Shown piece after piece: positions 1-64,000 of a stretch of DNA of 64,000 bases; position 1 is the first letter of the stretch; every line of letters starts with the position of its first letter. The position numbers were made by a program, and so were the translations under genes. The notes beneath the pieces were generated by a model. The model saw nothing but the letters and a program-made list of their open reading frames with translations, was not told where the DNA came from and did not search any database. Source of the stretch: Candidatus Poribacteria bacterium (lineage in GTDB: Bacteria; Poribacteria; WGA-4E; WGA-3G); the NCBI GenBank assembly GCA_958295815.1, contig OY282374.1, positions 2,882,856 through 2,946,855 of the forward strand. Reading direction: 5' to 3'.

Positions 1-13
1 ACGAACGACCATT

Positions 14-1249
14 TCAGTTTCCAAGTTCTGCTGCGATAACCACAAGGTCGATTATGTTGACAATCCCATCACCATTGATGTCGGGTTCGGTTTTGCCGAA
101 TCCATTGGCAACGGCGACTAAATCCAGAATATTAATGACACCATCACCATTGACATCATTTACGTCCGCAGGTTCAAGTGCTGGCATCAACCCGGAATCA
201 CTTTCCCCTTCAGTGCTCCCATCATCGTCAATCTCTATGTTAAACACAGCCCAGACGGGACGGTGATCGCTCACAGCAAGGCTCGCGGCTTTATCGTCAT
301 TTCCAAAATCCGTTTCATCGAACCTGTCAATTCCTGATCTATTGAGGTATTCTTTGACATGATCCTTCTGGAAAAAGATGTTGTCGTAAAGACTGGAGTC
401 CCGAATATGTGATTTCTGTGGGAGGTCAAACAGGCGAACCATCGATGGAATTGCCATGATTTGACCATAGGATTCGGCGTCACCCGGGTTACGGTTGAAG
501 TCACCCACGAGAAGAACATCTTCCTCGACTCCGTTCACTTCCTGGACATACCTATAAACATCTGCCAACGCGCTCACTTCAGCTTTCCTTGGTTCAACCG
601 TATCACCCCAAATGACATGTACAGCAATCACCGAAAAATCAAACGCACCCGCACGAAAGGTCGCCCAGTACGGATCACGAATGAAGTCGTCTTTGCCGTC
701 CGCTGCGTCTGGATACAATTCACCTCGACTGACAACACTCACAAGGTCTTTCTTGTAGAGGAAAGCATACCGCTCTTTGACACCTCGTCCGACCGCGGGG
801 CTGAACTGGTAATCATACTGCCACCCCATCTGCGAAAGGATTTTCTGGGTACGCTTTAAAACCATTTCATCGCGTAACTCCACAATCGCTATGAAATCGT
901 AGTCCACAAGGATACGTGCGATCGCTTGCAATTCGGCGTCCGTTCGGCTATTGTTGCTCATAATGCGGATGTTCCATGCCGCTAACTTCAACTCAGATCC
1001 TTCGGTATCGCTTTCAATGGCATCCTGACTGACGACCAGATCCGTATCAGTTTCATCTACTTGCGAGTCTTCTTTATCATGCTTGTGATATTCACCTGTC
1101 TGGCGATTGTAATGCCCACCATTTGCGTCTGTTCTGCCAGGGTGTGCGTACCCAAGATTATGGACGAAAACGGAAAAAATCAACAGGAATAGTGCGAATT
1201 TTGAAACATTCCATTGCGCATAGATCGGCTTGATGAGTCTTCTGCCCAT
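14..1249 (-). CDS. Secreted endonuclease/exonuclease/phosphatase (EEP) family protein with C-terminal dockerin repeats
   Basis: N-terminal signal peptide. EEP-like catalytic core. C-terminus DVNGDGVINILDLVAVANGF...DINGDGIVNIIDLVVIAAELGN is two dockerin type-I calcium-binding repeats. Confidence 0.65.
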   Translation of the reverse strand: MGRRLIKPIYAQWNVSKFALFLLIFSVFVHNLGYAHPGRTDANGGHYNRQTGEYHKHDKEDSQVDETDTDLVVSQDAIESDTEGSELKLAAWNIRIMSNNSRTDAELQAIARILVDYDFIAIVELRDEMVLKRTQKILSQMGWQYDYQFSPAVGRGVKERYAFLYKKDLVSVVSRGELYPDAADGKDDFIRDPYWATFRAGAFDFSVIAVHVIWGDTVEPRKAEVSALADVYRYVQEVNGVEEDVLLVGDFNRNPGDAESYGQIMAIPSMVRLFDLPQKSHIRDSSLYDNIFFQKDHVKEYLNRSGIDRFDETDFGNDDKAASLAVSDHRPVWAVFNIEIDDDGSTEGESDSGLMPALEPADVNDVNGDGVINILDLVAVANGFGKTEPDINGDGIVNIIDLVVIAAELGN

Positions 1250-1255
1250 GATGTT

Positions 1256-1351
1256 TGTTACGGCACACGGAGTGTGCCTACTACCTTTAATCGAAAAATT
1301 TATTGATTATGTAAACAACACGGCACACGGAGTGTGCCTACTACCTTTAAT
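1256..1351 (+). repeat. Two copies of the ACGGCACACGGAGTGTGCCTACTACCTTTAAT hairpin repeat (same family as 42011-42297)
   Basis: Direct copies at 1256-1291 and 1316-1351, separated by a 24-bp piece duplicating the 3' end of gene 1366-1839. Confidence 0.85.
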
Positions 1352-1365
1352 AGAACTCATGTTAA

Positions 1366-1839
1366 CTAAGGTTTCAGGACACGCACTTCATCAAATTTAT
1401 TGATTATGTAAGCAATACCGTCCCCTTCAGATATACCTAAGAGTATCTTAGCATCTCCATCAGGCGCGAATAGTGATAGGACCCCGCCTCCCTCATTCAC
1501 CATGAGAGAGCCTCCGGTTTTCTCCTTTGATCCCTGAGCAGTCACAACTCCATTGCCCTCCGCAACCAAAAGAGAAGCGGCACCCATTCCCTTTGGACCG
1601 TAAGTTATCACGCGTCCACCACCTCTGTCCCAAGAGATGTGAACTCGAGGATCCATATCATCACTCATCACCGTTATATCCTTACGCACGATTAACTCTC
1701 CGACGGTCAGTTTATCAATGGTTTCATATCCAAATTGTGCTGTAGTTTCACTGTTCATGCTACCAAACATAAAACCAGCAAGGGTCAGCAATCCACCGAA
1801 AAACATATATTTCAATTTTTCACGCAATCTAAATTTCAT
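1366..1839 (-). CDS. Hypothetical small secreted/membrane-anchored protein
   Basis: 157-aa ORF with a hydrophobic N-terminus and a Gly-rich body. No recognisable domain. Confidence 0.45.
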   Translation of the reverse strand: MKFRLREKLKYMFFGGLLTLAGFMFGSMNSETTAQFGYETIDKLTVGELIVRKDITVMSDDMDPRVHISWDRGGGRVITYGPKGMGAASLLVAEGNGVVTAQGSKEKTGGSLMVNEGGGVLSLFAPDGDAKILLGISEGDGIAYIINKFDEVRVLKP

Positions 1840-1885
1840 TGAACGCTCCTTCTGAAAAGATCCTTGCGAGAATGTCGGGATTCAG

Positions 1886-1918
1886 GTAGAAAATAGGCGA
1901 GGTTGAGGAACCTCGCCT
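1886..1918 (-). terminator. Rho-independent terminator after the stomatin-like gene
   Basis: Minus-strand hairpin AGGCGAGGTTCCTCAACCTCGCCT followed by ATTTTC. The stem sequence is nearly identical to the 13973-13993 terminator. Confidence 0.6.
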
Positions 1919-1971
1919 ATCGCTTTCTGAAGTATCTGATCCTAAAAGAGAAATGCTCCTGCTTTTGAAGA

Positions 1972-2754
1972 CTAACCCGGTTTTTCTTCTTCCTTTAGAT
2001 CGAGTTTATCAAGGAACGGGCTGAGTAGGTCTATCGGGATTGGAAAGACGACGGTTGAATTCTTCTCCGCGCTGACTTCCACTAACGCTTGTAAGAATCG
2101 GAGTTGCACGGCGGTCGGAGTCCTGCTGAGGATTTCCGCGGCATCTGTTAAGACTGCGGCAGACTCGAATTCACCGGTGGCGTGTGTGACTTTGGCGCGA
2201 CGTTCTCTCTCGGCTTCCGCCTGTTTTGCCATTGCGCGTTGCATTTCAACTGGGAGGTCAACGTGCTTGATTTCCATCGCCAGCACTTCAACGCCCCACG
2301 GTTCACAATGTTTTTTGATGATATCCTCAAGGTCTTGATTTAGCTTCTCGCGTTCGGAGAGTAGATCGTCAAGCTCTGCACGTCCCAGCACACTGCGGAG
2401 CGTCGTTTGCGCTATTTGAGCGATGGCGAAACCGAAGTCTTCAACCTCAATCACTGCTCTATCAGGTTCAGTTACCTTGAAGGTGAGTACGGCGTTGACA
2501 CTCACGGAGACGTTGTCCTTTGTGATAACATCTTGTGGGGTGACATCGTTGACGATAACCCGTAGACTGATGCGTTGCATCCGTTCAATCCAGAAGGGTA
2601 TCATAAATACAAGACCTGGACCGCGGGTAGACGTTAAACGTCCGAGACGGAAGATAACGGCGCGCTCATATTCTTTGAGGATCCGGACGCTCGTCGCAAG
2701 CATAATGACGACAGCAACGACGATGGCAAAATAAAGTGGATCGATTTGTGGCAT
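1972..2754 (-). CDS. SPFH/band-7 (stomatin-like) membrane protein
   Basis: N-terminal TM helix. Stomatin signature block [30 protein letters not shown]. Ala/Glu-rich coiled coil. A Rho-independent terminator lies downstream (1886-1918). Confidence 0.85.
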
Positions 2755-2795
2755 TTTTTTCTATTCCTTCCTCCTATGTGTACATGCAAACGGAT

Positions 2796-4001
2796 CTAAC
2801 CCTCAAATCCGGTGATGTCCCGCGCCTTCTGAAAAAAGGCAAGTTTGCGGGGTGTGTTGAGTTGCCATTGTACTGGCACGGACTGGTAACCGTTGCAATA
2901 GTCATTTTCACCGGGATCAAAGTAGCCCCATGAGGCGTATTGGCTCACAGCAGCGACGAAGTTGTTTAGGGGTTTATCGAAATTAAAATGGTCGTCCTCG
3001 TTAAAGAGAATCGGCATCGGACGGTAACCCGGCACCTGGCGTGTCTGCTGCACCATTTCAATAATTCGGTTTGGATCGCTCACGCCATTTCCGTGGACAA
3101 GTAGGAAATCGGAGGAACGGACGACATTCTCAAGTGGGACTCTGCCGCCGCCGTAACTCGTCCCAACGAGGAATCTACTGCCATTGCGGGTTGTCGCTTT
3201 CACCCGTTCGATTAATTCATGCACCCGCTGAGGCTGAAGAATTTCATGTGAATATCTGACGTTACATTCGTTGTTCACCTCAACGATAACATTGGTGTAT
3301 CCCTTGTCAAAGAGCCATCCGGTTGCGTTGTCCACAGCCCGTTTAACAGCGTCTTCGTCAGCCAGTCGATCGTCTTGACCAAAATAAAAATAACCGAGGA
3401 TGACCACCATACCGAGTGCATCGGCAAAGTCGATGATACGTTCGAGTCGTGACAGATAATCTGGGTTGAGGGTTCCATCTGATTCGATACCGGAGTTATG
3501 CCAAGGTTGCGCTTTAGAGTAGCCTTCAGGACTACCGCCCTGGAGGTTAATAGTAAACGCTAACACGCCGTGAGCACGCCATACCGGCATCGCGGCTAAA
3601 AATTCACGCGTATTCCGCTCGGCGTCCCATTCGCCTGTATCTGGATATTCCCAAAGGTGGACAGTTTCTGGGTTTCGATCATCAAAGATGCCTTGGACCA
3701 TGCGGGTGTTGATAAGCAATCCTTCGATTTTATGGTCTTGGTAGAAACGTCCGGGATAAGTAATTTCATCATTAATATAAAACGCATCTTCAACAATGCT
3801 GACTGCTGTTTTCATATTTTTCTCCTTCTTGGTATTGAATTGAACACTGGTGCGCGTGCTGCCTGTTTGGGCTCCGAAGGCATTCTTGGTACCGATTAAG
3901 ACATTAGGTACAACGGCGGTGGCAAAAGTACTCGTGGTTACGCCTTTTAAGAAACTCCGTCGCGAGATGCTTATTCCAGGCTTTTCGGCTTTATCAGGCA
4001 T
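2796..4001 (-). CDS. Tat-secreted TIM-barrel glycoside hydrolase-like protein (GH5-superfamily-like)
   Basis: Twin-arginine motif SRRSFLKG in the N-terminal signal. Candidate acid/base NE motif (VIVEVNNECNV). The family assignment is tentative. Confidence 0.5.
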   Translation of the reverse strand: MPDKAEKPGISISRRSFLKGVTTSTFATAVVPNVLIGTKNAFGAQTGSTRTSVQFNTKKEKNMKTAVSIVEDAFYINDEITYPGRFYQDHKIEGLLINTRMVQGIFDDRNPETVHLWEYPDTGEWDAERNTREFLAAMPVWRAHGVLAFTINLQGGSPEGYSKAQPWHNSGIESDGTLNPDYLSRLERIIDFADALGMVVILGYFYFGQDDRLADEDAVKRAVDNATGWLFDKGYTNVIVEVNNECNVRYSHEILQPQRVHELIERVKATTRNGSRFLVGTSYGGGRVPLENVVRSSDFLLVHGNGVSDPNRIIEMVQQTRQVPGYRPMPILFNEDDHFNFDKPLNNFVAAVSQYASWGYFDPGENDYCNGYQSVPVQWQLNTPRKLAFFQKARDITGFEG

Positions 4002-4040
4002 GCGCCGCCTCCTTACAATTAAGAACTGGGATCGGGAGAT

Positions 4041-4136
4041 TCGGTGTTACAAACCCCTCCCACAATCTGACAATCACTTCTGGGGTTACAAACCCTTCCC
4101 ACAATGTTCCCACAATCTGAAATCACTTCAAACGTG
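4041..4136 (+). repeat. Degenerate copy of the 100-bp element: two REP hairpins (GTGTTACAAACCCC / GGGGTTACAAACCC) plus a CACAATCTGAAATCACTTCAAACG tail
   Basis: Fills the gap between the GH-like gene and the 1223-aa gene. Confidence 0.75.
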
Positions 4137-4137
4137 G

Positions 4138-7100
4138 CTACTGTCTCTTTTGTGAGAGTGCCTTAAAGTATCGCCTTAATTGTTCCCGATACTGAAATGG
4201 AATGTCCTCAAATTCCTTGGCATTAGGTGCTGCTTCTAACTTCCGAACGATTTCGAGTAATTCGGGATGCAAGGGAGGTATTTCCTGGGCAGGGACTGAA
4301 GGGTTCTGCGCGACCTCCGCCTTGCGCTGCTTACCGACATCACGTTTTTGGAGTGACTTTAAGCTATCAAGCATCCTCGTCAAAATTTGTGCTTGTCTAT
4401 CAAGCACTTCCTGATCAAGCCTGCCCTGTTGAAGTGCCTTCTCCACCTCGGTCATATCTTGGGAGACGCCATCAAGACTGCCAAGCATTTGCGCCATCTC
4501 CTCTGCGCGTTCTGCGAGTCGTTCGGTTGCCTCTCTGATCAGCTGCTGTTGGGCTGCGAACTGTTGCATCATTTGTTGAAGTCCTGGCGTTTGACCTTGC
4601 TCTCGCATCTGTTGGCTGAGCTGTTGCGCCATCTGGTTCAATTGGTCCTGACTCTCGGCGAGTTGCTGTAGCTGCTGCATCATGTTTTCAAATCCGCCTG
4701 CCCCCATCTGCTGGTTCATCTGTCCCATCGCCTCAAGCAATTCAAAGATTGCCTGATTGAGATCGGCGAGCGCTGCTTTTTGGATCGGAAGGGCAAGACT
4801 CGGTTGTCTATCTTCCAAAGCACGCGCAGCACGAGAGAGTGCGTCGTTAGAGGCGTTAAGATGCCAAACGACTTCAGGTGGCACCTCTATCTGCCGATTC
4901 CCTAACTCCCAAAGTTTGGTTGAAAGGTGCGTAATTCCGTCAGCTGTGGTAAGCTCATCCGCTGCGAGTTTTTGTAACCTCAGGATCTCATTCTGGATAT
5001 AAGCATTCGTCTGCCCGGAGGTGAGGATGTCGTTCGTTTGGGCGATGACACCCTCGTGGAGATGAGAGAGGTGAAGCCCACTTTCAACGGCTTCGCGCAT
5101 CACGGTTAGGGTTTCGTTTGCGTTTGCACCTTCCATGAATGCCAATGCGTTATCTAAACCTTGCGCAAGCTCTGTCAGGGTCTGTTCTGCGCCTCGTCCT
5201 GATTCGAGTGCCTCGCTATTCTGTCCACTTCGTAGGTTCTCGCTGGTAGCCTCAAGCATCTCAGGCAGTTTGTATTCTTGTGTAAACTGGTTGAGACGTA
5301 GGATTTCATCTGCGATTCGTTCTATTTGCGGTGGAGGGTTCTCACTATTTTTTGCGAGTTCGCCCATCTTGGTGCCGAGTTCCTCTAATTTTTCGCTGAG
5401 CTGCCCGAACTCTTCACCGACCCTATCCTCTTTCTGCGCGAGGTCGTTTAAAGGTGCAGATTCAGTGGACGCTTCCAATGTATCCATGAGTTGCTTCTGC
5501 TGTTCGGCGAGTGCAGCTGCCTGTTTCGCAGCGGCTTCCAATTCTTGCTGAAGAAGGATTTGCTCGTAGAGAGCTTTGGCGCGCTCTAATTGCTGTAAAA
5601 ACTGCTCTTGGCTGAGATTCGCTTCTGTCATTGCGGATTCTTGCTCATCCATTCGCTGTTCCGCGAGTGCCTCGGACAACTTCCTCAAAATTTCCTTATG
5701 CTCCTCAGAGAGTGCTTTTTCCATCAGATTTTGCAGTTCTTGATATTTTTCGATGGTCTCAGTGTCGAAGAGTTGGTTCTGCTCCATCTCTTCCATAGTC
5801 TCTTTCATGTCATCGACCAACTGTTTCGCTGTCTGCTCAATCTGTTTCTGGTTTTCGAGCACCTGTTGCATGAGATTTTCATCGGTGCGCGTGAGTTCTT
5901 GGTTTTTCCTGCTCATTCGCTTCATAGTATCAAGGAGGTCATCTACCAATCCGGTGGCATCTGCTTGCTCGTCTAAAAGTTCGTCAAGTCCACGCTGTTC
6001 AGCCTCCTGCTCGGTAGCAACTGCGTCATACATTTCGGAGAGCGACGGGAAGCGAAGCGTATAGGTTTGCGATTTACCGATATTCGGTCCTGAGATATTA
6101 TCGTTGTCCAATGCTTGAACGTAATAAGCGAGTGTTTCACCCGGAAAAATACCGATCCGATCCACGTCCCACGTATAGGTCAGAAAGACAGATCTGCGGA
6201 CATCGGCACTTTCGACACTCCAGCGTTTTAACGGAACATTTACCTCTTCAGCACCCTCAACTTCAACGCGATATACGAGTTGGAGTTCCTGAACACCGTA
6301 GTCATCTGTAGCCTCCACCTTTAGTTCCACGAGCATTGAATTGTCCAAAATGGTATCCCGTGCAGGCGTGATAATAGATACATCAGGAACAGCATCTTCA
6401 AAAACGGTGAGCGTCCAGTTGACGGGATCACGATTCGAGAAGCCTTCAACGTCGGCAATGTGGATATGGTAATTTCCGCTTTGCTGTGCGATAAAAGCCC
6501 CGTGCATCATACGAGGTATAGAAACTGTTTCTTGTTTCTGCCCTTCTCCGGTAGGTTGCGTAGCGGATTGCTGTCCAAGCGGCTCCTTAATTTCTAATAA
6601 CACATCACCGGATTCCTCAAACGCAAGGGATGCCTTCTTAAGCGGTCTGTTGCTTTCCCCAGTAAACACAACCTCTGTCCCAAAGAGCGTCTGAATATCA
6701 CCGGTGTTTGCTGTAAGCGTTTGGGGTTGCAGTTGCGTGTAGGCGGGATAGTTGAGGCGATACTGAAACCGTGTAACAACTGGCTCATTGCTGATTGTCA
6801 GTTGGTATTGCGTAGATGCTACCTCTTTGACAGAGACATAATATTGGAGTGGACGGCTCACTTTCTCAAGTGTCGCGCGGTATGGCGAGGCAGCGTAGGA
6901 AACTTGTCCGTTTTGTTCTGTATTGGTAGACGTGTGCTGCATAGGTAGGGATTGCCATTTTGTCGTTGACATAGGCGCATCCACTTCTCCGACGCGGTAA
7001 TAGAGCTTAACAGGCGCGCCAAAGTGCCCGTTTACTTGCGCTGTAATGTTAACATCCGTTCCGCGTTCAAGCCGGATATTGCCGGGTTGGATTTCTGTAA

Positions 7101-7809
7101 TCTGAATGGATTTCTCCAGATTTCCGGGGTCTATTTGCAGGGTTGTGGGTAGCGTTTGAAAAGCCTGCGCGAAGTCTATGAAAGCAGAAGGCAAAAAGAG
7201 ATACGTGAGGAAGAGAAGCCCAATACCCGCAACAGCGATCCCTGCGTTTCGTCTGATTTTCTGAAACTCAGCCTGAAACACCTGTTTGAACTGTACCTTT
7301 TCCACATCTCTACCGGCATGGACAATCAGGTATTCAATAAATTCTGGTGCATATCCGAGTCGGTTGTCCACCAAGGTTTTCTGGAGTTGTACAGCACTCA
7401 GGATTCGATTTTCGGATGTGTGTTCGCTTTCTGTCTGTGTCAATTCAAGGCGTGCTGCGACCGCTGCATCGGTCAATTTGCGACGGAATGGCAGCACAAG
7501 CGTTCGGATAACTGTGAAGATGGCAACACCTATTGCTAACAGCAGAATACCGATGCGTATCCAGTGTGCAAACGGGAACTGCCATGCACGCAAACTCAAC
7601 GCCAAAATTATGAGGACCGCTGTCATCACAAGCGCAAGAACACCAACAGACTTCAGGAATCCTTCTGAGAAGATGAGCCATCGCCATTGCCGTCGAATGG
7701 CACGGAGCCGCGCAATCAGATTTTCGTAAGCGTGGTGGACATTTTGTGTATTCATAGCGTAATAGTTGTCAGTACGGGTTGCTACGCAACCCTTTCGACT
7801 GTCGGTCAT
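4138..7809 (-). CDS. Large (1223 aa) membrane-anchored protein with an extensive Gln/Glu-rich coiled-coil C-terminal region (BatD-like?)
   Basis: Two N-terminal TM helices, a large middle domain, then about 600 aa of heptad-like Q/E/L-rich sequence. Last gene of an operon with BatA-VWA and DUF4159. Confidence 0.7.
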   Translation of the reverse strand: MTDSRKGCVATRTDNYYAMNTQNVHHAYENLIARLRAIRRQWRWLIFSEGFLKSVGVLALVMTAVLIILALSLRAWQFPFAHWIRIGILLLAIGVAIFTVIRTLVLPFRRKLTDAAVAARLELTQTESEHTSENRILSAVQLQKTLVDNRLGYAPEFIEYLIVHAGRDVEKVQFKQVFQAEFQKIRRNAGIAVAGIGLLFLTYLFLPSAFIDFAQAFQTLPTTLQIDPGNLEKSIQITEIQPGNIRLERGTDVNITAQVNGHFGAPVKLYYRVGEVDAPMSTTKWQSLPMQHTSTNTEQNGQVSYAASPYRATLEKVSRPLQYYVSVKEVASTQYQLTISNEPVVTRFQYRLNYPAYTQLQPQTLTANTGDIQTLFGTEVVFTGESNRPLKKASLAFEESGDVLLEIKEPLGQQSATQPTGEGQKQETVSIPRMMHGAFIAQQSGNYHIHIADVEGFSNRDPVNWTLTVFEDAVPDVSIITPARDTILDNSMLVELKVEATDDYGVQELQLVYRVEVEGAEEVNVPLKRWSVESADVRRSVFLTYTWDVDRIGIFPGETLAYYVQALDNDNISGPNIGKSQTYTLRFPSLSEMYDAVATEQEAEQRGLDELLDEQADATGLVDDLLDTMKRMSRKNQELTRTDENLMQQVLENQKQIEQTAKQLVDDMKETMEEMEQNQLFDTETIEKYQELQNLMEKALSEEHKEILRKLSEALAEQRMDEQESAMTEANLSQEQFLQQLERAKALYEQILLQQELEAAAKQAAALAEQQKQLMDTLEASTESAPLNDLAQKEDRVGEEFGQLSEKLEELGTKMGELAKNSENPPPQIERIADEILRLNQFTQEYKLPEMLEATSENLRSGQNSEALESGRGAEQTLTELAQGLDNALAFMEGANANETLTVMREAVESGLHLSHLHEGVIAQTNDILTSGQTNAYIQNEILRLQKLAADELTTADGITHLSTKLWELGNRQIEVPPEVVWHLNASNDALSRAARALEDRQPSLALPIQKAALADLNQAIFELLEAMGQMNQQMGAGGFENMMQQLQQLAESQDQLNQMAQQLSQQMREQGQTPGLQQMMQQFAAQQQLIREATERLAERAEEMAQMLGSLDGVSQDMTEVEKALQQGRLDQEVLDRQAQILTRMLDSLKSLQKRDVGKQRKAEVAQNPSVPAQEIPPLHPELLEIVRKLEAAPNAKEFEDIPFQYREQLRRYFKALSQKRQ

Positions 7810-7870
7810 CAGTTAAAGAGGTATTTGACGTAAATAAGCCATCTCTTAACGGACAACTAACAACTCTCCA

Positions 7871-8578
7871 TTAATGAATTAGGGCATAGACAGCGATATT
7901 CACCGCCATTTTTGCTGCGAATTCGCGGACTTCAGGGGTATCCTCTGGATGGACCTTGGCATCCTCAAGACCGTCGCCAATGTCAGCACTGTAAGCGTAG
8001 TAAGCAACCATTCTTCCATCGTGAAAGAGACCAAATCCTTGTGCGGGTTCGGCATCGTGTTCATGAATCTTAGGCAGCCCCTTGAGTTCGTAGAAACATC
8101 GATAAATTAGGTGTGTGTTGGGTATAGGTTGTAATTCCTGATCGGGGAATACCCTTCGCATTTCACGACGGAAACTCTTGTCAAGTCCGTAATCATCGTT
8201 GGCAAACAAAAAACCGCCACTCATGAGATAGTCCCTCAAAATCTCCACTTCGCTTTCAGTCAATCGGATATTTCCGTGTCCTACAAGGTAAAGCATGGGA
8301 TACTGGTAAAGCGTGTGATCTGTCAACTTAAGGATCACTCTATCTTCGGCTGTTTCAATGTCTGTGCGCGTGCGGAGGAGATGGAGCCAATTTTTGATTG
8401 CTGTTGGGTCGCCATACCAATCCCCGCCGCCGCTATAGTGGATCTGCGCGATAGTGAATTTCTCACCGGCTTTCGGGGTGGCAATTGTGGTGTAACACAG
8501 GAGACAACACACAATAACGGGTAGTCGCCGTTTTATTAATTGTAGCATAAAACATCTCACGTTTTCTATCCAACCCAC
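7871..8578 (-). CDS. DUF4159-like protein
   Basis: 235-aa ORF with the pattern HYSGGGDWYGDP...NDDYG, characteristic of DUF4159 proteins found beside BatA/VWA genes. Confidence 0.55.
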   Translation of the reverse strand: MGWIENVRCFMLQLIKRRLPVIVCCLLCYTTIATPKAGEKFTIAQIHYSGGGDWYGDPTAIKNWLHLLRTRTDIETAEDRVILKLTDHTLYQYPMLYLVGHGNIRLTESEVEILRDYLMSGGFLFANDDYGLDKSFRREMRRVFPDQELQPIPNTHLIYRCFYELKGLPKIHEHDAEPAQGFGLFHDGRMVAYYAYSADIGDGLEDAKVHPEDTPEVREFAAKMAVNIAVYALIH

Positions 8579-8582
8579 ATCT

Positions 8583-11000
8583 TCAAGTTAATCCGATCCG
8601 CTTACGCAAGAACCATTCAGTGCCTAACAGCCCAACAACCGCAATGAGTACCAGTGGATGTGTCCAGAGTTCACGTTCAGCATCGACGAATACCGGATTT
8701 TGGACTTTGGCAACGTTCTCAGGAAGCGATTCTGCCTCGGCTATCGTAAAATAGGCACCACCGGTCTGTTCGGTGAGTTGTTTTAGCAGTGTTTCATTGA
8801 GTTGTGGTGTCTCCAACTCTGCAAGCTGCGGATGTGCATAAATTTCGATTTGATCTTCGCCCAACGTAAGGTTTCCACTTCTGCCGACCGCCTTAATACG
8901 ATAAGTTCCTTTCTGTAATAACTCGAATTGAGCAGTATAGAGATTTCCGATGTTAGAGATTACGCTTTGTTGCGATGCTAATCCGTTTGTATTCTCAATT
9001 GCACTGCGGATTTGGAGTCGAAAGGGTGCTCCCTCAGGTGGTATAGCCTCAATCTGAACTGTCGCGTCAGTTTGCCGTTGATAGGTTTCAGAATACAGAT
9101 ACGCCGTCACTTTGGCTGTATCCCCTATCGTATAGGTTTCGGCATCTGCGGAGAGGTAGAGTTTCTCATCATCGGTGTCGGTTGCCATCCACCGGATCAC
9201 TTGTGCCCAAAATCGTGGATAGATAGACCGGTAGCGACTGTTTTTAAAGGTTTTGACTCCGAAATCCCAATTCCAGAGACCCTCTGCCGCAATAAGGAGA
9301 CTTTTACCTAAACCTGATCTCTGAAGGACCAGAAGAGGCACACCCTTTCCATCCTCCATAAGGGCAGTCGCGCCACCTCTGAGACGGAAACCACTAAAAG
9401 ATCGCGATAAGGAAACGGGCAGGTTTTGCCATAAGGTAGCATTATTTCCGACCAGTCCGTCGGTGCCGTTTCTCTGTGCGCTCTGCTTTTCAGCAATCTG
9501 GAGCATCGGATGGAACGCCCCAGATTGGGTCAACTGTAGCGTGAATTCTGTGTCGTGTATACGGCACCCCCTCGCCGGTATGTCAACCGGCAAAAGTTGC
9601 GCCAATTCCGTGTTTTTAAGTCCATTTACACCGAGCGTATTCCGGGAAGCGAGAAAAATAATAGGTTTGCCTTGCATCTCAACGAAATCAACAATCGCGA
9701 GTTGCTGTGCCGTGGTAAGATGTGCTTCCCCCAAATCCCCTAAAATCAGCACATCGTATTTAGCGAGTTCAGTTCGCGTTTCAGGGAATCGCGGTGTTTC
9801 GGATGCTGGTGTGGTTTGCGGGTAATACCCATCTAAGCGTTTGATCGCTGTATCTGCAGGCGTTTGCCCTGATTTGCTACGCGATAAGATTGCATAAGTC
9901 GCTTCAACATCCGGGTCTCGCTCCAATGCCCGTTTTAAGAAAGTGGAATCCCATCTGGGTCTGCCTTCGAGATAGAAGACGCTGAGTTTCGCTTTCACGA
10001 CTTTCACGGAAAACGTCTTTTGATTGTTCGCCTCTGTCAGTTCACCATCGAGTGCTGGAAGTGTGACCGTATATTGGAAGTTTCCCTCAGTCTGAGGTGT
10101 CAACTTCAGTTCGATCACCTGTTTTGTGGTTGTATTCGCTTGCGTGCTTTCCGTATTAGATTCAAAGGTTAGCGTTGCAGCATCTATGAGTGTATTTTCA
10201 TTTACTTCACGCAAAGACAGTCGCGTCGTCTTGCCGGTGTACCCCGTTTGTGTTACATTCACACGAACAATGCTCTCATGACCTGTGTAGGCGACGGGTG
10301 CGTAATCAATGTGTTGAATTTGAATATCTTTTGGTGGATCCACAGCACCTACACCGACAGCATAGATCGGCACGTCCAAAGCAGTAATCGCATCTAAAGG
10401 GAACTGTCCAGAATTGTGCCCGCCATCAGTAATTAGGACAATACCAGCAGTCTGCTGCCCTTTCCATGTAGATGCTGCCTCTTGTATTGCTTTTCCAACA
10501 TTGGTGAGTGCGCCTTCAGGTTCAAACTGTGGGATTTCGGCATTAACATTAACATCTTGCCCAAGCGGAACACTCTGATGTAGTCCCGTATCGAAAGGAT
10601 AAAGATGCACCTCAAATCGATTTCGCAGTGTCTGAAGGAATTCCCCCGGAATATCAAATAGGAGTCGGTTTACCTGACGCAGTCTCGACTCCGGTATTTC
10701 ATCAGTGGGGACATCCACGAGCTCCATACTTCGCGACGTATCTACCAGAATGGAGAGGTGTGTCGGTGGTGTGATGTCCCTTTTTTCGATAACGATGGGG
10801 GCTAAAAGACAAGCAAGCAGGATTGACGCAGCGAAGATTCGCAGTACAACGAGCAAAACCCGATACCTCGGATGTATAGGACGTGCTACCCGGAAGTAGA
10901 CGAACACGGTTATGCCAATGGCAATACCGATACCGAGTGCAACTGCCCACCCGGGCCAAAAATAGGTGAATCGCATATCTCTCCTAATTCCTTTCTCCAC
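8583..11000 (-). CDS. BatA-like aerotolerance-regulator N-terminal double-TM domain protein with VWA domain
   Basis: N-terminal double transmembrane segment (TIGR02226/PF07584-like). VWA MIDAS motif LVDTSRSM. Long C-terminal extension. Confidence 0.7.
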   Translation of the reverse strand: MEKGIRRDMRFTYFWPGWAVALGIGIAIGITVFVYFRVARPIHPRYRVLLVVLRIFAASILLACLLAPIVIEKRDITPPTHLSILVDTSRSMELVDVPTDEIPESRLRQVNRLLFDIPGEFLQTLRNRFEVHLYPFDTGLHQSVPLGQDVNVNAEIPQFEPEGALTNVGKAIQEAASTWKGQQTAGIVLITDGGHNSGQFPLDAITALDVPIYAVGVGAVDPPKDIQIQHIDYAPVAYTGHESIVRVNVTQTGYTGKTTRLSLREVNENTLIDAATLTFESNTESTQANTTTKQVIELKLTPQTEGNFQYTVTLPALDGELTEANNQKTFSVKVVKAKLSVFYLEGRPRWDSTFLKRALERDPDVEATYAILSRSKSGQTPADTAIKRLDGYYPQTTPASETPRFPETRTELAKYDVLILGDLGEAHLTTAQQLAIVDFVEMQGKPIIFLASRNTLGVNGLKNTELAQLLPVDIPARGCRIHDTEFTLQLTQSGAFHPMLQIAEKQSAQRNGTDGLVGNNATLWQNLPVSLSRSFSGFRLRGGATALMEDGKGVPLLVLQRSGLGKSLLIAAEGLWNWDFGVKTFKNSRYRSIYPRFWAQVIRWMATDTDDEKLYLSADAETYTIGDTAKVTAYLYSETYQRQTDATVQIEAIPPEGAPFRLQIRSAIENTNGLASQQSVISNIGNLYTAQFELLQKGTYRIKAVGRSGNLTLGEDQIEIYAHPQLAELETPQLNETLLKQLTEQTGGAYFTIAEAESLPENVAKVQNPVFVDAERELWTHPLVLIAVVGLLGTEWFLRKRIGLT

Positions 11001-11045
11001 ATATTATAGTGTAATTAGGGGAGAGATGTCAAACGGAATTTCAGT

Positions 11046-11103
11046 TGTGGGTTATAAGTTATAGGGAGTTATAAGTTATAGGTTAGTAAGTTATAAGTTA
11101 AGA
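11046..11103 (+). repeat. Degenerate short iterons (GTTATAAGTTATAG repeated about 4x) in a divergent promoter region
   Basis: GGGTTATAAGTTATAGGGAGTTATAAGTTATAGGTTAGTAAGTTATAAGTTAAGAG. Confidence 0.6.
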
Positions 11104-11165
11104 GTCGGGAACGGAGTTCCGTCCTACAGAAAAATAAAATGTCCTGACGATATTCGTAAGTAAGG

Positions 11166-11195
11166 TTGACAATTTGCAAAGTGCTGTGATAAAAT
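11166..11195 (+). promoter_or_regulatory. Sigma70-type promoter (TTGACA, 17-18 nt spacer, TAAAAT) for the 11236-12164 operon
   Basis: TTGACA at 11166-11171 and TAAAAT at 11190-11195. Downstream GGAG RBS 6 nt before the ATG at 11236. Confidence 0.6.
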
Positions 11196-11235
11196 ATGCT
11201 TAATCCAAATTCTTTTATAGGCATGGAGCAGAATA

Positions 11236-11609
11236 TGGCACCGGAAAATAATAACGAGAGTGCAGTCGAAACCGAAGATTCGACCCAGGCAGAGAGTGGC
11301 GTTATCATCAATGCCGTTCAGATGCAATCGCTCGATATTAGTGATCGGTTCAACCGGGTGAAAACAGAGACGGGTTGGAAAATCAAGTTAGAAGCAACAG
11401 CGCGTGTCACTATTAATTTCATGACAAGTATGCGGAAATTTGAAATAACATTGATGGAAAATGACGTTATTGAGCGGGATGGGGACGACCTGATTTTGCT
11501 TCGCAACCAACCGACAGACGCGTACCGCTCACAGCGGAGCGTATCGCCGCTTGCCCGAAGTCGTGGACAGACGCTCGCCTCTGAACCAGAAGAAGGTAAG
11601 ACAGTTTAA
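11236..11609 (+). CDS. Hypothetical small acidic protein
   Basis: Start chosen at the ATG with a GGAG RBS (the ORF-track start at 11196 overlaps the promoter -10). No known domain. Confidence 0.5.
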
Positions 11610-11639
11610 TTCTATTTTCGTAGAAAGGTATAGAGGATT

Positions 11640-12164
11640 GTGTCCATTTTAGACCGCATCTATCGGCTTCTTTCCAGTTTAAAGGGCGGCACGATGATCC
11701 CAACGGAGATAGTGCTGAGTTCGGGAAGTTATGCGCAAATTGCATCTGAACTTTCCGAAAGACTTGGCTCTCCAGGGATATCACATTTGCAATTGGCGCA
11801 CCACCTCGCCCTAACAGTCTCTATCCAACAAGAAAATACGGATTTGGTTATCCTAAAGGAGTTAATTCCGAACCCGTGTCCAATTTGTCACCACCGGTTG
11901 ACGTTTCTTCGGGAGACGATTGAACGTTTCGAGAACGAAGGCTCCTGCTCGATTCGCTGCCCGATGGGTCACCGTTATCAAGGCGAGTTGAAGGTCTATT
12001 ACCTGAACATTTTTGAAGAAAATGATATCGAACTGGAAAAGCCAGTAAAGAAGTGTCCAGACTGCGGGAGCAAGAACATCCAGTATTTAGGACCCAAGGT
12101 GATGTTCTGCCTTGATTGTGATTGGGATAGTGGTATGGAGCCGCGGTATCAGATCCATAGGTAA
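11640..12164 (+). CDS. Hypothetical zinc-ribbon protein (three CxxC pairs)
   Basis: GTG start with a GAGG RBS. Motifs CPICHH...CSIRCPMGH...CPDCGS...CLDCDW. Co-transcribed with the 11236 gene. Confidence 0.55.
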   Translation: MSILDRIYRLLSSLKGGTMIPTEIVLSSGSYAQIASELSERLGSPGISHLQLAHHLALTVSIQQENTDLVILKELIPNPCPICHHRLTFLRETIERFENEGSCSIRCPMGHRYQGELKVYYLNIFEENDIELEKPVKKCPDCGSKNIQYLGPKVMFCLDCDWDSGMEPRYQIHR

Positions 12165-12188
12165 TAGGTGCGCTTGGGAGCGCACCTA
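12165..12188. terminator. Bidirectional stem-loop between convergent genes (TAGGTGCGC-TTGGGA-GCGCACCTA)
   Basis: Perfect 9-bp stem between the zinc-ribbon gene (+) and groEL (-). No clear U-tract on either strand. Confidence 0.45.
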
Positions 12189-12200
12189 TCGTAAATTCGT

Positions 12201-13850
<1,650 letters not shown>

Positions 13851-13910
13851 TTAGTTTTTTGTGTTTAATGTTAAATATAAAAGATATTGCGCATAGAAAT
13901 CGCTGCTATA

Positions 13911-13939
13911 ATTATAGCATGTACACTGCATAAAGTCAA
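13911..13939 (-). promoter_or_regulatory. Sigma70 promoter for groEL (TTGACT-17-TATAAT)
   Basis: On the minus strand, TTGACT (13934-13939), a 17-nt spacer and TATAAT (13911-13916). AGGAGG RBS 6 nt before the groEL ATG. No CIRCE inverted repeat is visible. Confidence 0.6.
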
Positions 13940-13961
13940 TTTTTTATAGGAGCAGATGGAC

Positions 13962-13993
13962 ACAAAAAAAAAAGGCGAGGTCAGGAACCTCGC
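13962..13993 (-). terminator. Rho-independent terminator of gene 14016-14747
   Basis: On the minus strand, hairpin GGCGAGGTTCCTGACCTCGCC followed by T10. Confidence 0.8.
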
Positions 13994-14015
13994 CAATCAG
14001 GTAAAACAAAAGTGG

Positions 14016-14747
14016 TTAGAATCCACGCGAATCTTTCAAACTTCCCCAAGTGACTGACAATTTCCCGACGGGATCTACATCAAGCGTCGCCTCACCCAAT
14101 GTAATCGCTGGAATGATAGGCACCGACCCTAATTCCAAGGAAAGGATGTCTATCGTTTCGATCCAAATATCGGGGCGCGGGTTTTCCCACTTTGTGGTAA
14201 TCAACCCGGCGTGTCCACAAGGACCGCCTTCTTTCATTACCCATCCCCAGACGGAGTTATCGTCTTGGAGTGCAGCATCGTCGTGGCACCAATCATCTGA
14301 GTTGAACCCTGAAATCATCTCCAGTTCTTCTTTCTTCCCGTCTCGGTAGTTCATGACAAACACATAACTTGGAACGCCGTTCTGTTCCCATCCGGTTGCG
14401 TGGAGAAAATAGACGAATTTCGCCTGGCCTTCGACGACGATATCGTTGACCGCCTTGGGCCATTTTGCTGCGTTCGTTCCAAAAACGACGATGGCACCAT
14501 CAATAATTTTGAATTCGACTTTGCCATCAGGTCCCTCAAACTCGTCAACCTTATCGATAGGCAAGCGAGAAAGTGTGCTGTCCCCTGGGTTCAGTGTCCA
14601 CCACTCGTGCTTGACCAGTTTCGTGTTTGAGAAGGGTTCTAAGTCAACAAATATCCAATCCTCTAACGCCGCGGTAGCGATTCCTGTGGAAAAGAGGCTG
14701 ACAGCACATAGCAGTACAATCAGTCCTGACAATTTAACCAGTTTCAT
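14016..14747 (-). CDS. Hypothetical secreted protein
   Basis: Signal peptide MKLVKLSGLIVLLCAVSLFSTGIATA. GGAGGA RBS. Driven by promoter/operator module copy 1. Confidence 0.6.
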   Translation of the reverse strand: MKLVKLSGLIVLLCAVSLFSTGIATAALEDWIFVDLEPFSNTKLVKHEWWTLNPGDSTLSRLPIDKVDEFEGPDGKVEFKIIDGAIVVFGTNAAKWPKAVNDIVVEGQAKFVYFLHATGWEQNGVPSYVFVMNYRDGKKEELEMISGFNSDDWCHDDAALQDDNSVWGWVMKEGGPCGHAGLITTKWENPRPDIWIETIDILSLELGSVPIIPAITLGEATLDVDPVGKLSVTWGSLKDSRGF

Positions 14748-14773
14748 GACGGATTCCTCCGATGTTAGTTTGT

Positions 14774-14848
14774 GGGATAGTATAACAGGAGTATAGACTG
14801 GTGTCTATAAATTTTGGAGGGTGTGCCAGAGAGGTTTTACGCGTCGGG
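14774..14848 (-). promoter_or_regulatory. Promoter/operator module copy 1 (TAGACA-17-TATACT on the minus strand; palindrome TATAGACTGGTGTCTATA at 14792-14809)
   Basis: About 75-bp element repeated at 16659-16740, 52325-52375 and, degenerate, at 15261-15305. The perfect 7-4-7 palindrome overlaps the -35. Confidence 0.6.
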
Positions 14849-15124
14849 TTCGTCATCTCCATATCCGCGTGCAAGGGTCTGCATAGAGAGCCGATACCAT
14901 CCTTCACGATCCAGCGATTCTTGTTCCGATTCATATTTGTCAATGAGCACCTCAACGATTTCCATTAACGAAGCCAATGGATGATTTTCATTTTCGCCGA
15001 TGAGTTCTATTAAGTGGTCTCGCAAAACAGAAAGCCGCTGATAATCGCTTTCTGTGCGTGGGACAAATATAATAGGAGTCAGTTGTGGCCATATATCTTG
15101 AGCGGTTTGTATCTCGGTTAGCAT
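14837..15124 (-). CDS. HigA-antitoxin N-terminal-domain-like protein (no HTH)
   Basis: AAGGAG RBS 5 nt upstream. The pattern LTPIIFVPRTESDYQRLSVLRDHLIELIGENENHPLASLMEIVEVLIDKYE parallels the E. coli HigA N-terminal region (APFLAGIQNEEQYTQALELVDHLLLNDPENPLLDLVCAKITAWEE). Confidence 0.45.
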   Translation of the reverse strand: MLTEIQTAQDIWPQLTPIIFVPRTESDYQRLSVLRDHLIELIGENENHPLASLMEIVEVLIDKYESEQESLDREGWYRLSMQTLARGYGDDEPDA

Positions 15125-15260
15125 ATTAACTCCTTGTTAATATTCCAAAAATTCTCCAAAATCTAATGGTTGTAACGTGAAATCGACACAAACAGGCAGT
15201 AATCGACATCCAGTGTCCAATGACATTTAATTGATATATCGGACTCGCGCTACGCCAATC

Positions 15261-15305
15261 TCTGGAATAGTATAACACAATTGAAATGATGTCTACAAAT
15301 TCTGA
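15261..15305 (-). promoter_or_regulatory. Degenerate copy of the promoter/operator module upstream of the HigA-like gene
   Basis: GGAATAGTATAACA...GATGTCTACAAATTCTG aligns with module copies 1 and 2. On the minus strand it gives TAGACA, about 15 nt, then TATACT. Confidence 0.4.
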
Positions 15306-15346
15306 TAGAAGGGTAGGAGAGCCTTTACGGCAGGCACACATCGAAA

Positions 15347-16435
15347 TTAATTTCTGCGATGTTTGTTGTAGGCAAATTCAAGAACAGGGAGAAGTTCAGA
15401 TATGGTTTTAGCTACACGATAATAGACAAAATGGACTGGTCCATGTTTGCTAATACGACAAAATTCACATCCATACTGACGTCTCAATTGTTCTGCCTCC
15501 ACTTCCACTATTCGGACAAAAACTTCAAGTGGATTCTGTCCACTAAGAATAAGTCCAAACGGTCTCTCTATTTTCAGGCTTCCCCTATATCCGAGAAAAA
15601 AACCACAACCAAAAAGACTGTTAGCAACATCCCTAAATCGCAGTTTTAATTCCCACTGTTCTTTTATAATTAAATTTATTAAGTCTGCTGAGCCTTTATA
15701 AAACGCTTCGTATACCTCTATAAGATATTTTGACTGACAGCGCTCGCTAAACCTTTGAGGTGCTGAATTTTTAACCTTCGATGCAGTCCACACACCTGTC
15801 CCAAGAAGTGTAATAAATCCAGAAGAATCTATTACCTCTGTGTGTGTCAACTCGTTACCAATTCCATCGTCATAAGGATCAGTTCTATGATTAATTGGAC
15901 TAGGTTCGGGAATATCTACTGTCCCTCGCTCCTCTAATGCGATTTCAGCATTCAATTCTGCTTCACCGGATGCCACATTCGATTTTAGGAGATATTTTTC
16001 CAAATTAGAGATAGCATTCTCCCGATTTTCAATATCGGTTTCGCAAAAAATTCTGTCACTCAAACTGGAGGCTTCCCACCGAGAGAGATAAAACCGCCAG
16101 AGTTTTCCGTTCGTAATTATGGCAAGCGGAATATTTCCGCTATAAGCGTAAAAACAGATTTGCTGCTGGTTTCTTTCGATTGGTTGATCCCATCGCTTGC
16201 ATTCAATGAGCACCGCAGGACTTTCTTCTCGTATGATGTGTAAGGCATAATCAGCCCTTCTACTTTCAACCTTATATTCCGGCAAGATTTCCATAGACGC
16301 TAAATTGGTATCATCCCACCCTAAAGCCCGCAGAATTGGTAAGACAACATATTGCTGAATGGTCGCCTCATTGGCTTCCTCTAAGTGGTGCTTGTGCTCA
16401 AGAATATGGGAAATCGTGTTTCTCAAATCATTCAT
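15347..16435 (-). CDS. HsdR_N / PD-(D/E)xK nuclease-domain protein with a C-terminal domain of unknown function
   Basis: VLPILRALGW...EYKVESRRADYALHI...PAVLIECKRW...NGKLWRFY matches the type I restriction-enzyme R-subunit N-terminal / Mrr-like D...E-x-K core. Start uncertain (16435 or 16492). Confidence 0.6.
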   Translation of the reverse strand: MNDLRNTISHILEHKHHLEEANEATIQQYVVLPILRALGWDDTNLASMEILPEYKVESRRADYALHIIREESPAVLIECKRWDQPIERNQQQICFYAYSGNIPLAIITNGKLWRFYLSRWEASSLSDRIFCETDIENRENAISNLEKYLLKSNVASGEAELNAEIALEERGTVDIPEPSPINHRTDPYDDGIGNELTHTEVIDSSGFITLLGTGVWTASKVKNSAPQRFSERCQSKYLIEVYEAFYKGSADLINLIIKEQWELKLRFRDVANSLFGCGFFLGYRGSLKIERPFGLILSGQNPLEVFVRIVEVEAEQLRRQYGCEFCRISKHGPVHFVYYRVAKTISELLPVLEFAYNKHRRN

Positions 16436-16490
16436 GCAAAATTTTCCTAAGTTGTAAGAATTGATAAAATTTCTGGCAGGACTAACACAC

Positions 16491-16568
16491 ATGTCGCCCC
16501 GCTGGGGCTAAAGCGGGGAACAGCATCTGCCACTATAGACATATCGCCCCGCTCGGGCTTTAACACAT
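16491..16568 (-). promoter_or_regulatory. Structured 5' leader with duplicated GC hairpins (GCCCCGC...GCGGGGC) ahead of gene 15347-16435
   Basis: Two direct repeats (ATGTCGCCCCGCTGGGG / ATATCGCCCCGCTCGGG) form 6-7-bp GC stems between the promoter module and the start codon. Confidence 0.35.
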
Positions 16569-16658
16569 TTTCGAGTCGGCTTAAAAGTTTCCCCGACGAT
16601 TGATGAAAAGGCATCTAAAAACGTGAGGAAATAACATTTATTATTTTAAGGTAGCAAC

Positions 16659-16740
16659 TTGGATTAGTATAACAGGGATTATAAACTGGTGTCTATAAAT
16701 TTTGGAGGGTATGCCAGAGGGATTCTGCGCGTAGGTTAGA
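16659..16740 (-). promoter_or_regulatory. Promoter/operator module copy 2 (TAGACA-17-TATACT on the minus strand; core TTATAAACTGGTGTCTATAA)
   Basis: Near-identical to 14774-14848. Its upstream flank is fused to the TAGCAACTTGGATTA tail of the 100-bp repeat family. Confidence 0.55.
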
Positions 16741-16758
16741 TTGAAAAGGTTACATAGT

Positions 16759-17844
16759 TTAATGGGATTTTTTTAGTTCTCCCCAGTGCGTTGGAAGTTT
16801 GTCTTTTGCTTCAACGGGACGAAAGCCGGTATCATATGCCTCAACAATTGGCGAGAATCTTCCGGCTCCCATGTAACCACCTAAGGCATAGATTGTACCA
16901 TTAACAACAACCGTCATTGTAGTTTTTAGGCTTGTCATTGGCTCTATTTTGCGCCATGTGTTGACTGTTGGATCATAAATATCAACATTACCGATGTATT
17001 TAAGCTCATTTTCCAACCTCATACCACCTATTGTATACACCTCATTATCGACAGCAACGGTTTCAAACCAGCCTTTGAACATTGGCATGTCAGGGAGCTG
17101 ACGCCACTTGTCGGTCTTTGGATTATATTCTTCAATACTTTTAACGAAACGTTCGGGAAGACCGGGGACCCACCGCCAAGTATAACCACCGAGAACATAA
17201 ATTTTACCGCCTACAACGACAGCATCAGTCTGCCCTCGTTCTGTCGGCATGTCTGCGCGCTTCTCCCATCTATTAGTCAACGGATCATAGACCTCAACGA
17301 GACCTGTTGCCTCACCATCACCAAGTTTTTTGTCGAGAACACGTCCACCGATGACGTATATCTTTCCATCAACGACAGCGGTAGTGAAGCCGTCACGAAG
17401 TATTGGCATATTCCGCTTTTTGACCCATGTGTCGGTTCCTGTGTCATACATCTCGACGTTCTTTTTGTATCTCCTCGCACCCCGATGGCCTTTTCGATCA
17501 TATCCTCCAAACACATAGATTTCGTTGGAAAAAACTGCAGTTTGCGGCGTAACCCGCGGTGTTGGCATATTTGCAGCTGCGTGCCATGTCTTCGTCTGCG
17601 TGTCGTAGACATCTACTGTTGAAAGCGCAGGCGCACCACCCCCTAAATTTTCATGGTGATCGAAACCACCAATGAGATAAATTTCACCCTTGACAACAGC
17701 AGCGGCATCACCTATGCGCCATGTTGGCAGTTCGGACACCTGTTCCCAATCACGAGCAAAACTGCTGGAAACAACAACGAGTAAGAGGGTAAAAACCCAT
17801 TGCAAATACCTGTATTTTGCGAGCATAATGTTCTCCTTAGACAT
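16759..17844 (-). CDS. Kelch-repeat beta-propeller protein (secreted)
   Basis: Signal peptide. Repeated GG-Y/F-D blocks with the W/Y spacing typical of Kelch blades. Confidence 0.8.
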   Translation of the reverse strand: MSKENIMLAKYRYLQWVFTLLLVVVSSSFARDWEQVSELPTWRIGDAAAVVKGEIYLIGGFDHHENLGGGAPALSTVDVYDTQTKTWHAAANMPTPRVTPQTAVFSNEIYVFGGYDRKGHRGARRYKKNVEMYDTGTDTWVKKRNMPILRDGFTTAVVDGKIYVIGGRVLDKKLGDGEATGLVEVYDPLTNRWEKRADMPTERGQTDAVVVGGKIYVLGGYTWRWVPGLPERFVKSIEEYNPKTDKWRQLPDMPMFKGWFETVAVDNEVYTIGGMRLENELKYIGNVDIYDPTVNTWRKIEPMTSLKTTMTVVVNGTIYALGGYMGAGRFSPIVEAYDTGFRPVEAKDKLPTHWGELKKSH

Positions 17845-18107
17845 TTATGACACGTGTGTTTGACATAGAAGTGTTCAGAAAGAGGACTCCTTACTATTGT
17901 TAAAGTGTTAAAGACGCAATTTTAGGGTGGAAAAGGTGCATAATTTGGGAAAAATGACAAAATAGTTTTCAGGAAGGACGTTGGGTTCACTCTCGCGCCT
18001 TTAAAGGAGAATCGCAGATGAAGACTGTCGTATTTTGGATGTATAGTGTTTCATCTCCGCCCGTTCAACCCAACCTACGTGTCAATCTTTAATATTGAAC
18101 TTACGTT

Positions 18108-19817
18108 TTATTCTTTTCGCTTTGGCACAGCAGGTTCGACGTATAGTGTCTTTTCGCGTGTGTAATGTACATAGCCTGCGACGTTGCCTTTTCGTTTGAC
18201 GACATAACGCGCCCATGTGTAGTCAACAGGGACATTGCTAGCATGGTGCGCTTTGCTGTAATAAGCGGCGAGTTGCGCGGCTTGTAATAAGGTCGGCATC
18301 GGGATGTCTTGTCGGTTCTCTGGGTTACGGATGATTACGTGTGAACCGTGTATCTGCTTGGTATGGAGCCACATATCACGCGGTTTAGCGATTTGACGTA
18401 AGAGCAGGTCGTTGGATTGGCTGTTTCGTCCAACGTATATCTGAAATCCGTTGGTAGAGGTGTATTTTCGGAAAGGACCGTCGCTTGCTTCCTGTTTCTG
18501 CTTCCCGCGCTGTGAGGACTTAATGTAGCCATTGGTAACAAACTCGGTGCGGAGACGTTGGAGTGTTTGTAAAGTGTCAGCGGATTCCAATTTGGATACA
18601 CAAAGCCGCAGTGTCTCCTGCTCCGCCTCAAGGTCTGAAATTAGCTGCAGGATACGCGACCGTCCGCGTTTCGCTTTCGTATACTTCTTGAAATAAGCCT
18701 GTGCGTTCTCGGAAGGGGTCTGCTCAGGGTCGAGAGGAATTACCAACATTTCCAGTTCAGGACTGTAGTAGTTCTGCAACTCGACCTGTTTTTGTCCACG
18801 GGTAATGTTATGTAAATTGGCGAGTAGCAATTCTCCCTGAATACGGTAATCTTCTGATTTCTCTGCCCGTTCTAAGTCGTTACACAGCCCATCTGCTTTT
18901 CGCTGAAGTAGATTCTCCTGTTTCTTCAACGCCTGCGTAAGCGCATGCTGTTCTGAATCCATAAGCTCCTTCAGCGTGATTGCATCGTAGTATGCCCCGA
19001 GTGCTTCGTTCATTGTCTCGAATGCTTGACAAAAGGCTTGCGGAAATTGATGCAGGGGCAGTGGAGATGCGGCAATCGGTTCATCGTTATCCATAAGCAG
19101 TTGTGGTGTGGCATGCTTTGGATCGAAATAGGCTATAACTTGCTGATAGGCATCCCAGAGCTCTGTCTCCGCTGCGCGTGCGACGACCTCTTTTGCGAGT
19201 GTAGGACCGAAGCCGTCAATCTTATTGAAAAGCTGCCGCCAACTCACTTGAGCCTGTCCGCCAACAAGTTCGGTAAACGCCGCTTTGTCTAACGTCAGCG
19301 GATCCAACTTCTCCTGTTGTGGTGGTAAAGTGTAAGTCTCACCGGGCATAACCTCGCGGTGCCGACTCATTGTCTCGTCGATGCGTTTGAGACTCTCTAA
19401 GATCCGATCATCCTCTGTATCAACAAGAATGATGTTGCTATATTTCCCCATGCACTCCGCTATAAGGGCTTTCGGGGAGGGTTGTATAGGATCATCGGAA
19501 ACGGGTTGGACGGTTATCTTGAGTATCCGATCCCAACCGAGTTGTTCAATCTCGGTGATTGTGCCACGTCTGAGATGCGTTGTGAGGAAGTCCGCAAGAT
19601 AAGACTGTTTCTGTCCAGGTGGCGGCTTTTCGATGAGGTGTGCTCGTGCATGCAGCGAATGTGCCGATAACGTGAGCCAATGGTTTTCTGCAGCGCGACC
19701 GATTTTGAATGAAAAAGTGTGTGCGTTCGCCTGTTCAATGTGCCGAATCGTGCTACCTAAAAGGGCATCGCGCAGCTCATGAACGACAAAACGGAGAGCT
19801 AAACTATCGTAAGACAT
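18108..19817 (-). CDS. NFACT-family ribosome quality-control protein (RqcH / FbpA-like) with C-terminal NFACT-R (DUF814)
   Basis: N-terminal NFACT-N-like region. C-terminal YVGRNSQSNDLLL...DMWLHTKQIHGSHVIIR matches DUF814. Confidence 0.75.
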   Translation of the reverse strand: MSYDSLALRFVVHELRDALLGSTIRHIEQANAHTFSFKIGRAAENHWLTLSAHSLHARAHLIEKPPPGQKQSYLADFLTTHLRRGTITEIEQLGWDRILKITVQPVSDDPIQPSPKALIAECMGKYSNIILVDTEDDRILESLKRIDETMSRHREVMPGETYTLPPQQEKLDPLTLDKAAFTELVGGQAQVSWRQLFNKIDGFGPTLAKEVVARAAETELWDAYQQVIAYFDPKHATPQLLMDNDEPIAASPLPLHQFPQAFCQAFETMNEALGAYYDAITLKELMDSEQHALTQALKKQENLLQRKADGLCNDLERAEKSEDYRIQGELLLANLHNITRGQKQVELQNYYSPELEMLVIPLDPEQTPSENAQAYFKKYTKAKRGRSRILQLISDLEAEQETLRLCVSKLESADTLQTLQRLRTEFVTNGYIKSSQRGKQKQEASDGPFRKYTSTNGFQIYVGRNSQSNDLLLRQIAKPRDMWLHTKQIHGSHVIIRNPENRQDIPMPTLLQAAQLAAYYSKAHHASNVPVDYTWARYVVKRKGNVAGYVHYTREKTLYVEPAVPKRKE

Positions 19818-19869
19818 GGCGGAATTTCACCTCTATAGCAGAAAACAGGATGCATTGGAAAGTGCGTCT

Positions 19870-20808
19870 CTAATGATACGGTTTTAAGCTGGGCATCACT
19901 TTGCGGAGTTGTTCTTGAATTTCAGATGGAACGCGTGGATTAAACGGACCGCCAGCACCTGCCACAATATCGTCAAAGCCACTTAAGATCATCGCTTCAA
20001 CAACAGCGGAATAATTATAGACGCGTTCATTCATGAAACGGATCTCCTCGAGGGGTGCGATATCGGCTTCAATGCGTGCTGATGTATCATAATCACCACG
20101 GCGTTGGGCGTTGTTAATTTCGTCCGAAGCGCGGGCGAAGGCGACAGCAATACCGGAGGTATGCCCCTTCGTTCCTAATTGCGCAGGACGCGTGCATCTG
20201 TCACCGATGCCCCACATCACGATTCCACTGCTACCCACTCCTTCTACGAGGGGTTCTACATCCTCTTCACCGGTCCCAATCTTCACACCGACAAAATGTG
20301 GGGAATCGTTTAGCAGACGGATGACTGCGGACAGATCGCGTTTCTGACGGAAATAGTAGAGGAACCGTGCGCCACAAGTAGAGCCGTAGGTTTCGCCGAA
20401 TTTCATGTACTCGTCGTAGACCCCTTCAGGATTAGAAATTCCGGTCAGTGGCATGAGCAGATACACATCAGGCGGTCTTTGAAGTTCTGACTGTGCTTCG
20501 ATGAGTTGCCCGGCTTGACGGATGGGATTCGGTACGACGCCAGACATGAGGATACCGTTTTCACCCATTTGTCGTCCAGTTTGGTCGATAAGGCGGAGTT
20601 GTTCGGTTTCATTGATGTGGTGGATTAGGCTCGTCCCGGCAATAGCAATGACGCGCGGTCTGCCTTGATCAAGGTAGTTGTTCCCCATTAAATAGTCAAT
20701 GTTTTTGGCATGTCCAGTGTAGTCAATTTTGTCGTCTTTGAAAGGGATAATAGGGATCGCAGTGACGGAATTGAGGTCGTCTAAAAGTTGTGGTATCTCT
20801 GATGGCAT
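19870..20808 (-). CDS. Dihydrodipicolinate synthase/N-acetylneuraminate lyase family (DapA-like) TIM-barrel aldolase
   Basis: Length and conserved blocks typical of the DHDPS family. Substrate not assignable. Confidence 0.55.
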   Translation of the reverse strand: MPSEIPQLLDDLNSVTAIPIIPFKDDKIDYTGHAKNIDYLMGNNYLDQGRPRVIAIAGTSLIHHINETEQLRLIDQTGRQMGENGILMSGVVPNPIRQAGQLIEAQSELQRPPDVYLLMPLTGISNPEGVYDEYMKFGETYGSTCGARFLYYFRQKRDLSAVIRLLNDSPHFVGVKIGTGEEDVEPLVEGVGSSGIVMWGIGDRCTRPAQLGTKGHTSGIAVAFARASDEINNAQRRGDYDTSARIEADIAPLEEIRFMNERVYNYSAVVEAMILSGFDDIVAGAGGPFNPRVPSEIQEQLRKVMPSLKPYH

Positions 20809-20820
20809 AAGTTTCTCCTC

Positions 20821-21639
20821 TTAAAATCTTTTTCGCAGGACCAGCGCACCTGCGAGTGTCCCTTCGAATATGTCAGTTTGCAGATCTATCTCATATGGAC
20901 TCGTTTTTGTTTGCATTGGCGTGCTTTGTAATCGAGCGTTGATACGTTTGGTTGTAATGCGTGCCTCTACAGCACTGACGACGTGGTTCAAGATTGCCAA
21001 GCCTAATATTGTCCGAGCGCGTTGAAAGGTGTCGTTCGCTTTCTGCCGTAAATCGAAAGCCTCTAAGCGATGTCGCGAGTCAAAATCGATGTCTAAGTCG
21101 GGCTCATTTTTCAGACCTGGATCGATGTCCGCCCAATACCACTTGCCAGTCCGCTTCCGGGTCTCCTCTGAATCGTAGACGTGGTTCCAAGTCTCATATT
21201 GCGTGGCGTGTTCAAAATCTTCAATCGGATCCCAATCCTCGAAGGAGCCAGAACCGATAAAATTAACATGCTCCCTGACGACATCGCGATAGTCCTCGCG
21301 AGTGTTTGAGGCGTTGTTTCGGAGGAAAAAGTAGGTTACGAGTAAACCGACCTCTGCAGCAGTATAAAAATACCCGTGCTTGGCACCCGTGTAGATTTGC
21401 CCCATGCCGGGGATAACGAGCGAATAGAGGAACGCTTCATTGGGAGACTTAAGCGGTTGGAGACTTTGGCTTGCTTCCATAGTAACAGTAGATTGGTTTG
21501 CAAGAGTGCGATTTCCGAGAGTGGAATCTAAATAAAAAGCCGTGAACAGTGGTGCGTGTGGACCTTTGGATGCTAAACAGAGACCGGAAGATAAACAAAA
21601 TATCAGGACGATTATCAAAATTTGGGTCTTAGATTTCAC
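20821..21639 (-). CDS. Hypothetical secreted/membrane protein
   Basis: Signal peptide. Hydrophobic segment PGMGQIYTGAKHGYFYTAAEVGLLVTYFFL. Confidence 0.45.
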   Translation of the reverse strand: MKSKTQILIIVLIFCLSSGLCLASKGPHAPLFTAFYLDSTLGNRTLANQSTVTMEASQSLQPLKSPNEAFLYSLVIPGMGQIYTGAKHGYFYTAAEVGLLVTYFFLRNNASNTREDYRDVVREHVNFIGSGSFEDWDPIEDFEHATQYETWNHVYDSEETRKRTGKWYWADIDPGLKNEPDLDIDFDSRHRLEAFDLRQKANDTFQRARTILGLAILNHVVSAVEARITTKRINARLQSTPMQTKTSPYEIDLQTDIFEGTLAGALVLRKRF

Positions 21640-21656
21640 TTTTTCTTTTTTCCCTT

Positions 21657-22781
21657 TTAAAAGATGAACATCACAGTAGTTTCATAGAGTCGCGAACGAC
21701 TTGGACCGAAACTTGGACCGATTGTAAAGTCAATATTGAATAGATAGACTCGAGCACCGATACCAGCGGTAATGTGATCTGTCAAGTCAGGTAAGTGAAT
21801 ACCGGGTTCGGACTTGTATCCGACTCGCAATGCAAGCATACCGTTGAGCCAGTATTCTAAACCGAGATTCTTTTGGAGGTGCCGCCACTCAAATGCCCGG
21901 ATACCGACGCCGCGGTCGGACAGCAACTGTCCCCGCGTTAGTTTTTCTTCTCTTTCGGCGTTGAGCCGCTCCAAATCCACGGTTAATTCATCTTCATTTT
22001 CCGCCAATTTATCAATATACGCTGTGATACCACTGACAAGGCGAAGATGATTATACCTATCGCTGTAGAGATCTATGGACTTGCCAAGTCGCAAAAACCG
22101 GGGCAAGGGATCTGCTTGGTTCTCATCGATAAAAGAGATACCGGGTCCGACGTTCTGAATTGCGGCACCGATCGTTATCGGTATAAGGTCGAAAGGGAGA
22201 CGGTATTGCGCGCCGATATCAACGGCATAAGAACTTCCGCTTTCGCGTCCGAGTACCATCCGAATCATTTTACCATTGATGCCCGCCGATAGAGATTCGG
22301 TAATCCGGTCTGCATAGGAAAGCGTCAAAGCGAAGTTGGTGCCGAGGCTCTCCTCACGCAGCACATCAGGCGAATCGGTAGTCACGGCGATTGTCCCCTG
22401 TCCTTGCATTTGGAGTGTCGCGCCGACAGTTCCGACATCTCCGAGAGGCATCGCGCCAGAGACGAAAGTGTAGTATAACCCTTCGCCAGCTTCCCCGAAA
22501 GGTGCACTATAATCTGTATAAAACATTGATGCCTGCACTGCTTCTTTACCAGAACGGAGTTTGCTCTCAGGCATATCGACAAGTCCACTTGGGTTCCAAA
22601 GCGATGTCGTCACATCACCAGACATGGCATAAAATGCGTCGCCGAGAGCCCTTGCCCGTGCGCCACCGCCGAGATTCAAGATTTGTGCGCCTGTCCTTCC
22701 AGGTCCAGCATGAACGGTGGTCGGTAGAAAAACGGTAATCGATAAAAGAAAGATGAAGGTTTTGCGTATAAAACAGCCCAC
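21657..22781 (-). CDS. Outer-membrane beta-barrel protein, PorV/PorQ (FadL-like, T9SS-associated) family candidate
   Basis: Signal peptide. N-terminal motif GAQILNLGGGARARALGDAF...WNPSGL. C-terminal aromatic residue. Sits next to a T9SS-CTD cargo gene. Confidence 0.4.
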   Translation of the reverse strand: MGCFIRKTFIFLLSITVFLPTTVHAGPGRTGAQILNLGGGARARALGDAFYAMSGDVTTSLWNPSGLVDMPESKLRSGKEAVQASMFYTDYSAPFGEAGEGLYYTFVSGAMPLGDVGTVGATLQMQGQGTIAVTTDSPDVLREESLGTNFALTLSYADRITESLSAGINGKMIRMVLGRESGSSYAVDIGAQYRLPFDLIPITIGAAIQNVGPGISFIDENQADPLPRFLRLGKSIDLYSDRYNHLRLVSGITAYIDKLAENEDELTVDLERLNAEREEKLTRGQLLSDRGVGIRAFEWRHLQKNLGLEYWLNGMLALRVGYKSEPGIHLPDLTDHITAGIGARVYLFNIDFTIGPSFGPSRSRLYETTVMFIF

Positions 22782-23020
22782 TGAATTGTAACTCCTCTTT
22801 TTGATTTAAATTCTTTTTTTGATGCGTCTAACACTATATATGATAACGCATTCGCCATAAAAACGCAAATCGCTTCATTTTGGTTTACATTATTATTTTT
22901 GGATATTTAGGATTCGGTTGTGGGCAAGTTATTTTCAGTCTAATAAAGGGGCAAAGGAAGGTCGATCATTCGATAATTCACCGATTGTAAAATCTACAAT
23001 TATATGGACGATTGTAAAGC

Positions 23021-23050
23021 GTCGGGGTTACAAACGCCTCCTACAAAGAG
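23021..23050 (+). repeat. Single REP-like hairpin GTCGGGGTTACAAACGCCTCCTACAAAGAG
   Basis: Same family as the 45245, 55794 and 36337 copies. Confidence 0.7.
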
Positions 23051-23205
23051 CGATCTTTGGATAATATAGGGGTTAATTATGAGTTTTATCGCTGGATATT
23101 TACAAGGTAGATCCCTGATGCCACTAACCCCTTACCTAATTTCTTTTTCCCGAAAAAATTGAAGGGAGTAACAGGTTTGAACCTGCTATTCCCTATAAGA
23201 AGTGG

Positions 23206-25071
23206 TTACTTTAGAATCAGCATTTTGCGGAGTTGAGAAGTGTTCTGCGTCTGTAGATGATAGAAATAGATACCACTCGCAACCGGTTCACCGATTTCAT
23301 TTTTGCCATCCCAATAGGCAGCACGACTCTTATCGGTATAGTAGCCGTCGCGTTGATGTCCGAGTTTAAGTTGACGGATAAGGGTGCCCCGCGAATTATA
23401 AATGCTGATTTGAACGTCACTCGAATTCGCTAAATGATAGGGTATCCATGTCTCGGGGTTGAATGGGTTGGGATAGTTGGCGAGAAGCAGTGTCTTCTCT
23501 GGACGTGTTGAGAATAAAATCTCTTCTATTAGCGTAATTACCTGCTTGTATTTCGCTGAGCCATCGCTCTCGAGTCGTAAATTACGCAGATATGTCCGTA
23601 GTGTTTCACGATCTACTGCTTTGAGCGTTTTCTCCGCCATGACTGTGTTCAAAATGCTGTTTGAAGGTGCTGCGTTATCGTCTGTTGTATCATTCAGCAC
23701 TTTGATAAAGAGTCTAATTGTATCTGAACCGCCATTGCCATCAGTGACTGTAACTATTGTTTTATGAACTTTCTGAGTCTCAAAATCTAATTCAGCAACA
23801 GTTTGGAGCTGTCCAGTGCTGCTATCAATGCTAACGACTACTTCATTGTCGTGACTAATGGAGTAATTCAAGGTGTCACTATCTTCATCCGTAGCTGGTA
23901 TGGGTTCACCGAATTCTGTCCCTATAGCTATGTTTTCTGTGACAGTACGACGCATGCTTTTTTTGCCATTATTGATTACGGGTGCATTATTAGTAGCATC
24001 GTCGCTTGTGTCGTTAGTGATATTGATAGTGACATCAATTGAATCTGAACCTCCATTATTATCCGAGACTGAGACCGTTACTTCATAGGAAGTCTTTGTT
24101 TCATAATCCAGACTTGCACTCGTCTTTAACTGACCTGTACCGCTGTCGATAGCAAATGAATTCTCATCAGTCCCGCCAAGTGTGTACGTTAAAGTGTCGT
24201 CGTCGGCATCCGTCGCACTTATTGCGTTACCGAAGTTTGTACTTGATGCTGTATTTTCTGTGACTGAACGCGTCGTGGTATCACCATCATCGAACACCGG
24301 AGCATTGTTATTGTTGCTTGCGGCAGCAGTGCCATTGATAGTGACAACAATTGATCCCTGTCCACCCTTTCTATCAAGGGCTGTGATCTGCAATTCAACT
24401 GATGTCCCGGCATCGATCCCCATATCATTGCGATTCGTTACCAACTGTCCGGTGCTGGTATCAAGGTCAAATCGGGATAATATCCAGAAAAAGCCGAAAT
24501 TCCCGAATGGGCTAATCACGTATGTCAATGTGTCGTCATCTGGATCCGTCGCTGTAAAAGGATCACCGAGCAGCGTTCCTTTAGGTGCGTCTGTTGCAAC
24601 CGAACGGGTCGCCGTTTCACCCGCATCGAACACGGGTGCGTTGTTAACATTGATCGTGACAGCAATTGTGTCTGAACCGCCATTACCATCCGAGACTGTG
24701 ACCGTTACTGAGAAGGTCCCATTAGTATAGTCGATGTCAGCACCCACTTTTATCCGTCCGATATCGATGGTGCCATCATGAATGGTGACGTTATCAATGG
24801 TGAATGAAGCCGCATCGGTGCCACTAAGACTGTACGTCAATGTGTCGTCGTCATCATCCGTTGCTCTAATGGAATCAACGGTTCTACCTTCTGGACTGTC
24901 ATTTAGGACCCAAATCGTCGTGCTATCACCATCATCAAACACCGGGGGGTTATTCGCATAACTTATACTTTGGTTGGATAACAGCGTTATGCTGAGAACC
25001 AACACAATAACTTTTAGGCTCATTTGGTGAAGAACCTTCATTTTACTTGACCTCCATTTAAGACTGTTCAA
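23206..25071 (-). CDS. Cadherin-like-repeat surface protein with T9SS C-terminal sorting domain
   Basis: Repeated NAPVFDDGD...ATDADDDTLTY cadherin-like units. C-terminus NYPNPFNPETWIPYHL...VQISIYNSRGTLIRQL...WDGKNEIGEPVASGIYFYHLQ matches the T9SS type-A CTD. Confidence 0.7.
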   Translation of the reverse strand: MNSLKWRSSKMKVLHQMSLKVIVLVLSITLLSNQSISYANNPPVFDDGDSTTIWVLNDSPEGRTVDSIRATDDDDDTLTYSLSGTDAASFTIDNVTIHDGTIDIGRIKVGADIDYTNGTFSVTVTVSDGNGGSDTIAVTINVNNAPVFDAGETATRSVATDAPKGTLLGDPFTATDPDDDTLTYVISPFGNFGFFWILSRFDLDTSTGQLVTNRNDMGIDAGTSVELQITALDRKGGQGSIVVTINGTAAASNNNNAPVFDDGDTTTRSVTENTASSTNFGNAISATDADDDTLTYTLGGTDENSFAIDSGTGQLKTSASLDYETKTSYEVTVSVSDNNGGSDSIDVTINITNDTSDDATNNAPVINNGKKSMRRTVTENIAIGTEFGEPIPATDEDSDTLNYSISHDNEVVVSIDSSTGQLQTVAELDFETQKVHKTIVTVTDGNGGSDTIRLFIKVLNDTTDDNAAPSNSILNTVMAEKTLKAVDRETLRTYLRNLRLESDGSAKYKQVITLIEEILFSTRPEKTLLLANYPNPFNPETWIPYHLANSSDVQISIYNSRGTLIRQLKLGHQRDGYYTDKSRAAYWDGKNEIGEPVASGIYFYHLQTQNTSQLRKMLILK

Positions 25072-25172
25072 ACAAATTCACTTCTCTAACTTCCACACAA
25101 AATTATACTTCAACATCATTAGTAATTATAGCGCAATTATATTATTTAAGCAAAATTAATTATTATGCGTTT

Positions 25173-25400
25173 TTATGATTTATATGTAGCAATTTTTGTG
25201 CCAATAATGGACTCCTCTGGGTTATATTCCCGTTTTCGTTTGATATTGGAAATCAAATCATGTTCAACAGGATTATAATTGGGTGAATAAGGGGGTAAAA
25301 ACATCAGTGCTGTGACTGTGTCTTCTATGAGTTCTCGCGTACGAGGTGTCTTGTGTAGACGCGCATTGTCCATGATGACGACGTGATCTGCGGAGAGTCT
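25173..25400 (-). pseudogene. IS630/Tc1-mariner-family DDE transposase C-terminal remnant
   Basis: ...ADHVVIMDNARLHKTPRTRELIED...FLPPYSPNYNPVEH matches the IS630 C-terminal block (DNA[S/R]IH ... LPPYSPDLNPIE). The upstream part is missing and is replaced by a REP-like hairpin at 25404-25430. Confidence 0.6.
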
Positions 25401-25465
25401 TGGACAGGTGTTGTCGGGAATTGGAGTTCCCTCCTACAGAAGAACGGAGTGCCCTTGCTTTTGAA

Positions 25466-25494
25466 TTGACAGAAAAATGTATCCGTGCTAAAAT
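25466..25494 (+). promoter_or_regulatory. Sigma70 promoter TTGACA-17-TAAAAT for gene 25541-27730
   Basis: TTGACA at 25466-25471 and TAAAAT at 25489-25494. Confidence 0.55.
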
Positions 25495-25540
25495 CGTAAA
25501 ATAGACTGATAGCATAAGGAGGCTCTGAATATATAAAACA

Positions 25541-27730
25541 ATGCGAATAATTAGGGCACGACTTGCAAGCCCATACCTAACATTAGCAGCCTACCTCATC
25601 TTCTGCTTGTGGAGCCTTAGGGTATTGCCTGCAGACACACATGACGATATTCCCGAAATTCCAACGAACCGAACGATTAAAGCTGTCCGCATCGAAACAC
25701 CCCCAAAAATTGACGGAAAATTGGACGACGTATGCTGGCAAAATAGTGCCACAACCGGTGAATTGCTGCAATTTGAACCGCAGCGTGGCGAACCAGCATC
25801 GCAGCCTACGACTATTTACGTCGCTTACGATGCCAATAACCTCTATGTCGCATTTGAATGTTTTAAGGACGACATGAACAACCTCGCAGCGAACCTGACC
25901 CGACGCGACTCTTTCTTCTTCTCCGATGATCATGTCGAGGTTTTAATTGACACATTCCTTGATGGCAGAAACTGCTATGCGTTTGCCTTGAACCCGCTCG
26001 GTACTCAAACTGATCGGAGACTCATTAATGAAGGCTCAAACAGACGTACAGGGCAGTCCAGGATTGGGACTGCTATTTCGTGGGATTGCGACTGGCAAGG
26101 TAAGGCGAGCGAAGAAACGGATAAGTGGACAGCAGAATTTGCTATTCCGTTTGCAGAACTCCGATTCCCAAAAGGGCAGGAAACAATGACTTGGGGCATC
26201 AACTTCTGGCGGAACGATGAAGTCCCAGCAGAAGAACAGATGTGGGCAGATATGGGAGATCGTCAATATGCTGTATCAAGGTTCGGACATCTGACAGATA
26301 TTTCCACCGCGAACCTCGTCACAAAGCGACCGGTGAAATTCAAACCGTATGGCACTCTTAATCCACAAGCGACGCAAATCGGAGACGGTGAGACCACGCT
26401 TGCCATGAAAGGTGACGCTGGTTTGGACTTCCGGTATCCGATCGGGGACTTCACTGTTGATTTGACACTAAATCCAGACTTTGCGCAAATTGAGGCAGAT
26501 CCTGATCTTGTGAATCTTACCGATATTCCACTCCGTTTCCCCGAAAAACGTCCGTTCTTCCTTGAAGGAAACGAACTCTTCCAGATGCCCCTGGATCTGT
26601 TCTATAGCCGAAGGGTTGAAGACCTCATTGGTGGTGGAAAGGTCATCGGGAAATACAATAAATACAATGTTGCCTTTATGGGTGCGGTTGCGGGACCTGA
26701 GAACCCAGACAAAGAGATAGAAGCAGGCGAATTGCCTCTTGCGAATTATAACTACTCAGTGCTTCGATTGCAACGGGAAGTTGGTAAAACATCATCTGTA
26801 GGTTTTTTAGGCGTAAACAAACAACGCGGTGGCACGTACGACCGCGCAGGCGGACTGGATGCCCTTATTCAACTTCCGGCTGCTACGAGTCTGAATTTGG
26901 AATATGCGAGAGAATGGAAATCGGGAGGTCTCGACTGGGCAGAGAGCACTGCCGACGATCTGGTTTTTGTGCAGCTTGCGCGACGGACGAATGTATTCTC
27001 AGTAGACGCGATTTACGCAGACATCGGTGAATACTTCAGCCCTGAAACTGGGTTCGTCCCGCGTATCGATAGACGTGGTGTGGTTATTAGAAGCCGTTAT
27101 AATAAGCAGTACAAAGGCGCGATTGAGAGGCTTCGCGGTGAAGTTGAATATGAACGGCTCACAGACCAAACGGGTGAACTGAGGAACCATAGAGCGGGTT
27201 TTAGTGGACTCTTTGGTGTCTACAACTTCTTTTTCCTTGTTGGACCTGAATGGTACTATCACGTTGACGATGATGATAAGCCCCTTACTGACAGAACTGC
27301 TCGTTTCTTCGTAGGATGGTTCCCACCGAAATATGTGCAAATCCGAAACACGGGGAACTTCGGTGTCCGTAATAACAACAACATATTCTTCATTCGTCCC
27401 GAAATTACGATTCGTCCGACAGCCAAACTCAGTTTTGAGTTCATTCTGCAGCGACTTCATGAAAAGGAGCCAGATGCATCGGGGTGGCAGCTTGCGGAAT
27501 GGACGCGACGCCTTGTTGTGAACTATCAGTTTGCGCAGCGTATGTATGCGAGAGCAAGCGCGGAGTTCACTATTGAGAGAGAACGTCGAGTTTTCGCGCT
27601 TTTCGCTTATGAGTATCGTCCTGAAAGCAATTTCTTTATTGTCTACAATGACAATCGTGATATTGAAGGCGATACTGAGCGCATTGTGTTTATTAAAATT
27701 GCGCATCTTTTGAAGACTGATCTTTTTTAA
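25541..27730 (+). CDS. CBM9-like/DUF5916-family outer-membrane-associated protein
   Basis: Signal peptide. N-terminal CBM9-like block (KIDGKLDDVCWQN...TIYVAYDANNLYVAFEC) followed by a long beta-rich region ending in an aromatic residue. Confidence 0.55.
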   Translation: MRIIRARLASPYLTLAAYLIFCLWSLRVLPADTHDDIPEIPTNRTIKAVRIETPPKIDGKLDDVCWQNSATTGELLQFEPQRGEPASQPTTIYVAYDANNLYVAFECFKDDMNNLAANLTRRDSFFFSDDHVEVLIDTFLDGRNCYAFALNPLGTQTDRRLINEGSNRRTGQSRIGTAISWDCDWQGKASEETDKWTAEFAIPFAELRFPKGQETMTWGINFWRNDEVPAEEQMWADMGDRQYAVSRFGHLTDISTANLVTKRPVKFKPYGTLNPQATQIGDGETTLAMKGDAGLDFRYPIGDFTVDLTLNPDFAQIEADPDLVNLTDIPLRFPEKRPFFLEGNELFQMPLDLFYSRRVEDLIGGGKVIGKYNKYNVAFMGAVAGPENPDKEIEAGELPLANYNYSVLRLQREVGKTSSVGFLGVNKQRGGTYDRAGGLDALIQLPAATSLNLEYAREWKSGGLDWAESTADDLVFVQLARRTNVFSVDAIYADIGEYFSPETGFVPRIDRRGVVIRSRYNKQYKGAIERLRGEVEYERLTDQTGELRNHRAGFSGLFGVYNFFFLVGPEWYYHVDDDDKPLTDRTARFFVGWFPPKYVQIRNTGNFGVRNNNNIFFIRPEITIRPTAKLSFEFILQRLHEKEPDASGWQLAEWTRRLVVNYQFAQRMYARASAEFTIERERRVFALFAYEYRPESNFFIVYNDNRDIEGDTERIVFIKIAHLLKTDLF

Positions 27731-27737
27731 GAAAAGT

Positions 27738-27957
27738 CATAAATCGGGCTTACAAAGCCCTCCTACAAGAATGGCTGGATCACTACATAAATCGGGCTTA
27801 CAAAGCCCTCCCACAAGAAAAGCCCTTCCACAAGATGGATCGGTTTATTACATAAATCGGGCTTACAAAGCCCTCCCACAAGAAAAGCCTCCCACAAGAT
27901 GGGTTGGGTTATTACATAAATCGGGCTTACAAAGCCCTCCTACAACGGAGAACTTTC
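27738..27957 (+). repeat. Tandem array (4 units, about 55-60 bp period) of the REP-like hairpin AAATCGGGCTTACAAAGCCCTCC[C/T]ACAA
   Basis: Four direct copies separated by AGAAAAGCC..CACAAGATGG..TTATTACAT spacers. The ORF track reads through them as a false N-terminus of lnt. Confidence 0.85.
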
Positions 27958-27977
27958 TGAAACGCTATCAACACTGG

Positions 27978-29609
27978 GTGCTCGGGGTGCTTTCAGCGAT
28001 TCTGCTGTTTCTTAGTTTCCCCAATGCCAATCTTTTCCCGGTCGCTTGGATTGCGCTTGTGCCGTTTTTCATTGCCCTCACGCGCACATCGGACTGGAAA
28101 TCCACTTTCTGGGTCGGTTATTTAACAGGTTTCCTATTTTTTGCGGGTTTGCTTCCAGCTATTGCCCTTCTCTACCCGTATGCCAATATCTTCGCGACGC
28201 TGGTGGCTTATGTGTCCCTTGTGGGCTACACTGCGCTCTATTTCGCCGTTTTTTCGGTCCTGATGCGAGTTGTTCCGTGGCGTTCGGGTATACTGTTTCC
28301 GATTGCAGCTGCCTGTATTTGGACGGCATTGGAATGGGTGCGGAGTTGGATGATCACAGGATTTCCGTGGGGGAGTATCGGTTACTCGCAATGGAACAAC
28401 CTGATTGGAATACAGGTAGCGTCGCTCGTTAGTGTCCATGGTATCAGTTTTGTCATTGTGCTTTTCAACGCTGGTGTTGCCACTGTGCTCTGCAACCGCC
28501 ATCGGTGGCGACAGGAGATTCCCGCCTTAGTTCTACCGTTGATTCTGACGCTTTTTTGTTTTGGTTACGGTGCCATTCAACTCCAAGACGCAGCACCTAT
28601 AGACAAAGCATCCGATACTGTTTCTGACGAGGGTACAGAAACCTTAAAAGTCGCCCTCGTCCCCGGCAACATTCCACAACTCGAAAAATGGGATCTCCGT
28701 CAATTTCCAAGGATTTTACAACGCTATACCCAGTTAACACATAAAGCGAGCCAAGAGAATCCTGATCTCATTGTGTGGCCTGAAACAGTGATAAGGGGTG
28801 AAGCCCTGACAGGCGAGTGGCCCACCTATTATAGAAGGTTCTCTCAAATGCTGCGCGATATGGCGCTCCCAATGCTCATCGGCACGGCTAATAAAGGAGA
28901 CAAAATAGACACAGCCATAGGCAAATTTTCTAAACCTACCAAAGACGAACAACGGGCGGAGGTCAAGATATACAACCGAGTTTTGTCGATAACTCCAGAC
29001 GGAAAGATACATGGTGGGTATGCGAAGATGCACCTCGTTCCATTCGGTGAGTACGTGCCTTTGATAAGTCTTCTGCCAGATTTTATTCCGAATTTTATTC
29101 AATTTAAACCTTTTACCCACGGAAAATCAGTAAACCTTTTACCTGTGTTCAACGTTAAAAATAATACAGATCGCCAGAAGATAGAAGTAGGTGCGTCAAT
29201 CTGTTTTGAGTCAGTATTTCCCGATGAATTTCGCAGACCTGTCCAAAAAGGTGCCGAGGTAATGGGAATCTTCACGAACGATGCGTGGTTCAAAGGAACA
29301 GCTTTCCCTGAACTGCATCTGTCTATGGCACCGTTTCGCGCGATTGAAAATCGAATCGCAGTATTCCGCTGTGCAAATGGTGGATTCACCTGTGTCGTAG
29401 ATCGGTTTGGTAGGATAACGACTCCCTTGATAACACCGGACACCGCTCAAGAGACGCTTATTGCGTCTGTCCCGCTTCTGTCGTCTTCTGAACGCGAACA
29501 GACACTTTATACTCGCTATGGCGATTGGTTTCCGATTCTCTGTGCGCTCATCTGTGTTGGATGGTTCGGCAGTCAAATCGTATTCCGACTTCGTCGTAGA
29601 AATTCCTAA
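27978..29609 (+). CDS. lnt: Apolipoprotein N-acyltransferase
   Basis: N-terminal multi-TM region plus a C-terminal carbon-nitrogen hydrolase (nitrilase-like) domain. Start placed at an in-frame GTG after the repeat array (uncertain; alternative 27987). Confidence 0.8.
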   Translation: MLGVLSAILLFLSFPNANLFPVAWIALVPFFIALTRTSDWKSTFWVGYLTGFLFFAGLLPAIALLYPYANIFATLVAYVSLVGYTALYFAVFSVLMRVVPWRSGILFPIAAACIWTALEWVRSWMITGFPWGSIGYSQWNNLIGIQVASLVSVHGISFVIVLFNAGVATVLCNRHRWRQEIPALVLPLILTLFCFGYGAIQLQDAAPIDKASDTVSDEGTETLKVALVPGNIPQLEKWDLRQFPRILQRYTQLTHKASQENPDLIVWPETVIRGEALTGEWPTYYRRFSQMLRDMALPMLIGTANKGDKIDTAIGKFSKPTKDEQRAEVKIYNRVLSITPDGKIHGGYAKMHLVPFGEYVPLISLLPDFIPNFIQFKPFTHGKSVNLLPVFNVKNNTDRQKIEVGASICFESVFPDEFRRPVQKGAEVMGIFTNDAWFKGTAFPELHLSMAPFRAIENRIAVFRCANGGFTCVVDRFGRITTPLITPDTAQETLIASVPLLSSSEREQTLYTRYGDWFPILCALICVGWFGSQIVFRLRRRNS

Positions 29610-29627
29610 CTATTTATGGAGAACCCC

Positions 29628-30732
29628 ATGCTTGTAGATTTAAAAACGCAGGTTGAAGAAATGCACACCCGTCTCTTAGAACTCGGAGACTATCTTTGAC
29701 CTGGCTGAAAAACGGAAAGAACTAACAGAACTCGAAGAAACAACCATCTCTCCAGATTTCTGGAGTAACAACCAACGGGTCCAAGAAGTCAATCGGCGTA
29801 TCTCGGTTCTCCGAGACGAACTCGGTGCTTATGAGGGACTCAGCCTCAAAATTGAAGACATCCAGACCTTACTTGAACTCGCCAGTGAAGAGAACGATCA
29901 GAGTTTACAGACCGAAATTGTAGACGGTTTAGAGAGTGTCGCGAGTCGCCTTGAGCAGATGGAACTCCAGTTAATGCTGAGGGGTGATTATGATGAGAAC
30001 AATGCGATTCTCAACATACACTCTGGTGCTGGTGGCATCGATGCCCAAGACTGGGCGGGTATGCTGATGCGAATGTACCTCCGCTGGTGTGACCAACGCG
30101 ACTATCAGACAGAAATCGTAGATCTCACTGCTGGAGATGAAGCTGGGATTAAAGGTGCGACCATCCTCGTTAAAGGTGCATCCGCTTACGGCTATCTACA
30201 AGCTGAAGCGGGGGTGCATAGACTTGTCCGGTTGTCTCCGTATGATTTTAACAAACGTCGGCACACCTCCTTCGCCGCTATTGGCGTTACGCCCGAAATC
30301 GACGACTCTGTTGAGGTCGATATCCAAACAGACGACTTACGGGTAGACTTCTATCGCGCAAGTGGCGCAGGTGGACAGCACGTCAACGTCACAGACTCAG
30401 CCGTTCGGATCACACATAAGCCTACCGGAATTATTGTGCAGTGCCAAAATGAACGCTCCCAACACAAAAACCGAGAGATTGCCATGAAACTGCTCCGTTC
30501 GCGCCTTCATGAGAAATATCGAGCAGAACGCGAAGCAGAACTTTCAAAACAGCGAAGCGAACGCTTGGACATCGACTTTGGTAGCCAAATCCGCTCTTAC
30601 GTGCTACACCCCTACCAACGCGTCAAAGATTTACGTACAAATGTTGAAACAGGGAATGTTAACGCCGTATTAGATGGGGCGTTAAATCCATTCATTGAAG
30701 GCTATCTGAAAATGAAGGCACAGCAGAAATAG
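29628..30732 (+). CDS. prfB: Peptide chain release factor 2, with programmed +1 ribosomal frameshift
   Basis: Frame 0 is ATG(29628)...GGAG-AC-TAT-CTT-TGA-C. The in-frame TGA at 29697 sits after 23 codons, preceded by the SD-like GGAG. Frame +1 continues into the ORF carrying GGQ (SGAGGQHVN) and SPY/SPF motifs. Confidence 0.9.
29694..29700 (+). promoter_or_regulatory. prfB +1 frameshift site CTT TGA C
   Basis: Matches the conserved RF2 autoregulatory shifty site. Internal SD GGAG lies 3 nt upstream. Confidence 0.9.
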
Positions 30733-30832
30733 GACATGGGTAAATTTTTGATTCATTTGTCTGCCTGGAATCCTGTTTTGGTGAGGTCATTCAGTTTTTG
30801 GGTTTTTGTCCAGTTTAATGGGAAAGTCGCGA

Positions 30833-30941
30833 GCGGGAATTTGTTCCTACACGGAGAGTCGGGAATCGGAGTTCCCTCCTACAAATAGCAGTCAGCAGTC
30901 AGCAGTCAGAAAGAGTCGGGAATCGGAGTTCCCTCCTACAG
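30833..30941 (+). repeat. Cluster of three REP-like hairpins (GGGAATCGGAGTTCCC-TCCTACA variant) separated by a (CAGCAGT)3 microsatellite
   Basis: GAGTCGGGAATCGGAGTTCCCTCCTACAA appears twice, with a degenerate GGGAATTTGTTCCTACAC copy upstream. Spurious ORF 30806-31003 covers it. Related single copies at 11102-11129 and 25404-25430. Confidence 0.8.
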
Positions 30942-31205
30942 GAAAACTAAATAGCCCTGCTTTTTTGGTTGCTTTATGCATAAAACTGGGGTATAATTAT
31001 TAAATCTAAGATACTGATAGACGCGTGTTTAAAATAAAAAAACAAGGGTTTTCCTAACTGATGATATAGCATTGGCTTATGGTAAAAGTAAAAAATACAG
31101 ACCTTCATCAGAAATGTTACACTTTCCGCTCAATATTTTTCAACGGAAAATAGCATGAAAATCGCTCTGGAAGCCACACGGTGATTGGGTTTCTAACAAA
31201 ATTCA

Positions 31206-31240
31206 AAAAGTTACCAAAAAGTTACCATTTGGTAACTTTT
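31206..31240 (+). promoter_or_regulatory. Perfect 11-bp inverted repeat AAAAGTTACCA-TT-TGGTAACTTTT (plus an extra direct half-site) upstream of lysS
   Basis: AT-rich palindrome 36-70 bp upstream of the lysS start. Candidate operator rather than terminator (no GC stem). Confidence 0.4.
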
Positions 31241-31275
31241 TACAAGAAAAAAACACCGAAAAAGTGGAGGAAATC

Positions 31276-32748
31276 GTGGAAGAAACAAAGGACTTAATTC
31301 AGCAACGTCGCGAGAAACTGGACGAAATTCGAGAATTCGGTGTAGAACCGTATCCGCACAAGTACGAACCGACACATTCAACAGCCGAGATTCACAGAGA
31401 TTTTGCTGACATACAAGAAACACCAGATGAGACCGAGACTGTCCGGGTTGCTGGTAGGATTATGACGAAGCGGGACCACGGAAAAAGTAGTTTCGCACAC
31501 CTCCAAGATGGCGAAGGCAAGATACAGATTTATGTCCGACGCGACAAAGTTGGAGCAGAACCCTACAAAATTTACCGACGCTTCGATAGCGGAGACATTA
31601 TTGGTGCCGAAGGAACGGTTTTCCGAACGCGAACAGGAGAATTAACTGTTCTTGCTGATTCTATACAACTCCTCTCGAAATCCATCCGCCCGCTCCCAGA
31701 AAAATGGCACGGCTTACAAGATAAACAGACACGCTATAGACAACGTTACGCCGATCTCATCATGAATCCCGAGGTAAAGGATGTCTTTCTGAAAAGGTCA
31801 CAAATCGTTCAGGCGATTCGCGACATGCTGAATGCCCAAAATTTTATTGAAGTAGAAACGCCAGTCCTTCAACCAATTTACGGTGGTGCAAACGCTCGTC
31901 CCTTCACGACGTATCATAACACTTTGGAACAATCACTCTACTTGCGGATCGCAAATGAGCTTTACCTCAAGCGCTTGATCGTCGGTGGATTTGAACGGGT
32001 TTATGAATTCTCGCGCGATTTCCGAAACGAAGGTATGGATAGGGACCATAATCCTGAGTTTACGATGCTTGAGCTTTACCAGGCTTATGCAGATTATCAC
32101 CAGATAATGGAGCTTACTGAAACGCTAATCGCAGAGACGGCAAAAATAATTCACGGGACAACGAAGATTCCCTATCAGGAACACGAACTTGATTTCACAC
32201 CGCCATGGCGCAGACTAAGCATGGTAGATTCAGTCCGAGAGCATAGCGGTATTGATCCAGTTTCACTATCCGCCGATGAACTGTACAAAGAAGCCGTTAA
32301 AGCAGGTGTCGACTTGGCAGGCGATGAAACGAAGGGGATAATTATTGCTGAATTGTTTGATACATTTGTGGAATCGAAACTGATTCAGCCGACATTTATA
32401 ACCGATCACCCTATCGAGGTCTCTCCGTTTGCGAAAAAGAAACCTGAGGATCCAAAGTTTGTTGAACGTTTTGAATTCTTTATCTGTGGAATGGAAGTCG
32501 GAAACGCCTTCAGTGAACTCAACGACCCCATTGATCAACGTCAACGTTTTCTTGAACAGGCAAGCAACTTAGAGGCTGGCGACAGTGAAGCCTTCATGGT
32601 AGATGAAGATTATCTGCGGGCATTGGAGTATGGTATGCCACCGACAGGTGGACTTGGTATCGGGATCGACCGATTGACGATGTTACTGACGAACCAATAC
32701 TCTATTCGTGATGTAATCCTATTCCCACAGATGCGTCCAGAAAATTAA
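31276..32748 (+). CDS. lysS: Lysine--tRNA ligase (class II)
   Basis: N-terminal OB-fold anticodon-binding region and class II motifs. Strong overall LysS pattern (...FRNEGMDRDHNPEFTMLELYQAY...GGLGIGIDRL). The GTG start follows GGAGGA (alternative 31264). Confidence 0.95.
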   Translation: MEETKDLIQQRREKLDEIREFGVEPYPHKYEPTHSTAEIHRDFADIQETPDETETVRVAGRIMTKRDHGKSSFAHLQDGEGKIQIYVRRDKVGAEPYKIYRRFDSGDIIGAEGTVFRTRTGELTVLADSIQLLSKSIRPLPEKWHGLQDKQTRYRQRYADLIMNPEVKDVFLKRSQIVQAIRDMLNAQNFIEVETPVLQPIYGGANARPFTTYHNTLEQSLYLRIANELYLKRLIVGGFERVYEFSRDFRNEGMDRDHNPEFTMLELYQAYADYHQIMELTETLIAETAKIIHGTTKIPYQEHELDFTPPWRRLSMVDSVREHSGIDPVSLSADELYKEAVKAGVDLAGDETKGIIIAELFDTFVESKLIQPTFITDHPIEVSPFAKKKPEDPKFVERFEFFICGMEVGNAFSELNDPIDQRQRFLEQASNLEAGDSEAFMVDEDYLRALEYGMPPTGGLGIGIDRLTMLLTNQYSIRDVILFPQMRPEN

Positions 32749-32797
32749 GGTGAAGATACGATTCAGTACCGTATATTAAAATGTGAGTTTGTAAAAA

Positions 32798-33349
32798 ATG
32801 AGGACCGCGCCGCCCCTCCTTACAGAAAGGTTGATACTTCGCTCATTTACACTTGACGATGCCGCCGATGTGCAACGGCTTGCTGGCGATTACGATGTTG
32901 CCTCAACATTAACCAATATGCCACATCCTTATGAAGATGGTATGGCGGAAGAATTTATGCACGTCTGCTCCGAGAAATTTGAGAAAAACAAAGCTTTAAA
33001 CTTCGCAATTACGCTGAGAACAGACAAAAACTTCATTGGCGAAATAGAACTTAGACTCGATCAAGAAAACAAGAGCGGTGAACTCGGTTATTGGATTGGG
33101 AAACCGTATTGGAACTCTGGGTATTGCACCGAGGCAGTAAGGGCTGTTGTTGCATACAGTTTTAAGGTGTTGAAGCTGCATCGAATTCACGCTAAATACT
33201 TCAAACGCAACCCTGCCTCTGGACGGGTGCTGGAAAAAATCGGGATGCGTTATGAAGAGAGTCGCCGAGAATATGTAAAAAAATCGGATAGTTTTGAAGA
33301 TTTTAGGGTGTACGGGATCTTAAAAGCAGATTTCGACCCTAATTCGTAA
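32798..33349 (+). CDS. GNAT family N-acetyltransferase (RimJ/RimL-like), paralog 1
   Basis: TERLILRSFTLDDA...ELGYWIGKPYWNSGYCTEA...HRIHA is typical of RimL-like GNATs. Confidence 0.8.
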   Translation: MRTAPPLLTERLILRSFTLDDAADVQRLAGDYDVASTLTNMPHPYEDGMAEEFMHVCSEKFEKNKALNFAITLRTDKNFIGEIELRLDQENKSGELGYWIGKPYWNSGYCTEAVRAVVAYSFKVLKLHRIHAKYFKRNPASGRVLEKIGMRYEESRREYVKKSDSFEDFRVYGILKADFDPNS

Positions 33350-33368
33350 GTTGTGAGTTGATAAAAAG

Positions 33369-33953
33369 ATGAGGAGCATACCGACTCTCGAAACAGAAAG
33401 ATTGATACTCCGCTCGTATACGCTTGAAGACGCGCCTGATTTGCAACGGCTTATTGGCGAATACGATGTCTCATCAACATTACCCGGTGTTCCGCATCCT
33501 TACGAAGATGGTATGGCGGAGGAATGGATTCGCTCTTGTTCCGACAAGTTTGAAAAAGACGAAGCCCTACATTTTGCGATTACGCTGAGAACAGATAGGA
33601 ACTTCATTGGCGGGATAGGCATTAAACTCGATCGAAAGAATGAGAGAGGAGAGATCGGTTATTGGGTAGGCAAACCGCATTGGAGCCGTGGGTATTGCAC
33701 CGAGGCAGCACGTGCTCTTGTTACGTATAGTTTTGAAGCGTTGAAGTTGAATCGAATTCATGCTTATTATTTTACACGAAACGCTGCCTCCGGACGAGTT
33801 ATGGAAAAAATCGGGATGCGCTATGAAGGGTGTTTCCGGCAACATGTAAAGAAATGGGATAATTTTGAGGATATAATGGTATACGGGATCTTAAAATCAG
33901 ATTTCGACCAATTTAATGCCGATGCCGTCCCAAGGGACATAAATGAGATTTGA
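33369..33953 (+). CDS. GNAT family N-acetyltransferase (RimJ/RimL-like), paralog 2 (tandem duplicate)
   Basis: About 60% identical to the upstream paralog, with identical motif order. Confidence 0.8.
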   Translation: MRSIPTLETERLILRSYTLEDAPDLQRLIGEYDVSSTLPGVPHPYEDGMAEEWIRSCSDKFEKDEALHFAITLRTDRNFIGGIGIKLDRKNERGEIGYWVGKPHWSRGYCTEAARALVTYSFEALKLNRIHAYYFTRNAASGRVMEKIGMRYEGCFRQHVKKWDNFEDIMVYGILKSDFDQFNADAVPRDINEI

Positions 33954-35403
33954 ATGGTTCGTAGCCTCCCGCTATCTGCGTTCTCGACGAAAACAGTCTT
34001 TTATCTCAATTATCAGCTTCATCTCCATTGGTGGTGTTGCGCTGGGTGTAGCGACAGTGATTCTGGTCATTGCTGTATTAGACGGTGTCGAACATGGGTT
34101 AAGAGATCGGTTTCTCGCAAATGAAGCACACGTCGTTTTCCGCTTGCATGATCACAGTTTTTTTGGCGATTATGAAAAACGGATTGGGCAGATTGCGTCA
34201 ATTGACGAAGTTGTAGCCACATCACCGGTTATCTTGGCACAGATTGCGGTTTTTCCGGAGCATAGCGATACCATTCAGGATGTCATTTATATCAAAGGCA
34301 TAGATCCAGTTCAGGAAGATGCGGTCACAGGTTTCTCAAAATTGGTGTCGGGGTCAACGGATTTCCAGAACTCGGAATATATTGAAACTGCTCGACTCCT
34401 CAGAAATGAAACGATCACTGGCGGTATTGTTCTCGGAGAACGTTTAGCAGCCCGTCTCGGCATTATCAAAGGTGATGTTTTGCGACTTGTCGTAAAACTT
34501 GCGAAGCATCCGGCGAACGAAAATATGCTTTTGCCGGACTTGTCGAACTTCGTCGTGATTGGGTTCTATGAATCTGAGATGGCGGTTTATGATAACAATT
34601 TTGGTTTCATTCATATACAAGATGCCCAAAAGTTGTATCATAAAAAGAACCGAGTGAATACGATTTTTATCCGCTTAAATGACGCGGAATTGGCACCACA
34701 AATTGCCAGAGAAATTGAGGATACTGTTCGATTCACCGTTTTGGAGGGGATGCCGGACGCGAGAACGTGGATGGAGATACAGGCCCCGCTTTTCTCAGCA
34801 CTTCGATTGGAAAAGATAGCAACTGTCATCATCGAGGCACTTATCATTTTGGTGGCTTCTTTTAACATTGCAAGCACACTGATTATGACAGTGATGGAAA
34901 AGACCAAGGACGTTGGAACACTGAGAACACTTGGCACATCCCGTGGGAACATTATGAAAATTTTCATGATTCAAGGGAGTGTAATCGGGATTCTCGGGAC
35001 GATGTTAGGTACCACTTTGGGACTCGCGCTCTGTTGGCTGCTGAGTTCCAATGCCGTGCGTCCTTCTTACTGGTACGCCTTTGTTCTTGCGGCACCAATA
35101 TTATTACAGGTGCTTATCGCAACGCGACACGCGATGCCACGTAAAGGTGGATGGAAGTTTGCAGCTGCGGTTTTATGGATTATCGGGATAGGTTTCGCGC
35201 TCTACTGTGTGGTCAGACCGATTTCGTTCGCGGAGCTTGGACTCAGTCATATCTACCAGATGAACCAAATGCCTATAAAGATAAATTGGTTTTTCGTTGT
35301 CTTTATCAATGTGCTCTCATTCCTAATCTGTTGGCTTGCGACGTTCTACCCGGCATGGCAAGCGGCAAATTTGAAACCCGTTGAAGCTTTGCAACATGAA
35401 TAA
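33943..35403 (+). CDS. Lipoprotein-releasing system permease LolC/LolE (FtsX/MacB-type)
   Basis: N-terminus MRFEWFVASRYLRSRRKQSFISIISFISIGGVALGVATVILVIAVLDG. C-terminus YPAWQAANLKPVEALQHE. An extra insertion of about 60 aa lies between the last two TM helices. Confidence 0.8.
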   Translation: MRFEWFVASRYLRSRRKQSFISIISFISIGGVALGVATVILVIAVLDGVEHGLRDRFLANEAHVVFRLHDHSFFGDYEKRIGQIASIDEVVATSPVILAQIAVFPEHSDTIQDVIYIKGIDPVQEDAVTGFSKLVSGSTDFQNSEYIETARLLRNETITGGIVLGERLAARLGIIKGDVLRLVVKLAKHPANENMLLPDLSNFVVIGFYESEMAVYDNNFGFIHIQDAQKLYHKKNRVNTIFIRLNDAELAPQIAREIEDTVRFTVLEGMPDARTWMEIQAPLFSALRLEKIATVIIEALIILVASFNIASTLIMTVMEKTKDVGTLRTLGTSRGNIMKIFMIQGSVIGILGTMLGTTLGLALCWLLSSNAVRPSYWYAFVLAAPILLQVLIATRHAMPRKGGWKFAAAVLWIIGIGFALYCVVRPISFAELGLSHIYQMNQMPIKINWFFVVFINVLSFLICWLATFYPAWQAANLKPVEALQHE

Positions 35404-35456
35404 CTATAGTGTATCTCATAAACAGCCAAGGGTATTGCGCACAGGAAAAGAAACCC

Positions 35457-35524
35457 CCTAAATCCCCCTTATCAGGGGGACTTGGGACATATCTAAATCC
35501 CCTTATCAGGAGACTTGGGACATA
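35457..35524 (+). repeat. Tandem 35-bp direct repeat containing the CCCCC-TTATCA-GGGGG hairpin
   Basis: CTAAATCCCCCTTATCAGGGGGACTTGGGACATAT, then a second copy with 2 deletions. Confidence 0.7.
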
Positions 35525-35539
35525 TCCGCTGACAGGAAT

Positions 35540-36283
35540 ATGCGAACTGGTATTTATGAGATAGGTCTAAAAAGAAAAGAGAGAGTTGTGCAAAACCCGG
35601 CAGAAGTACTCATCCGCATTGCAGATTTACACAAGTCCTATTACGACGGCGAATCGGAACTTCGAGTGCTTCAAGGCATAAATCTTGAGGTATATAAATC
35701 AGAATTACTTGCGATTGTAGGTGCGTCGGGTGTGGGGAAAAGTACGCTGCTCCATATTATCGGGACGCTTGATAGACCGACAGCGGGTAGCGTTCTATAC
35801 GACGAAGATGACGTTTTCAATTTGCCTGATAAAGACCTCTCTGGGTTCCGAAATAAAGAAATCGGTTTTGTGTTTCAGTTTCATCATCTATTACCGGAAT
35901 TTACGGCACTTGAAAACGTTGCCATGGGTGCCTTAATCACAACACCGAATCATAAAACAGTTTATAAAGAAGCTGAAGCATTGCTTGACTATGTTGGGCT
36001 TGCTGAAAGATGTTTACACTACCCGAACCAATTGTCTGGCGGTGAGCGGCAACGCGTTGCGATTGCCCGCGCCCTGATTAATCAACCGAGAGTCGTGCTT
36101 GCTGATGAACCAACAGGGAACCTTGATCGGCGCAGCAGTGAGACAGTGCTGGAACTTTTATGGAATTTGAATGCTAAATCTGGGCAAGCATTTGTGATCG
36201 TGACACATAATCAGGAACTTGCCCAGCAGGTGGACAGGGTTGTCCAACTCGTTGATGGAAAAGTCGTTGACTCTGGCACTTGA
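35540..36283 (+). CDS. lolD: Lipoprotein-releasing system ATP-binding protein
   Basis: Walker [25 protein letters not shown] signature, Walker [13 protein letters not shown]. The true start may be the downstream GTG (about 35588). Confidence 0.85.
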
Positions 36284-36336
36284 CTTGACAAAATTTTCTA
36301 ACGACTATGGTAAAACCCAAATTACATGATCACAAA

Positions 36337-36370
36337 GATTCGGGGTTACAAACCCCTCCTACAAAGAGCA
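36337..36370 (+). repeat. Single REP-like hairpin GATTCGGGGTTACAAACCCCTCCTACAAAGAGCA
   Basis: Same family. Lies downstream of lolD. Confidence 0.75.
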
Positions 36371-36485
36371 GTATTCTGATTGTTAACAAACCTTTCATAA
36401 CCTAAAGTAGGTTTCCTAACAATTTTAGATCGTTGCCGACAACGAAGGCAACGCCGAGACCTGACCGGTAAAAAAGGAAACGTAT

Positions 36486-37367
36486 ATGTTGATTTATATC
36501 GACGGAGAATTTCTACCGAAAGCAGAGGCGAAAGTTTCAGTGTTTGATCACGGTTTGCTATACGGCGATGGTGTTTTCGAGGGAATCCGCTCCTACAACG
36601 GTAGAGTTTTTAAACTTGATGTGCACCTCGAACGCCTTTACGATTCCGCGAAATCGATTATGTTACAGATCCCGATTCCGATCGAAACGATGAAGGAAAA
36701 GGTGCTGGAAACACTCCGTCTAAACCACCTCAGGGAAGCTTATATCCGCTTGATAGTCACTCGGGGCATAGGGGATCTGGGATTGGATCCAGATAAATGT
36801 CCGACACCGAGTATCATTATTATTGCAGACAAGATTACCCTCTATCCACCAAAATTTTATGAAGAAGGACTTGAGATTGTAACCGCCTCGGTTCGACGGA
36901 ACTATGCGGAAGCCATCAATCCGCGTATCAAGTCATTGAACTATTTAAATAATATCTTAGCGAAAATTGAGGGCAAGCAAGCCGGTGCTGAAGAGGTCTT
37001 GATGCTGAATGCAGAAGGCTATGTTGTTGAATGTACTGGCGATAATATATTCTGGGTAAAGAACGAAGTCCTGGTTACACCGCCAGTCCACATGGGGATT
37101 TTGGAGGGTGTCACCCGAAATAGTGTTATTGATCTCGCTCGCGAGGCGGGGATGCGGGTGGAAGAGCGCGTCTTCACACGGCACGACCTCTATATTGCTG
37201 AGGAATGCTTCTTGACTGGTACTGCCGCTGAAGTCATCCCTGTCGTGAAGATTGATCGGCGCGCCGTCGGTGACGGGCAACCTGGAAAAGTAACACAGAA
37301 ACTCATTGATGCATTTAGGCAGTACGCAAATAGTTACGGAACGCTAATCTATCCCTCTGAGGCATAA
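36486..37367 (+). CDS. ilvE: Branched-chain-amino-acid / D-amino-acid aminotransferase (fold type IV)
   Basis: FDHGLLYGDGVFEGIR...EVLMLN...ECTGDNIFWV blocks typical of class IV aminotransferases. Confidence 0.75.
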   Translation: MLIYIDGEFLPKAEAKVSVFDHGLLYGDGVFEGIRSYNGRVFKLDVHLERLYDSAKSIMLQIPIPIETMKEKVLETLRLNHLREAYIRLIVTRGIGDLGLDPDKCPTPSIIIIADKITLYPPKFYEEGLEIVTASVRRNYAEAINPRIKSLNYLNNILAKIEGKQAGAEEVLMLNAEGYVVECTGDNIFWVKNEVLVTPPVHMGILEGVTRNSVIDLAREAGMRVEERVFTRHDLYIAEECFLTGTAAEVIPVVKIDRRAVGDGQPGKVTQKLIDAFRQYANSYGTLIYPSEA

Positions 37368-37461
37368 GGCATTTTGAAGAAACCTTACCATTGCATCTCA
37401 ATTTCAAATGCTGCACGCACAGGCACGTGGAAAACCATCGCGATACAGGAGGACATTTAAT

Positions 37462-39936
37462 ATGGATGCGCTAAAAAACATACTTATGCTGGTAAGTGTA
37501 ATCGTTGGGCTCTCGGCAATCTCTGCCATGGCAGAAGAACAAGCAGATACAGTGATTGGTCCCAAGGCTGCGAGCACTGTTGAACAATCAGAAAAAACTG
37601 AGACAGATAAAGACGCCTCCGAAAGCGTAATCAAGCCGCCTGTTGAAGCCATGCTCCTTGTGAGGAAAATCTCATTTGAAGGTGTGAAAGTTGCCTCCGA
37701 AGACATGCTGCGTACGCTGATTCAGTCGCAGACCGGGCATGAAGTCTCCGAAGAACTTCTCACCGAGGACCTAAAAAGCCTTTACAAAGACACCGGTTTT
37801 TTTTCTGAACTCGAGGTCGACGTGAGACCTGTTGAAGAGGGTGGTCTTGAAATCGTCTATAAAGTCGTCGAAAGTCCAAAGATTTCTGGCATCAACTTCA
37901 TCGGAAATGAAAATTTAGGAACGGGTAAACTCAAGGATGAGATTACACTGCGTCCCTCTGAAATTTATAGTGATCGGCGCCGCTGGGAAAGCGAACGCGC
38001 ACTTATGAAGGTTTACCATGAAAAGGGTTATTACCTCGTTGGCATTCAAACACACCTCGGAGATAGAGATACTGAAGAAAATACGGTTCAGATTACATTC
38101 GAGATAAATGAAGGTCCGAGAGTGCGTATTGAGGAAATCAACTTCATTGGGAACGATCAGGTTGCGGGTAGTAAACTGCAGAAGAAACTCAAAACCCGTA
38201 TCGGTAAACCGTTTGACCAACCGTTGTTTGAAGAGGAAGATTTATCACTCAACCTCCGCAATTACTATCAAGATCTCGGCTTTGCCCAAGTAAAAATTAT
38301 GGGCTATGAGAAGCGATTTACCGAAGATAAAGCGGGTCTGATGCTTGATATTACAGTTGATGAGGGTCCCGAATTCATTGTCGGAACTTACACACTTGAG
38401 TTGGAAGCTGGTGCGAAAGCCCTTTTCTCAGAAAAGAAGATACTCGGCATGCTCAATCCGGCAGAAGGTGAGATTTTTAACCGTGCCACCTTTGACGAGT
38501 CGATCGGCAAATTACAGCAGTCGTATCTTGATAAAGGCTATCTGCTCTCAGAAATCATGCCAACACCTATATTTGACGAAACAGACGGTGTGGTGAATGT
38601 TACCTTGAAAATCAACGAAGGTGATATAACAATCATTGACAAGGTAACGATCACTGGCTTAGAAAAAACGAAGGAGTACGTTGTCAAACGTGAGCTGGAT
38701 TGGTTAGGAATTAAGTCCGATGAATTATTGGATGTGAAATCTCTGCGCAAAGCGCGGCAACGGTTGTTCCAGATGGGATCTTTCATTCGCGCTGTCGATT
38801 TTGTGCCAAGTCCGACTGGCGAGGAGAACCGGCAGGAGTTAAAAGTAAATATTGCTGAAACTCCTCGGACAGGGATGCTCAGCCTTGGCGGTGGTTACGG
38901 TAGCGAAGGTGGTGTCTTCGGTGTAGCAGAGGTGGGTCAGAATAATTTCCGCGGACGCGCCTATCGTGTCCACCTCAAAGGGGAATTAGGGACCCGGGAT
39001 CACCACACAGCTGAACTCAGTTTTGGAACGCCCTGGATTATGGGAACCCCCACTCGATTGAATGCTCGCCTTTACGATAACCGCCGCTTTCGGCGATACT
39101 ACGGAACAGTGGGATCCGCACTTCGGAGTCGAAGTTACAGTCCGTATGGCGGCTACAACTACGACCGCTATATGTGGAGTCGCAGAGGTGCTTCTTTGAC
39201 GCTCGGACATCCACTGGGACATGATATTGACGCGTCAGTGAGTTTCCGTAACGAACACGTTGAAACGAGTACCCAGAAGTTGAATAACGAAGAATTTGAG
39301 CAGTACAGTCGTTCAACCCGAAGTATTCGGTTCGCTTTGGGACGGGATACACGAGACTATAGAACTTCGCTGTTTGACCCAATGGGTGGATCATTCCACA
39401 CACTTTCTTATGAATACTCTGGTGGTTTTTTGGGTGCGGATAACCAATTCCAGAAATACTATGCAGATACGAGTTGGTTCTACAGCGGATGGTGGAATCA
39501 TGTTATTGCCGTGCATGGACGTGCTGGTTATATGCGTAGTAAAAGCACCGATTCCTATTTCCTATTTTATGAACGCTTTTTCCTGGGTGGTGTAGACTCG
39601 ATCCGGGGTTACGAGGACTGGGAGATTTATCCTGACCCAGATGCATCGGGCGTTATCAATCCGTACGGTGGTGATAAAGTATTCTTTGCAAACCTTGAGT
39701 ATCGCGTTCCTATATCTCAGCAGCTTACAGCTGCCCTGTTCTTCGATGTAGGGCAGGTATGGGATGAAAAGGTGACAAACGTCTTTAGCCAAATCAACAT
39801 GAAACGGGGACTCGGTCTCGAAGCACGTTTCACGATGCTCGGTATGTTGGTCAGACTGGGTTGGGGTTACGGCTTAGATCGGATTACTGGTGAACCGGCT
39901 GGTAAGTTCCACTTTACAGTAGGACCGGGTTTCTAA
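37462..39936 (+). CDS. bamA: Outer membrane protein assembly factor BamA
   Basis: Signal peptide. Five POTRA-like repeats (ISFEGVKVASEDMLRT..., INFIGNENLGTGKLK...). C-terminal Omp85 barrel ending ...HFTVGPGF. Start at the ATG with an AGGAGG RBS (the track start at 37408 is too far upstream). Confidence 0.9.
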   Translation: MDALKNILMLVSVIVGLSAISAMAEEQADTVIGPKAASTVEQSEKTETDKDASESVIKPPVEAMLLVRKISFEGVKVASEDMLRTLIQSQTGHEVSEELLTEDLKSLYKDTGFFSELEVDVRPVEEGGLEIVYKVVESPKISGINFIGNENLGTGKLKDEITLRPSEIYSDRRRWESERALMKVYHEKGYYLVGIQTHLGDRDTEENTVQITFEINEGPRVRIEEINFIGNDQVAGSKLQKKLKTRIGKPFDQPLFEEEDLSLNLRNYYQDLGFAQVKIMGYEKRFTEDKAGLMLDITVDEGPEFIVGTYTLELEAGAKALFSEKKILGMLNPAEGEIFNRATFDESIGKLQQSYLDKGYLLSEIMPTPIFDETDGVVNVTLKINEGDITIIDKVTITGLEKTKEYVVKRELDWLGIKSDELLDVKSLRKARQRLFQMGSFIRAVDFVPSPTGEENRQELKVNIAETPRTGMLSLGGGYGSEGGVFGVAEVGQNNFRGRAYRVHLKGELGTRDHHTAELSFGTPWIMGTPTRLNARLYDNRRFRRYYGTVGSALRSRSYSPYGGYNYDRYMWSRRGASLTLGHPLGHDIDASVSFRNEHVETSTQKLNNEEFEQYSRSTRSIRFALGRDTRDYRTSLFDPMGGSFHTLSYEYSGGFLGADNQFQKYYADTSWFYSGWWNHVIAVHGRAGYMRSKSTDSYFLFYERFFLGGVDSIRGYEDWEIYPDPDASGVINPYGGDKVFFANLEYRVPISQQLTAALFFDVGQVWDEKVTNVFSQINMKRGLGLEARFTMLGMLVRLGWGYGLDRITGEPAGKFHFTVGPGF

Positions 39937-39945
39937 CGGAATAAT

Positions 39946-39977
39946 GGACACCTCTTCGGAGGTGTCCTTTTAATTTT
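39946..39977 (+). terminator. Rho-independent terminator after bamA
   Basis: GGACACCTC-TTCG-GAGGTGTCC followed by TTTTAATTTT. Confidence 0.8.
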
Positions 39978-40023
39978 AGCAGATGAAATTATTAATTTCT
40001 TTCTCGAAACAAAGGATTTAACT

Positions 40024-40584
40024 ATGAAATCACTTGAGTTGGGTGCTTCCAAAGCACGCCTAACTATATTATTACTTGTTTCTCTCGCCGCTTTCTGTTT
40101 GAGTCCAGGAAGTATTGGGCAAGAATCCTTCAAGCTCGGCGTGGTAAACACGCAAGAGGTCTTGGAAAGTTCACAAAAAGCAACGGAGGCGACTGAGGTA
40201 CTCCAATCGGCGAGTGATCGTCTGAGGTCAAAACTGCAAGGATTAGGTGACGAGATTCGGAACCTACAAGAGAAGAAGGCAAAAACCGAGCTTTTTGTCG
40301 AAGAGGCACAGACTGCGGGTTTAGATAACGAAATCCGCCTCAAACAGCAAGAATATCAGCGTCAGGTCGAAGTTGGTCAACAAGCATTGCTCGAAAGAGA
40401 GCAAGAATTGATGGAACCGATTTACAACAACCTCCAAGCACTGATTGTGAAAGTCGGTGAATCCGAAAATTTCGACATCATCCTCGAAAAGCGGCTCATC
40501 ACGCTTTATGTAAGTGAAAAATACGATTTGACACAGCGGTTCATCGTCTTGATGAACGAAGAAACTGAAGAAAAACCGGAATAA
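40024..40584 (+). CDS. skp: Periplasmic chaperone Skp (OmpH family)
   Basis: Signal peptide. Coiled-coil-rich 186-aa protein positioned between bamA and lpxD, the conserved gene order. Confidence 0.7.
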   Translation: MKSLELGASKARLTILLLVSLAAFCLSPGSIGQESFKLGVVNTQEVLESSQKATEATEVLQSASDRLRSKLQGLGDEIRNLQEKKAKTELFVEEAQTAGLDNEIRLKQQEYQRQVEVGQQALLEREQELMEPIYNNLQALIVKVGESENFDIILEKRLITLYVSEKYDLTQRFIVLMNEETEEKPE

Positions 40585-40654
40585 CGCTACACTGCCTACA
40601 CTCCGTAATGCGAAACGATTCAAATCTACGGAGAAAGGATTATGGCTAAATGGT

Positions 40655-41701
40655 ATGAAACTCAAGGAAATTTGTGAACGCCTCAATGGCGATCTCTCTG
40701 GGGATGGTGATATTGAAATTACAGGGGTATCTGGAATCAACGAAGCGCTTCCGACTCAGATTACCTTTGTTGCCAACCCAAAGTACATCGCTGCTATAGC
40801 AACGACGCAAGCTGGGGCAATTATAATTGGTCAGGGTGTCAAGGGTAACGGCAAACCGACGATTCGAGTTGATAACCCGTACTTGTCTTTCGTAAAAGTT
40901 TTGGAGATGTTCTCATGGGACAAAAACCCTCGCGCACTTCCGGGTGTTGACGAGACAGCGATCATAGGAAAGAATGTCAAACTTGGTGAACGTGTCTCAA
41001 TTCAAGCGTATAGTTACATCGCGGACGACGTTGAAATCGGTAATGACACCGTCATTCAGCCGTTTGTTTATATCGGCGAAGGTGCAAAAATCGGTGCTGA
41101 TGGACTTATTTACCCACACGTTAGCATCCGTGAAGATGTAACGATCGGTGATCGGGTAATCATCCACTGTGGTGCTGTTATAGGTAGTGACGGCTTCGGA
41201 TTTGCCCCTGTTAGCAATCGACACCATAAAATCCCTCAGATTGGGACTGTGGTTATTGAAGACGATGTTGAGATCGGTGCGAATACCACTATTGATAGAG
41301 CGACACTCTCAGAAACACTTATCAAACGCGGCACGAAATTGGATAACCTTGTTCAAATTGCGCATAATGTTGTCATCGGAGAAGACTGCTGTCTCGCGGC
41401 ACAAGTCGGTATTGCTGGAAGTACTATACTCGGTGACCGTGTAAACATTGCGGGTCACGGAGGTGCGGCAGGTCATTTAACGCTCGGTGAGGATAGTGTT
41501 GTTTACGCGAAATCCGCAGTCACGAAAGATATGCCTGCTGGTAGTCATCTTTCTGGATTTCCAGCACGTCCACATAAACAAGAATTGAGAATTCACGCTG
41601 CGACCCGCAAGTTGCCGGAAATGCTCCCTGAATTCACCAAACTTCAAAAGCGGGTTGCTGAACTTGAAGCAAAAATCCAAGAGTTGGATGATGCCTCGTA
41701 G
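40655..41701 (+). CDS. lpxD: UDP-3-O-(3-hydroxyacyl)glucosamine N-acyltransferase
   Basis: Left-handed beta-helix hexapeptide repeats. N-terminus MKLKEICERLNGDL...ITGVSGINEA is typical of LpxD. C-terminal helical extension. Confidence 0.9.
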   Translation: MKLKEICERLNGDLSGDGDIEITGVSGINEALPTQITFVANPKYIAAIATTQAGAIIIGQGVKGNGKPTIRVDNPYLSFVKVLEMFSWDKNPRALPGVDETAIIGKNVKLGERVSIQAYSYIADDVEIGNDTVIQPFVYIGEGAKIGADGLIYPHVSIREDVTIGDRVIIHCGAVIGSDGFGFAPVSNRHHKIPQIGTVVIEDDVEIGANTTIDRATLSETLIKRGTKLDNLVQIAHNVVIGEDCCLAAQVGIAGSTILGDRVNIAGHGGAAGHLTLGEDSVVYAKSAVTKDMPAGSHLSGFPARPHKQELRIHAATRKLPEMLPEFTKLQKRVAELEAKIQELDDAS

Positions 41702-42010
41702 AGAGGCTATGGGAAACAAGATGTTTTAACTCTTGGACCACGTAGCAGTTTTGCGTGCGACGCTTTTTTCGGTTTGGACGCTCGTCCTTTGGGGTATCAT
41801 CAGGGGCGTACATCCCCACAAGCATCGGATATCGCGCTCCTTTGCAATTATGGGTCATCTTTTGTCTCTACACGTTGCTCAGAGGAACTATCTACATCCT
41901 CAATCAGATAGCCGACTGGGAAACCGATTCCAATTGTATCTCTCACCTCCGCCGTCATTTACCCTATTTGTCTATTGGAATTATACGCAAGTTGCGAGAT
42001 ATTTACGTAA

Positions 42011-42297
42011 ACGGCACACGGAGTGTGTCTGCTACTCCTGTTACGGCACATGGAGTGTGTCTGCTACTTTTAACTCACGACAACGGCACACGACGGAGTG
42101 TGTCTGCTACTTTTAACCCACGACAACGGCACACGGAGTGTGCCTACTACTTTTAACTCACGACAACGGCACACGGAGAGTGTCTGCTACTCCTGTTACG
42201 GCACACGGAGTGTGCAGCGTTTATTATTGACATCTCACTGCTTTCGGGGTGTCTGCTACTCCTGTTACGGCACACGGAGTGTGCCTACTACTTTTAA
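42011..42297 (+). repeat. Tandem array (about 7 units, 33-43 bp) of hairpin repeat ACGGCACACGGAGTGTG[C/T]CT[A/G]CTAC...
   Basis: Units alternate between a ...CTGCTACTCCTGTT form and a ...CTACTACTTTTAAC[T/C]CACGACA form. The hairpin core is GGCACAC-GGA-GTGTGCC. Two more copies at 1256-1351. Spurious ORFs 41733-42307 run through it. Confidence 0.85.
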
Positions 42298-42309
42298 GGA
42301 TTCTTGAAA

Positions 42310-43158
42310 ATGAAGACGGTGCTGGCGTACCTTGAATTGGCACGCCCTCTCAACGGAATTATCGCTTTTATCTCGGCATGGCTCGGAGGGGTATTCGCAA
42401 GCCGAGGTGACACAGAAAACCTTTTAGACGTCCGTCTGTTGTTAGTTTCTATCGCTGCATTACTCCTACTATCCGCAGGGAACGCTATAAACGATTATTG
42501 TGATTACAATATAGACCGAATTAACCGTCCACAGAGACCACTCCCTTCCGGACGAATTCAGAGACTACACGCCGTGATTTTCGCAATAGTTCTGATGGTA
42601 ATTGGCATCTGGCTTGGAACACTTATTAGTAAAAGTGCTATAATCTTTGCAATCCTCGTAGCCGTTGCCCTGATCGGTTACGCTTTCTGGCTAAAACGCA
42701 CCCCTTTTGTAGGCAATTTGGTTGTCAGCGGCTTAACGGGTTCTACCTTCATTGCGGGAGGCATCGCGATAGACTCGGTGCAGGGCACACTGGTTCCAGC
42801 TATCTTTGCGTTCTTGTTCACAGCAGCACGAGAGATTATCAAAGACCTTGAAGATACAGAGGGTGATCTGAAAAACAGCGTTAAAACACTTGCGATCCTC
42901 AATCCACGTCTTGCTGTAGGAACAGCACTTGGTTTCATGGCACTCGTTATTTTGTTCAGTCCTATCCCGTATCTATTCGGATGGTACTCATGGCATTATC
43001 TGTTTGCGGTTGTACTCGGTGTTGACTTAGTTCTAATCGGATTGGCAATTCGGCTGTTGCGTGATACTTCCAAAGAGAGTTGTGCTGCCATTCAACGCTG
43101 GATGAAATGGGACATATTCGTGGGACTCGGTGCGATCTACATCGGAATATTTTTATGA
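42310..43158 (+). CDS. UbiA-family prenyltransferase (digeranylgeranylglyceryl-phosphate synthase-like)
   Basis: Eight to nine TM helices. Asp-rich motif NAINDYCDYNIDRINRPQRPLPSG (the UbiA NDxxDxxxD box). Encoded next to GGGPS. Confidence 0.7.
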   Translation: MKTVLAYLELARPLNGIIAFISAWLGGVFASRGDTENLLDVRLLLVSIAALLLLSAGNAINDYCDYNIDRINRPQRPLPSGRIQRLHAVIFAIVLMVIGIWLGTLISKSAIIFAILVAVALIGYAFWLKRTPFVGNLVVSGLTGSTFIAGGIAIDSVQGTLVPAIFAFLFTAAREIIKDLEDTEGDLKNSVKTLAILNPRLAVGTALGFMALVILFSPIPYLFGWYSWHYLFAVVLGVDLVLIGLAIRLLRDTSKESCAAIQRWMKWDIFVGLGAIYIGIFL

Positions 43159-44375
43159 TAAACTACGATCAAGTTATTGCTTTCTTAGAAAGAAAAAACC
43201 CGGATGCTGAGACAGTATCCCGTTTTAAGCAGGCGTATCACAGCTTTTCTGAGACCGGAGAATGGCGTCCCTCCTATCAGGTGCTGACCACAGGCTGGCA
43301 GAAACTTGATGGGGTTTTACTGATGACACCAGAGGATGTGTTTGATACCGACTATCGGGTTTATCTCAGCACTACAACCGAACGAGGTTTGAGAGAACTG
43401 CTCCTCGCATTTCCGAGACGCTGCACCGGAATGTTTTATCTAACAGAAAAATGGATGGTCAACGGGATCCACGATGTCTTAGAGGGTGAGGTCGTTCGGA
43501 CAGATAGTGGGGCGTTTTATCGGGGTATTAAGCGTGGTAGTGGCACGGTTGCAGAACAGCGAACAATTTCTAAACGCAAAGATGCGATTGCTGCACACAT
43601 GCATAAATTATCGACCTTGAAGGGCAAACTTGAGCATTCACAATTTGTTGTTGAAGGAGAACTGATAGTGGAACGGGCGGTTAGAGACGGACTGCCTATT
43701 GGCGGAATCCTTTATACCACCACCCTACTTGCAACACCTGATGGGAAAAACCTCCTGAAGCGAGCCTTTACGGATAATATTTCCTGCTATCAGGTTAGTG
43801 ATGGTGTCATGGGTTCAATCACTACAACACGTCCGATACCATCGGTCATGGCATCGGTACACTTCAACTTCCAGCATTTTTTGTCCGCATCAGGTGAACC
43901 CAATTTTCATTTTAGTCGGGAATGTACAATGCTCATCGCCGAGAATGTCGCGAACCCAGACAATTTGGGTATGACCTTGCGAACAGCAGATGCAGCAGGG
44001 GTATCTGCTGTCTTATTGAGTCGTGAAGGAGCGAGTCCGTTCCACAAGAACTGCATTCGCGCATCGCGAGGGGCAGTTGGACGTTTACCGTTGTACTATG
44101 CAACGGAGATAGGTTCTGCTATTGAGGTATTAAAGGCATCAGGTTGGCAGGTCTTAGGTGGAACTTCAAGTGCAGAAAATGCGTTATACACTACGAAACT
44201 CTCGCTGCCTACAGCCATTGTTGTCGGCAACGAAAACACGGGACTCTCTACAGAAACGCGAGAACTCTGTACAGAACTCGTCCGCATTCCGATGGCATCT
44301 GGACAATCATCACTCAATGTAGGGGTTGCGGCGGGTGTTCTGCTCTACGAACTTGCACGACGGCACAGAATTTGA
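43155..44375 (+). CDS. Fusion protein: N-terminal domain of unknown function + C-terminal SpoU/TrmH-family RNA 2'-O-methyltransferase
   Basis: The start ATG overlaps the stop of the UbiA gene (ATGA). C-terminal SPOUT blocks NPDNLGMTLRTADAAG...IVVGNENTGLS...IPMASGQSSLNVGVAAGVLLYE. Confidence 0.7.
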   Translation: MINYDQVIAFLERKNPDAETVSRFKQAYHSFSETGEWRPSYQVLTTGWQKLDGVLLMTPEDVFDTDYRVYLSTTTERGLRELLLAFPRRCTGMFYLTEKWMVNGIHDVLEGEVVRTDSGAFYRGIKRGSGTVAEQRTISKRKDAIAAHMHKLSTLKGKLEHSQFVVEGELIVERAVRDGLPIGGILYTTTLLATPDGKNLLKRAFTDNISCYQVSDGVMGSITTTRPIPSVMASVHFNFQHFLSASGEPNFHFSRECTMLIAENVANPDNLGMTLRTADAAGVSAVLLSREGASPFHKNCIRASRGAVGRLPLYYATEIGSAIEVLKASGWQVLGGTSSAENALYTTKLSLPTAIVVGNENTGLSTETRELCTELVRIPMASGQSSLNVGVAAGVLLYELARRHRI

Positions 44376-44489
44376 CAAATCACCACAAATATGGTAAAAT
44401 TTTAAAAACAGTGGTCGGCACACAAGCCATGTAAAGATAGACGGCTTGCGAGTCGAGATTTAACATCCCGAAAAAAGGATAAATCGCAT

Positions 44490-45236
44490 TTGAGATTGAC
44501 TTGGGTTCTGAATCACTTTAAAGAGGTACTGAAAAAGCACAATGCTGGCTATTTTGTTCTAATCGATCCAGAGCAGTGCGATGTCAGAAAGTGTGCCAAA
44601 CTTGCAGGCGAGATCGAGAAGGCTGGTGCAGATGCAATTTTGTTAGGCGGGAGTTTTTTAACGAACGATTTGCATCCGATTGCGAAAGCCCTGAAACAGG
44701 AAACTCAACTACCAATCGTGCTTTTTCCGGGCGATTCGATGCACTTGACACCCCACGCTGATGCTATCCTCTACATCAGTCTTATCAGCGGTCGTAATCC
44801 AAACTATCTTATCGGCGAGCAAGTAAAAGCCGCCCCGCGCATACGACATCACGCGCTTGAACCTATTCCGACGGGCTACATGCTCATTGATGGTGGTAAC
44901 AGAACCGCCGTTGAATTCACGAGTGGGACGATGCCCATCCCGCGTGACAAGCCAGATATAGCGGGACCTCATGCATTAGCTGCGGAATATCTCGGCATGC
45001 AGATGGTGTACTTAGAAGCAGGTAGCGGTGCGACCCATCCTGTTCCAAACGAAATGATCTCCACAGTAAAAGCACAAATCGGTATTCCGTTAATCGTCGG
45101 TGGTGGCATCCGCACACCAAAAATTGCGGCAAAAAAGGTAGCGGCGGGTGCTGATTTTGTCGTAACAGGTAATGTTCTTGAGGAGAATGGATCTCTCGAA
45201 CTGATGAAAGCGTTCGCTGATGCCGTTCACGGCTAA
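44490..45236 (+). CDS. Geranylgeranylglyceryl/heptaprenylglyceryl phosphate synthase family (GGGPS / PcrB)
   Basis: TIM-barrel GGGPS pattern: LIDPEQ..., GGSF..., LEAGSGA..., IVGGGIRT... Non-ATG (TTG) start, position uncertain. Confidence 0.75.
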   Translation: MRLTWVLNHFKEVLKKHNAGYFVLIDPEQCDVRKCAKLAGEIEKAGADAILLGGSFLTNDLHPIAKALKQETQLPIVLFPGDSMHLTPHADAILYISLISGRNPNYLIGEQVKAAPRIRHHALEPIPTGYMLIDGGNRTAVEFTSGTMPIPRDKPDIAGPHALAAEYLGMQMVYLEAGSGATHPVPNEMISTVKAQIGIPLIVGGGIRTPKIAAKKVAAGADFVVTGNVLEENGSLELMKAFADAVHG

Positions 45237-45244
45237 AACAACCG

Positions 45245-45340
45245 GGAATTCGGGGTTACAAACCCCTCCCACAATGTGAAAATTACTTCAAACGCTTTGT
45301 TGAAGCATCTAAAACTTGTTAGTAGCAACTTGGATTAAAA
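45245..45340 (+). repeat. 100-bp composite intergenic element, copy A (REP hairpin GGGGTTACAAACCCC + TCCCACAATGTGAAAATCACTTCAAACGC... + TAGCAACTTGGATTA tail)
   Basis: Shares more than 85% identity with 55794-55890 and 62692-62776. Has internal palindromes GTGAAAATCAC and AAACG...CGTTT. Confidence 0.85.
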
Positions 45341-45405
45341 TTGGCGACATTGGAAAATAGGCTTGCAGGAAACAGCAAGAAATTAAGAAAAAGGACTTCA
45401 TTATT

Positions 45406-46245
45406 ATGTCTGACGTTAAAGAAATACACATCAAAGCAGAAATAGAACCGACCGCAGATAACGATTCTGACGAGTGCGAAGAGAAATCATTTGTTACACG
45501 TATGCGAGAGATTGCAGAGACAGCACTTGACACAGTCAAATCGGAAGTAAAAAAAGGAATAGAAGAGCGCATTGCCCCTGTTGAAGAAACAGCTGCTAAC
45601 CTGACATCGACAGTCAAGGAAGAGGTAGAGTCGATTGTACAACGCGTGCACGATCAATATGAAACCGAACGCGCTGAACTATTTCGCACAGAAATCGAAA
45701 AAGAGGTAGATGCTGCCGTGCAGCACGTCCATGAAGAATATAAGGCGGAACGCGATATCCTATTACGGACAGCTGCCGAAGCCGAAAACACTAAAAAACG
45801 CATGGAGACTGACTATCAACGGAAGCTAAAGTTCGCAAACGAAGAAATTTTAGAAGGAATGGTGCCGGTGCTTGATAGTTTCGAAGCCGCGATTAAAAGT
45901 GTAACTGAGAAAGTTGAAACCGACGACGCTTCATCTGATCTCACCACATTCAGCGAAGGTGTGGAACTTGTTCACAAACAGTTGTTAGATGCCCTGAAAA
46001 GTCACGGACTCACGCCAATTGAAGCTATCGGTGAAACATTTGATCCGTACCGACATGAGGCATTGATGGCAGTGGCATCAGATGACATAGCAGAAGATAA
46101 AGTGGTTGAAGAGTTTCGGCGCGGGTATATGTTGCACACCCGCGTTCTGCGCGCCTCACAAGTAGTTGTTTCGCAGGGAGCTGAAAAAGAAGAGGAAGTG
46201 CCTGAAGATTCAGATGACAGTGCCGATGCTGACGACGCTGAGTAG
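45406..46245 (+). CDS. grpE: Nucleotide exchange factor GrpE (with acidic N-terminal extension of about 100 aa)
   Basis: C-terminal GrpE core ...AENTKKRMETDYQRKLKFANEEIL...LPVLDSFEAA...FDPYRHEA. Confidence 0.85.
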   Translation: MSDVKEIHIKAEIEPTADNDSDECEEKSFVTRMREIAETALDTVKSEVKKGIEERIAPVEETAANLTSTVKEEVESIVQRVHDQYETERAELFRTEIEKEVDAAVQHVHEEYKAERDILLRTAAEAENTKKRMETDYQRKLKFANEEILEGMVPVLDSFEAAIKSVTEKVETDDASSDLTTFSEGVELVHKQLLDALKSHGLTPIEAIGETFDPYRHEALMAVASDDIAEDKVVEEFRRGYMLHTRVLRASQVVVSQGAEKEEEVPEDSDDSADADDAE

Positions 46246-46266
46246 TACAATAGGAAGGGACAGTCC

Positions 46267-47382
46267 ATGATGCAAAAACGCGACTATTATGAGATTCTGG
46301 CTGTGAACCGTGATGCCGATGAAGATGAGATAAAGAAGGCTTATCGCAAACTCGCCATTCAATACCATCCAGATAAAAACCCTGGGAACAAAGAAGCTGA
46401 AAACAAGTTCAAGGAAGCGACAGAGGCTTACGAAGTCCTGCGTACTCCTGAAAAACGACAACTTTATAATAGGTTCGGACATGCAGGATTAGAAAACAGC
46501 GGCAGCGATTTTGGCGGGTTTGGCGTGAATCTCGACGACATTTTCGGAGACGTCTTTGGCGATCTCTTGGGAGGATTCGGTGCTTCCCAACGCACACCGA
46601 AACGCGGGCGGAGTTTACAATACAACCTTGAAGTGACGCTTGAAGAGGTCATCCACGGAAAACGGGCTAAGATTCAGGTGCCCCGGATTGAATCCTGCCC
46701 GACGTGCGAGGGTAGTGGTGCAAAGCACGGGACGCGGGTTGTAACGTGTCCTCAGTGCCATGGTAGAGGTCAAGTCAGCCAAACGCAAGGATTTTTCACA
46801 ATGTCCCGGACCTGCCCGCACTGCCGTGGTGAAGGTGAAATCATTCAAGAACCGTGTTCATCTTGTGCCGGAAAAGGACTCGTCCGGAATACGGCTGAGA
46901 TTGAACTGAATATTGATAAAGGTGTTGACACGGGTTTCAAATACCAATTGCGTGGCGAAGGCGAATCAGGCGCCAACGGTGCGCCTCCAGGTGACCTGTA
47001 TGTTGTCATCAATGTTGTCCCGCATGAACGCTTCCAACGCAACCAAAATGACCTGATTACATCAGCCAAAGTTTCGTTCGTTCAAGCGGCACTCGGTGGA
47101 AGAATTAAAGTCGATGGCATTGATGGACCTGAAGTGTTGGATATCCCGCCCGGCACGCAGTATGGCACGCAGTTACGTATCGCTAACAAAGGTGTTCCGC
47201 ATTACAGACGTTCCTATTCAGGCGATTTAGTCGTCGTTATAGAAGTGGAAACGCCCAAAAACCTGAATGCGACAGAACGCGAAAAGTTAGCGGAATTCGC
47301 AAATTTGCGTGGTGAATCCTATCACAGCGAACAGGGTGGATTTTGGGATAAGTTGCTCGGTCGCAATGATGAGGACGAATAA
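46267..47382 (+). CDS. dnaJ: Molecular chaperone DnaJ
   Basis: J-domain with HPD (YHPDKN). G/F-rich linker. Four CxxCxGxG zinc-finger repeats ([32 protein letters not shown]). Confidence 0.95.
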
Positions 47383-47444
47383 TCCGTATAGATAGAGCGA
47401 TTCAATTTTTAGAGAGAGTGTACAACGGTGTATGAGTGCTCAAC

Positions 47445-48347
47445 ATGGTAAACAATTGGGCGAGAATCACGGTAACTACCTCTCAAGAGGCATCTGAGGC
47501 AGTCGCGAACTGCCTTTTTGAATTGGGCGCGACAGGCGTTGAATTCGAGGATAGCAGTGCGTCTACGGTAAACCTTATTGCCTATTATCCATTAGATGAC
47601 CGGGTTGGTGCGCGAATGCAGAGGCTCCGCGATTTCCTTGCGGAACTTCCGACCTGGGGCATTCAGTCAGAACCTGCCACAATCGACTTAAAACCTGTGA
47701 AATCTGAGGATTGGGAAGAAGCGTGGAAAGCTGCTTTTCCACCGATGCGCGTTGGAAATAGGATTCTGATCACGCCAACGTGGAGCGATACGCCGCACAA
47801 GGAAACGGATGCTGTAATCCAACTGGATCCGGGTATGGCATTCGGCACTGGTCACCATCCTACCACTCGGCTATCCCTCGAATTATTGGAAGACTCGGTT
47901 GAATCACTCTACCACGTCGCTGACATCGGGAGCGGTTCTGGTATTTTAACTGTCGCCGCTGTGAAATTGGGAGCGCAACAGGTTGACGCGATTGAACTGG
48001 ATCCATCGGCTATTCCTGTCGCATCAGCAAATTTTAAAATAAATGGGATCGAATCGCGAGTCCGATTAACTCAAGGTGATGGACTCAAGAGCGTAGAAGG
48101 CAAATACCACCTCATTATCGGAAATATCCTAACGAAGGTGATTCTCCCGATCATTCCATACTGCGCACCACGACTACATCACGCTGGAGCAGTTATCTTT
48201 TCTGGGATACTTGACACAGAACTGGCGCAAGTTGAATCGGTTTTAGAAGCGCACCAGTTTCGATGTATTGAGGTCGTACGTGAAACAGAAGACAATATCA
48301 CTTGGGTAGGAGTTAAGGCGATTCTCCAATCGGCAGCTGCGTTATAG
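47445..48347 (+). CDS. prmA: Ribosomal protein L11 methyltransferase
   Basis: PrmA N-terminal domain plus SAM-binding motif DIGSGSGIL. Confidence 0.85.
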   Translation: MVNNWARITVTTSQEASEAVANCLFELGATGVEFEDSSASTVNLIAYYPLDDRVGARMQRLRDFLAELPTWGIQSEPATIDLKPVKSEDWEEAWKAAFPPMRVGNRILITPTWSDTPHKETDAVIQLDPGMAFGTGHHPTTRLSLELLEDSVESLYHVADIGSGSGILTVAAVKLGAQQVDAIELDPSAIPVASANFKINGIESRVRLTQGDGLKSVEGKYHLIIGNILTKVILPIIPYCAPRLHHAGAVIFSGILDTELAQVESVLEAHQFRCIEVVRETEDNITWVGVKAILQSAAAL

Positions 48348-48362
48348 AGGCTTGTACAACAC

Positions 48363-48623
48363 TTAGCGTGGTTCCTCTTTTGACATTCCGTGGCACAGAG
48401 TGCATCTACCGAGATTCAGATGTGGCATTGTGGGTGATTTTTCATCGCCTATTAAATGGCATTTCAGACATTCAGCGTCTGCCTCTGAACCGCGATGTTC
48501 CTCAATGTTAGAACGCGCAGGCGCAGCGTTGAAAAAAAGAATAACCATAACAATTGCGAAAATTAGACCGATAACGCTGACAATAACCATAAGCGTCTTG
48601 GCACTGGCTTGTTCTGTTGGCAT
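48363..48623 (-). CDS. Small membrane-anchored dihaem c-type cytochrome (candidate)
   Basis: 86 aa. N-terminal TM helix. Two CxxCH motifs (CLKCH, CTLCH). Immediately downstream of the PIG-L gene on the same strand. The RBS spacing is long (14 nt), so it is uncertain. Confidence 0.45.
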   Translation of the reverse strand: MPTEQASAKTLMVIVSVIGLIFAIVMVILFFNAAPARSNIEEHRGSEADAECLKCHLIGDEKSPTMPHLNLGRCTLCHGMSKEEPR

Positions 48624-48641
48624 TGACTAAAATGAGACTCC

Positions 48642-49460
48642 TTATTTGAAAAATGGGAAGAGGATAGGGATATTTTCTGCAGTTAGTGATGAACCGTATT
48701 CGCACCCTTCAAATGCCTCAGCATATTGGATCTGCGTGCCTGATTCTTCGCCATATAGTGCTATTAGCAAGTCGCGATACTTATCGGCTATAGCACGAAA
48801 ACCCTGCAAGCGACGTTCAGCGAGCCATGTCCGTCGTGCTGAATCACGAGTTGGAACACTTTCTAATGTGCCGCCGTTGTAAGGGAGCCACTCATAGAAC
48901 TGTGATACGTGGCAGTGCAGCATATCAATCTTTTGCTCAATCACGGCATCAATACCGACAGCTACATCCGGTGTGAATGGGTACGGCTTCATGAAACCAT
49001 CACTTAAATAGGCAATAACAGGGTTTGTCCGTAAATCCGGCGTAAGTGCACAAATATTCGGGACGGTAACCATATATGCGGCATCCTGTACCAACGTTGA
49101 TGTATACCGGTGATCAGGATGGTAATCGTTAGGACGATGGGTCATAATTAGGTCTGGTTGGAATTCACGAATTGCGCGGATAATCTTGTAACGGTTTTCT
49201 AATGTCGGCATCAGTTCGCCGTCGTGATTGTCCAGCAGTTCGTATTCAATACCGATAACTTCAGCGGCGGCTTGTGCTTCTGCATTCCGTCGCTGTGCTA
49301 AGGGACCACCACCCATTTCGTGGTGTCCAGCATCGCCGTTTGTAACAGAGACAAATTTAACGCGATGCCCCTGTTGTACATACAACGCAGCGACACCTCC
49401 TGCTTTAATATCACAATCATCGGGATGCGCCCCGAAAACAAGAATATTTAATGTTGACAT
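48642..49460 (-). CDS. PIG-L/LmbE-family N-acetylglucosaminyl deacetylase
   Basis: N-terminus ILVFGAHPDDCDIKAGG...TNGDAGHH is the PIG-L zinc-binding signature. Confidence 0.8.
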   Translation of the reverse strand: MSTLNILVFGAHPDDCDIKAGGVAALYVQQGHRVKFVSVTNGDAGHHEMGGGPLAQRRNAEAQAAAEVIGIEYELLDNHDGELMPTLENRYKIIRAIREFQPDLIMTHRPNDYHPDHRYTSTLVQDAAYMVTVPNICALTPDLRTNPVIAYLSDGFMKPYPFTPDVAVGIDAVIEQKIDMLHCHVSQFYEWLPYNGGTLESVPTRDSARRTWLAERRLQGFRAIADKYRDLLIALYGEESGTQIQYAEAFEGCEYGSSLTAENIPILFPFFK

Positions 49461-49564
49461 TTTTCATTATCCTCTAAAAGATTACGTGGGTTCTACCTGT
49501 AACAGATGTATCTTAGAAGTATGACGCTCCCGTTCTGTGGGAAAGGCAATTATTAAACAATACT

Positions 49565-50032
49565 ATGCAAAACTGGAAAGTTGAAGTCTACTATAAACCT
49601 GAAGTCCCCGATACGATCGGGCAAGGCATTGTTGAAGATATAACCGATCTCGGTATTAGTGGCGTCGATTCTGTTCGCACAGCCACGGTTTACTGGATTG
49701 AAGGCACACTTGATGCCGAGGCTATCGACCGAATTGGTATGGAACTTCTTGCTGACCCGATCACACAAGTTTACACTTTCAGGTCTCAAAGCGATTCGAC
49801 GACAGACTGGACGCTTGAAGTACAATTCAAGCCGGGTGTTACCGACGCTGTTGGTGATAGTGCTGTCAAAGGCATCAAAGATTTAGGCATTACAGGTGTC
49901 ACAGGTGTTCGTACTGGACATAAGTATTGGCTAACGGGTAACCTGAATGCTGAGATACTTGAAACGATTGCGAGACGGCTTCTTATGAACGATGTTATCC
50001 AAACGTTTTCTTATGAAGAACCGCAGTCGTAA
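49565..50032 (+). CDS. purS: Tandem-PurS fusion (two PurS-like domains; FGAM synthase PurS component)
   Basis: Two repeats of about 75 aa, KVEVYYKPEVPDTIGQGIVEDITDLGISGVDSVRTATVYWIEG and TLEVQFKPGVTDAVGDSAVKGIKDLGITGVTGVRTGHKYWLTG, match the PurS fold pattern. Confidence 0.65.
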   Translation: MQNWKVEVYYKPEVPDTIGQGIVEDITDLGISGVDSVRTATVYWIEGTLDAEAIDRIGMELLADPITQVYTFRSQSDSTTDWTLEVQFKPGVTDAVGDSAVKGIKDLGITGVTGVRTGHKYWLTGNLNAEILETIARRLLMNDVIQTFSYEEPQS

Positions 50033-50041
50033 TGACTATCT

Positions 50042-50854
50042 CTAACTCGCATAGACCCGAATCACTGTCCCTAAATGAAGTCGGACTAAGGTAGAAGTCG
50101 CCGCTCGCCGAAGTATGAAGCGAAACCCAGCAGCCTGACTAACGCGCCTCGGTTTGCCTAACGTAATGTTCCGAAAACCGTGTTTCTGGAGCAGTTTTGG
50201 TAAAGAGCGCGCAGAGAAATAGTAGAGATGGTCACGCGGATGAACGTAGGGCCAATCTGCTTTCTGGAGACGACTCTGGAGACTTTCCCCGTTCGGCACT
50301 TCAATGACAAGCGTTCCCGTTTGCGGTTTCAGTACCCGGCGTAATTCACTGAGAAGCGGGTTCAATTCCGGTATATGCTCTAATACATGATAGAGTGTAA
50401 TTGCGTCGAAATGTGCGTCGGGAAAATCTGCATCAAATACCTCTCCACACTGTACATCCAATTTATGTATCTCTTGTGCGAACGCACTTCCGCTCTTGGA
50501 AGGTTCAACGCCGTCCGGCTCCCAACCGCGTTCACGAGCGAGGTGGAGGAACGTGCCGATACCGCATCCAACATCCAACAACCGACCTTTATCTTCGCAT
50601 TGCTTTTCCAACTCCGTGAGACGTTCTGTCATCTGCAGCCATTCCATGCTGTCTGTATGGATACGCTCCATCTTATCCGGCGGATAGTAAGTTTCAACGT
50701 AGCCTTCCTCAAGTGTCTGGCGGCTGACGCGCGGGTTCACATATCGTAGATGACACTGTTTGCAGGCAACCACCGACAGCGAGTCTTTATCAAAAAGCAA
50801 CTCTGTCTCATCTCGCTCACAGATAGGGCAGTCAATATGTTCTAAAATATCCAT
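50042..50854 (-). CDS. Class I SAM-dependent methyltransferase with N-terminal zinc ribbon
   Basis: CPIC...CKQC zinc ribbon. SAM motif LLDVGCGIGTF. Confidence 0.75.
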   Translation of the reverse strand: MDILEHIDCPICERDETELLFDKDSLSVVACKQCHLRYVNPRVSRQTLEEGYVETYYPPDKMERIHTDSMEWLQMTERLTELEKQCEDKGRLLDVGCGIGTFLHLARERGWEPDGVEPSKSGSAFAQEIHKLDVQCGEVFDADFPDAHFDAITLYHVLEHIPELNPLLSELRRVLKPQTGTLVIEVPNGESLQSRLQKADWPYVHPRDHLYYFSARSLPKLLQKHGFRNITLGKPRRVSQAAGFRFILRRAATSTLVRLHLGTVIRVYAS

Positions 50855-50868
50855 TGTCCCACGATTGA

Positions 50869-51882
50869 CTAAAAGTAGGGCACGCCTTGTGCTTCCACAT
50901 AAATCGAGTAGAGTGACTGGCTACCCATCATAAACAGTCGATTCCGTTTCACGCCACCAAAGCAGAGATTCGCACAGATTTCAGGGAGATGAATTTGCCC
51001 GATCCGGGTTCCATCGGGTGCGTAGACATGCACACCATCGTAGCCGTCGCCAGCCCAGCCTGCGCTCGCCCATAGGTTTCCATCAGTATCACACCGAATA
51101 CCGTCAGCGATACCCGGTGAGGTATCACAGAATACTTCCTGTTTGCCCAATCGCTCGCCATCTATTACGTCGTAGACGAAGAGATGCCGCGGTGTTCCCT
51201 CTTTATGCGTGACGCCGGTATCAACGAGATAGAGTTTCTCATAGTCGGGTGAAAAGCAGATGCCGTTCGGTTTTTCGAGTTCATCGGTTGCGATGGTCGC
51301 TTCTCCGGTATCAGGATTGAGGCGATACACGCAGGTCGGCAGCTGAAATTCGGCTTTGTGTCCTTCGTAGTTGAGCATAATGCCGTATCCGGGATCGGTA
51401 AACCAGATATGTCCATCTTCGTGGACTGCGACATCGTTCGGTGCGTTGAGCGGCTTGCCGTCAAAACTGTCCATCAGGACGGTAATTGTTCCGTCATATT
51501 CAGTGCGTGTGACACGCCGAGCACCGTGTTCACAACTGACGAGTCTTCCCTGCCGGTCGCGGGTGTGCCCGTTGCTATAGTTCGAGGGTTTCCGATAGAC
51601 GCTTACTTCACCGGTGGATTCCTCCCATTTCAGAATCCGATTGTTCGGAATATCACTCCAGAGTAGATATCCACCGTCGCCGAACCAGGCGGGCCCCTCT
51701 GCCCAGCGCGATCCTGTCCATAACCGTTCGACAACGGTATTACCGATTGTATATTTATTAAAACGAGGGTCTAACGCCTCGATTGCTGGATCGGGATAGC
51801 GGACGATTGATCCGTCCCATTTTCTTTCTGTACTCATCCATATCTCCTTTAAATAGCACTGCCAACAGCAGAACGCTTTCAA
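50869..51882 (-). CDS. SMP-30/gluconolactonase/LRE-like beta-propeller hydrolase
   Basis: Six-bladed propeller pattern: EGPAW..., LLWSDIPNNRILKW, multiple DG/DP blade motifs. Confidence 0.75.
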   Translation of the reverse strand: MKAFCCWQCYLKEIWMSTERKWDGSIVRYPDPAIEALDPRFNKYTIGNTVVERLWTGSRWAEGPAWFGDGGYLLWSDIPNNRILKWEESTGEVSVYRKPSNYSNGHTRDRQGRLVSCEHGARRVTRTEYDGTITVLMDSFDGKPLNAPNDVAVHEDGHIWFTDPGYGIMLNYEGHKAEFQLPTCVYRLNPDTGEATIATDELEKPNGICFSPDYEKLYLVDTGVTHKEGTPRHLFVYDVIDGERLGKQEVFCDTSPGIADGIRCDTDGNLWASAGWAGDGYDGVHVYAPDGTRIGQIHLPEICANLCFGGVKRNRLFMMGSQSLYSIYVEAQGVPYF

Positions 51883-51940
51883 TTTCTGGGAAATAGTATA
51901 TCACAATCGAGATGTTGTATGTAGGAAAATCTATGCGGAC

Positions 51941-52073
51941 TTGGTTATTGGTTATAAGTTATTGGTTAAGAAGCGGATAGCGGTGAGGTTATGGGTTGTG
52001 AGTTATGGGGGATGTGGGTTATAAGTTGTCTGAACCAGGATTTACAGGATTCAAGGATTTGCAGGATTATGGA
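51941..52073 (+). repeat. Degenerate short iterons (GGTTATAAGTTAT / GTTATGGG, then CAGGATT x3) in a divergent promoter region
   Basis: Same GTTATAAGTTA motif cluster as 11046-11103. Confidence 0.6.
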
Positions 52074-52324
52074 TGCCCTTGATTAACGACTGGCTTTTAT
52101 AGAATATCAAACTATTTTTTTTGGTTAATGGAAAACTGAATGGCTATGATATCCACGCCTTTCGCTTGTCTTTTACACACATGTATGGTACAATTGCCAT
52201 GATTATATGTAGTGTAGAAAGCAACCGGACCACAGAAAACCACTAATAAAAAACAATCCCTGAACACCCATTCCTTTTCTGAACACACAACCCTATACCG
52301 ACGCTTCTTCTTGACCGAAAATGA

Positions 52325-52375
52325 GATTGATAAACTGGTGTATAAATTGTATAATTTATCACCAGAGGGATACCG
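52325..52375 (+). promoter_or_regulatory. Promoter/operator module copy 3 (TTGATA-17-TATAAT on the plus strand) driving the AT-rich gene 52403-53563
   Basis: GATTGATAAACTGGTGT-ATAAATT...CACCAGAGGGAT aligns with copies 1/2 (ATAAACTGGTGTCTATAAATT...CCAGAGGGAT). Consensus -35/-10 at 52327-52332 and 52350-52355. Confidence 0.6.
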
Positions 52376-52402
52376 CAGTGTAAAAAAGAATAGGAGAATA
52401 TT

Positions 52403-53563
52403 ATGAATGATTTGATTGATAAACTAATACAGGATTTAAAAGAGGATGCTGCAAAAAGTAAAGCTGAAATGGATAAAGCATGCGATCAAATGATGAGAGA
52501 TTTGCATACCAAGAGCCCAGAATTAATGAAAGCGAAATTTGAAGAAATTAAGAATACAGATATTACAATCTGTTTTGATGAGAGTTCTATTGCATCCAAC
52601 AGTTGGGAAAAATTTCATAACCGAGTAGAGGGCCGTATACTCAAGCAGATAGCTTCCAAGATAGAGAAATCTCTTAATGAATCTGTTCAGGACGACGACC
52701 TGCAAAAATACCTTTGGATAGAACGTAAAGACGAAAACAACCAATTGCAAGGAGTTGCCCATTGTCCCAAGCAAGTGATTGACAGGATCCGTCAGGACTG
52801 CAATGATTTCCGAATCCAGACTATAATTGGGATATGGAACAGGTTTAGACAAGTTACAATTGACAGCGCTCGTAATATTGGACAAGTTAACTTACCGGAT
52901 ATTCGTATCACACTAATCTTTCCGACTTCTAACACATTAAATATTTTAAGGTACCGTACAGAGGCTGAAACAACAAAAGAAGAGTATATCTATAGTTTAC
53001 CGTCAATTACCTTGGATACCGACGTGCTCCTCAAGATGAAAAAAGGAAAATCTGTGGATATGCAGGAATTCCGAAAGACATACCTTGTAGATTTAGCAGT
53101 TTCACAACGAATCCGTGAGGATATTAAGCTACGTCCAGATGAAGAGAAGTTTCTCTCGAATTACTACATTAGAACAATTCCTTCTATTATGCGCTGCAGT
53201 TTTGACAGTAAAGCTCAACGATTTCTTCTAAACCCAAAGTTCAATAAACCTGGAAGCACTGAATTTTTAAAATCTGTGGAATCAATTATCAATAATTTTT
53301 TCAAACCCAGAGGAGAAAAACCGCCAGGGTATCTGGACTGGGATCATCTTCACGCCCACTACTTATCAGGGAGAGATATTTTTCTGACAGATGACCAAAA
53401 GATTCTAAAAATTAAGGAGCAGTTAAACGATGAATTAGGTATCGTTTTAATGAATCTTGAGGATTTCGTAAATACCTTTAAAAATAATAACGATCTAATA
53501 AAGTCTTTTGGAAAAGTCAATTCCATAGACGGTGTCAGTGACATTACCTGTGTCCGCGATTAA
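52403..53563 (+). CDS. Hypothetical protein, AT-rich orphan gene (about 30% GC vs about 50% flanks)
   Basis: 386-aa ORF, GGAG RBS. No recognisable domain. Strongly deviant base composition. Confidence 0.6.
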   Translation: MNDLIDKLIQDLKEDAAKSKAEMDKACDQMMRDLHTKSPELMKAKFEEIKNTDITICFDESSIASNSWEKFHNRVEGRILKQIASKIEKSLNESVQDDDLQKYLWIERKDENNQLQGVAHCPKQVIDRIRQDCNDFRIQTIIGIWNRFRQVTIDSARNIGQVNLPDIRITLIFPTSNTLNILRYRTEAETTKEEYIYSLPSITLDTDVLLKMKKGKSVDMQEFRKTYLVDLAVSQRIREDIKLRPDEEKFLSNYYIRTIPSIMRCSFDSKAQRFLLNPKFNKPGSTEFLKSVESIINNFFKPRGEKPPGYLDWDHLHAHYLSGRDIFLTDDQKILKIKEQLNDELGIVLMNLEDFVNTFKNNNDLIKSFGKVNSIDGVSDITCVRD

Positions 53564-53595
53564 GTAAGTTGTGGGAACAGACTGGATAATAGAAA

Positions 53596-53937
53596 TTGGT
53601 AATCAGGGACTTAAGAATTCCGGACAATGCTCGCGTTATTCGGGGCGGTAAAAACCAAGTGAACGACATTCAACGAGGGACTAGCACACATCCAGCTGGA
53701 ATCACTGGTGTGTCGGTAGAAAGTGGCGAAGGTGTTCCGGATGCAGAATTGGCACGAACCATTCCACACAGACAAGTTGGCATCACAACCGTTGCGGAGG
53801 TCCGAAAAGCAGGCGGTGATGTAGTCCGAACTGCTGGACGGAGTCCTTATCATGCAACGTTGACAGGACTTACGCCCGAACAAGTTAGTAAACTGCTTAC
53901 ACCAACAATTCCCAATCCTAGGAGGGAAAGAAGATGA
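53596..53937 (+). CDS. Hypothetical protein (no ATG; TTG/GTG start), possible toxin-like module
   Basis: 113-aa ORF with no internal Met. Its stop overlaps the next ORF's start (ATGA). Confidence 0.35.
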   Translation: MVIRDLRIPDNARVIRGGKNQVNDIQRGTSTHPAGITGVSVESGEGVPDAELARTIPHRQVGITTVAEVRKAGGDVVRTAGRSPYHATLTGLTPEQVSKLLTPTIPNPRRERR

Positions 53938-54269
53938 ACAAACTCAGAGTTTTCGCAGATTTTCACAATGCGGACGCAAAAGGCAGGTTGCGGTTGAACT
54001 GCGCCGGTACGATAGCAGATTGCGAACGTCAGGGAATTGTGCTGCGAGATGGACAATCCCTTATCATCTACAGCGAAGAGTTGGAGGTTGAGGGTGTTGT
54101 TCACTACTCAGAAGAAGAAAAATTGTGGACAGCGGTTATTGATTGGAATGCCATTCGAGAAGTAGAACCTATAGTCCCTCAATCAGCAATTCAGGACATC
54201 AGCCACATGATGGAGAAAAAATGGATAAACGGTAGCTACATTACCGAGATGAAAGTGAATTCTATGTAG
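53934..54269 (+). CDS. Hypothetical protein, translationally coupled to 53596-53937 (possible immunity/antitoxin-like partner)
   Basis: ATGA overlap with the upstream ORF. 111 aa, no known domain. Confidence 0.4.
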   Translation: MNKLRVFADFHNADAKGRLRLNCAGTIADCERQGIVLRDGQSLIIYSEELEVEGVVHYSEEEKLWTAVIDWNAIREVEPIVPQSAIQDISHMMEKKWINGSYITEMKVNSM

Positions 54270-54568
54270 GTTTGAAATAGGCATATTACTCAATTTCGGT
54301 AAAAAATATTAATGACAGATATTCCGATCACATTAGCTGATAACTCCCTTCATTCTTCCAACTCTTTGCTATCCCCATCTCATGTCATAATTTTATACAC
54401 CCAACTACTGTAGATTATAGAATTACTTTGACCTTGTGGACGCTGCCCGGTGCTGTTAGGAAACCGCGCCTACCGAGATGTTGCTACAAAAATCTTGAAA
54501 AAAAGGATAAAATATGAGATAATGTAGGAGGAATCAAAATATCTTGTTCAAAGGAGAAATTACACAAG

Positions 54569-55741
54569 ATGCCATTAGGTAGGAAAATACGTTACGGCAT
54601 GGTGGGTGGTGGACCGGATGCGTTCATCGGTGCTGTCCATCGTAAAGCCGCAGCACTCGACGGGGAAATAGATCTCGTCGCCGGTGCGTTCTCATCATCA
54701 CCCGAAAAATCTCGCCAGCAAGGTGCTGAGCTTTTCCTTGATGCAAATCGGGTATACGGCTCTTATAAGGAAATGGCGGAAAAAGAGAGCCAACTCCCAG
54801 AAGGCGAACGGATTGACTTCGTCTCAATTGTAACACCGAATCATGTCCACTTCGATGTAGCCAAAACCTTTATTGAAGCCGGGTTTCACGTCGTCTGCGA
54901 TAAGCCGATGACGACAACGGTTGCGGATGCAGAAACGCTCTGCAGCCTCGTTAAAGAACACGACGTCGTCTTTGCACTCACACATAATTACACAGGCTAT
55001 CCGATGGTGAAGCAGGCACGCGAACTTATTAAAGACGGAAAACTCGGAACGCTTCGCAAGATCGTCGTAGAATATCCACAGGGTTGGCTCGCCACATTTT
55101 TGGAAGACGAAGGTGCGAAACAAGCCGTCTGGCGTACGGATCCCAAACAAGCCGGTGCCTCTTCGTGTATCGGAGATATCGGTTCCCACGCGGAGAACTT
55201 GGCACACTACATCACAGGACTCGACATCGAAGAGATATGTGCCGACATGACCACATTTGTAGAGGGTCGTCTGTTGGAAGATGATGGCAATCTATTGGTG
55301 CATTACGAAAGCGGTGTCCGCGGCGTGCTTTATGCCTCGCAAATCTCGGTGGGTGAGGAGAACAACCTCCGCATCCGCGTCTACGGTACTGACGCTTCGT
55401 TAGAATGGCAACAGGAGAATCCGAACTATCTCTACGTCCGTTTCCCAGATGGTCCCGAACAGGTTTACAAACGTGGTAACGACTATTTGGCAGAAGTGGT
55501 TCAACACAACTCACGGATACCGTTTGGACATCCCGAAGCGTTTATTGAGGCATTCGCAAATATTTATGTGAACGCTGCACGTACAATGTCGGCGAAAATC
55601 GCTGGCGAAGCTCCAAGCGAATTTGATACAGACTTTCCCACCGTTCAAGACGGTGCACGAGGTGTACATTTCATTAACGCTGCTGTAGAGAGCGGTAAAC
55701 AGCGTGCGTGGCTCGACGCGAGTTACACGCCTCCGGCGTAA
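54569..55741 (+). CDS. Gfo/Idh/MocA-family NAD(P)-dependent oxidoreductase
   Basis: Rossmann N-terminus YGMVGGGPDAFIGAVH plus the C-terminal alpha/beta domain typical of the family. Confidence 0.85.
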   Translation: MPLGRKIRYGMVGGGPDAFIGAVHRKAAALDGEIDLVAGAFSSSPEKSRQQGAELFLDANRVYGSYKEMAEKESQLPEGERIDFVSIVTPNHVHFDVAKTFIEAGFHVVCDKPMTTTVADAETLCSLVKEHDVVFALTHNYTGYPMVKQARELIKDGKLGTLRKIVVEYPQGWLATFLEDEGAKQAVWRTDPKQAGASSCIGDIGSHAENLAHYITGLDIEEICADMTTFVEGRLLEDDGNLLVHYESGVRGVLYASQISVGEENNLRIRVYGTDASLEWQQENPNYLYVRFPDGPEQVYKRGNDYLAEVVQHNSRIPFGHPEAFIEAFANIYVNAARTMSAKIAGEAPSEFDTDFPTVQDGARGVHFINAAVESGKQRAWLDASYTPPA

Positions 55742-55793
55742 TTTTATATTGGGAATTGGCAGTCGGTATGTGATTTTTATATTAGATTAACGG

Positions 55794-55890
55794 AGAATTC
55801 GGGGTTACAAACCCCTCCCACAATGTGAAAATCACTTCAAACGCTTATTGAAACGTTTAAAGCCTGTTAATAGCAACTTGGGTTAGATTA
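55794..55890 (+). repeat. 100-bp composite intergenic element, copy B
   Basis: GAATTCGGGGTTACAAACCCCTCCCACAATGTGAAAATCACTTCAAACGCTTATTGAAACGTTTAAAGCCTGTTAATAGCAACTTGGGTTAGATT. Confidence 0.85.
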
Positions 55891-55936
55891 GACATCCCTT
55901 TACCGATAGCCGATAACGCATAAAAGGAGATATACT

Positions 55937-56935
55937 ATGGCAAGACCTGTAACACTCTTTACAGGCCAATGGGCAGACTTAACATTAGAAGAAATAGCTG
56001 AAAAAGCGAGTGGATGGGGCTATGATGGCTTAGAGCTCGCATGCTGGGGTGACCATTTTGAGGTCGATAAAGCCCTCTCGGACGACAGTTACTGTCAGGG
56101 TAGGCACGATCTACTCGCGAAGTATGGGCTGAAAGTTTGGTCGATTAGCAACCATCTTGTTGGACAAGCCGTCTGTGATAATATCGACAGCCGACATCAA
56201 GGCATTTTGTCAGAAGCGATTTGGGGTGACGGTGATCCGGCTGGCGTTCAAGAACGTGCTGCTGAAGAGATGAAAAACACGGCGCGCGCTGCAGCGAAAC
56301 TCGGCGTGAGCGTTGTCAATGGATTTACTGGTAGTTCTATATGGCATCTGCTCTACTCTTTCCCGCCGAATGATCCTGCGCAAATTGATGCGGGTTTTGA
56401 AGATTTTGCGAACCGTTGGAACCCGATTTTCGATGTCTTTGATGAAGTTGGTGTTAAGTTTGGACTCGAAGTCCATCCGACTGAAATTGCTTTTGACATT
56501 GTCACTGCGGAACGCGCAATTGAGGCAGTCAACGGCAGAGAAGCGTTCGGATTTAACTACGATCCGAGTCACCTCGGTTATCAAGGCGTTGACTACGTTG
56601 CTTTCCTTGAACGGTTGAGTCACCGGATTTACCACGTCCACATGAAAGATGTCTGGTGGGCAGATACACCGAGATTAGCTGGAGTATTCGGTGGACACCT
56701 GAACTTCGGTGATGCTCGGAGAAATTGGGATTTTCGTTCGATTGGACGCGGTAGCATTAATTTTGAAGAGATTATTCGAGCGTTGAATCACATGGAATAT
56801 GACGGTCCACTCTCTATCGAGTGGGAAGACAGTGGTATGGATCGTGAGCACGGCGCTCGTGAGTCTTGCGCTGCTGTTAAAGGCTACGATTTTGAACCGT
56901 CTGCAGTGGCTTTTGATGCAGCATTTGAAGAGTAA
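55937..56935 (+). CDS. Sugar phosphate isomerase/epimerase (xylose-isomerase-like TIM barrel)
   Basis: Conserved TIM-barrel blocks with metal ligands (E...D...H...E pattern). Confidence 0.75.
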
Positions 56936-57017
56936 AAAGCGTAAATATTGTTTCGGCGGGTCTCAGTGCCCGCCGATTGCCGAGTCTTGAGAAATAATAC
57001 CTAACAGGAATAGACCC

Positions 57018-58115
57018 ATGGCAAAAGGCTCTGTTCATCCTTCGGAATCCCGGAATTTTTACGATCGTCGCACGGGTACGCACATCCGACAGGTGACCAG
57101 TGCGTCGGCTCTGCATCATCATCCTTTTTTTATCATACCCGCTTACGATGATGCGATGCAGCGGTTGATTTTTGTCTCGTATCGAACAGGGACACCACAG
57201 ATATTTGCGGAGGAGCGCGCCACGGGTGAACTTCGGCAATTGACGGACAGACCGGATATAAGCGAATGGTCAGTGCATCCTGGACGAAACGGGAAAGCGG
57301 TCTTTTTTACAGCAGGAACAAGTGGCTGGAAACTCGATCTGGAGACGCTTGAGGAACGAGAGCTTGTTGATTTCGCTGTGACGACGCTGCGGGAAGAGGG
57401 TATGGTCGCCGCTGCTATGGGTACGACCTCAGTGAGTCACGATGACCGGTGGTGGGCGGTTAGATTCAGCATCGGTAAGGAGTCTGCGCTCGCTATCGTA
57501 GACACAGAAACCGGTAAACACGATATTATCTTGCACAGGGACAGCATTGGGCATCTTCAATTTTGTCCTGATGACTCCAATTTACTCTACTACGCAGGTC
57601 CGCTTATGGATCGCGTGTGGGTTATCCATCGCGATGGGAGTGGAAATCGCCGTCTTTATGTACAAAACCTTGAAAAAAAGGAATGGATTACTCACGAAAC
57701 ATGGATTCCAGGAACTCGCGAACTCGCTTTTGTCGATTGGCCCCATGGGGTCCGTTGTGTCAACGTTGACACAGGTGTGGAACGACAAATAACAACCGTC
57801 AACGCATGGCATGCGATTAGCAATCGTACGGGAACGTGTGTGGTGGCAGATACGAACTTCCCGGACATCGGCATCCAAATTTTTGACCCACGCGACGGTA
57901 TTGGTGAACCACAGACGTTGTGTTATCCGTATGCTTCATCTATCGGTGAGCATTGGAACGGGCCTTTCCCGTACGCAGCGGGTCCAATCCAAGTTTATGC
58001 CCCTCAGCACACACATCCGCACCCTTCTTTCAGTCCAGACGGACAATATGTTGTATTTACATCAGACCGAAGTGGGTATGCCCAAATCTACGAGGCGACT
58101 ATTGGAACGACATAG
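57018..58115 (+). CDS. Oligogalacturonide lyase (Ogl, PL22-like)
   Basis: N-terminus MAKGSVHPSE...TGTHIRQVT and C-terminus HTHPHPSFSPDGQYVVFTSDRSGYAQIY parallel the E. chrysanthemi Ogl termini (MAKGKQ...TGTEVVRLT; ITHPHPSFTPND...LFTSD...IYIA). Confidence 0.7.
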   Translation: MAKGSVHPSESRNFYDRRTGTHIRQVTSASALHHHPFFIIPAYDDAMQRLIFVSYRTGTPQIFAEERATGELRQLTDRPDISEWSVHPGRNGKAVFFTAGTSGWKLDLETLEERELVDFAVTTLREEGMVAAAMGTTSVSHDDRWWAVRFSIGKESALAIVDTETGKHDIILHRDSIGHLQFCPDDSNLLYYAGPLMDRVWVIHRDGSGNRRLYVQNLEKKEWITHETWIPGTRELAFVDWPHGVRCVNVDTGVERQITTVNAWHAISNRTGTCVVADTNFPDIGIQIFDPRDGIGEPQTLCYPYASSIGEHWNGPFPYAAGPIQVYAPQHTHPHPSFSPDGQYVVFTSDRSGYAQIYEATIGTT

Positions 58116-58259
58116 AGATAAACAAAAGTAGGACAGTGCTTTTAATGTTCTACACTGCTGAGAAAAACACACAAGAAATTCATAGACAACACCTGCGAGA
58201 ATGTAAAGCAAAGACACATTATGCCATAATTGACATGATTTTCATAAAAGGAGAAAAAA

Positions 58260-59654
58260 ATGCCAGTTGTCATTCCCCGCCTGATTGTTGAAGTGTTCCA
58301 ACATACAAACTTCCGTGGCAGAATGGGGTATGTTGTAGAACCTGTTCAGTTTACAAGGGACATCGGATTTCAAGACAATATATCTTCCGTTCGTGTTTAT
58401 AAGGGTCCAAACTTTTCGTCGAACCCGAACTATAAGGTTATTTTTTTCCAACATCGCAATTTCCGTGGTCAAAAATTAGCACTCGGTCCGGGATTTTATC
58501 CGAATTTGCACGACGTCGCTTACAATTTCGCCGATAGAATTTCATCGATTAATTTCGGTTCCACATTAGAAGTTGTTGGACCAGAATGGGGCACGGTTCC
58601 AATGATTGTAGACTGCTATGAGCATGTCAACTTTCGTGGTAGAAAAATCACGATTCTACGCGATATTGCTAATCTGCGGGATGCGCAAGGCGGAACTTGG
58701 TTTGAAGATCGTATTTCGTCGATTCGCATTTTTAAAGGACCAGATTTTCCGCCAGAGGGTGCAGAAGTTGTGTTCTATGAACACCCTGACTTTGAAGGGG
58801 CACCGCTGGCGATTCGCATGGAGCCGATGGATTATAAGAAAGAGTTGCCTAATCTTCATCTACTACCTCAGAACTTTGGGGACTCCATCTCCGCTGTGAA
58901 GATTGAGGGTTGGGCATCCTCTGGAGAATTCACAGAGATGGTTTTTGAAGATGAGTTTATTGGCAACCGGATGCGTCCAGAATGGCGATGGGACGACCCG
59001 AAAGGCGGTGGCTCATGGGCAGAACGCCAAGGTTACTTGGAAATGCGAACTGAACCTGGGCAAGACCTCTGGCACGGTGCAGACGGTAGCGGTGGTGATA
59101 TGAGTGCGCCGCGCCTGATCATGGAAGTGAGAGGAGACTTTGCTGTCGAAACCCGCATGCGAATCTCGTCACAACTGAGAGAACACGGCGGTATACTGAT
59201 ATGGAAGAACCCGAACAGGTTTCTCCGTCTGGAGAAGACCTCTGGACCACACGCCTTCAGAGGCGATGTCCGATTTGAACGTCACGTTAACCGCGTTTTC
59301 CATCTACAGGGACGGAGCAGTGGACTTAGGGATGTGCGAGAACTCTTCTTACGCGTAGAACGTAGAGGCAACCAGTTTTCCGCTTTCGCCAGTGGTGACG
59401 GTATTCAGTGGAAAAGTTGCGGACAAACCAATGTGGGTATGGGAAATTCGGTCAATGTTGGGGTCCACTCACTGTGTCCGGGCAATATTCCACCAACACT
59501 AACACGTTTCGACTTTTTCCGAGTGTTCAAACGGAGGAGTGAAGTTGCTGAATATCGTCCTATGGGTGTTGGACGGCGCGGTCAAATTTCCGATGAAGAG
59601 CGCGAGCGTCGGATCGCTAATCGTCGAGAACGCGCGGGGCGCGACCTGTTCTAA
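58260..59654 (+). CDS. Beta/gamma-crystallin-repeat (x4) protein fused to a concanavalin-A-like (DUF1349-like) lectin/glucanase domain
   Basis: Four Greek-key repeats with the Y/F-x-H-x-N-F-x-G ... ISS[I/V] signature (VFQHTNFRGR..ISSVRV; FFQHRNFRGQ..ISSINF; CYEHVNFRGRK..ISSIRI; FYEHPDFEGAP..ISAVKI). C-terminal half GYLEMRTEPGQDLWHG...LIWKNPNRFLRLEK. Confidence 0.6.
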   Translation: MPVVIPRLIVEVFQHTNFRGRMGYVVEPVQFTRDIGFQDNISSVRVYKGPNFSSNPNYKVIFFQHRNFRGQKLALGPGFYPNLHDVAYNFADRISSINFGSTLEVVGPEWGTVPMIVDCYEHVNFRGRKITILRDIANLRDAQGGTWFEDRISSIRIFKGPDFPPEGAEVVFYEHPDFEGAPLAIRMEPMDYKKELPNLHLLPQNFGDSISAVKIEGWASSGEFTEMVFEDEFIGNRMRPEWRWDDPKGGGSWAERQGYLEMRTEPGQDLWHGADGSGGDMSAPRLIMEVRGDFAVETRMRISSQLREHGGILIWKNPNRFLRLEKTSGPHAFRGDVRFERHVNRVFHLQGRSSGLRDVRELFLRVERRGNQFSAFASGDGIQWKSCGQTNVGMGNSVNVGVHSLCPGNIPPTLTRFDFFRVFKRRSEVAEYRPMGVGRRGQISDEERERRIANRRERAGRDLF

Positions 59655-59778
59655 ACACACCCATTCTTTTGGGTTCCGATCTGAAACCCATTTATCCCGC
59701 GTGCTCATGAATCGAAACATTTAAGGTGAGGTGCTCGTGCCTCACATCACACTATTTTCCAGATCCAAGGAGGACATC

Positions 59779-60654
59779 ATGTTTGAAAAAGATAGCGTCT
59801 ATCGCCAGAAAGCATGTTTTATCAACAAGCAACGATTTTTCACAATAACCTTCCTCCTTCTCGCATTCTTGATATGGAATGCGCAGCCTGCCGATGCGAT
59901 CATCGGTGCGGTTGAAGATGGCTTAGTTGCCTACTGGACCTTTGACAAGGATACAGTAAAAATTAAAACGGAGGCGGTAGATCTGCTATCAGGATTAGCA
60001 GCTGCCGTCCATGGAGATCCTGAACTTGCCCCCGCTTCCGATTGCAAGGTTGGCGAGTGTGTTCTCTTCGATGGCAGTGTTGATCGGCTTCTTGTTGAGG
60101 ATTCAACACCACCGACAATCGATCGAGATTGGGAAGAGATTACCCTTGAGTGCTGGGTGTTTATCAATGCCTTAGACGATAGTTGGAACCGAATTATTTC
60201 ACTTGATGACATGCCTGCGAACACTGCAGTGGCAAGTCTGTACTACGATGACGATGATAACCAAAACGGCTTTTTTGTCCGTGCTGGCGGACAATCCACA
60301 CAAGCAGCACAGGATAATGTGCTGGAGGACATTGCACTCGAAGAGTGGTTACATCTCGTTGGGACCTATGATGGCTCAACGGTTCACTACTATGTGAATG
60401 GGAAATTAGAGAAAAAGTACGCCATGAAGGGTGGCAAACTTCCGAAGGGCGGGCTGCTTCTCGGCATCGGCGACCGGTCAGATGGCTGCGATTGCGATAC
60501 AATCCAGGGATATATTGATGAATTCCGTATCTATGACCGGGTCCTGAACTTAGCAGAAGTGGAAAATAACATGAATGCCACTGGGCTTGATGTTAGTCCT
60601 TCTGAAGATCATCTGAGTGTTACATGGGGACATATAAAGGCGCGACGGCGATAA
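59779..60654 (+). CDS. Secreted LamG/concanavalin-A-like lectin domain protein
   Basis: Signal peptide. LamG_3-like block WLHLVGTYDGSTVHYYVNGKL...GYIDEFRIYDRVL. Confidence 0.6.
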   Translation: MFEKDSVYRQKACFINKQRFFTITFLLLAFLIWNAQPADAIIGAVEDGLVAYWTFDKDTVKIKTEAVDLLSGLAAAVHGDPELAPASDCKVGECVLFDGSVDRLLVEDSTPPTIDRDWEEITLECWVFINALDDSWNRIISLDDMPANTAVASLYYDDDDNQNGFFVRAGGQSTQAAQDNVLEDIALEEWLHLVGTYDGSTVHYYVNGKLEKKYAMKGGKLPKGGLLLGIGDRSDGCDCDTIQGYIDEFRIYDRVLNLAEVENNMNATGLDVSPSEDHLSVTWGHIKARRR

Positions 60655-60708
60655 AAAAGCAATTCCACAATTGCGTTTGAAAACGTCGGTGTGGACGGAG
60701 ATAAATTT

Positions 60709-61716
60709 ATGGAAACGATTGGAGTTGGCGTTATCGGTTGTGGTGGCATGGGGAGAAGCCTCGCTACCAGTGCGCACGCTGTTGAAGGGATAGAGGTCGT
60801 CTGCGTTAGCGATGTGCAAGAAGCATTGTCAGAAAAACTTGCTGCAGACCTTGATGCATCTTATACATTGGATTACCATGAACTACTCGCCGATGACCAG
60901 ATTCGTGCTGTGCTGATAGCGTCACCACCGTTTATGCACTCGCCGATGGCGGTCGATGCTGCCAACGCAGGCAAACACGTCTTTTCTGAGAAACCGATGG
61001 CACCGACATTGGATGCTTGCGATGCGATGATTGCAGCTGCGGAAGAAAACGGCGTCAAACTCACAATCGGTTTGGTGTGCCGCTATCACGCGACGCACTC
61101 GAAAGTTCGTGAGATTGTGCAGAGCGGTGAACTCGGAGCACCTGCCTGTATGATGGTGCATCGTATTGGTGGACCGTGGCGTAGCGGATATAGTCACACC
61201 CCGTGGCGACTGGAACGTGCGAAATCTGGTGGGAGTCTCATGGAAATTAATGCCCACGAAATCGACTTTATGCGCTGGACATGCGGAGATGTAGCCTCTG
61301 TCTATGCTGCTGGTGGGCAGTATGGACCAGATAAGAGCGACTACCCAGATGTCGTGCTCGCCTCGTTGCAGTTTGAGAACGGTGCAGTCGGTTTGCTCCA
61401 TTCCAGCCATGTTTCCGCAGTTGGTGGATATGGTGGACGCGTTGATTGCGAAGGTGGATCGATTTATTTTCCGCAGATTTGGGGTGGCGATGCGACTATC
61501 CAGATTAAACCTTTTGAAGGCGAAGGACGGCAGATTAAAATAGCAGACATTACGGTGCCACCACCGGTTCAGGAGGAGATTCGCGTTTTCGCTGATGCGA
61601 TTCGTAATGATACATCTCCACCTATTACAGGATTAGACGGCCGCGCCGCAGCCGAAATCGCATTGGCAGCCTACCAATCCGCTGAGACCGGACAATCCGT
61701 TCCATTACCATTATAG
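60709..61716 (+). CDS. Gfo/Idh/MocA-family oxidoreductase
   Basis: IGVGVIGCGGMG Rossmann motif. EKP motif (FSEKPMA). Confidence 0.85.
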   Translation: METIGVGVIGCGGMGRSLATSAHAVEGIEVVCVSDVQEALSEKLAADLDASYTLDYHELLADDQIRAVLIASPPFMHSPMAVDAANAGKHVFSEKPMAPTLDACDAMIAAAEENGVKLTIGLVCRYHATHSKVREIVQSGELGAPACMMVHRIGGPWRSGYSHTPWRLERAKSGGSLMEINAHEIDFMRWTCGDVASVYAAGGQYGPDKSDYPDVVLASLQFENGAVGLLHSSHVSAVGGYGGRVDCEGGSIYFPQIWGGDATIQIKPFEGEGRQIKIADITVPPPVQEEIRVFADAIRNDTSPPITGLDGRAAAEIALAAYQSAETGQSVPLPL

Positions 61717-61734
61717 TTGTTAGAAGGAGGAAAG

Positions 61735-62673
61735 ATGAAAATATCAGTCTGGGATGGTGGACTTTCAGATAGCTATCTCAAACAGGTGACACAATTGGGT
61801 GCGGACTGCATTGACTTTGGAGGTGGGAATGCTTTTCCCGGTGTCGAAGAACAGGGCTACCCCGACTTGGATGAAGTGCTGAAAATCAAGAAACGGATAC
61901 GCTCCTGGGGTCTCGACATCAATCGCGTAACACTTCCGAATATCACAGAGAAATTCATGCAGGGGCAGCCCGGTGGCGAAATTGAACTGGAAAACACGTG
62001 TAATGCTCTGAAGGTCTTTGCTGAAGCGGGTGTGCCTATTGCCCGCCAGAGATTCTGGGGAGATACGTTTGATTATCTCATGACTCGCTACTCCTCGGTT
62101 CATAGAGGTGGTTATACCTCTCGTGGGGAAAGCCGTGCTGCGACCCAGGACCCGTCACCCACCCCGACGATGGAAGCACTCGACGAATGGTGGAAACGGT
62201 TCAGTGAAATCTATGGTGCACTTGTTCCTATCGCCGACGAGTACGAGATCAAACTTGCTATCCATCCATCAGATGTACCGAACCCAGACACACCACTGGG
62301 TGGTCTCGGCTTTCACCGTGTGATTGACGCCTTTCCGAGCAGAAATGTTGGCTACCTTTACTGTTGTGGCACCCGTGCTGAAGCAGGGGGCAGTGCTATC
62401 GTCCTTGACGAACTCAACAACTACGGACGCAAAGGACGTATTTTCATGGTTCACCTAAGGAACGTGCGCGGCAGTCTCGCAACAGCCGAGGCATTTGAGG
62501 AAGTTCTCCTTGATGACGGTGACATGAACGTTTTCAAAATCATCCGAGAGCTACAAAAGGTCGGGTTCGATGGATGTATCAATGCCGATCACATTCCGAG
62601 ATTGGAAGGTGATGTTGGCTTAGCCTATTCCGTCGGCTACATCAAGGCACTTTTCGCGGCATTAGTGGCGTAA
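61735..62673 (+). CDS. uxuA: Mannonate dehydratase (UxuA-like)
   Basis: GGAGG RBS. Blocks parallel E. coli UxuA (WDGG vs RWYGP; AIHPSDVPNPDTP vs AVHPDDPPRP; HLRNVRG vs HLRSTMRE; INADHIP vs MRPDHGH). Confidence 0.7.
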   Translation: MKISVWDGGLSDSYLKQVTQLGADCIDFGGGNAFPGVEEQGYPDLDEVLKIKKRIRSWGLDINRVTLPNITEKFMQGQPGGEIELENTCNALKVFAEAGVPIARQRFWGDTFDYLMTRYSSVHRGGYTSRGESRAATQDPSPTPTMEALDEWWKRFSEIYGALVPIADEYEIKLAIHPSDVPNPDTPLGGLGFHRVIDAFPSRNVGYLYCCGTRAEAGGSAIVLDELNNYGRKGRIFMVHLRNVRGSLATAEAFEEVLLDDGDMNVFKIIRELQKVGFDGCINADHIPRLEGDVGLAYSVGYIKALFAALVA

Positions 62674-62691
62674 CTTCACCCCAAGTTACCA

Positions 62692-62776
62692 CGGAATTCG
62701 GGGTTACAAACCCCTCCCACAATGTCATAATCACTTCAAATGCTTTGTTAAACGTTAGTAGCAACTTGAGTTAACT
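62692..62776 (+). repeat. 100-bp composite intergenic element, copy C (internal about 12-bp deletion)
   Basis: GGAATTCGGGGTTACAAACCCCTCCCACAATGTCATAATCACTTCAAATGCTTTGTTAAACGTTAGTAGCAACTTGAGTTA. Confidence 0.85.
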
Positions 62777-62781
62777 TTAAT

Positions 62782-63798
62782 GTGCATGTGTACACAATAG
62801 AACCTCTTACCTCTCAGAATCAGGACGAGTGGGATGCTGTTATCCGGCAATGTCCATATACGACTGCCTTCCAAAGCCTTGCGTGGCGAGATGCATTAGC
62901 AGGTGCCTTCAGACAACTCATCCCGGTCTACCTGCTTATCAAGCAAGAGAATTCGGTGATAGGTGGACTGCCAGCGTTCGTATTTCAACCGATACCGACT
63001 ATCCGACTATGGCAGTCAATGCCGTGGAACCTGTTCGGTGGTATCCATCTTACGGATTCAGTAGATGTGAACCCTGAAACAGTGGTAAAGTCGATCGAGA
63101 CAACAGCAGTGGAGAAGGGTTGGTGCGAGATCCGTTGGACATTGACACCAGAGCATACCGAAACTTACGGTGATTTTTTCACTAAAACAGGCTATGAACG
63201 CACAGACCATTTCACACACCTTTTGAAAACGGATGAGGACGTTGATACGCTCTGGCACGCCTATAACAAGCGGGTGCGGGGAGCCGTCCGAAAGGCACAG
63301 AAATCAGGTGTGGAGGTAACGGATACTAATAGTGAAGCGGCGTTCTCCACATTCTACGACATGTATCTCATGACCGTAAAACGGTTGGGAGGTACACCGA
63401 AGCCGCGTGCACTCATGCAGACTCTTCTACAGCAAAAAATAGCCAAACTTGCTATTGCTACGTATCGTGGCACTATCATCGCAGGACTGCTCTATTTGTG
63501 CTTTAACCGAACTGTGACGTTGTGGTGTGAGGCATCTGTGCCAGCATTCTTGAAATATCGCCCTAACAATGCGATTTTCCATCATATCATCACACAAGCG
63601 TGCCATGAAAAATATGAATGGGTGGATTTTGGTGCCTCACCATCAGAGAACACAGGACTCATTGCGCACAAGGAGCAGTACCGCGCTGTTCGGGCAGATT
63701 TCTCCAGTTACACAAAGGTCGTTTCACCACTGAAAAGGAATCTGTGGACGCAAAGTGAGGGAGTGCTTCGACAAATTTATACATGGATGCAGTGGTAG
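62782..63798 (+). CDS. FemAB-like/GNAT-fold acyltransferase (Acetyltransf_6-like)
   Basis: Length and the C-terminal GNAT-like core (…VDFGASPSENTGLIAHKEQY…) are consistent with FemAB/BioF2-like acyltransferases. GTG start. Confidence 0.5.
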   Translation: MHVYTIEPLTSQNQDEWDAVIRQCPYTTAFQSLAWRDALAGAFRQLIPVYLLIKQENSVIGGLPAFVFQPIPTIRLWQSMPWNLFGGIHLTDSVDVNPETVVKSIETTAVEKGWCEIRWTLTPEHTETYGDFFTKTGYERTDHFTHLLKTDEDVDTLWHAYNKRVRGAVRKAQKSGVEVTDTNSEAAFSTFYDMYLMTVKRLGGTPKPRALMQTLLQQKIAKLAIATYRGTIIAGLLYLCFNRTVTLWCEASVPAFLKYRPNNAIFHHIITQACHEKYEWVDFGASPSENTGLIAHKEQYRAVRADFSSYTKVVSPLKRNLWTQSEGVLRQIYTWMQW

Positions 63799-63907
63799 GA
63801 ATAGCGGTCAGCAGACAGCAGTCAGCAATCAGTGGAGAAATCAATCATTGAAAGTGAGCGTATCGAATCATCTACACCCCACAGCCAATTGAAAAATAGG
63901 ACAATTG

Positions 63908-64000
63908 ATGGAAACTATTCGTAAGCCTAATTTAATCTTTGTTTTCGGCGATCAGCACCGGCAGTGTGATGTCGGATGTGCAGGAAATCCTCAAGTGCAG
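63908..64000 (+). CDS. Sulfatase (partial, 5' end only)
   Basis: N-terminal sulfatase block KPNLIFVFGDQHR...GCAGNP, truncated by the window edge. Confidence 0.5.
   Translation, partial: METIRKPNLIFVFGDQHRQCDVGCAGNPQVQ

Follow-up and report, generated by a model that had tools for sequence, protein, structure and literature searches.

Short hairpins scattered through the intergenic DNA of a Candidatus Poribacteria genome are, with a probability that we put at close to nine in ten, the REP elements of a REP/RAYT system. REPs, or repetitive extragenic palindromic elements, are spread through bacterial genomes by a domesticated transposase (RAYT). The window, which is the whole 64-kb stretch of DNA that was analyzed, holds 16 full REP copies, together with partial tails, at 10 intergenic sites, all of them on the + strand. 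No RAYT gene was found in the window, as the initial annotation had stated; its proposal that the elements are REPs mobilized by a RAYT is supported by the GT[AG]G layout of the hairpins and, in other Poribacteria, by RAYT-flanking copies and inverted doublets.

Anatomy, copies, and families in the window

Each unit is ~25 nt long and consists of TCG, a 6-bp hairpin, and the tail TCC[C/T]ACA, which is the reverse complement of GT[AG]G plus GA. Read on the minus strand, every copy runs 5'-GT[A/G]G, GA, a 6-bp hairpin with a 3-4-nt loop, and CGA, the canonical REP layout. REPs are defined by a tetranucleotide, GT[AG]G, that lies 5' of the hairpin, at its foot or 1-2 nt away, and in short REPs with the tetranucleotide 1-2 nt off the hairpin, foot and stem together measure 10-13 nt (PMC6006769). 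The foot (4 + 2) and stem (6) of the elements described here come to 12 nt, inside this range. They are short hairpin-forming palindromes of the expected kind (about 21-65 nt), they carry GT[AG]G 5' of the hairpin foot at a 2-nt offset, and their copies, in the window and in related loci, are many and mostly extragenic.

The copies are given below by coordinates in the window, together with those of a further REP-like family.

1262-1284 and 1322-1344, + strand: two copies of the further family (GGCACAC type)
4041-4064 and 4079-4103, + strand: two slightly degenerate GGGGTT-ACA-AACCCC copies with a duplicated tail at 4108-4114, between two minus-strand genes
11105-11128, + strand: type C (GGGAA-CGGA) copy, immediately following a tandem repeat of the heptamer GTTATAA (11051-11100)
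23022-23045, + strand: REP copy TCGGGGTTACAAACGCCTCCTACA; one mismatch in the stem
25414-25438, + strand: type C copy TCGGGAATTGGAGTTCCCTCCTACA, in a divergent intergenic region
27744-27944, + strand: tandem array of four GGGCTT-ACA-AAGCCC copies (27744-27767, 27792-27815, 27857-27880, and 27921-27944), with unit lengths of 48-65 bp and partial tails at ~27819-27834 and ~27883-27898
30827-30940, + strand: three type C copies in the prfB/lysS intergenic region (30827-30851, degenerate; 30859-30883; 30916-30940), separated by an AGCAGTC heptamer run (30887-30909)
36340-36363, + strand: REP copy TCGGGGTTACAAACCCCTCCTACA, flanked by lolD and an aminotransferase gene
42013-42291, + strand: seven copies of the further family, some degenerate, in a tandem array with a ~40-bp period between lpxD and ubiA
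45244-45338, + strand: type A composite of ~95 nt, with the REP at 45250-45273 and a second small hairpin, CTTCAAACGCTTTGTTGAAG, GTTAGTAGCAACTTGG; upstream of grpE
55793-55886, + strand: type A composite, with the REP at 55799-55822; upstream of a xylose-isomerase-like TIM-barrel gene
62692-62774, + strand: type A composite, with the REP at 62698-62721; upstream of a GNAT/FemAB-like gene

Every site listed in the initial annotation, which had claimed at least 14 copies, holds an element, and the conserved tail that it described after the stem is present. The copy that it placed at 25404-25430 was off by about 10 nt. The statement that CTAC always adjoins the hairpin proved too narrow: CTAC is found in 9 of the 16 copies and CCAC (GTGG) in the other 7, and both fit GT[AG]G.

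The motif is far more frequent than chance would allow. TCCYACA occurs 32 times in the window, versus 13.3 +/- 3.5 in shuffled sequences, and a regular expression for TCGGG, an intervening stretch, and TCCYACA, with one substitution allowed, gave 16 matches on the + strand (15 of them real) and 0 on the minus strand. In the window and 103 related loci (851 kb), a strict detector returned 194 copies, mostly intergenic, against 0.2 expected. Across all sequences examined, the tail reads TCCTACA 112 times, TCCCACA 108 times, and TCCAACA 15 times.

The stem is also constrained, as evidenced by matches selected on their flanks alone (TCG...TCCYACA): exactly six consecutive outer base pairs are found in 192 of 245, versus 0.15 in interior shuffles. 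MAFFT, when applied to a mixture of 3-nt-loop and 4-nt-loop variants, placed a gap inside the stem, and the two loop classes were therefore analyzed separately, without a covariance model. Compensatory changes affect four of the six stem pairs (pairs 2, 4, 5, and 6; GC/CG/AU, UA/GC/CG, and others). The stems do co-vary, as the initial annotation had said, but in part this reflects distinct REP families, of which its variants include at least two.

We conclude that at least two REP families, and probably three, are present in the window. In related genomes, one RAYT lineage is flanked by the GGGGTT/GGGCTT-ACA type and a second, with about 55% identity to the first, by the GGGAAT-CGGA type; presumably, each family is served by its own RAYT lineage. 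The further family, which was absent from the initial annotation, has the sequence GGCACAC-GGA-GTGTGCC-TACTAC, reads as GTAGTAG plus hairpin on the other strand, and is present in nine copies. Across the loci, several hairpin sequences have only the GT[AG]G foot in common. When the type A composite was scanned for promoters, one weak sigma-70-like match was seen and nothing consistent across copies.

RAYT genes of related genomes

A RAYT gene flanked by the elements, for which a search of the assembly had been suggested, was found in related Poribacteria genomes (L020, L105, L111, and L110; the related loci are cited by L numbers). When E. coli RayT was used as a phmmer query, the true RAYT was located in L020. 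The gene encodes a 157-aa Y1 transposase, with a doublet upstream and four or more REP copies downstream, an arrangement known as a REPtron. REP-flanked RAYT genes likewise occur in L105 (82% identical protein) and L111 (71%), and in these three loci the flanking REPs are of the GGGGTT/GGGCTT type. The flanks of the L110 gene (55% identical) carry GTAGGAGGGAACTCCGATTCCCGAC, which is type C of the window (GGGAAT-CGGA), and the RAYT genes of L106 and L112 are accompanied by other REP sequences. Each look-up of these genes returned a single place on one chromosome-sized contig. By extension from these congeners, we infer that the window's own genome encodes one or more RAYTs; the best match to the window's LysS in the searchable collections is 94%. 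Two other approaches yielded no candidates: a regular expression for RAYT motifs gave a single match in the loci, a false positive in L086, and open reading frames beside dense arrays (L034, 27-896; L032, 6873-7604) had no Pfam match.

The identity of the protein bears on an alternative in which the repeats are ends or miniature derivatives of IS200/IS605 elements (PATE/MITE-like), moved by a multicopy IS200-type TnpA and not by a domesticated, single-copy RAYT. The protein does belong to Pfam Y1_Tnp ('Transposase IS200 like'; E = 1.2e-10), and a single-sequence search of the PDB matched ISDra2-type transposases. However, it scores 124 bits with the NCBIfam model for REP-associated tyrosine transposases (NF047646, REP_Tyr_transpos; cutoff, 80) and only 36.8 with the IS200 model (NF033573; cutoff, 55), and a PDB profile search ranked E. 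coli TnpA-REP (4ER8; 7.3e-16) first, above the IS transposases. In a 29-sequence alignment, P68, H70, H72, W109, Y130, N134, V136, and R137 are invariant, and the corresponding HUH and catalytic tyrosine motifs (MPDHxH, W, and YxxNPVR) are conserved in at least 95% of 92 longer homologs. The tyrosine motif is YxxNP, the RAYT type, and not Y...Q. Moreover, no tnpB adjoins the RAYT genes in the neighborhoods examined, and all six genes (L020, L105, L106, L110, L111, and L112) lie in differing housekeeping neighborhoods, flanked by REP arrays and without defined left and right ends. We consider an origin from IS200/IS605 ends very improbable.

For the REP/RAYT system, a working model can be based on an analogy to E. 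coli TnpA-REP and to the transposases of IS200/IS605. The RAYT, a 157-aa tyrosine transposase with a single HUH/Y1 domain, which would be encoded once, elsewhere in the genome, may bind the hairpin in single-stranded DNA. The GT[AG]G beside the hairpin foot would position the enzyme for cleavage and rejoining, if the chemistry of those relatives carries over, and through these reactions the element would be copied or moved into intergenic DNA. Inverted doublets (REPINs), as seen in sister genomes, would be the likely replicative unit, and the singlets and tandem arrays of the window may be derived, or locally amplified, forms.

Distribution, orientation, and turnover

A 25-mer core occurs in at least 103 loci of at least 43 assemblies; of the 43 assemblies among the matches listed, 41 are labeled Poribacteria. 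Inverted doublets of the REPIN/BIME kind are present in these related loci: among adjacent pairs less than 100 bp apart, 17 have GT[AG]G facing outward, versus 3 in the opposite inverted arrangement, and the spacers measure 16-17 or 24-25 bp. One doublet, folded as single-stranded DNA, forms a long hairpin (-40.8 kcal/mol, z = -11.2). In the 64-kb window, by contrast, there are none, which counts against the REP/RAYT reading in that the REPIN model takes such doublets to be the mobile unit. Related genomes also contain tandem arrays of whole units; for instance, CRISPR-like arrays in L034, L066, and L001 (periods of 43-68 bp) have identical "spacers" and are therefore whole-unit tandem duplications.

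Orientation relative to genes was examined in the window and in related loci. In the latter, elements are sense to both flanking genes in 52 cases, antisense to both in 32, and located between convergent genes in 19 and divergent ones in 21; in the window, 7 of 12 independent sites (the 10 REP sites and two of the further family) are co-directional with flanking genes, and four or five are antisense to local genes. These numbers are pertinent to the idea that the repeats act at the RNA level, as terminators, attenuators, or mRNA-stabilizing 3' hairpins kept by selection on expression and not spread by a transposase. Such roles have a precedent in E. coli REPs, which are reported to stabilize mRNA and terminate transcription (PMC6006769), and they would agree with the co-directional majority in the window and with one terminator-like copy, on the minus strand only, among three copies scanned. 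However, the hairpin is followed by TCCYACA and not by the T-run of an intrinsic terminator, and this, together with the mixed orientation to genes, indicates that the elements are not tied to transcription. An Rfam search returned no match, and selection on expression would leave the inverted doublets, the whole-unit tandem arrays, and the flanking of RAYT genes without explanation. There is, in our judgment, hardly any chance that it accounts for the family.

An observation missed by the initial annotation is that, across the 64 kb, all 12 sites share one strand, whichever way the genes run. A polar function could produce this pattern if the repeats were host-selected DNA sites, used for example by gyrase, a nucleoid protein, or a KOPS- or Chi-like system with strand polarity, and the minus-strand core does contain the G-rich GGGAGGGG. 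In chromosome-level Poribacteria assemblies, however, orientation is mixed at the 5-60-kb scale, which also led us to reject a general link between orientation and replichore. Several different hairpins with the GT[AG]G foot alone in common would be unexpected of a host site, as would the absence of copies from orthologous sites of close relatives, and the flanking of RAYT genes would again go unexplained. A host-selected site is thus highly unlikely.

The absence of copies in relatives was seen at several sites. The tandem array at 27744-27944 is missing from the orthologous site of L113 and L108; the prfB/lysS site (30827-30940) has no recognizable REP in L108, L109, or L113; the copy at 36340-36363 is absent in L100, L107, L108, L109, and L113; and the lpxD-ubiA array (42013-42291) is absent in L107 and L108. 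In relatives with about 82-87% nucleotide identity, no REP can be recognized at three of the window's REP-cluster sites, and individual relatives hold 0-2 REPs against 6 sites in the window. Because syntenic relatives are without most of the window's copies, the expansion is lineage specific; it and the presence/absence differences are indirect evidence of mobilization. Loss is evident as well: an old copy between ompH and lpxD persists intact in L100, is decaying in L107 and L108, and can no longer be recognized in the window.

A clean empty-site/filled-site junction was sought in the available relatives and none was obtained, as their intergenic DNA is too diverged (the genes are about 82-87% identical). 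At the DUF5916/lnt site, the right junction aligns, with TCCTACA|ACGGAGAAC in the window versus ...TTCCCACGGAGAAC in L113 and L108; this is one junction, and therefore no target rule is drawn from it.

To our knowledge, strand-specific insertion by IS200/IS605 elements is the sole precedent for a one-strand bias. Such insertion has been documented (PMC6006769), and it suggests a variant of the REP/RAYT reading in which three families expanded recently as singlets and direct tandem arrays, with the single REP as the copied unit and insertion strand specific. We regard this variant as speculative and rather unlikely. On one reading of it, insertion would be tied to one template strand of the replication fork, or same-strand hopping would be local. 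If it were true, the genome would be a natural record of RAYT directionality.

Relation to known repeat systems

REP/RAYT systems have been characterized in detail for Proteobacteria and for a small number of other phyla. Those of E. coli (REP/BIME with TnpA-REP) and Pseudomonas fluorescens SBW25 (REPINs) resemble the Poribacteria system in having GT[AG]G 5' of a short hairpin; extragenic copies in high number, with whole-unit tandem arrays; doublets with the tetranucleotide outward; REPtrons built around a small HUH/Y1 gene; and several distinct REP families, each paired with a RAYT of its own. Differences are that the Poribacteria stems are very short (6 bp), that the window has same-strand singlets and direct tandem arrays only, and that the RAYT motifs (DHIH, WQ, and YCYENP) depart from published RAYT subclass signatures. 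Among described groups, the 'short REP' group of subclass 2.5 shares the 2-nt tetranucleotide offset and the 12-nt foot plus stem (Quentin et al. 2018; PMC6006769).

IS200/IS605 elements such as IS608 and ISDra2 have in common with this system the HUH/Y1 fold and the use of subterminal hairpins and a guide tetranucleotide recognized on single-stranded DNA. The Poribacteria elements, in contrast, are 25-nt units without tnpB and are not gene-carrying insertion sequences.

The small dispersed repeats (SDR) of cyanobacteria, reportedly described by Elhai et al. in 2008, are said to be about 25-nt hairpins that sometimes lie beside heptamer tandem repeats. Going by that description, the window's elements are alike in size (~25 nt), in forming a hairpin, and in adjoining heptamer repeats (11051-11100 and 30887-30909). 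A cyanobacterial SDR/HIP1 identity was rejected: the window contains one HIP1 site and a T9SS sorting tail, which is not a cyanobacterial feature, and its sequence matches and gene content are those of Poribacteria.

The searchable literature makes no mention of REP/RAYT in Poribacteria. The mechanism is known, and the accepted picture of how REP/RAYT systems work is unchanged by these results; what is new is the host phylum, the uncultivated, sponge-associated Candidatus Poribacteria. The known range of such systems is extended by the complete set seen in about 40 Poribacteria assemblies, which comprises several REP families, REPtrons, REPIN doublets, and more than one RAYT lineage. Given a complete genome, the lineage-specific expansion and one-strand orientation could inform how RAYTs disseminate REPs. 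Finally, annotators can use the signature TCG-hairpin-TCCYACA to mask or interpret intergenic repeats, assembly breaks, and spurious open reading frames (e.g., 'GVTNPSHK' peptides) in Poribacteria metagenome-assembled genomes.

The repeat unit and its identity as a REP element

Reading of the sequence located the hairpin element at every site for which it had been claimed, each unit starting with TCG, continuing as a hairpin whose G+C-rich stem has 6 bp and whose loop has 3 to 4 nt, and ending in TCC[C/T]ACA. Shuffled sequence contains TCCYACA 13.3 ± 3.5 times; the window contains it 32 times. A regular expression (TCGGG, an intervening stretch, and TCCYACA, with one substitution allowed) returned 16 matches on the + strand of the window and 0 on the − strand; the match at 36577 is due to chance, and a degenerate copy at 30827 escapes the expression. 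Ten intergenic sites in the window carry 16 full copies between them, where at least 14 had been counted, and partial tails lie at 4108, ~27819, and ~27883.

REP (repetitive extragenic palindromic) copies in the window, by stem type
4041, 4079, 23022, 27744-27944 (four copies), 36340, 45250, 55799, 62698; + strand; GGGGTT/GGGCTT-ACA stems (family 1)
11105, 25414, 30827, 30859, 30916; + strand; GGGAA(T)-CGGA stems (type C)
45244-45338, 55793-55886, 62692-62774; ~95-nt composite (type A), a subset of the GGGGTT/GGGCTT-ACA type

The adjacent tetranucleotide, which the initial annotation described as always CTAC, is CTAC in 9 of the 16 copies and CCAC in the other 7. Heptamer tandem repeats (GTTATAA, AGCAGTC, TTGGTTA, and similar) lie at 11051-11100, 30887-30909, 51941-52068, and 63803-63832, and two of these runs directly adjoin REP copies.

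To avoid circularity, candidate hairpins in the window and in related loci from other assemblies were picked by their flanks alone (TCG ... TCCYACA). Exactly six consecutive outer base pairs form in 192 of 245 flank-selected matches, and interior shuffles give 0.15. The stems include GGGGTT/AACCCC, GGGCTT/AAGCCC, GGGAAT/GTTCCC, and GGGATT/AATCCC, with GCGAGC/GCTCGC, GCGACC/GGTCGC, GCGATT/GATCGC, and GAGGTT/AACCTC as further examples. In gap-free alignments, both sides change at four of six pairs in the 3-nt-loop class and at three of six in the 4-nt-loop class. The covariation score exceeds 500 of 500 shuffles and every slid register, with the alignment rows preselected for pairing, which leaves the flank-selected count as the unbiased test.

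Read from the minus strand, each copy has the order 5'-GT[A/G]G-GA-hairpin-CGA. REP sequences are defined by such a layout, a small hairpin with a GT[AG]G tetranucleotide at its foot (PMC6006769), and the original assignment to REP elements is upheld. Quentin et al. (2018) described a "short REP" class whose stem is shortened and lies 1 to 2 nt from the tetranucleotide, foot and stem together spanning 10 to 13 nt (PMC6006769); the Poribacteria element, at 4+2+6 = 12, falls within this range.

Other Poribacteria genomes carry inverted doublets. Among adjacent pairs less than 100 bp apart, 17 have GT[AG]G facing outward versus 3 in the opposite inverted arrangement, and the remaining pairs are same-strand tandem copies. 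Doublet spacers in the related loci are fixed at 16 to 17 or 24 to 25 bp, and one doublet folded as single-stranded DNA gave −40.8 kcal/mol (z = −11.2). This is the organization of REPINs (inverted REP doublets) and BIMEs (PMC3116915). Tandem arrays of whole units are also found in these genomes. REP doublets at L015 (2400-3020) and L034 (4100-5300) are enclosed in a larger palindromic unit bounded by the terminal inverted repeats ATAGGTGTCAACTTAAG / CTTAAGTTGACACCTAT, a MITE-like shell that itself recurs in tandem.

Distribution and RAYT partners

Copies are not confined to this region. In a scan with one genome per species, TCGGGSTTACAAASCCCTCCYACAA was found at at least 103 loci from at least 43 assemblies, and 41 of the 43 assemblies among the matches listed are labeled Candidatus Poribacteria. 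The window's own genes include those for GroEL, Lnt, PrfB, LysS, LolD, BamA, and a T9SS sorting tail; the closest match to its LysS in the protein collection reaches 94% identity, and the top named matches are Poribacteria, which places the window in a Poribacteria genome. A cyanobacterial origin was ruled out by this gene content and by the presence of only one HIP1 site.

As first stated, the window has no gene for a REP-associated tyrosine transposase (RAYT), a profile search of it giving nothing at an E value of ≤1. A phmmer search with E. coli RayT against all open reading frames (ORFs) of the related loci produced a sole match, in L020.

RAYT gene in a related locus
L020 4091-4564; 157-aa ORF with a Pfam Y1_Tnp match

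Against the NCBIfam model "REP-associated tyrosine transposase" (NF047646; cutoff, 80) this ORF reaches 124 bits, and against the IS200 model 36.8, under the cutoff of 55. It is flanked by family 1 elements, with a doublet upstream and five copies downstream, four in tandem and one inverted; the proposed flanking of a RAYT gene by these elements is thus seen in other Poribacteria genomes. A search recovered 103 homologs of the ORF, mostly of 157 aa and many on contigs of 3 to 7 Mb. P68, H70, H72, W109, Y130, N134, V136, and R137 are invariant in a 29-sequence alignment, and the motifs MPDHxH, W, and YxxNPVR are kept in at least 95% of 92 longer aligned homologs. When solved structures were ranked by the family profile, E. 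coli TnpA-REP (4ER8) came first (7.3e-16), with ISDra2-type transposases behind.

RAYT homologs, identity to the L020 protein, and flanking REP
L105; 82%; GGGGTT/GGGCTT type
L111; 71%; GGGGTT/GGGCTT type
L106; 60%; GTAGGCGGGGCATCCTGCCCCGCC
L110; 55%; GTAGGAGGGAACTCCGATTCCCGAC, the window's GGGAAT-CGGA type
L112; 53%; GTAGGCGCGCTTTGTAAGCGCGC

Judged by these flanks, REP type follows RAYT lineage, and the window's "co-varying variants" therefore comprise two or more REP families whose RAYT partners differ. The initial reading of the stems holds in that pairs change on both sides, and fails in treating all variants as one family. In L110, the RAYT stop codon falls inside the GTAG of the first REP. 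What the tandem array downstream (1975-2200) repeats is the REP plus the final ~75 nt of the RAYT coding sequence, so that flanking DNA is copied as the array grows.

REP/RAYT systems of this kind are well known, and the Poribacteria elements add a new member. Full-text literature searches combining Poribacteria with REPIN, RAYT, or "repetitive extragenic palindromic" returned nothing relevant.

Third REP-like family in the window
1262-1344 (two copies), 42013-42291 (seven copies); + strand; nine copies of ACGGCACACGGAGTGTGCCTACTAC (GGCACAC-GGA-GTGTGCC-TACTAC)

This element, which the initial annotation missed, reads on the other strand as GTAGTAG plus a hairpin. At least 120 metagenome contigs (median G+C, 62%) contain its 23-mer, often as outward-facing inverted doublets, and in one contig (L186) a RAYT-like C terminus lies ~340 nt from a doublet. 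In contrast to family 1, the third family is thus shared well beyond Poribacteria.

Genomic setting, turnover, and orientation

The REP is not a transcription-linked element. In related loci, elements are codirectional with both neighboring genes in 52 cases, antisense to both in 32, between convergent genes in 19, and between divergent genes in 21; no T-run follows the hairpin, and Rfam gave no match for the element.

Turnover was compared across five syntenic loci (L100, L107, L108, L109, and L113) with 75 to 87% nucleotide identity in genes. The window's REP clusters between DUF5916 and lnt, prfB and lysS, and lolD and ilvE have no recognizable REP in the relatives covering each site. Between ompH and lpxD, L100 retains an intact old minus-oriented copy that is decaying in L108 and L107 and can no longer be recognized in the window. 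Over the shared 19.7 to 42.9 kb, six sites bear REPs in the window versus zero to two in the relatives. These comparisons show lineage-specific gain and slow decay, as would be expected of REPs.

Of the 12 independent REP-like sites that the window contains (10 of family 1 or type C and 2 of the third family; positions 1262 to 62721), every one lies on the + strand, for a nominal two-sided probability of ~5e-4 in a post hoc test. Gene direction flips at ~25.3 kb, and REP strand is unchanged. Orientation in chromosome-level Poribacteria assemblies is mixed within 5 to 60 kb, and no replichore rule thus holds in general; in SBW25, an orientation specific to the replichore was noted by Bertels and Rainey for tandem REP arrays only (PMC3116915).

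In other Poribacteria, some copies are embedded in frame within real genes (L013 5134-5157, L056 2012-2035, L042 3409-3432, and L061 5685-5708). Examples include a class A PBP, in the linker that joins the transglycosylase domain to the transpeptidase domain, and a ferredoxin-oxidoreductase-like protein, between the POR_N and TPP domains. Spurious ORFs arise from REP arrays as well (e.g., "...GVTNPSHKR...").

Composite elements and other repeats

The ~95-nt type A composite joins a GGGGTT REP, a CTTCAAACGCTTTGTTGAAG hairpin, and GTTAGTAGCAACTTGG; a related tail lies at 4064-4130, and TAGCAACTTGG is also present at 16652, with four other Poribacteria loci having it as well. At distances of 90 to 160 nt, the composites precede three + strand genes that are unrelated to one another (grpE, xylose-isomerase-like, and GNAT/FemAB-like). 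They contain a single, weak, sigma-70-like match, and a role in promotion or regulation, although possible, is unsupported.

Another small palindromic repeat, CTAAATCCCCCTTATCAGGGGGACTTGGGACATAT, has two tandem copies at 35458-35526. Its core, CCCCCTTATCAGGGGG, recurs in L078, L087, and L098, and the repeat is therefore a further dispersed family. A 60-nt direct repeat, GGAGTATAGACTGGTGTCTATAAATTTTGGAGGGTGTGCCAGAG..., 87% identical between 14788-14847 and 16676-16735 in two intergenic regions ~1.9 kb apart, has no relation to the REPs. Finally, the segment upstream of prfB (29610-29960), which holds a programmed +1 frameshift context (CTTTGAC), is conserved in L108 and L109, the listed 257-aa prfB ORF being the downstream frame only.

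Follow-up and report, generated by a model that had tools for sequence, protein, structure and literature searches.

Tandem promoter modules at a variable locus of Candidatus Poribacteria probably derive from duplication of a native promoter rather than from a dedicated regulon

The window analysed here, a 64 kb stretch of Candidatus Poribacteria DNA, contains three tandem copies of a conserved sequence module, which is probably the native promoter of a conserved gene (gene A) that was copied as accessory genes entered an adjacent slot, and not the signature of a dedicated regulon. An earlier note had interpreted near-identical elements upstream of unrelated genes up to 36 kb apart as a common operator recognized by a dedicated transcription factor. 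The elements were all located where the note had placed them, and its description of the copies as sigma70-type promoters upstream of a gene on the same strand holds, as the anatomy is present in each and conserved across Poribacteria. The operator and its factor found no support, the copies being tandem repeats at one locus: with three of the four copies arranged in this way, their similarity points to shared descent and not to shared regulation. The slot would have come to stack three occupants (a Kelch-repeat gene, gene C and gene B), with one promoter copy after each, and the fourth element, at 52.3 kb, would be a separate promoter belonging to the distant gene D. More generally, near-identical promoter-like repeats ahead of unrelated genes can stem from local duplication at an insertion hotspot, and orthologous loci should be checked before such repeats are read as a regulon.

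Promoter anatomy of the tandem copies

The three tandem copies have the features of minus-strand sigma70-type promoters with an extended -10 element, TGTTATACT. Copy 1 (14775..14848, minus strand; nhmmer E=1.8e-11 with a profile of modules from other genomes) is the putative promoter of gene A and comprises a -35 element TAGACA (14802-14807), a 17-nt spacer and the extended -10 TGT-TATACT (14779-14787), followed by a leader of ~25 nt and a GGAGGA ribosome-binding site. Copy 2 (16659..16740, minus strand; E=7.8e-10) lies upstream of gene C and has its -35 at 16690-16695 and its -10 at 16666-16671, with a spacer of 18 nt; the previously proposed TAGACA-17-TATACT architecture is therefore correct for copy 1 but not for copy 2. 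The middle copy (15266..15309, minus strand), upstream of gene B, is degenerate and reads GAATTTGTAGACA, a 15-nt spacer and TGTTATACT, with TAGACA-17-TACTAT or TTGTAG-18-TATACT as alternative readings. It had been listed as a degenerate copy at 15261-15305 and is a true homologue (E=1.1e-8 with the profile of 15 modules from other genomes). That same profile recovered exactly three sites in the window, at E values from 1e-8 to 2e-11 and with none other below E=1. The description of the elements as lying immediately 5' of a gene fits copy 1, which precedes the gene A ATG by ~32 nt, but not the other two, which would have leaders of ~145 and ~230 nt.

Copies 1 and 2 share 60 nt at 87% identity (14788-14847 and 16676-16735, repeat search). 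A 21-mer from this region has two matches at <=1 mismatch versus 0.00 expected, and TAGACA-N16-19-TATACT occurs in these two copies only, versus 0.01 expected. Both score 10/12 in a promoter scan, with TG ahead of the -10. Combined with the orthologous modules described below, the copies define a common layout of an A/T-rich upstream tract (AAAATTT), an invariant TAGACA, a spacer of 15-19 nt, TGT-TATACT and a short conserved leader with GGAGGA. TGTTATACT, which has the TAnnnT hexamer after TGn, is invariant in 3/3 window copies and 15/15 orthologous modules. The spacer range is unusual for a strict -35/-10 promoter, and the invariant AAATTTRTAGACA block could also be a factor-binding site. That the module merely reflects the general promoter consensus of this genome was considered and rejected, since within 64 kb only the three tandem copies combine AAATTTRTAGACA with TGTTATACT and the profile finds no other sites; a profile search of ~290 kb of Poribacteria loci likewise returned no additional module site. 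Rfam gave no match at E<=1 on 13.8-17.0 kb, nor at the gathering threshold across the whole window, and a known RNA element is thus not suggested.

Extended -10 (TGn) sigma70 promoters with an A/T-rich UP-like tract have been defined in E. coli. The Poribacteria module resembles them in its TG one base upstream of the TAnnnT hexamer, in a -35-like hexamer that agrees with TTGACA at 5/6 positions and is directly preceded by an A/T tract, and in its location 25-30 nt upstream of the Shine-Dalgarno sequence and ATG of gene A. It differs in the variable spacer among orthologues (15-19 nt) and in its host, an uncultivated phylum whose promoters are predicted rather than mapped. On these grounds the copies are predicted to be promoters, with activity and transcription start sites as their anatomy implies.

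Conservation of the module across Poribacteria

In a search of 185,579 species-representative genomes with the pattern AGTATAACA-N10-15-RTGTCTAYAARTT, all 11 Poribacteria matches were located just 5' of a gene A orthologue. Ten Poribacteria genomes other than the one studied here, five complete chromosomes among them, contain the pattern once each at this position. The five remaining matches belong to unrelated phyla and agree with our own rough estimate of ~3 chance matches. Pairwise identity averages 0.80 over the module and leader, versus 0.63 at third codon positions in gene A and 0.32 in the sequence farther upstream. The module, which precedes gene A in the same orientation, is thus conserved beyond neutral sites, which indicates purifying selection on it across Poribacteria. 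An exact 20-mer of the module had no match in GTDB representative genomes. One exact match to it in the JGI metagenomes (L001) was judged to be due to chance, as the contig is eukaryote-like and contains no module past the 20-mer.

A single module is present in 13/15 orthologous loci, whichever genes occupy the adjacent slot, and in other genomes neither gene C nor gene B is preceded by a module. L002 contains two identical modules with 183 nt between them. Among the alleles, those of L002 and L020 come nearest to the middle copy, whose allele type, shared by L002, L020 and L023, is unlike that of copies 1 and 2, which group with L012, L004 and L024. By phylogenetic footprinting, this comparison provides a consensus of promoter and leader for the uncultivated, sponge-associated and marine phylum Candidatus Poribacteria, for which a literature search on promoters returned nothing relevant among the titles of the matches listed.

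A variable slot between the NFACT-family gene and gene A

The conserved left border of the slot is an NFACT-family gene (18108..19817, minus strand), and its right border is gene A (243 aa; 14016..14747, minus strand), which encodes a protein with a signal-peptide-like N-terminus and a predicted beta-sandwich fold and is conserved in Poribacteria. The GroEL gene (12201..13835, minus strand) is the right neighbour of gene A here and adjoins it in 9/15 loci compared; other genes are found at this position in L002 and L006, and three loci end before that point. In the window the slot contains a Kelch-repeat gene (16759..17844, minus strand), which is the left neighbour of the module here and in L004, gene C (362 aa; 15347..16435, minus strand), with an HsdR_N / PD-(D/E)xK-like N-terminal domain, and gene B (95 aa; 14837..15124, minus strand), a small HigA-N-like gene without family match. 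The leader predicted for gene C holds a pair of REP-like hairpin repeats of the TCGCCCCGCTGGGGCT type (16480..16570). L023 has a homologous pair upstream of its own gene C, and there the REP pair and the start of gene C match the window. Sequence searches against Pfam, NCBIfam, PADLOC and PDB yielded no or marginal, and thus no usable, matches for genes A, B and D.

Gene C is the commonest occupant of the slot (8 loci). Other loci are empty (L017, L022) or contain gene B (L012), HicAB together with gene C (L002), a HicB-like gene (L005) or the Kelch gene (L004). Seven cargo states are thus found among 15 loci and the window, between NFACT and gene A flanks that are 80-89% identical. Gene C itself is 37-59% identical between genomes, versus 80-86% for the flanking genes. 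The gene B orthologue of L012, the sole occupant of its slot, is 16 aa longer, so that gene B of the window is truncated, at the direct-repeat junction described below.

Probable assembly of the locus by a 1.8 kb insertion

In the closest relative, L004, the single Kelch-to-A spacer lacks a segment of ~1.8 kb that is present here (14853..16664, minus strand). This segment comprises genes B and C with the middle module and the REP pair and is flanked by direct repeats of ~70 nt, corresponding to copies 1 and 2. The 5' half of the L004 spacer aligns with the copy 2 flank, and its 3' half aligns with the leader of copy 1; the 3' part of copy 1 also aligns with the L004 leader. The breakpoints lie directly after TATACTA and near ACGCG. 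The 5' half of the ancestral Kelch-to-A spacer is represented by copy 2 and the stretch between it and the stop codon of the Kelch gene. The upstream 30 nt of copy 1 are part of the direct repeat and hold the last codons and stop codon of gene B.

Copies 1 and 2 would thus represent a split duplication of the ancestral Kelch-to-A spacer on either side of the insertion. The middle copy, as a different allele, would have travelled with gene C, which elsewhere is usually located directly upstream of the gene A promoter. The direct repeats are just 87% identical, so that a simple duplication of the target in recent times would be only part of their history. Each copy likely drives the next gene, copy 2 driving gene C, the middle copy gene B and copy 1 gene A, with probable transcriptional read-through along the array. 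The expression signals shared by genes A, B and C would then be a consequence of locus assembly and not of the evolution of a dedicated regulator.

Gene D and the proposed regulon

Gene D (386 aa; 52403..53563, plus strand) had been described as an AT-rich orphan. Its GC content is indeed low (36.7% versus 46.9% for the window), but with 73 homologues it is conserved in Poribacteria and no orphan. The predicted C-terminal half is weakly PIN/VapC-like, and in 2/3 related loci the gene adjoins type IIG restriction-modification and FRG-domain genes. Its promoter (52325..52376, plus strand) reads TTGATA-17-TATAAT at 52327-52355, and here the promoter scan agrees with the earlier reading. An inverted repeat with 13-nt arms (CTGGTGTATAAATT / AATTTATCACCAG, 52333-52364) covers the -10. 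The element resembles copy 2 in blocks (ATAAACTGGTGT, ATAAATT, CCAGAGGGAT), aligning over 54 nt at 76% identity (E=1.9e-4), a score that 0/200 Markov-simulated windows reached. Relative to its gene it is inverted compared with the other three copies, and the module profile does not match it even at E<=10. The element is thus best described, from sequence comparison, as gene D's own conserved promoter outside the module family. Its likeness to copy 2 is beyond chance, and duplication of the gene A promoter gives no account of it.

This likeness speaks for the idea that a palindromic operator, TATAGAC-TGGT-GTCTATA, together with a dedicated factor co-regulates genes A, B and C along with gene D, at least in this lineage, which we consider unlikely. 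Also in its favour, copies 1 and 2 and the gene D promoter each contain ACTGGTGT-N15-30-CCAGAG, giving three occurrences in the window versus 0.00 expected, and the gene D promoter has an inverted repeat of its own over the -10. The CCAGA of the gene D copy is, however, ancestral in the gene D leader, and the spacer that holds AAACTGGTGT is different in each gene D orthologue. The 7-4-7 palindrome had been attributed to every element; 7/7 pairs are found in copy 1 only, with 6/7 in copy 2, 2/7 in the middle copy at 15.3 kb and a 2-nt deletion breaking it at 52.3 kb. Although 5-7/7 pairs are found in the closest clade (the window, L012, L004 and L024), 11/15 orthologous modules have 2-3/7. Position and orientation are inconsistent as well: in genes A and C the boxes span -70 to -25, whereas in gene D they span -35 to +10 and are on the opposite strand with respect to their gene. 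Within five complete chromosomes of other genomes and the 64 kb window, the same site does not precede several unlinked genes: the chromosomes contain one module each, and the window holds a tandem trio and a partial look-alike. Genes C and B lack the module in other genomes. No further site in the window was identified with a profile that combined copies 1 and 2 with the gene D promoter. Gene B, the sole regulator candidate examined and the one suggested by the earlier note, has no HTH match in Pfam, NCBIfam or PDB, and most module-bearing genomes lack it.

An operator would be a conserved core inside otherwise differing promoters. Like the sites of LexA/SOS or Fur regulons, a short, partly palindromic sequence overlies the -35 in two or three promoters of the window, but the module sites are not dispersed, the palindrome is not conserved, and the similarity spans the whole promoter and its flanks, as duplication gives.

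Cassette-like integration and mobile repeats

The module could also act as a recombination site, at which units consisting of a gene and its downstream module integrate and stack like cassettes, each unit bringing the promoter for the following gene; homologous or site-specific crossover via a circular intermediate could be the mechanism. Such a role appears improbable, although a module directly follows each of the Kelch gene, gene C and gene B, in the stacked window as well as in genomes with a single occupant, the middle copy, linked to gene C, is of foreign allele type, L002 carries its two identical modules in close succession, and the ~70-nt direct repeats flank the 1.8 kb insertion. Integration would normally duplicate the module, but 13/15 loci have only one, and unequal recombination via the REP elements at the junctions offers a simpler route.

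The locus shares with integron cassette arrays its single genes in one orientation, a repeat of 45-75 nt after each, and cargo that is toxin-antitoxin-like or without assigned function. It differs in that the module promoter faces the next gene, as opposed to the mostly promoterless integron cassettes, and in that most Poribacteria genomes have one module copy. No integrase, transposase or other recombinase, and hence no IntI beside an attI, was found among the Pfam-annotated gene calls of four related loci (L002, L004, L005 and L006); by homology to these loci, the neighbours in the window are NFACT, Kelch and GroEL. An attC site was rejected by our direct reading of the sequence, as the repeat ends have neither RYYYAAC / GTTRRRY (R''/R') cores nor overall hairpin symmetry, the only symmetry being the inner 7-4-7 stem of copy 1.

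A related and still more doubtful proposal is that the gene A promoter serves as a landing pad, or, as a weaker variant, that a factor recognizing ACTGGTGT...CCAGAG ties the array to the PIN-like gene D in this lineage. The landing pad, if real, would imply an integrase-free, cassette-like spread among Poribacteria, in which captured genes bring or gain a ready-made strong promoter. Finally, a dispersed mobile repeat (MITE or REP-like) with a promoter-like appearance by chance is highly improbable: short intergenic repeat families abound in the window and REPs abut copy 2, but the module, in place of many copies at non-orthologous sites, is single-copy and positionally orthologous in 10 genomes, lacks terminal inverted repeats and is conserved jointly with the downstream leader and gene.

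A small hotspot for accessory genes

The locus can be compared with accessory or defence hotspots between conserved core genes, such as the core defence hotspots of Pseudomonas aeruginosa (PMC10250203) and the defence islands of E. coli (PMC10121019). The Poribacteria slot resembles these in its fixed core flanks (the NFACT gene, gene A and usually then groEL) and in a strain-variable cargo with a toxin-antitoxin or nuclease flavour (HicAB, HsdR_N-like, HigA-N-like). It differs in its very small size (0-3 genes), in having a Kelch protein as one occupant, in a right border formed by a multiplied promoter, and in a cargo without above-threshold defence match. PADLOC assigned none of the cargo genes to a known defence system above threshold; for gene C it gave weak sub-threshold matches to REase_MTase_IIG (1e-4) and Cas4 (0.011). 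The slot between the NFACT gene and gene A is a turnover site for nuclease-like and toxin-antitoxin-like genes and a potential source of new accessory or defence genes.

Repeated promoter-like module

A promoter-like module is repeated on the minus strand of the window at 14775..14848 (copy 1), 15266..15309 (middle copy) and 16659..16740 (copy 2). All four elements listed by an earlier note were found where it had placed them; the claim of a repeated element holds for these three tandem copies and only in part for the fourth (52325..52376, plus strand). Copies 1 and 2 are 87% identical over 60 nt (14788-14847 and 16676-16735; repeat family D17) and are the sole window matches both to the 21-mer ATAAACTGGTGTCTATAAATT at ≤3 mismatches (expected 0.00) and to TAGACA-N16-19-TATACT (expected 0.01). 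In a consensus promoter scan, copy 1 reads TAGACA-17-TATACT and copy 2 TAGACA-18-TATACT, each with a TG before the -10, and the middle copy contains a weaker site, TAGACA-17-TACTAT. Each copy lies upstream of a minus-strand gene, namely the secreted-protein gene A (14016-14747), the small gene B (14837-15124) and the HsdR_N-like gene C (15347-16435), with predicted leaders of ~25, ~145 and ~230 nt, respectively. Two REP-like hairpins (16480-16570) are located inside the predicted gene C leader, and no match to known RNA families was obtained in the region.

Gene A encodes a protein with a signal-peptide-like N-terminus and a confidently predicted beta-sandwich fold (pLDDT 88), with AziU3/U2 as the best structural match in the PDB and weak matches to carbohydrate-binding modules. 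Gene C contains an HsdR_N domain (E=6.5e-8), and neither a family nor a structure match was found for B.

Conservation of the module upstream of gene A

A degenerate pattern fitting all three window copies, AGTATAACA-N10-15-RTGTCTAYAARTT, was scanned over 185,579 species-representative genomes and yielded 16 matches, with ~3 expected by chance according to our own rough estimate. Five of these are outside Poribacteria, in Clostridia, Oscillospiraceae, Acutalibacteraceae or Nitrospira; the 11 others belong to 10 Poribacteria genomes, and a gene A orthologue is located directly downstream of every one of them (tblastn). Five complete Poribacteria chromosomes (5.1-6.7 Mb) contain exactly one match apiece. 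Homologues of protein A (45-89% identity) are confined to Candidatus Poribacteria or metagenome contigs. An exact 20-mer is absent from GTDB representatives, and its lone JGI metagenome match, in eukaryote-like DNA, was judged to be a chance occurrence.

Alignment of 15 genomes gave the consensus CaAAATTTrTAGACAyy..TTtat..AAtyCTGTTATACTaTC..CACAgATT.AACATAGGAGGAA..ATG. Mean pairwise identity is 0.80 across module and leader, 0.63 at gene A third codon positions and 0.32 further upstream, a pattern clearly pointing to purifying selection on the predicted promoter and its short leader. At the equivalent position, the distant relative L006 (61% protein identity) carries AATTTGTTGACA-N17-TATACT, which is, as predicted from its sequence, a textbook promoter. 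Furthermore, an nhmmer profile made from 15 non-window modules only recovered copy 1 (E=1.8e-11), copy 2 (E=7.8e-10) and the middle copy (E=1.1e-8), with no other window site below E ~5, and missed the 52.3 kb element. In the module alignment (window and 14 loci), the distance from the invariant AAATTTRTAGACA to the invariant TGTTATACT differs among orthologues, from 15 up to 19 nt, owing to spacer indels, which would be unusual for TAGACA acting as a strict -35.

The earlier note had proposed a shared operator, the 7-4-7 palindrome TATAGAC-N4-GTCTATA, read by a dedicated transcription factor. The palindrome scores 7/7 in copy 1, 6/7 in copy 2 and the compared locus L012, and 5/7 in L024 and in L004, the closest relative. 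In the remaining 11 orthologous modules and the middle copy it scores 2-3 of 7. The left half corresponds to the invariant -35 region, the right half to the variable spacer, and the palindrome is not conserved as an operator. As the module also occurs only once per complete chromosome in all five, neither the operator nor a dedicated regulon with its own transcription factor is supported. The best explanation is a conserved promoter of the extended -10 type that was copied through rearrangement at a small hotspot for accessory genes, so that each stacked gene would have received the same predicted promoter, and with it the same expression signal.

Variable gene content and origin of the three copies

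Among the compared loci, the stretch separating the NFACT-family gene from gene A is a slot of variable content. It is empty in L017 and L022 and holds a Kelch-repeat gene alone in L004, B alone in L012, a HicB-like gene in L005, and HicA and HicB together with C in L002. Eight loci carry a gene C homologue there, often with a HicB-like ORF, or a remnant of one, ahead of it; in the window the slot contains the Kelch-repeat gene (16759..17844, minus strand), C and B. Between genomes, C orthologues (L014-L026) share only 37-59% identity compared with 80-86% for the flanking genes, which suggests diversifying selection or frequent replacement of C. In other Poribacteria, the space from the NFACT gene to C usually contains a HicB-like ORF, or intact HicA and HicB (NFACT-to-C spacers of L020, L021 and L024; L002 7983-8560; L005 9526-9771); L023 contains only a short remnant, and the window lacks the ORF.

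In L004, which encodes a protein A with 89% identity, Kelch and A are separated by a single spacer of 125 nt. Its 5' half aligns with the window sequence that begins at the Kelch stop codon and crosses copy 2 as far as TGTTATACTA, and its 3' half aligns with the copy 1 leader; the window therefore has a ~1.8 kb insertion, which comprises the REPs, C and B as well as the middle module and is flanked by direct repeats of ~70 nt, i.e. copies 1 and 2. Compared with the L012 orthologue, gene B is shorter by 16 codons; its final codons and stop lie within the direct repeat, and the junction is therefore a novel joint.

Judged by allele type, the middle copy is not a recent duplicate of either copy 1 or copy 2: its sequence, TGTAGACATC-ATTT...AATTGTG, places it with L002, L020, L022 and L023, and copies 1 and 2 fall with L012, L004 and L024. 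The arrangement of the REP pair and gene C start matches L023. Given this allele type and arrangement, the block of REPs, C and module seems to be the usual C-type form of the locus, imported as one unit. Two identical modules with REPs between them are also present in L002, where they arose independently. The window arrangement may have been generated by unequal exchange between locus versions, possibly via the REPs, or alternatively by insertion accompanied by a long duplication. In several Poribacteria, this slot repeatedly contains REP pairs of the TATAGACATA..CCCCGCTGGGG type, oriented either way (window 16480-16570; L023 about 4400-4480; L002 9830-9900); located at rearrangement junctions, these pairs may serve as recombination substrates.

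Gene D and its predicted promoter

Gene D (52403..53563, plus strand), described earlier as an orphan, has 73 homologues in Poribacteria. Its predicted model is of moderate confidence (pLDDT 74), and the C-terminal half of this model is weakly PIN/VapC nuclease-like (Foldseek E about 2e-3, probability 1.0). Type IIG restriction-modification and FRG-domain genes adjoin D in two of three related loci. In the window (52403-54269), two small ORFs (113 and 111 aa) come directly after D (386 aa); the trio recurs in L027 (4001-6150), where its neighbours are type IIG restriction-modification and FRG-domain genes, and may represent an uncharacterised three-gene toxin or defence module.

The 52.3 kb element reads TTGATA-17-TATAAT on the plus strand in the consensus promoter scan and is the predicted gene D promoter. 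D orthologues in L027-L029 share the upstream framework GAGATTGnT...ATAAATTGTATAATTTAACAyyAGAAGAAATCC...TAGGAG; within it, CCAGA is an ancestral block of the D leader, AAACTGGTGT falls in a spacer that is different in each D orthologue, and the orientation of the element relative to its gene is opposite to that of the module. It is 76% identical to copy 2 over 54 nt (E=1.9e-4), a score reached by 0/200 simulated windows. In addition, the window contains three matches to ACTGGTGT-N15-30-CCAGAG (0.00 expected), a pattern absent from the orthologous promoters of other genomes, and a profile from copy 1, copy 2 and the gene D promoter identified no further window site. We regard the similarity of copy 2 and the putative gene D promoter as a lineage-specific, unexplained resemblance beyond chance that is too weak for a regulon claim. 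An inverted repeat with 13-nt arms (CTGGTGTATAAATT / AATTTATCACCAG; 52333-52364) is centred on the -10 of this promoter; it is missing in the D orthologue promoters of L027-L029 and could be a lineage-specific repressor site.

Other repeats in the window

A composite intergenic element of ~95 nt, consisting of a REP hairpin (TCGGGGTTACAAACCCCTCCCACAA) followed by CACTTCAAACGCTTTGTTGAA and GTTAGTAGCAACTTGGATTA, was identified at 45244-45338, 55793-55886 and 62692-62774 (87-90% identity between copies), with a partial copy at 4035-4099. Each copy sits in the interval that separates the end of a gene from the start of the plus-strand gene after it, and the final 15 nt (TAGCAACTTGGATTA) also adjoin module copy 2 (region 16647-16667). 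This element is a better candidate than the module for a truly dispersed upstream element. Furthermore, the window contains several families of short GC-rich, REP-like hairpin repeats, some in tandem arrays (27738-27945, 42005-42316, 1260-1369, 25413-25462 and 30858-30964), including one array of four CATAAATCGGGCTTACAAAGCCCTCCYACAA copies and another made of ACGGCACACGGAGTGTGCC units. Short tandem repeats of the type GTTATAAGTTATAGG are present in two intergenic regions (11044-11082 and 51944-52032), the latter preceding the gene D promoter by ~300 nt. Internal repeats of ~320 nt in a large ORF region (families D6, D8, D11 and D15) and the D1 family, a 300-nt pair with 76% identity spaced 571 nt apart, are located at 23691-24973 and 32793-33663 and probably correspond to repeated protein domains.

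What the first reader, a model, noticed from the sequence alone, without database searches (positions are those of the whole stretch)
14774..16740. About 1.9-kb segment flanked by direct repeats, carrying a HigA-like antitoxin-domain gene and a PD-(D/E)xK (HsdR_N) nuclease-domain gene: candidate small defence/TA-like island
The two best-conserved module copies, 14774-14848 and 16659-16740, are direct repeats. They bracket a HigA-N-terminal-like ORF of 95 aa with an excellent AAGGAG RBS but no HTH and no adjacent toxin. They also bracket a 362-381-aa protein. That protein's N-terminus has the type I restriction R-subunit N-terminal / Mrr-like nuclease core (D in ADYAL; E-x-K in IECK) fused to an uncharacterised C-terminal domain. 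Its 5' leader, 16491-16568, contains duplicated GC hairpins. Standalone HsdR_N-domain proteins paired with antitoxin-like partners are under-characterised.
Basis: partly seen in the sequence, partly recalled or inferred. Interest (0 to 1): 0.65.

Follow-up and report, generated by a model that had tools for sequence, protein, structure and literature searches.

The report
Promoter-repeat-flanked nuclease gene and toxin-antitoxin remnant
The repeat-flanked 1.9-kb segment in this sponge-symbiont (Poribacteria) genome is not a two-gene defence island but a patchwork at a variable spot beside groEL: an old resident restriction-like nuclease gene and a broken antitoxin gene, separated by three copies of a neighbouring gene's promoter.

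Summary
Two direct repeats of about 75 nt (87% identical) bracket a 95-aa ORF and an HsdR_N nuclease-domain gene, and a third, more diverged copy lies between the genes. All genes are on the minus strand.

The repeats are copies of the sigma-70-like promoter and 5' flank (TAGACA-N15-18-TGTTATACT) of the next gene, ORF243, which precedes groEL. That promoter sits at the same place in 20 related Poribacteria loci.

The nuclease gene is 362 aa, not 381. It has an invariant D...ExK motif and dN/dS of 0.17-0.24. It occupies the same slot, DHDPS-NFACT-(HicB-like)-HsdR_N-(ORF243)-groEL, in 21 of 34 species-representative loci (15 with all five genes), so it is not imported cargo. About half of those loci carry a small HicB-family gene upstream of it. 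Here that gene is replaced by a Kelch gene plus a promoter copy.

The 95-aa ORF is a 3'-truncated copy of a 110-aa antitoxin-like gene. Its normal downstream partner, a PemK/MazF-like toxin, is absent from the window. So the two genes are not partners.

The closest relative found lacks exactly this 1.85-kb stretch, so the presence/absence difference is real. Whether it was gained here or lost there is unresolved.

This is ordinary mosaic evolution with two modestly new details: a lineage-restricted C-terminal domain shared with a GmrSD protein, and recurrent promoter duplication.

The parts
14773..14848 (-). Module copy 1. This is the promoter and 5' flank directly upstream of ORF243 (-35 TAGACA 14807-14802, extended -10 TGTTATACT ending at 14779). 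It is the orthologous position of the conserved ORF243 promoter. Its upstream edge supplies the stop codon of ORF95.
   Evidence: Promoter scan. Repeats. Matches the HsdR_N-ORF243 intergenic module of other Poribacteria loci. Junction alignment.
14837..15124 (-). ORF95: a 3'-truncated orphan copy of a 110-aa antitoxin-like gene. 93 codons are homologous to the family (the tblastn match runs 94); the last two codons and the stop come from the module. The PemK/MazF-like toxin partner is absent.
   Evidence: Alignment A2, where homologues are 110 aa and end ...DEPEYTTDMLKWVNPDYEGK. The partner toxin overlaps by 14 nt in L035-L040 and matches PF02452 at 23.8/24.4 bits against a 23.1 cut-off. tblastn finds no toxin in the window. 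dN/dS is 0.15 against L035.
15125..15262 (-). 5' leader of ORF95. The last ~45 nt (...ATTTTGGAGAATTTTTGGAATATTAACAAGGAGTTAATATG) are shared with the toxin-antitoxin cassette leader in L035.
   Evidence: Sequence comparison.
15263..15346 (-). Module copy 2, the most diverged copy. It is joined to the 3' end of the nuclease gene as in orthologous loci, and now lies 5' of ORF95 (-35 TAGACA 15295-15290).
   Evidence: Aligns with L041 4727-4809 and with the modules of L012, L018 and L033.
15347..16435 (-). HsdR_N-family gene, 362 aa. Residues 1-170 form a PD-(D/E)xK nuclease domain (D62, E78, K80). Residues ~172-205 are a low-confidence linker. Residues ~205-362 form a lineage-restricted alpha/beta C-terminal domain.
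   Evidence: Pfam. Invariant residues. AlphaFold models with pLDDT 75.7 (full length) and 89.7 (C-domain). Foldseek hits to the nuclease domains of BpuSI, HsdR and DrdV. The C-domain gives only weak hits to DUF419/YjbR/MotA-CTD. The C-domain also occurs on a GmrSD protein. dN/dS is 0.17-0.24.
16436..16659 (-). Long 5' leader of the nuclease gene, with two REP-like GC hairpins (16489-16509 and 16539-16559) and the motif TAATCCAAGTTGCTA next to module 3.
   Evidence: Hairpins of the same type lie upstream of the orthologue in L012 and L033. No Rfam match. No terminator-like site in the scan.
16660..16740 (-). Module copy 3: a duplicate of the ORF243 promoter and 5' flank. It starts ~20 nt after the Kelch stop codon and ends right after the -10 box (-35 TAGACA 16695-16690, -10 ending at 16666). 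It now lies 5' of the nuclease gene.
   Evidence: L054 9123-9160 aligns to both module 3 and module 1. Junction alignment.
14016..14747 (-). Flank: ORF243, a conserved predicted secreted protein with no Pfam family. It is the gene to which the promoter module natively belongs. A terminator (13994-13974) and then groEL (13835..12201) follow.
16759..17826 (-). Flank: Kelch-repeat gene (355 aa by homologues). It occupies the place of the HicB-like gene of other genomes. In L054 it is followed directly by the module and ORF243.

Best explanation
The segment is a mosaic at a variable spot that is conserved across the phylum Poribacteria, between the NFACT gene and ORF243-groEL.

(1) The 362-aa gene is the long-standing resident of this spot. 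It is a stand-alone restriction-type PD-(D/E)xK nuclease with a variable, lineage-restricted C-terminal domain that probably recognises DNA or another target. In about half of related genomes a small HicB-family gene precedes it. Here that gene and the native upstream region are replaced by a Kelch gene plus a duplicate of the ORF243 promoter. That duplicate is now the only recognisable promoter 5' of the nuclease gene.

(2) ORF95 is what remains of a two-gene PemK/MazF-type toxin-antitoxin cassette that sits at this same site in L035. A deletion with AACCY(G)A microhomology removed its last 16-17 codons and the whole toxin gene, and joined it to the sequence that follows the Kelch gene.

(3) The 'direct repeats' are therefore three copies of one host promoter region, created by duplication-type rearrangements. 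They were not made by a recombinase or transposase. As direct repeats they can also drive deletion, which would give the arrangement seen in L054.

Shown: the identity of the repeats, the synteny, the truncation, the absence of partners, the indel and the intact nuclease motif. Inferred: promoter activity, the order and direction of events, nuclease activity, and the role of the C-terminal domain.
For: Repeats are a promoter. All three carry TAGACA, a 15-18-nt spacer and TGTTATACT on the gene strand. The same element lies upstream of ORF243 in 20 other loci.

Synteny. DHDPS-NFACT-(HicB)-HsdR_N-(ORF243)-groEL is present in 21 of 34 species-representative loci, 15 of them with all five genes. 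HicB-like sequence (intact or decayed) lies directly upstream of the nuclease gene in 14 of the 34, and also in L041-L043 and L035/L036. HicB is fused to the nuclease in P0041.

Breakpoints. Against L041, the window has Kelch, module 3 and the leader where L041 has HicB and REP hairpins. It also has an extra 446 nt (ORF95) with the module matched twice. Against L054 (85-88% nt identity), the window has an extra 16665..14817, and L054 9123-9160 matches both module 3 and module 1.

Toxin-antitoxin remnant. The homologues are 110 aa. The PemK-like partner overlaps by 14 nt in L035-L040. L035 carries the intact pair at the same site, between the nuclease gene and ORF243. The junction shows microhomology.

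Parallel case. L008 carries an independent tandem duplication that places a module copy, plus 27 codons of ORF243, in front of a second nuclease gene.

Nuclease. The C-domain is also found on a GmrSD_N+GmrSD_C protein. The N-domain is conserved (median 82% identity) and the C-domain variable (median 40%), with domain reshuffling between homologues.
Against: The direction of the 1.85-kb indel is not resolved. Modules 1 and 3 are 87% identical, but module 3 is only about 75% identical (my count on the alignment) to the L054 module. That fits a duplication or insertion younger than the split between the window genome and L054, or gene conversion.

The nuclease gene's dS against L041 (0.80) is lower than that of the flanking genes (1.3-1.4). 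Kelch dS against L054 (0.25) is lower than its flanks (0.55-0.74). So parts of the locus were probably exchanged between lineages, which leaves room for re-acquisition of the segment.

Promoter function is only a consensus match, and the spacer of module 2 is 15 nt. No transcription data exist. The fold assignment of the C-domain is not significant (E >= 0.02). Nothing here shows that the nuclease is active or has a defence role.
Confidence: 0.72

Rival explanations
1. Mobile defence/toxin-antitoxin island. The 1.9-kb unit moves as one piece and integrates into the ~75-nt repeat, which acts as its attachment site.
For: There is a clean presence/absence difference against L054, with the repeat present once there. 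The segment has lower GC than its flanks. The nuclease gene's dS is lower than that of flanking genes against L041. Sponge-symbiont genomes are reported to be rich in defence genes (PMC5649159 and PMC5099237, titles and abstracts only).
Against: There is no integrase, transposase or tRNA gene. The repeat is the host ORF243 promoter, conserved at that place in genomes that have only one copy. The nuclease gene is in the same slot in 21 species-representative loci. A third repeat copy splits the 'unit'. ORF95 is a truncated fragment of a different cassette. No full-length relative occurs in the plasmid or phage collections; only the N-domain matches, at 24-31% identity.
Confidence: 0.08
2. A working two-gene module. 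The nuclease acts as a toxin or effector and ORF95 as its HigA-like neutraliser or regulator, having been recruited after both lost their original partners.
For: Both ORFs are intact and each has a promoter-like copy and a ribosome-binding site. ORF95 shows dN/dS of 0.15 against L035. The nuclease has lost its usual HicB-like neighbour.
Against: Among the loci examined the two families are adjacent only in L035/L036, where the 110-aa gene has its own overlapping PemK toxin. The nuclease stands alone, without HicB, in many genomes: NFACT ends within about 30 nt of its start in L002, L003, L005, L018 and L025. It therefore needs no neutraliser. ORF95 lacks the conserved last 16-17 residues. The low dN/dS mostly reflects history before the truncation.
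Confidence: 0.05
3. Selected co-regulation. The three promoter copies are kept because they put the nuclease gene, ORF95 and ORF243 under one common control, for example one regulator that binds the TATAGAC-N4-GTCTATA palindrome.
For: There are three consecutive genes, each with a copy, and the -35 and -10 boxes are preserved in all three. Module 1 has a 7-bp palindrome, with one mismatch in module 3. L008 independently placed a copy in front of a nuclease gene.
Against: The palindrome is not conserved in orthologous modules. The arrangement with copies upstream of the nuclease gene or ORF95 was seen in only one genome. A neutral by-product of rearrangement explains the data equally well.
Confidence: 0.15

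Closest known systems
Stand-alone PD-(D/E)xK nucleases with the type I restriction R-subunit N-terminal domain (Pfam PF04313/PF13588); nuclease domains of HsdR (EcoR124I, V. vulnificus 3H1T), BpuSI and DrdV
   Same: The domain match is above the Pfam cut-off. D...ExK is invariant. The predicted fold superposes on these nuclease domains. Short 'type I restriction endonuclease' or 'endonuclease' genes with this domain alone occur on plasmids and phages.
   Different: There is no helicase/translocase part, no methyltransferase or specificity genes nearby, and no fused methyltransferase. The protein carries a C-terminal domain found in only 24 cluster representatives out of 1.84 billion. The gene is chromosomally syntenic across a phylum.
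PemK/MazF-type type II toxin-antitoxin pairs (antitoxin gene first, overlapping the toxin gene)
   Same: In L035-L040 the 110-aa gene overlaps a 113-116-aa PF02452 protein by 14 nt. The pair occurs at different loci, once next to a type ISP restriction enzyme.
   Different: In the window only 93-94 of 110 antitoxin codons remain and the toxin is gone. The antitoxin-like protein matches no known antitoxin family. It resembles the N-terminal helices of E. coli HigA only weakly (E = 0.054) and has no DNA-binding domain.
HicB-family antitoxins (PF15919/PF05534), normally partnered with HicA
   Same: A 75-81-aa HicB-family gene lies directly upstream of the nuclease gene in many Poribacteria and is fused to it in P0041.
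   Different: There is no HicA. The partner would be a nuclease of about 360 aa. HicB is absent in about half of the genomes and in the window, so it is not an obligatory neutraliser.
MmcQ/YjbR (DUF419) and phage T4 MotA C-terminal 'double-wing' DNA-binding domains
   Same: These are the best structural matches of the C-domain with any consistency: 2A1V prob 0.92, 2FKI TM 0.42/0.55, MotA TM about 0.5.
   Different: No match is significant (E >= 0.02) and there is no sequence similarity. Treat this as a lead only.
Repeat-mediated tandem duplication and deletion, and microhomology-mediated rearrangement, in bacterial chromosomes
   Same: A segment is bracketed by ~75-nt direct repeats of host sequence. 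One junction shows 5-6 nt of microhomology. A single-copy 'empty' allele exists in a relative. L008 has a textbook tandem duplication at the same site.
   Different: The repeat here is a whole promoter, so each rearrangement leaves the downstream gene with a promoter and gives one to the newcomer.

Membership tests
PD-(D/E)xK nuclease, HSDR_N domain (PF04313) | Profile match above the curated cut-off | tested here: met
   32.9 bits against 25.1; PF13588 at 25.1 against 25.0.
PD-(D/E)xK nuclease, HSDR_N domain (PF04313) | Catalytic D ... (D/E)-x-K residues present and conserved | tested here: met
   D62, E78 and K80 are invariant in 35 family members.
PD-(D/E)xK nuclease, HSDR_N domain (PF04313) | Restriction-endonuclease-like alpha/beta fold | tested here: met
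   The model matches BpuSI, 3H1T, DrdV and EcoR124I HsdR with probability 0.95-1.0 and E of 2e-3 to 2e-2.
Type I restriction enzyme R subunit | SF2 helicase/translocase domains, with adjacent hsdM and hsdS genes | tested here: not met
   The protein is 362 aa with no helicase domain. Its neighbours are the Kelch gene, ORF95 and ORF243.
Type II toxin-antitoxin pair (PemK/MazF type) | Adjacent toxin gene | tested here: not met
   tblastn with two PemK-like partners finds nothing in the 64-kb window (best E = 0.037 over 13 aa). The toxin is present in L035-L040.
Type II toxin-antitoxin pair (PemK/MazF type) | Full-length antitoxin | tested here: not met
   95 aa against 110 aa. The conserved C-terminal ...EYTTDMLKWVNPDYEGK is missing.
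HigA antitoxin | XRE-type helix-turn-helix domain | tested here: not met
   No Pfam or NCBIfam HTH hit.
HigA antitoxin | Detectable homology to the HigA N-terminal toxin-binding region | tested here: inconclusive
   hhalign of A2 against E. coli HigA (sequence verified as PDB 5IFG_B): 53 columns, 26% identity, E = 0.054. HigA is not among the PDB profile hits. One homologue is labelled HigA by JGI.
Genomic island or integrative element | Integrase, recombinase or transposase gene, or insertion at a tRNA gene | tested here: not met
   The segment has only the two genes, neither of them a recombinase. There is no tRNA gene in 8-24 kb.
Genomic island or integrative element | Variable presence in an otherwise conserved context | tested here: inconclusive
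   The segment is absent from L054. However, the nuclease gene is present at the same slot in 21 species-representative loci, with several decayed copies among them. Loss explains this as well as gain does.
HicAB-like pair | HicB-family gene adjacent to its partner | tested here: not met
   There is no HicB-like sequence in the window. It is present in relatives. HicA was not seen in any locus whose genes were listed.

The most novel reading that the evidence does not exclude
The ~75-nt ORF243 promoter region next to groEL may be a recurrent acceptor site that works without a recombinase. On this reading, different Poribacteria lineages have independently inserted or duplicated defence-type genes there: the toxin-antitoxin cassette in L035, the tandem nuclease gene in L008, and the two extra copies in the window. 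Each event would regenerate the promoter, so newcomers are expressed at once and are later removed by repeat-mediated deletion. The resident HicB-like gene plus the PD-(D/E)xK nuclease with its new C-terminal domain (also found on a GmrSD type IV enzyme) would then be an undescribed defence system restricted to Poribacteria.
Probability: 0.15. Interest if true: 0.6.

Novelty: new member of a known kind. Interest (0 to 1): 0.3.

Why it matters
Mostly as a correction. Direct repeats around small 'defence-looking' genes need not mark a mobile island. Here they are duplicated host promoter, and the two genes are leftovers of two different modules.

Two side results may be useful:
- A phylum-wide, frequently decaying HicB-like/nuclease gene pair lies beside groEL in Poribacteria. 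Its nuclease carries a very narrowly distributed C-terminal domain that is shared with a GmrSD-type enzyme, which makes it a candidate accessory domain of restriction nucleases.
- The same promoter has been duplicated in repeated, independent rearrangements. This shows how new genes can acquire expression signals at a variable locus in uncultured sponge symbionts.

Tried and rejected
- Look-ups by exact sequence failed for the window's own proteins and for P0001 and P0002. The source genome and the 6.15-Mb relative could therefore not be read.
- An exact-pattern scan of metagenome contigs for the module allele found nothing.
- A metagenome scan with the Kelch protein gave only distant paralogues of 39% identity or less.
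- PADLOC and NCBIfam gave no meaningful family for any of the three proteins.
- Rfam found nothing in 13.8-17.0 kb. The leader's fold is not exceptional, z = -1.8, so a riboswitch or structured-leader reading was dropped.
- The 71-aa ORF 15126..15341 and the 55-aa ORF 16447..16614 were dismissed. They lie over module 2 and over the REP hairpins, and the one scanned (the 71-aa ORF) has no Pfam hit.
- An integron or attC reading was considered and dropped. There is no integrase, the modules lack long imperfect inverted repeats, and their conserved core is a -35/-10 pair.
- I recalled the E. coli HigA sequence from memory, then verified it against PDB 5IFG before use.
- A literature search found only general statements on defence-gene enrichment in sponge symbionts, and nothing on a HicB/HSDR_N pairing.
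Full report
**What is in the sequence.**
All genes between 12.2 and 20.8 kb are on the minus strand. In the direction of transcription the order is:

- DHDPS (20808..19870)
- NFACT (19817..18108)
- a Kelch-repeat gene (17826..16759)
- module 3 (16740-16660)
- a 224-nt leader with two REP-like hairpins
- an HsdR_N-domain gene (16435..15347)
- module 2 (15346-15263)
- a 138-nt leader
- ORF95 (15124..14837)
- module 1 (14848-14773)
- ORF243 (14747..14016)
- a terminator
- groEL (13835..12201)

They are 87% identical over 60 nt, plus a further 17 nt at 88%. They are far beyond chance: a pattern built from them has 0.00 expected matches. A third, more diverged copy lies between the two genes. The window has no further copy.

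**What the repeats are.**
On the gene strand each module reads TAGACA, a spacer of 15-18 nt, then TGTTATACT. This is a sigma-70-like -35 box with an extended -10 box (spacer counts).

I retrieved 34 loci from species-representative genomes with the nuclease protein. All are Candidatus Poribacteria or unnamed metagenome-assembled genomes. In these, the window modules match only one place: the intergenic region just upstream of the ORF243 orthologue. A regular-expression search finds that promoter once per locus, at that position, in 20 related loci. The 5' untranslated region (…CACAAATTAACATAGGAGGAA…ATG) is conserved as well.

The repeats are therefore copies of the promoter and 5' flank of a conserved host gene. 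They are not element ends.

**The nuclease gene is an old resident, not cargo.**
The order DHDPS-NFACT-(HicB-like)-HsdR_N-(ORF243)-groEL is present in 21 of the 34 loci, and all five genes are present in 15 of them.

The protein matches PF04313 above its cut-off. D62 and E78-x-K80 are invariant in 35 members. All homologues start at MNDLRN, which gives 362 aa rather than 381. An AlphaFold model (pLDDT 75.7) has an N-terminal domain that matches the nuclease domains of BpuSI, HsdR and DrdV. The gene is under purifying selection, with dN/dS of 0.17-0.24.

The gene is nevertheless dispensable. It is truncated or frameshifted in several species (L019, L028, L030-L034) and absent from L054.

HicB-like sequence (75-81 aa when intact) lies directly upstream of it in 14 of the 34 loci, and also in L035, L036 and L041-L043. 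It is fused to the nuclease in P0041. In other genomes NFACT ends within about 30 nt of the nuclease start, so HicB is not obligatory. The window has no HicB-like sequence.

**The C-terminal domain.**
Modelled alone it is confident (pLDDT 89.7, pTM 0.86). It has no significant structural neighbour. The recurring weak matches are DUF419/YjbR and the T4 MotA C-terminal 'double-wing' DNA-binding domain.

An exhaustive HMMER search of 1.84 billion cluster representatives finds only 24 proteins with this domain. Most that I scanned are HsdR_N proteins. One, P0378, is a GmrSD_N+GmrSD_C protein, a type IV restriction family, that carries the domain at its C-terminus (32% identity over 146 aa).

Within the family the N-domain is conserved (median 82% identity to the window protein) and the C-domain is variable (median 40%). 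The two domains are reshuffled between alleles. This pattern, together with the GmrSD fusion, suggests an accessory or recognition domain of restriction-type nucleases. That is inference, not demonstration.

**ORF95 is a broken half of a different module.**
It has 206 homologues. The full-length ones are almost all 110 aa and end in …DEPEYTTDMLKWVNPDYEGK. The window copy diverges after DEP and stops two codons later, inside module 1.

In L035-L040 the 110-aa gene overlaps, by 14 nt, a 113-116-aa gene that matches PemK/MazF (PF02452; 23.8 and 24.4 bits against a cut-off of 23.1). This is the classic layout with the antitoxin gene first. The pair occurs at two different chromosomal places, one of them next to a type ISP restriction enzyme.

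In L035 the intact pair lies exactly between the nuclease gene and ORF243, and the toxin's stop codon falls inside the -35 box of the module. The window contains no PemK-like sequence.

hhalign against E. coli HigA (sequence verified as PDB 5IFG_B) gives E = 0.054 over 53 columns. There are no profile hits otherwise.

**Breakpoints.**
I compared the window with two related loci.

- *L041 (78-80% nt identity).* The window has Kelch, module 3 and the leader where L041 has the HicB-like gene and REP hairpins. It also has an extra 446 nt (15266..14821) carrying ORF95. L041's single module matches both module 2 and module 1.
- *L054 (85-88% identity; DHDPS-NFACT-Kelch-module-ORF243-groEL).* This is the closest relative found. 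The window has an extra 16665..14817, and L054 9123-9160 matches both module 3 and module 1.

The left junction lies immediately after the -10 box. The right junction joins the antitoxin gene near codon 93-94 to the sequence that begins 20 nt after the Kelch stop codon. The shared motif at that junction is AACCY(G)A.

A 72-nt 'target duplication', junction microhomology and the absence of any recombinase point to duplication- or replication-type rearrangement. Homology-assisted illegitimate recombination is also possible. Neither transposition nor site-specific integration fits.

L008 shows an independent, textbook tandem duplication at the same site. There a module copy plus 27 codons of ORF243 is fused in frame to a second nuclease gene.

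**What remains open.**
Two histories are possible. The window lineage may have gained the 1.85-kb stretch, or L054 may have lost it by recombination between modules 3 and 1.

Favouring loss, the nuclease gene is ancestral at this slot. Favouring recent duplication or re-acquisition:

- Modules 1 and 3 are more alike (87%) than module 3 and the L054 module (about 75% by my count on the alignment).
- The nuclease gene's dS against L041 (0.80) is below that of the flanking genes (1.3-1.4).
- The segment is AT-richer than its flanks.

Kelch also has an unusually low dS against L054: 0.25 against 0.55-0.74 for its flanks. The locus is evidently a recombination mosaic.

**Verdict.**
The nuclease domain, the antitoxin-like ORF without a toxin, and the real indel all hold. 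The segment is not a coherent defence or toxin-antitoxin island, and its two genes are not partners. It combines a resident restriction-like nuclease gene that has lost its frequent HicB-like neighbour, an orphaned and truncated antitoxin gene, and three copies of a host promoter.

I score interest at 0.3 and classify the finding as a new member of known kinds. The C-terminal domain and the recurrent promoter duplication are the only points worth a follow-up.

Noticed in passing
window 27738-27945; also 4035, 23016, 36334, 45244, 55793, 62692: A REP-like hairpin family, TCGGGGTTACAAACCCCTCC(C/T)ACAA, has 10 copies, including four in tandem at 27.7-27.9 kb. Three copies are followed by a shared ~60-nt tail that ends in TAGCAACTTGG(A/G)TTA.
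   Followed up: no
window 42011-42316 and 1260-1369: An array of at least 7 hairpin units, ACGGCACACGGAGTGTGCCTACTAC, has a period of about 40 nt. The period looks too short for CRISPR spacers. Two more copies lie at 1.3 kb.
   Followed up: no
window 16652-16666, 45323-45337, 55871-55885; L035 2432-2446; L003 near 7230: The 15-nt motif TAGCAACTTGG(A/G)(T/C)TA recurs in intergenic regions in either orientation, in this genome and in other Poribacteria. Its role is unknown.
   Followed up: partly
L008 7030-8400 (OZ219753.1): An independent tandem duplication gives nuclease gene 1, a module copy, the first 27 codons (signal peptide) of ORF243 fused in frame to nuclease gene 2 (= P0055), a second module and then ORF243.
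   Followed up: yes
L004, L019, L028, L030-L034: The HicB-like/nuclease pair is frameshifted or truncated in several Poribacteria species while its flanks stay intact. This indicates repeated decay of a dispensable module at a fixed locus.
   Followed up: partly
P0378 (775 aa), P0369 (812 aa): The lineage-restricted C-terminal domain of the nuclease also ends a GmrSD_N+GmrSD_C (type IV restriction) protein and an 812-aa protein with no Pfam domain.
   Followed up: partly
window 14016-14747 and orthologues: ORF243 is a predicted secreted 243-aa protein with no Pfam family. It is conserved immediately upstream of groEL across Poribacteria, with an unusually conserved promoter and 5' untranslated region. 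No groES was seen next to this groEL.
   Followed up: no
window 16759-17826 against L054 8001-9068: The Kelch gene has a much lower synonymous divergence from L054 (dS 0.25) than the flanking NFACT, ORF243 and groEL genes (0.55-0.74). This suggests a more recent exchange of this eukaryote-like gene between lineages.
   Followed up: partly
window 23691-24954 and 32793-33663: Internal ~320-nt periodic repeats lie within a long coding region at 23.7-25.0 kb. A 300-nt pair at 76% identity, 571 nt apart, lies at 32.8-33.7 kb. These are probably repeated protein domains or paralogous genes.
   Followed up: no

Follow-up and report, generated by a model that had tools for sequence, protein, structure and literature searches.

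Bacterial MITEs, such as the Correia/NEMIS elements of Neisseria, RUP of Streptococcus pneumoniae and MITEAba12, are non-coding, multi-copy intergenic repeats of ~100 bp that have terminal inverted repeats and a short target-site duplication, insert in operons near gene ends and show presence/absence polymorphism between related genomes. REPs are another class of small repeat, and their orientation alternates in BIMEs. RAYT-linked REPs, such as SMAG of Stenotrophomonas, are defined by a GT(A/G)G head, and the layout of such a head plus a palindrome is seen in GTGGGAGGGGGCTTGCCCCCGAT of Pseudomonas fluorescens (Nunvar et al. 2010, PMC2817692). MITE signatures have been reported absent from REPs, whose effects on the stability of upstream transcripts are known (PMC3184786). 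In a REPIN, a pair of inverted REPs folds into one long hairpin. Both REPINs and BIMEs are composite repeats of ~70-110 bp that contain REPs, and the proposal has been made that these are the unit in which REPs truly replicate (Bertels and Rainey 2011, PMC3116915).

The element described here was found in a 64-kb stretch of a Candidatus Poribacteria genome (the window, meaning the whole of the DNA analysed). It is like bacterial MITEs in size, lack of coding content, intergenic position, copy number, presence/absence polymorphism and insertion near gene ends in operons, as well as in its short target-site duplication and, in its full-length copy, probably in terminal inverted repeats. Unlike in them, one inverted repeat is largely missing from two of its three copies, it has no long-hairpin fold and no known parent IS, and a canonical REP lies inside it; where Correia and RUP duplicate TA, it duplicates ~5 bp at sites containing TAA or TTA. 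Its 5' module read on the minus strand, TGTGGGAG-GGGTT-TGT-AACCC-CGAAT, matches the RAYT-linked REPs, and the REPs of the window are likewise extragenic, solo and in tandem clusters, with compensatory changes in their stem variants. However, the REP here travels within a unit that has apparently inverted termini and a target duplication, the window REPs are all direct rather than in inverted doublets or alternating arrays, and the host lineage belongs to the Poribacteria and not the Proteobacteria. Compared with REPINs and BIMEs, the element holds a single REP with no inverted partner, and it is flanked by target duplications, which to our knowledge have not been described for REPINs. Miniature elements derived from IS200/IS605 (palindrome-associated transposable elements) resemble it in the minus-strand subterminal hairpin ~11 nt from one end, the imperfect hairpin ~21 nt from the other end in two copies and the strand-biased orientation, but its two hairpins are unrelated in sequence. 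Assignment to that class was rejected, the duplicated pentamers being different from one another (AAAAY, AGATT, AACTT).

Copies of the element and their boundaries

The repeat, first noticed in a sequence-only reading of the window, was confirmed. Three full copies of 96-97 nt (Table 1) are ~90% alike in alignment, with unrelated flanks and no ORF inside any of them, and an nhmmer profile built from the three gave E = 1e-34 to 2e-27 on those copies, with nothing comparable found elsewhere. The 24-mer GGGGTTACAAACCCCTCCCACAAT had nine matches at <=3 mismatches against 0 expected, which excludes chance, and the tail 15-mer had four against 0.18 expected by chance. The ends first given for the copies were corrected to those fixed by the empty sites described below, the start of copy 3 moving 15 nt further left. 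With three full copies to examine, the values given for copy number, for the consensus termini and for the length of the duplication (4-8 bp according to the placement of the ends) are provisional.

Read 5' to 3' on the plus strand, the element consists of a left terminus, (C)AACCCAAGTTGCCAC, followed by GGRGAATTC, one REP unit (GGGGTT-ACA-AACCCC-TCCCACAA), ~45 nt of unique sequence and a right terminus, GTAGCAACTTGRRTT, that would be the inverted copy of the left. The left terminus appears whole in copy 3, where pairing of the inverted repeats is 11/16 in the window and 13/16 in the orthologue on contig L091 (chance ~5e-5 for 13/16). Copies 1 and 2 retain 4-5 nt, YAAC(C), of the 16-nt left inverted repeat, copy 1 having just (C)AACC. 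The tail GTAGCAACTTGRRTT had been described as structured; it is an end of the element, probably an inverted-repeat terminus, and not structured RNA.

Two further loci hold parts of the element. One, proposed as a degenerate copy at 4041-4136, does exist but spans 4033-4135 and is rearranged: it has the REP and the middle part as far as CACTTCAAACG, but the right terminus is missing, and a further REP and a repeated TCCCACAAT segment lie within it (nhmmer E = 4e-10 and 2e-8, profile positions 3-56). The other, a tail-only copy placed at 16649-16663, was also found, 3 nt further right, as the end of a longer remnant that adjoins a separate repeat (16676-16735); a more decayed remnant near 14765-14785 lies before the other copy of that repeat. 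The idea of mosaic modules holds in so far as the element contains a REP module and a remnant of a right end stands beside another repeat at 16626-16735.

Table 1. Positions in the window of the element copies, their parts and their remnants.
Feature	Position	Strand	Sequence	Context
Copy 1	45240-45336	+		97 nt; between pcrB (GGGPS-family, 44490-45236) and grpE (45406-46245)
Copy 1 flanks	45235-45239; 45337-45341		AAAAC; AAAAT	left flank overlaps pcrB stop TAA 45234-45236
Copy 1 REP hairpin and head	45252-45274
Copy 1 right terminus	45322-45336		GTAGCAACTTGGATT
Copy 2	55789-55884	+		96 nt; between Gfo/Idh/MocA gene (54569-55741) and xylose-isomerase-like TIM-barrel gene (55937-56935)
Copy 2 flanks	55784-55788; 55885-55889		AGATT; AGATT
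Copy 2 exact flanking repeat, 8 nt	55782-55789; 55883-55890		TTAGATTA
Copy 2 REP	55801-55824
Copy 2 right terminus	55870-55884		ATAGCAACTTGGGTT
Copy 3	62677-62772	+		96 nt; between UxuA-like gene (61717-62673) and GNAT/FemAB-like gene (start near 62782-62788)
Copy 3 flanks	62672-62676; 62773-62777		AACTT; AACTT	left flank overlaps stop codon TAA 62671-62673
Copy 3 left inverted repeat	62677-62692		CACCCCAAGTTACCAC
Copy 3 REP	62700-62723
Copy 3 right inverted repeat	62758-62772		GTAGCAACTTGAGTT
Rearranged partial copy	4033-4135	+		between minus-strand genes 2796-4001 and 4138-7809
Right-end remnant, ~40 nt	16626-16666	+	TAGCAACTTGGATTA	exact terminus at 16652-16666; repeat families D14, D16, D17

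Insertion sites and target duplications

Comparison with syntenic related contigs of Candidatus Poribacteria showed the element to be missing at two of the three sites. Where the pcrB-grpE-dnaJ order is kept, the empty site of copy 1 reads GGCTAAAAT followed by AGGC in L086 and L087 and GATTAAAAC followed by AGAC in L085. The empty site of copy 3 reads GGCGTAACCTTAATG in L092 and L093, GGCGTAACTTTATG in L094 and GGCGTAATCTGAATG in L095. AAAAY is single in L085, L086 and L087 and double around copy 1 in the window; AACTT/AACCT is single in L092, L093 and L094 and double around copy 3. Copy 2 had no clean empty site, as the middles of the orthologous spacers in L088, L090, L092 and L095 could not be aligned. 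Taken in one fixed frame the flanking repeats match at 4/5, 5/5 and 5/5 positions, with a joint chance of ~3e-8 before allowing for the choice of frame, and the exact 8-nt repeat around copy 2 has a chance of ~0.002.

The empty sites hold one copy of the flanking 5-bp sequence, and copy 2 has AGATT on both sides; the copies are insertions with target-site duplications. The suggestion that the repeat was MITE-like, and that such duplications should be sought at its flanks, was therefore borne out, with clean insertions relative to syntenic relatives and putative terminal inverted repeats in one copy. Each insertion was shown to duplicate ~5 bp of an A/T-rich target containing TAA or TTA, twice directly hitting the stop codon of the upstream gene, and to postdate the split of this lineage from relatives 86-91% identical in protein sequence. 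The conspecific contig L091 (~97-98% nucleotide identity) carries the same element at the same site as copy 3, so that the element is inherited once inserted.

The REP module

On the minus strand the 5' hairpin has the canonical form of a REP, consisting of a GT(A/G)G head and a palindrome. There it reads as a GTGG head, GA and then the palindrome (GTGG-GA-GGGGTT-TGT-AACCCC), so that the head stands beside a short G+C-rich palindrome in a unit that is extragenic and repeated. The window contains 12 intergenic REP loci of three to four stem families, with solo units and tandem clusters outside the element and compensatory variants of the stem (GGGGTT/AACCCC and GGGCTT/AAGCCC). All 12, including those in copies of the element, are on the same strand whatever the orientation of the genes, and all five full or partial copies of the element and every solo REP locus share one direction. 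A 300-bp REP cluster at 42.0-42.3 kb is absent from relatives, and REP clusters in the source genome clearly expand locally. In a related contig, a GTAG-headed palindrome is also found upstream of a TnpB gene.

Within the element this module alone is invariant. Pairwise comparison of the copies gave no mismatches in the 32-nt REP part and 8/54, 6/43 and 7/42 in the remainder (~15% divergence), and copy 3 has in addition lost 12 nt from the interior that copies 1 and 2 retain; variable columns number 0/32 in the REP and 8/42 in the rest (Fisher p = 0.0085). Two palindromes reported beyond the REP stem are present but not conserved, GTGAAAATCAC being intact in copy 2 only, while AAACG-N9-CGTTT, which copy 2 also has, is weaker in copy 1 and has been deleted from copy 3.

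Searches for relatives and for RNA features

A Pfam scan covering most long ORFs found no transposase, RAYT or Y1 gene in the window, nor was an autonomous element with TAACCCAAGTTGCTAC termini seen there. The family was not found in the public genome, metagenome, viral and plasmid collections scanned with the middle part of the element as query, and is missing from ~115 kb of related Poribacteria DNA; it is confined to a single species-level lineage of Candidatus Poribacteria. No paper on REP-type repeats in Poribacteria was found by full-text search.

The alternative proposal of a small-RNA family found no support: Rfam gave no match at gathering score and only noise at a permissive threshold (E up to 10), RNAalifold on the three copies, a comparison of low power, gave no compensatory pairs on the plus strand, one on the minus strand and no conserved helix outside the REP stem, and single-sequence folds of the plus strand were not unusually stable (z = -0.7 to -1.6). 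The hairpin had also been called terminator-like, but it is followed on the gene strand by TCCCACAAT and not by a U-run, and no plus-strand terminator was reported by the scan inside any copy. No conserved promoter was found in the copies; the promoter-like GTTACA-N17-(G/C)A(A/T)AAT with a preceding TG occurs in all three, and the promoter scan flags copy 3 only.

Nature of the element and alternative explanations

The reading that we favour, at a probability of about 0.6, is a non-autonomous MITE-type mobile element, ~96 nt long, non-coding and specific to this Poribacteria lineage, with an embedded REP. It would depend for its movement on a transposase acting in trans from another part of the 5.1-Mb genome, for which a DDE-type enzyme is the default guess because of the inverted termini and the fixed short duplication. 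The REP may have been captured by, or inserted into, a master copy, and it alone may have been kept invariant because REPs are maintained genome-wide, either by a Y1/RAYT-type system of their own or through use by the host as RNA-stabilising or protein-binding hairpins. Any effects on neighbouring genes (a longer operon spacer and a 6-bp G+C-rich hairpin 15-26 nt past the stop codon) would be incidental. Two observations sit awkwardly with such an enzyme. Copies 1 and 2 have duplications despite their truncated left repeat, which is no easy fit for a purely TIR-dependent transposase, and the uniform orientation of all copies and solo REPs points to a mechanism specific for one strand and not to DDE transposition.

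That strand pattern across the 12 loci is what replication-coupled single-strand transposition would be expected to produce, and it is one reason to consider that the element is a long-flank REP subfamily spread on single-stranded DNA by a Y1/HUH, RAYT or IS200/IS605-like transposase, an explanation that we regard as unlikely. The REP hairpin (GGGGTTACAAACCCC) would then be the recognition end and the inverted-repeat terminus incidental or a second site. The REP is the invariant part of the element and carries the head that defines RAYT-linked REPs (PMC2817692), the minus-strand hairpin lies 11-12 nt from the end in copies 1 and 2, comparable with the right end of IS200/IS605, and the palindrome near the TnpB gene has the same type of head. 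Against this, IS200/IS605-type movement leaves no duplication and uses a fixed tetra- or pentanucleotide (PMC2817692), whereas the flanking repeats here differ and are single in the empty sites; no RAYT or Y1 gene was found in the window, and the second hairpin differs from the REP in being A/T-rich and has been lost from copy 3 by deletion.

Less probable again, and at best doubtful, is a hybrid whose two termini, the REP hairpin and GTAGCAACTTGRRTT, would be used by a REP-recognising, strand-specific Y1/RAYT-like system that still leaves a 5-bp duplication. It would account for the movement of two copies without a left repeat, for the invariance of the REP and for the uniform orientation. 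If this were true, an insertion footprint would have been documented for a REP-type repeat for the first time, and outside the Proteobacteria.

We consider it very unlikely that the copies arose without mobility, by segmental duplication, gene conversion or microhomology-templated repair, with the flanking repeats as junction microhomologies. The termini (AAC...GTT/TTA) do resemble A/T-rich targets, so that junction microhomology is conceivable, REP clusters such as that at 42.0-42.3 kb expand locally, and the right-end remnant was seemingly copied along with the adjacent repeat. However, the boundaries are sharp and identical in three dispersed copies, all three have direct duplications of equal length whose sequence is single-copy at the empty sites, and one copy has a putative inverted-repeat pair; together these form a signature of transposition, not of templated patching. 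Least probable of all is a functional cis-element or sRNA (an sRNA derived from a 3' UTR, a module that stabilises or attenuates mRNA, or a portable promoter) kept for its regulation of the flanking genes, which would fit the position of all three full copies between co-oriented genes with the hairpin 15-60 nt past a stop codon, the shared promoter-like motif and the effect of REPs on upstream transcripts (PMC3184786), but relatives have the same operons without the element, so that those genes can do without it, the genes beside the copies have unrelated functions, the non-REP part tolerates its drift and deletion, the remnants at 4033 and 16626 are antisense to adjacent genes, and the RNA searches above gave nothing in its favour.

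Significance

This lineage-restricted, MITE-like family with an internal REP adds one more example to a well-known kind of selfish DNA. A small mobile repeat family with exact insertion footprints is now documented in an uncultivated sponge-associated phylum, and GT(A/G)G-headed REP units are both numerous and recently active in this Poribacteria lineage, since whole REP clusters as well as the element are missing from relatives 86-91% identical in protein. Such elements cause breaks in assemblies and alter the spacing of operons, and they can be used as strain markers in metagenomes. How REP-containing repeats move is a small, testable puzzle, posed by the transposon-like footprint set against the REP-like strand bias.

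Copies of the element and their insertion sites

Three full copies of a non-coding repeat of about 96 bp, whose full-length form is bounded by the termini TAACCCAAGTTGCTAC and which carries the REP GGGGTTACAAACCCC, are present in the window as the sequence-only reading had claimed, and they align over ~95 nt while the flanking DNA is unrelated. A profile made from the three copies matched them with E values of 1.5e-34, 4.9e-33 and 2e-27, the remaining matches in the window being a partial copy in two parts (4033-4135), REP-only matches and a weak match to the tail, the conserved 3' end (16651-16669). The REP 24-mer occurred nine times and the tail 15-mer four times, against 0 and 0.18 expected from shuffling. 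A tail-only copy had also been reported and exists, although at 16652-16666, 3 nt from the position first assigned to it. Most long ORFs of the window were scanned against Pfam and no transposase, RAYT or reverse transcriptase was found among them.

Positions in the window of the element, its neighbouring genes and other REPs
Feature	Position	Strand	Description
Copy 1	45240-45336	+	PcrB/GGGPS-family gene, then grpE-dnaJ
Copy 2	55789-55884	+	Gfo/Idh/MocA gene, then xylose-isomerase-like TIM-barrel gene
Copy 3	62677-62772	+	UxuA-like gene, then GNAT/FemAB-like gene
Remnant	4033-4135	+	partial, rearranged
Remnant	16626-16666	+	right end
Other REP family, same layout	27738-27945		GGGCTT/AAGCCC; four tandem copies
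Other REP family, same layout			GGGAAT.../...TTCCC
Other REP family, same layout	42011-42316		GGCACAC/GTGTGCC; seven copies
12 REP-like loci	1262/1322, 4043/4083, 11108, 23024, 25416, 27746-27923, 30861/30918, 36342, 42015-42269, 45252, 55801, 62700	+	hairpin then C(C/T)AC

DnaJ homologues with a named source belong to Candidatus Poribacteria, and the window's proteins put it in that group; a cyanobacterial origin, suggested at first by the style of the repeats, was rejected. Comparison with related Candidatus Poribacteria contigs showed the sites of copies 1 and 3 in the empty state. At the site of copy 1, relatives whose DnaJ is 86-87% identical keep the order pcrB-grpE-dnaJ with a spacer of 48-69 nt, against 169 nt in the window; the empty site is CACGGCTAAAAT followed by AGGC in L086 and L087 and CACGATTAAAAC followed by AGAC in L085, and the filled site is CACGGCT-AAAAC-[AACCGGGAATTC...CAACTTGGATT]-AAAAT-TGGC. 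At the site of copy 3 the flanking genes lie 6-18 nt apart in three relatives (FemAB-like protein 90-91% identical), where the sequence is GGCGT-AACCT-TAATG, GGCGT-AACTT-TATG or GGCGT-AATCT-GAATG, and the window has GGCGT-AACTT-[CACCCCAAGTTACCACGGAATTC...CAACTTGAGTT]-AACTT-TAATG. These empty sites place the start of copy 3 15 nt further left than had been proposed. Copy 2 has AGATT at both flanks, with an exact repeat that reaches TTAGATTA; in L088, L090, L092 and L095, where other REPs or heptamer repeats fill the spacer, no empty site could be aligned with it. Read in one common frame the 5-bp flanking repeats agree at 4/5, 5/5 and 5/5 positions, with a joint chance of ~3e-8 before allowing for the choice of frame. 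The copies are discrete insertions with a target duplication of ~5 bp, the footprint that the sequence-only reading had proposed to look for. The termini of the element (AAC...GTT, then A) are similar to its A/T-rich target sequences, so its ends could shift by 1-2 nt; two of the targets overlap the TAA stop codon of the upstream gene. A general duplication of 8 bp, first read from copy 2, was abandoned since the empty sites of copies 1 and 3 show 5 bp in the common frame, and AGTTACC/AGTTAAC was rejected as the duplication of copy 3 since its empty sites put AAGTTACC inside the insert, as part of the left inverted repeat.

Termini and sub-lineages

Reverse-complemented, the additional left segment of copy 3, CACCCCAAGTTACCAC, corresponds to the right end GTAGCAACTTGAGTT(A). 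L091, a contig of 2.1 kb from sample SAMEA13322680, is conspecific by its 97-98% nucleotide identity; it has the same element at the same site, with the left end CAACCCAAGTTGCCAC. This left end agrees with the right end at 13/16 positions, a score that 1 in 20,000 control pairs drawn from the window reached, and, compared by eye, with that of copy 2 at 13/15. It follows that the conserved TAGCAACTTGGRTTA, which had been described as a structured tail, forms the right inverted repeat of the element and marks a terminus. Copies 1 and 2 start CAACC followed by GGGAATTC and TAAC followed by GGAGAATTC; their left repeat keeps the outer 4-5 nt and the next ~11 nt are missing. A 12-nt internal stretch is common to copies 1 and 2 and missing from copy 3 and L091, indicating two sub-lineages.

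A 60-80 nt repeat (14788-14847 and 16676-16735, 87% identical) precedes two minus-strand genes, 14016-14747 (no Pfam match) and 15347-16492 (HSDR_N-like), and its minus strand reads TAGACA-N17-TATACT, a putative strong sigma-70-like promoter. The element's right end has left a remnant beside each copy, which suggests that a single duplication took in both the remnant and the promoter module.

The REP hairpin and its orientation

The hairpin of the element, TGTGGGAG-GGGTT-TGT-AACCC-CGAAT on the minus strand, is a canonical REP, with the same layout of a GT(A/G)G head plus palindrome as RAYT-associated REPs, e.g. GTGGGAGGGGGCTTGCCCCCGAT of P. fluorescens (PMC2817692). Among the three copies there were no variable columns in the 32-nt REP segment against 8/42 elsewhere (Fisher p = 0.0085). 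The window's other REP families show compensatory stem changes. Seven direct ACGGCACACGGAGTGTGCCTACTAC REPs form a ~300-bp cluster in the lpxD-ubiA spacer (41701-42304), directly before the start codon of ubiA; the cluster is missing from both relatives compared (L085 5842-6119, L087 5906-6161), pointing to a recent local expansion. The relatives carry REPs of their own, unlike those of the window. At the site orthologous to copy 2 they have another REP, ACGTAGCGCGAGGGCCTGTCCCTCGCAGGCATC, once or twice, and here the GTAG head is on the strand of the genes (L088 9910-10000; L090 9951-10000 and 16920-16950); different REP families have thus colonised this spacer independently. L090 also has a perfect GTAG-headed palindrome, GTAGGCGCGGTTTCAAACCGCGCCTAC (18830-18860), followed after ~80 nt by a TnpB (OrfB_IS605) gene (18938-20392), which hints that REP-like hairpins in Poribacteria are linked to IS200/IS605-type elements.

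The five full or partial copies of the element and eight other REP loci all lie on the plus strand. Gene orientation in the window switches from minus to plus at ~25 kb, and the REP-like units are on the plus strand throughout; the four minus-strand matches to the REP pattern all fall within long ORFs and resemble none of the families. For the element copies a shared strand has a two-sided p of ~0.06 (n = 5), which is only suggestive, and for the other REP loci alone p is ~0.008 (n = 8). This suggests that the REP bias depends on the strand of the chromosome and so may be connected with replication.

Nature of the element

A plain MITE is the preferred reading, with a probability of about 0.6. 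The MITE-like character proposed from the sequence has held up: the insertions are discrete with a ~5-bp duplication, the full-length form has inverted termini, there is no coding capacity and inheritance is vertical once inserted. The element would be mobilised in trans by an enzyme encoded elsewhere, and the REP may be a captured module, conserved for reasons of its own. Two observations sit awkwardly with a plain MITE, namely that copies 1 and 2 have good duplications but are without most of one inverted repeat, and that every copy and REP locus is on the plus strand despite the switch in gene strand. Such a one-strand bias is what would be expected from single-strand transposition of the Y1/RAYT type; however, that process leaves no duplication (PMC2817692), and with the duplication footprint weighed against the strand bias and the partial left repeat, movement driven by REP/RAYT is considered improbable.

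Readings of the element as an RNA or a regulatory signal fared less well. The suggested small-RNA family has no Rfam counterpart at gathering score, E values up to 10 giving only noise, and no helix beyond the REP stem is conserved; the two additional palindromes described earlier are not conserved between copies. RNAalifold on the three copies, a comparison of low statistical power, gave no compensatory pairs on the plus strand and one on the minus strand. A second imperfect hairpin is best on the minus strand (z = -3.1, copy 2); copy 1 has a weaker form of it and copy 3 a deletion in its place. None of the three copies has a U-run 3' of the REP hairpin. No promoter was flagged consistently in a scan of the copies, and GTTACA-N17-(G/C)A(A/T)AAT with an upstream TG, found in all three, scores only 8-9/12. 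Since grpE-dnaJ follows copy 1 and the window also encodes groEL, a CIRCE/heat-shock operator was considered, as were operators of the NtcA or LexA type and a Bacteroidetes-type promoter; none of these motifs is conserved and the relatives are without the element, so all were rejected.

Other features of the window

In the RF-2-like ORF 29959-30732 (region 29609-30732) the match to the PCRF domain starts at residue 1 and is confined to the domain's C-terminal half, consistent with the programmed +1 frameshift usual in prfB, whose N-terminal part would lie upstream in another frame. The adjacent GNAT (Acetyltransf_3) genes 32798-33349 and 33369-33953 are tandem paralogues (76% identity over 300 nt). 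The minus-strand gene 23206-25071 has a period of ~315-336 nt, corresponding to cadherin/Ig-like domains; its product bears a type IX secretion C-terminal sorting domain and it adjoins a PorV-like gene (21657-22781). A stretch at 52000-54300 of lower GC (0.427 vs ~0.47) holds three ORFs without a Pfam match (386, 113 and 111 aa) and is bordered by heptamer-like repeats (51944-52032), and the syntenic position in L085 carries a different island (Uma2, PLD/SNF2 helicase, MmeI-like methyltransferase).

Relation to known repeat families

A pattern from the middle part of the element, CACAATNTNNNAATNACTTCAAA, gave 17 matches in species-representative genomes and 67 in a metagenome collection, all due to chance and lacking hairpin and tail, and the element was not found in viral contigs, plasmids or ~115 kb of related Poribacteria DNA. 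Correia elements duplicate TA and have long inverted repeats, and ERIC is a long palindrome; the element, in which neither a long hairpin nor an inverted second REP was found, is of neither type, contrary to the initial comparison. Without the second REP it is also not a REPIN or BIME, nor is it an IS200/IS605-derived miniature element. It behaves like a bacterial MITE but contains a REP, and both of these parts are of known kinds. According to reviews, REPs are without MITE signatures (PMC3184786), which makes the combination seen here, a REP within a unit that leaves a clear footprint, mildly unusual. The REP end itself might conceivably act as a transposition terminus.
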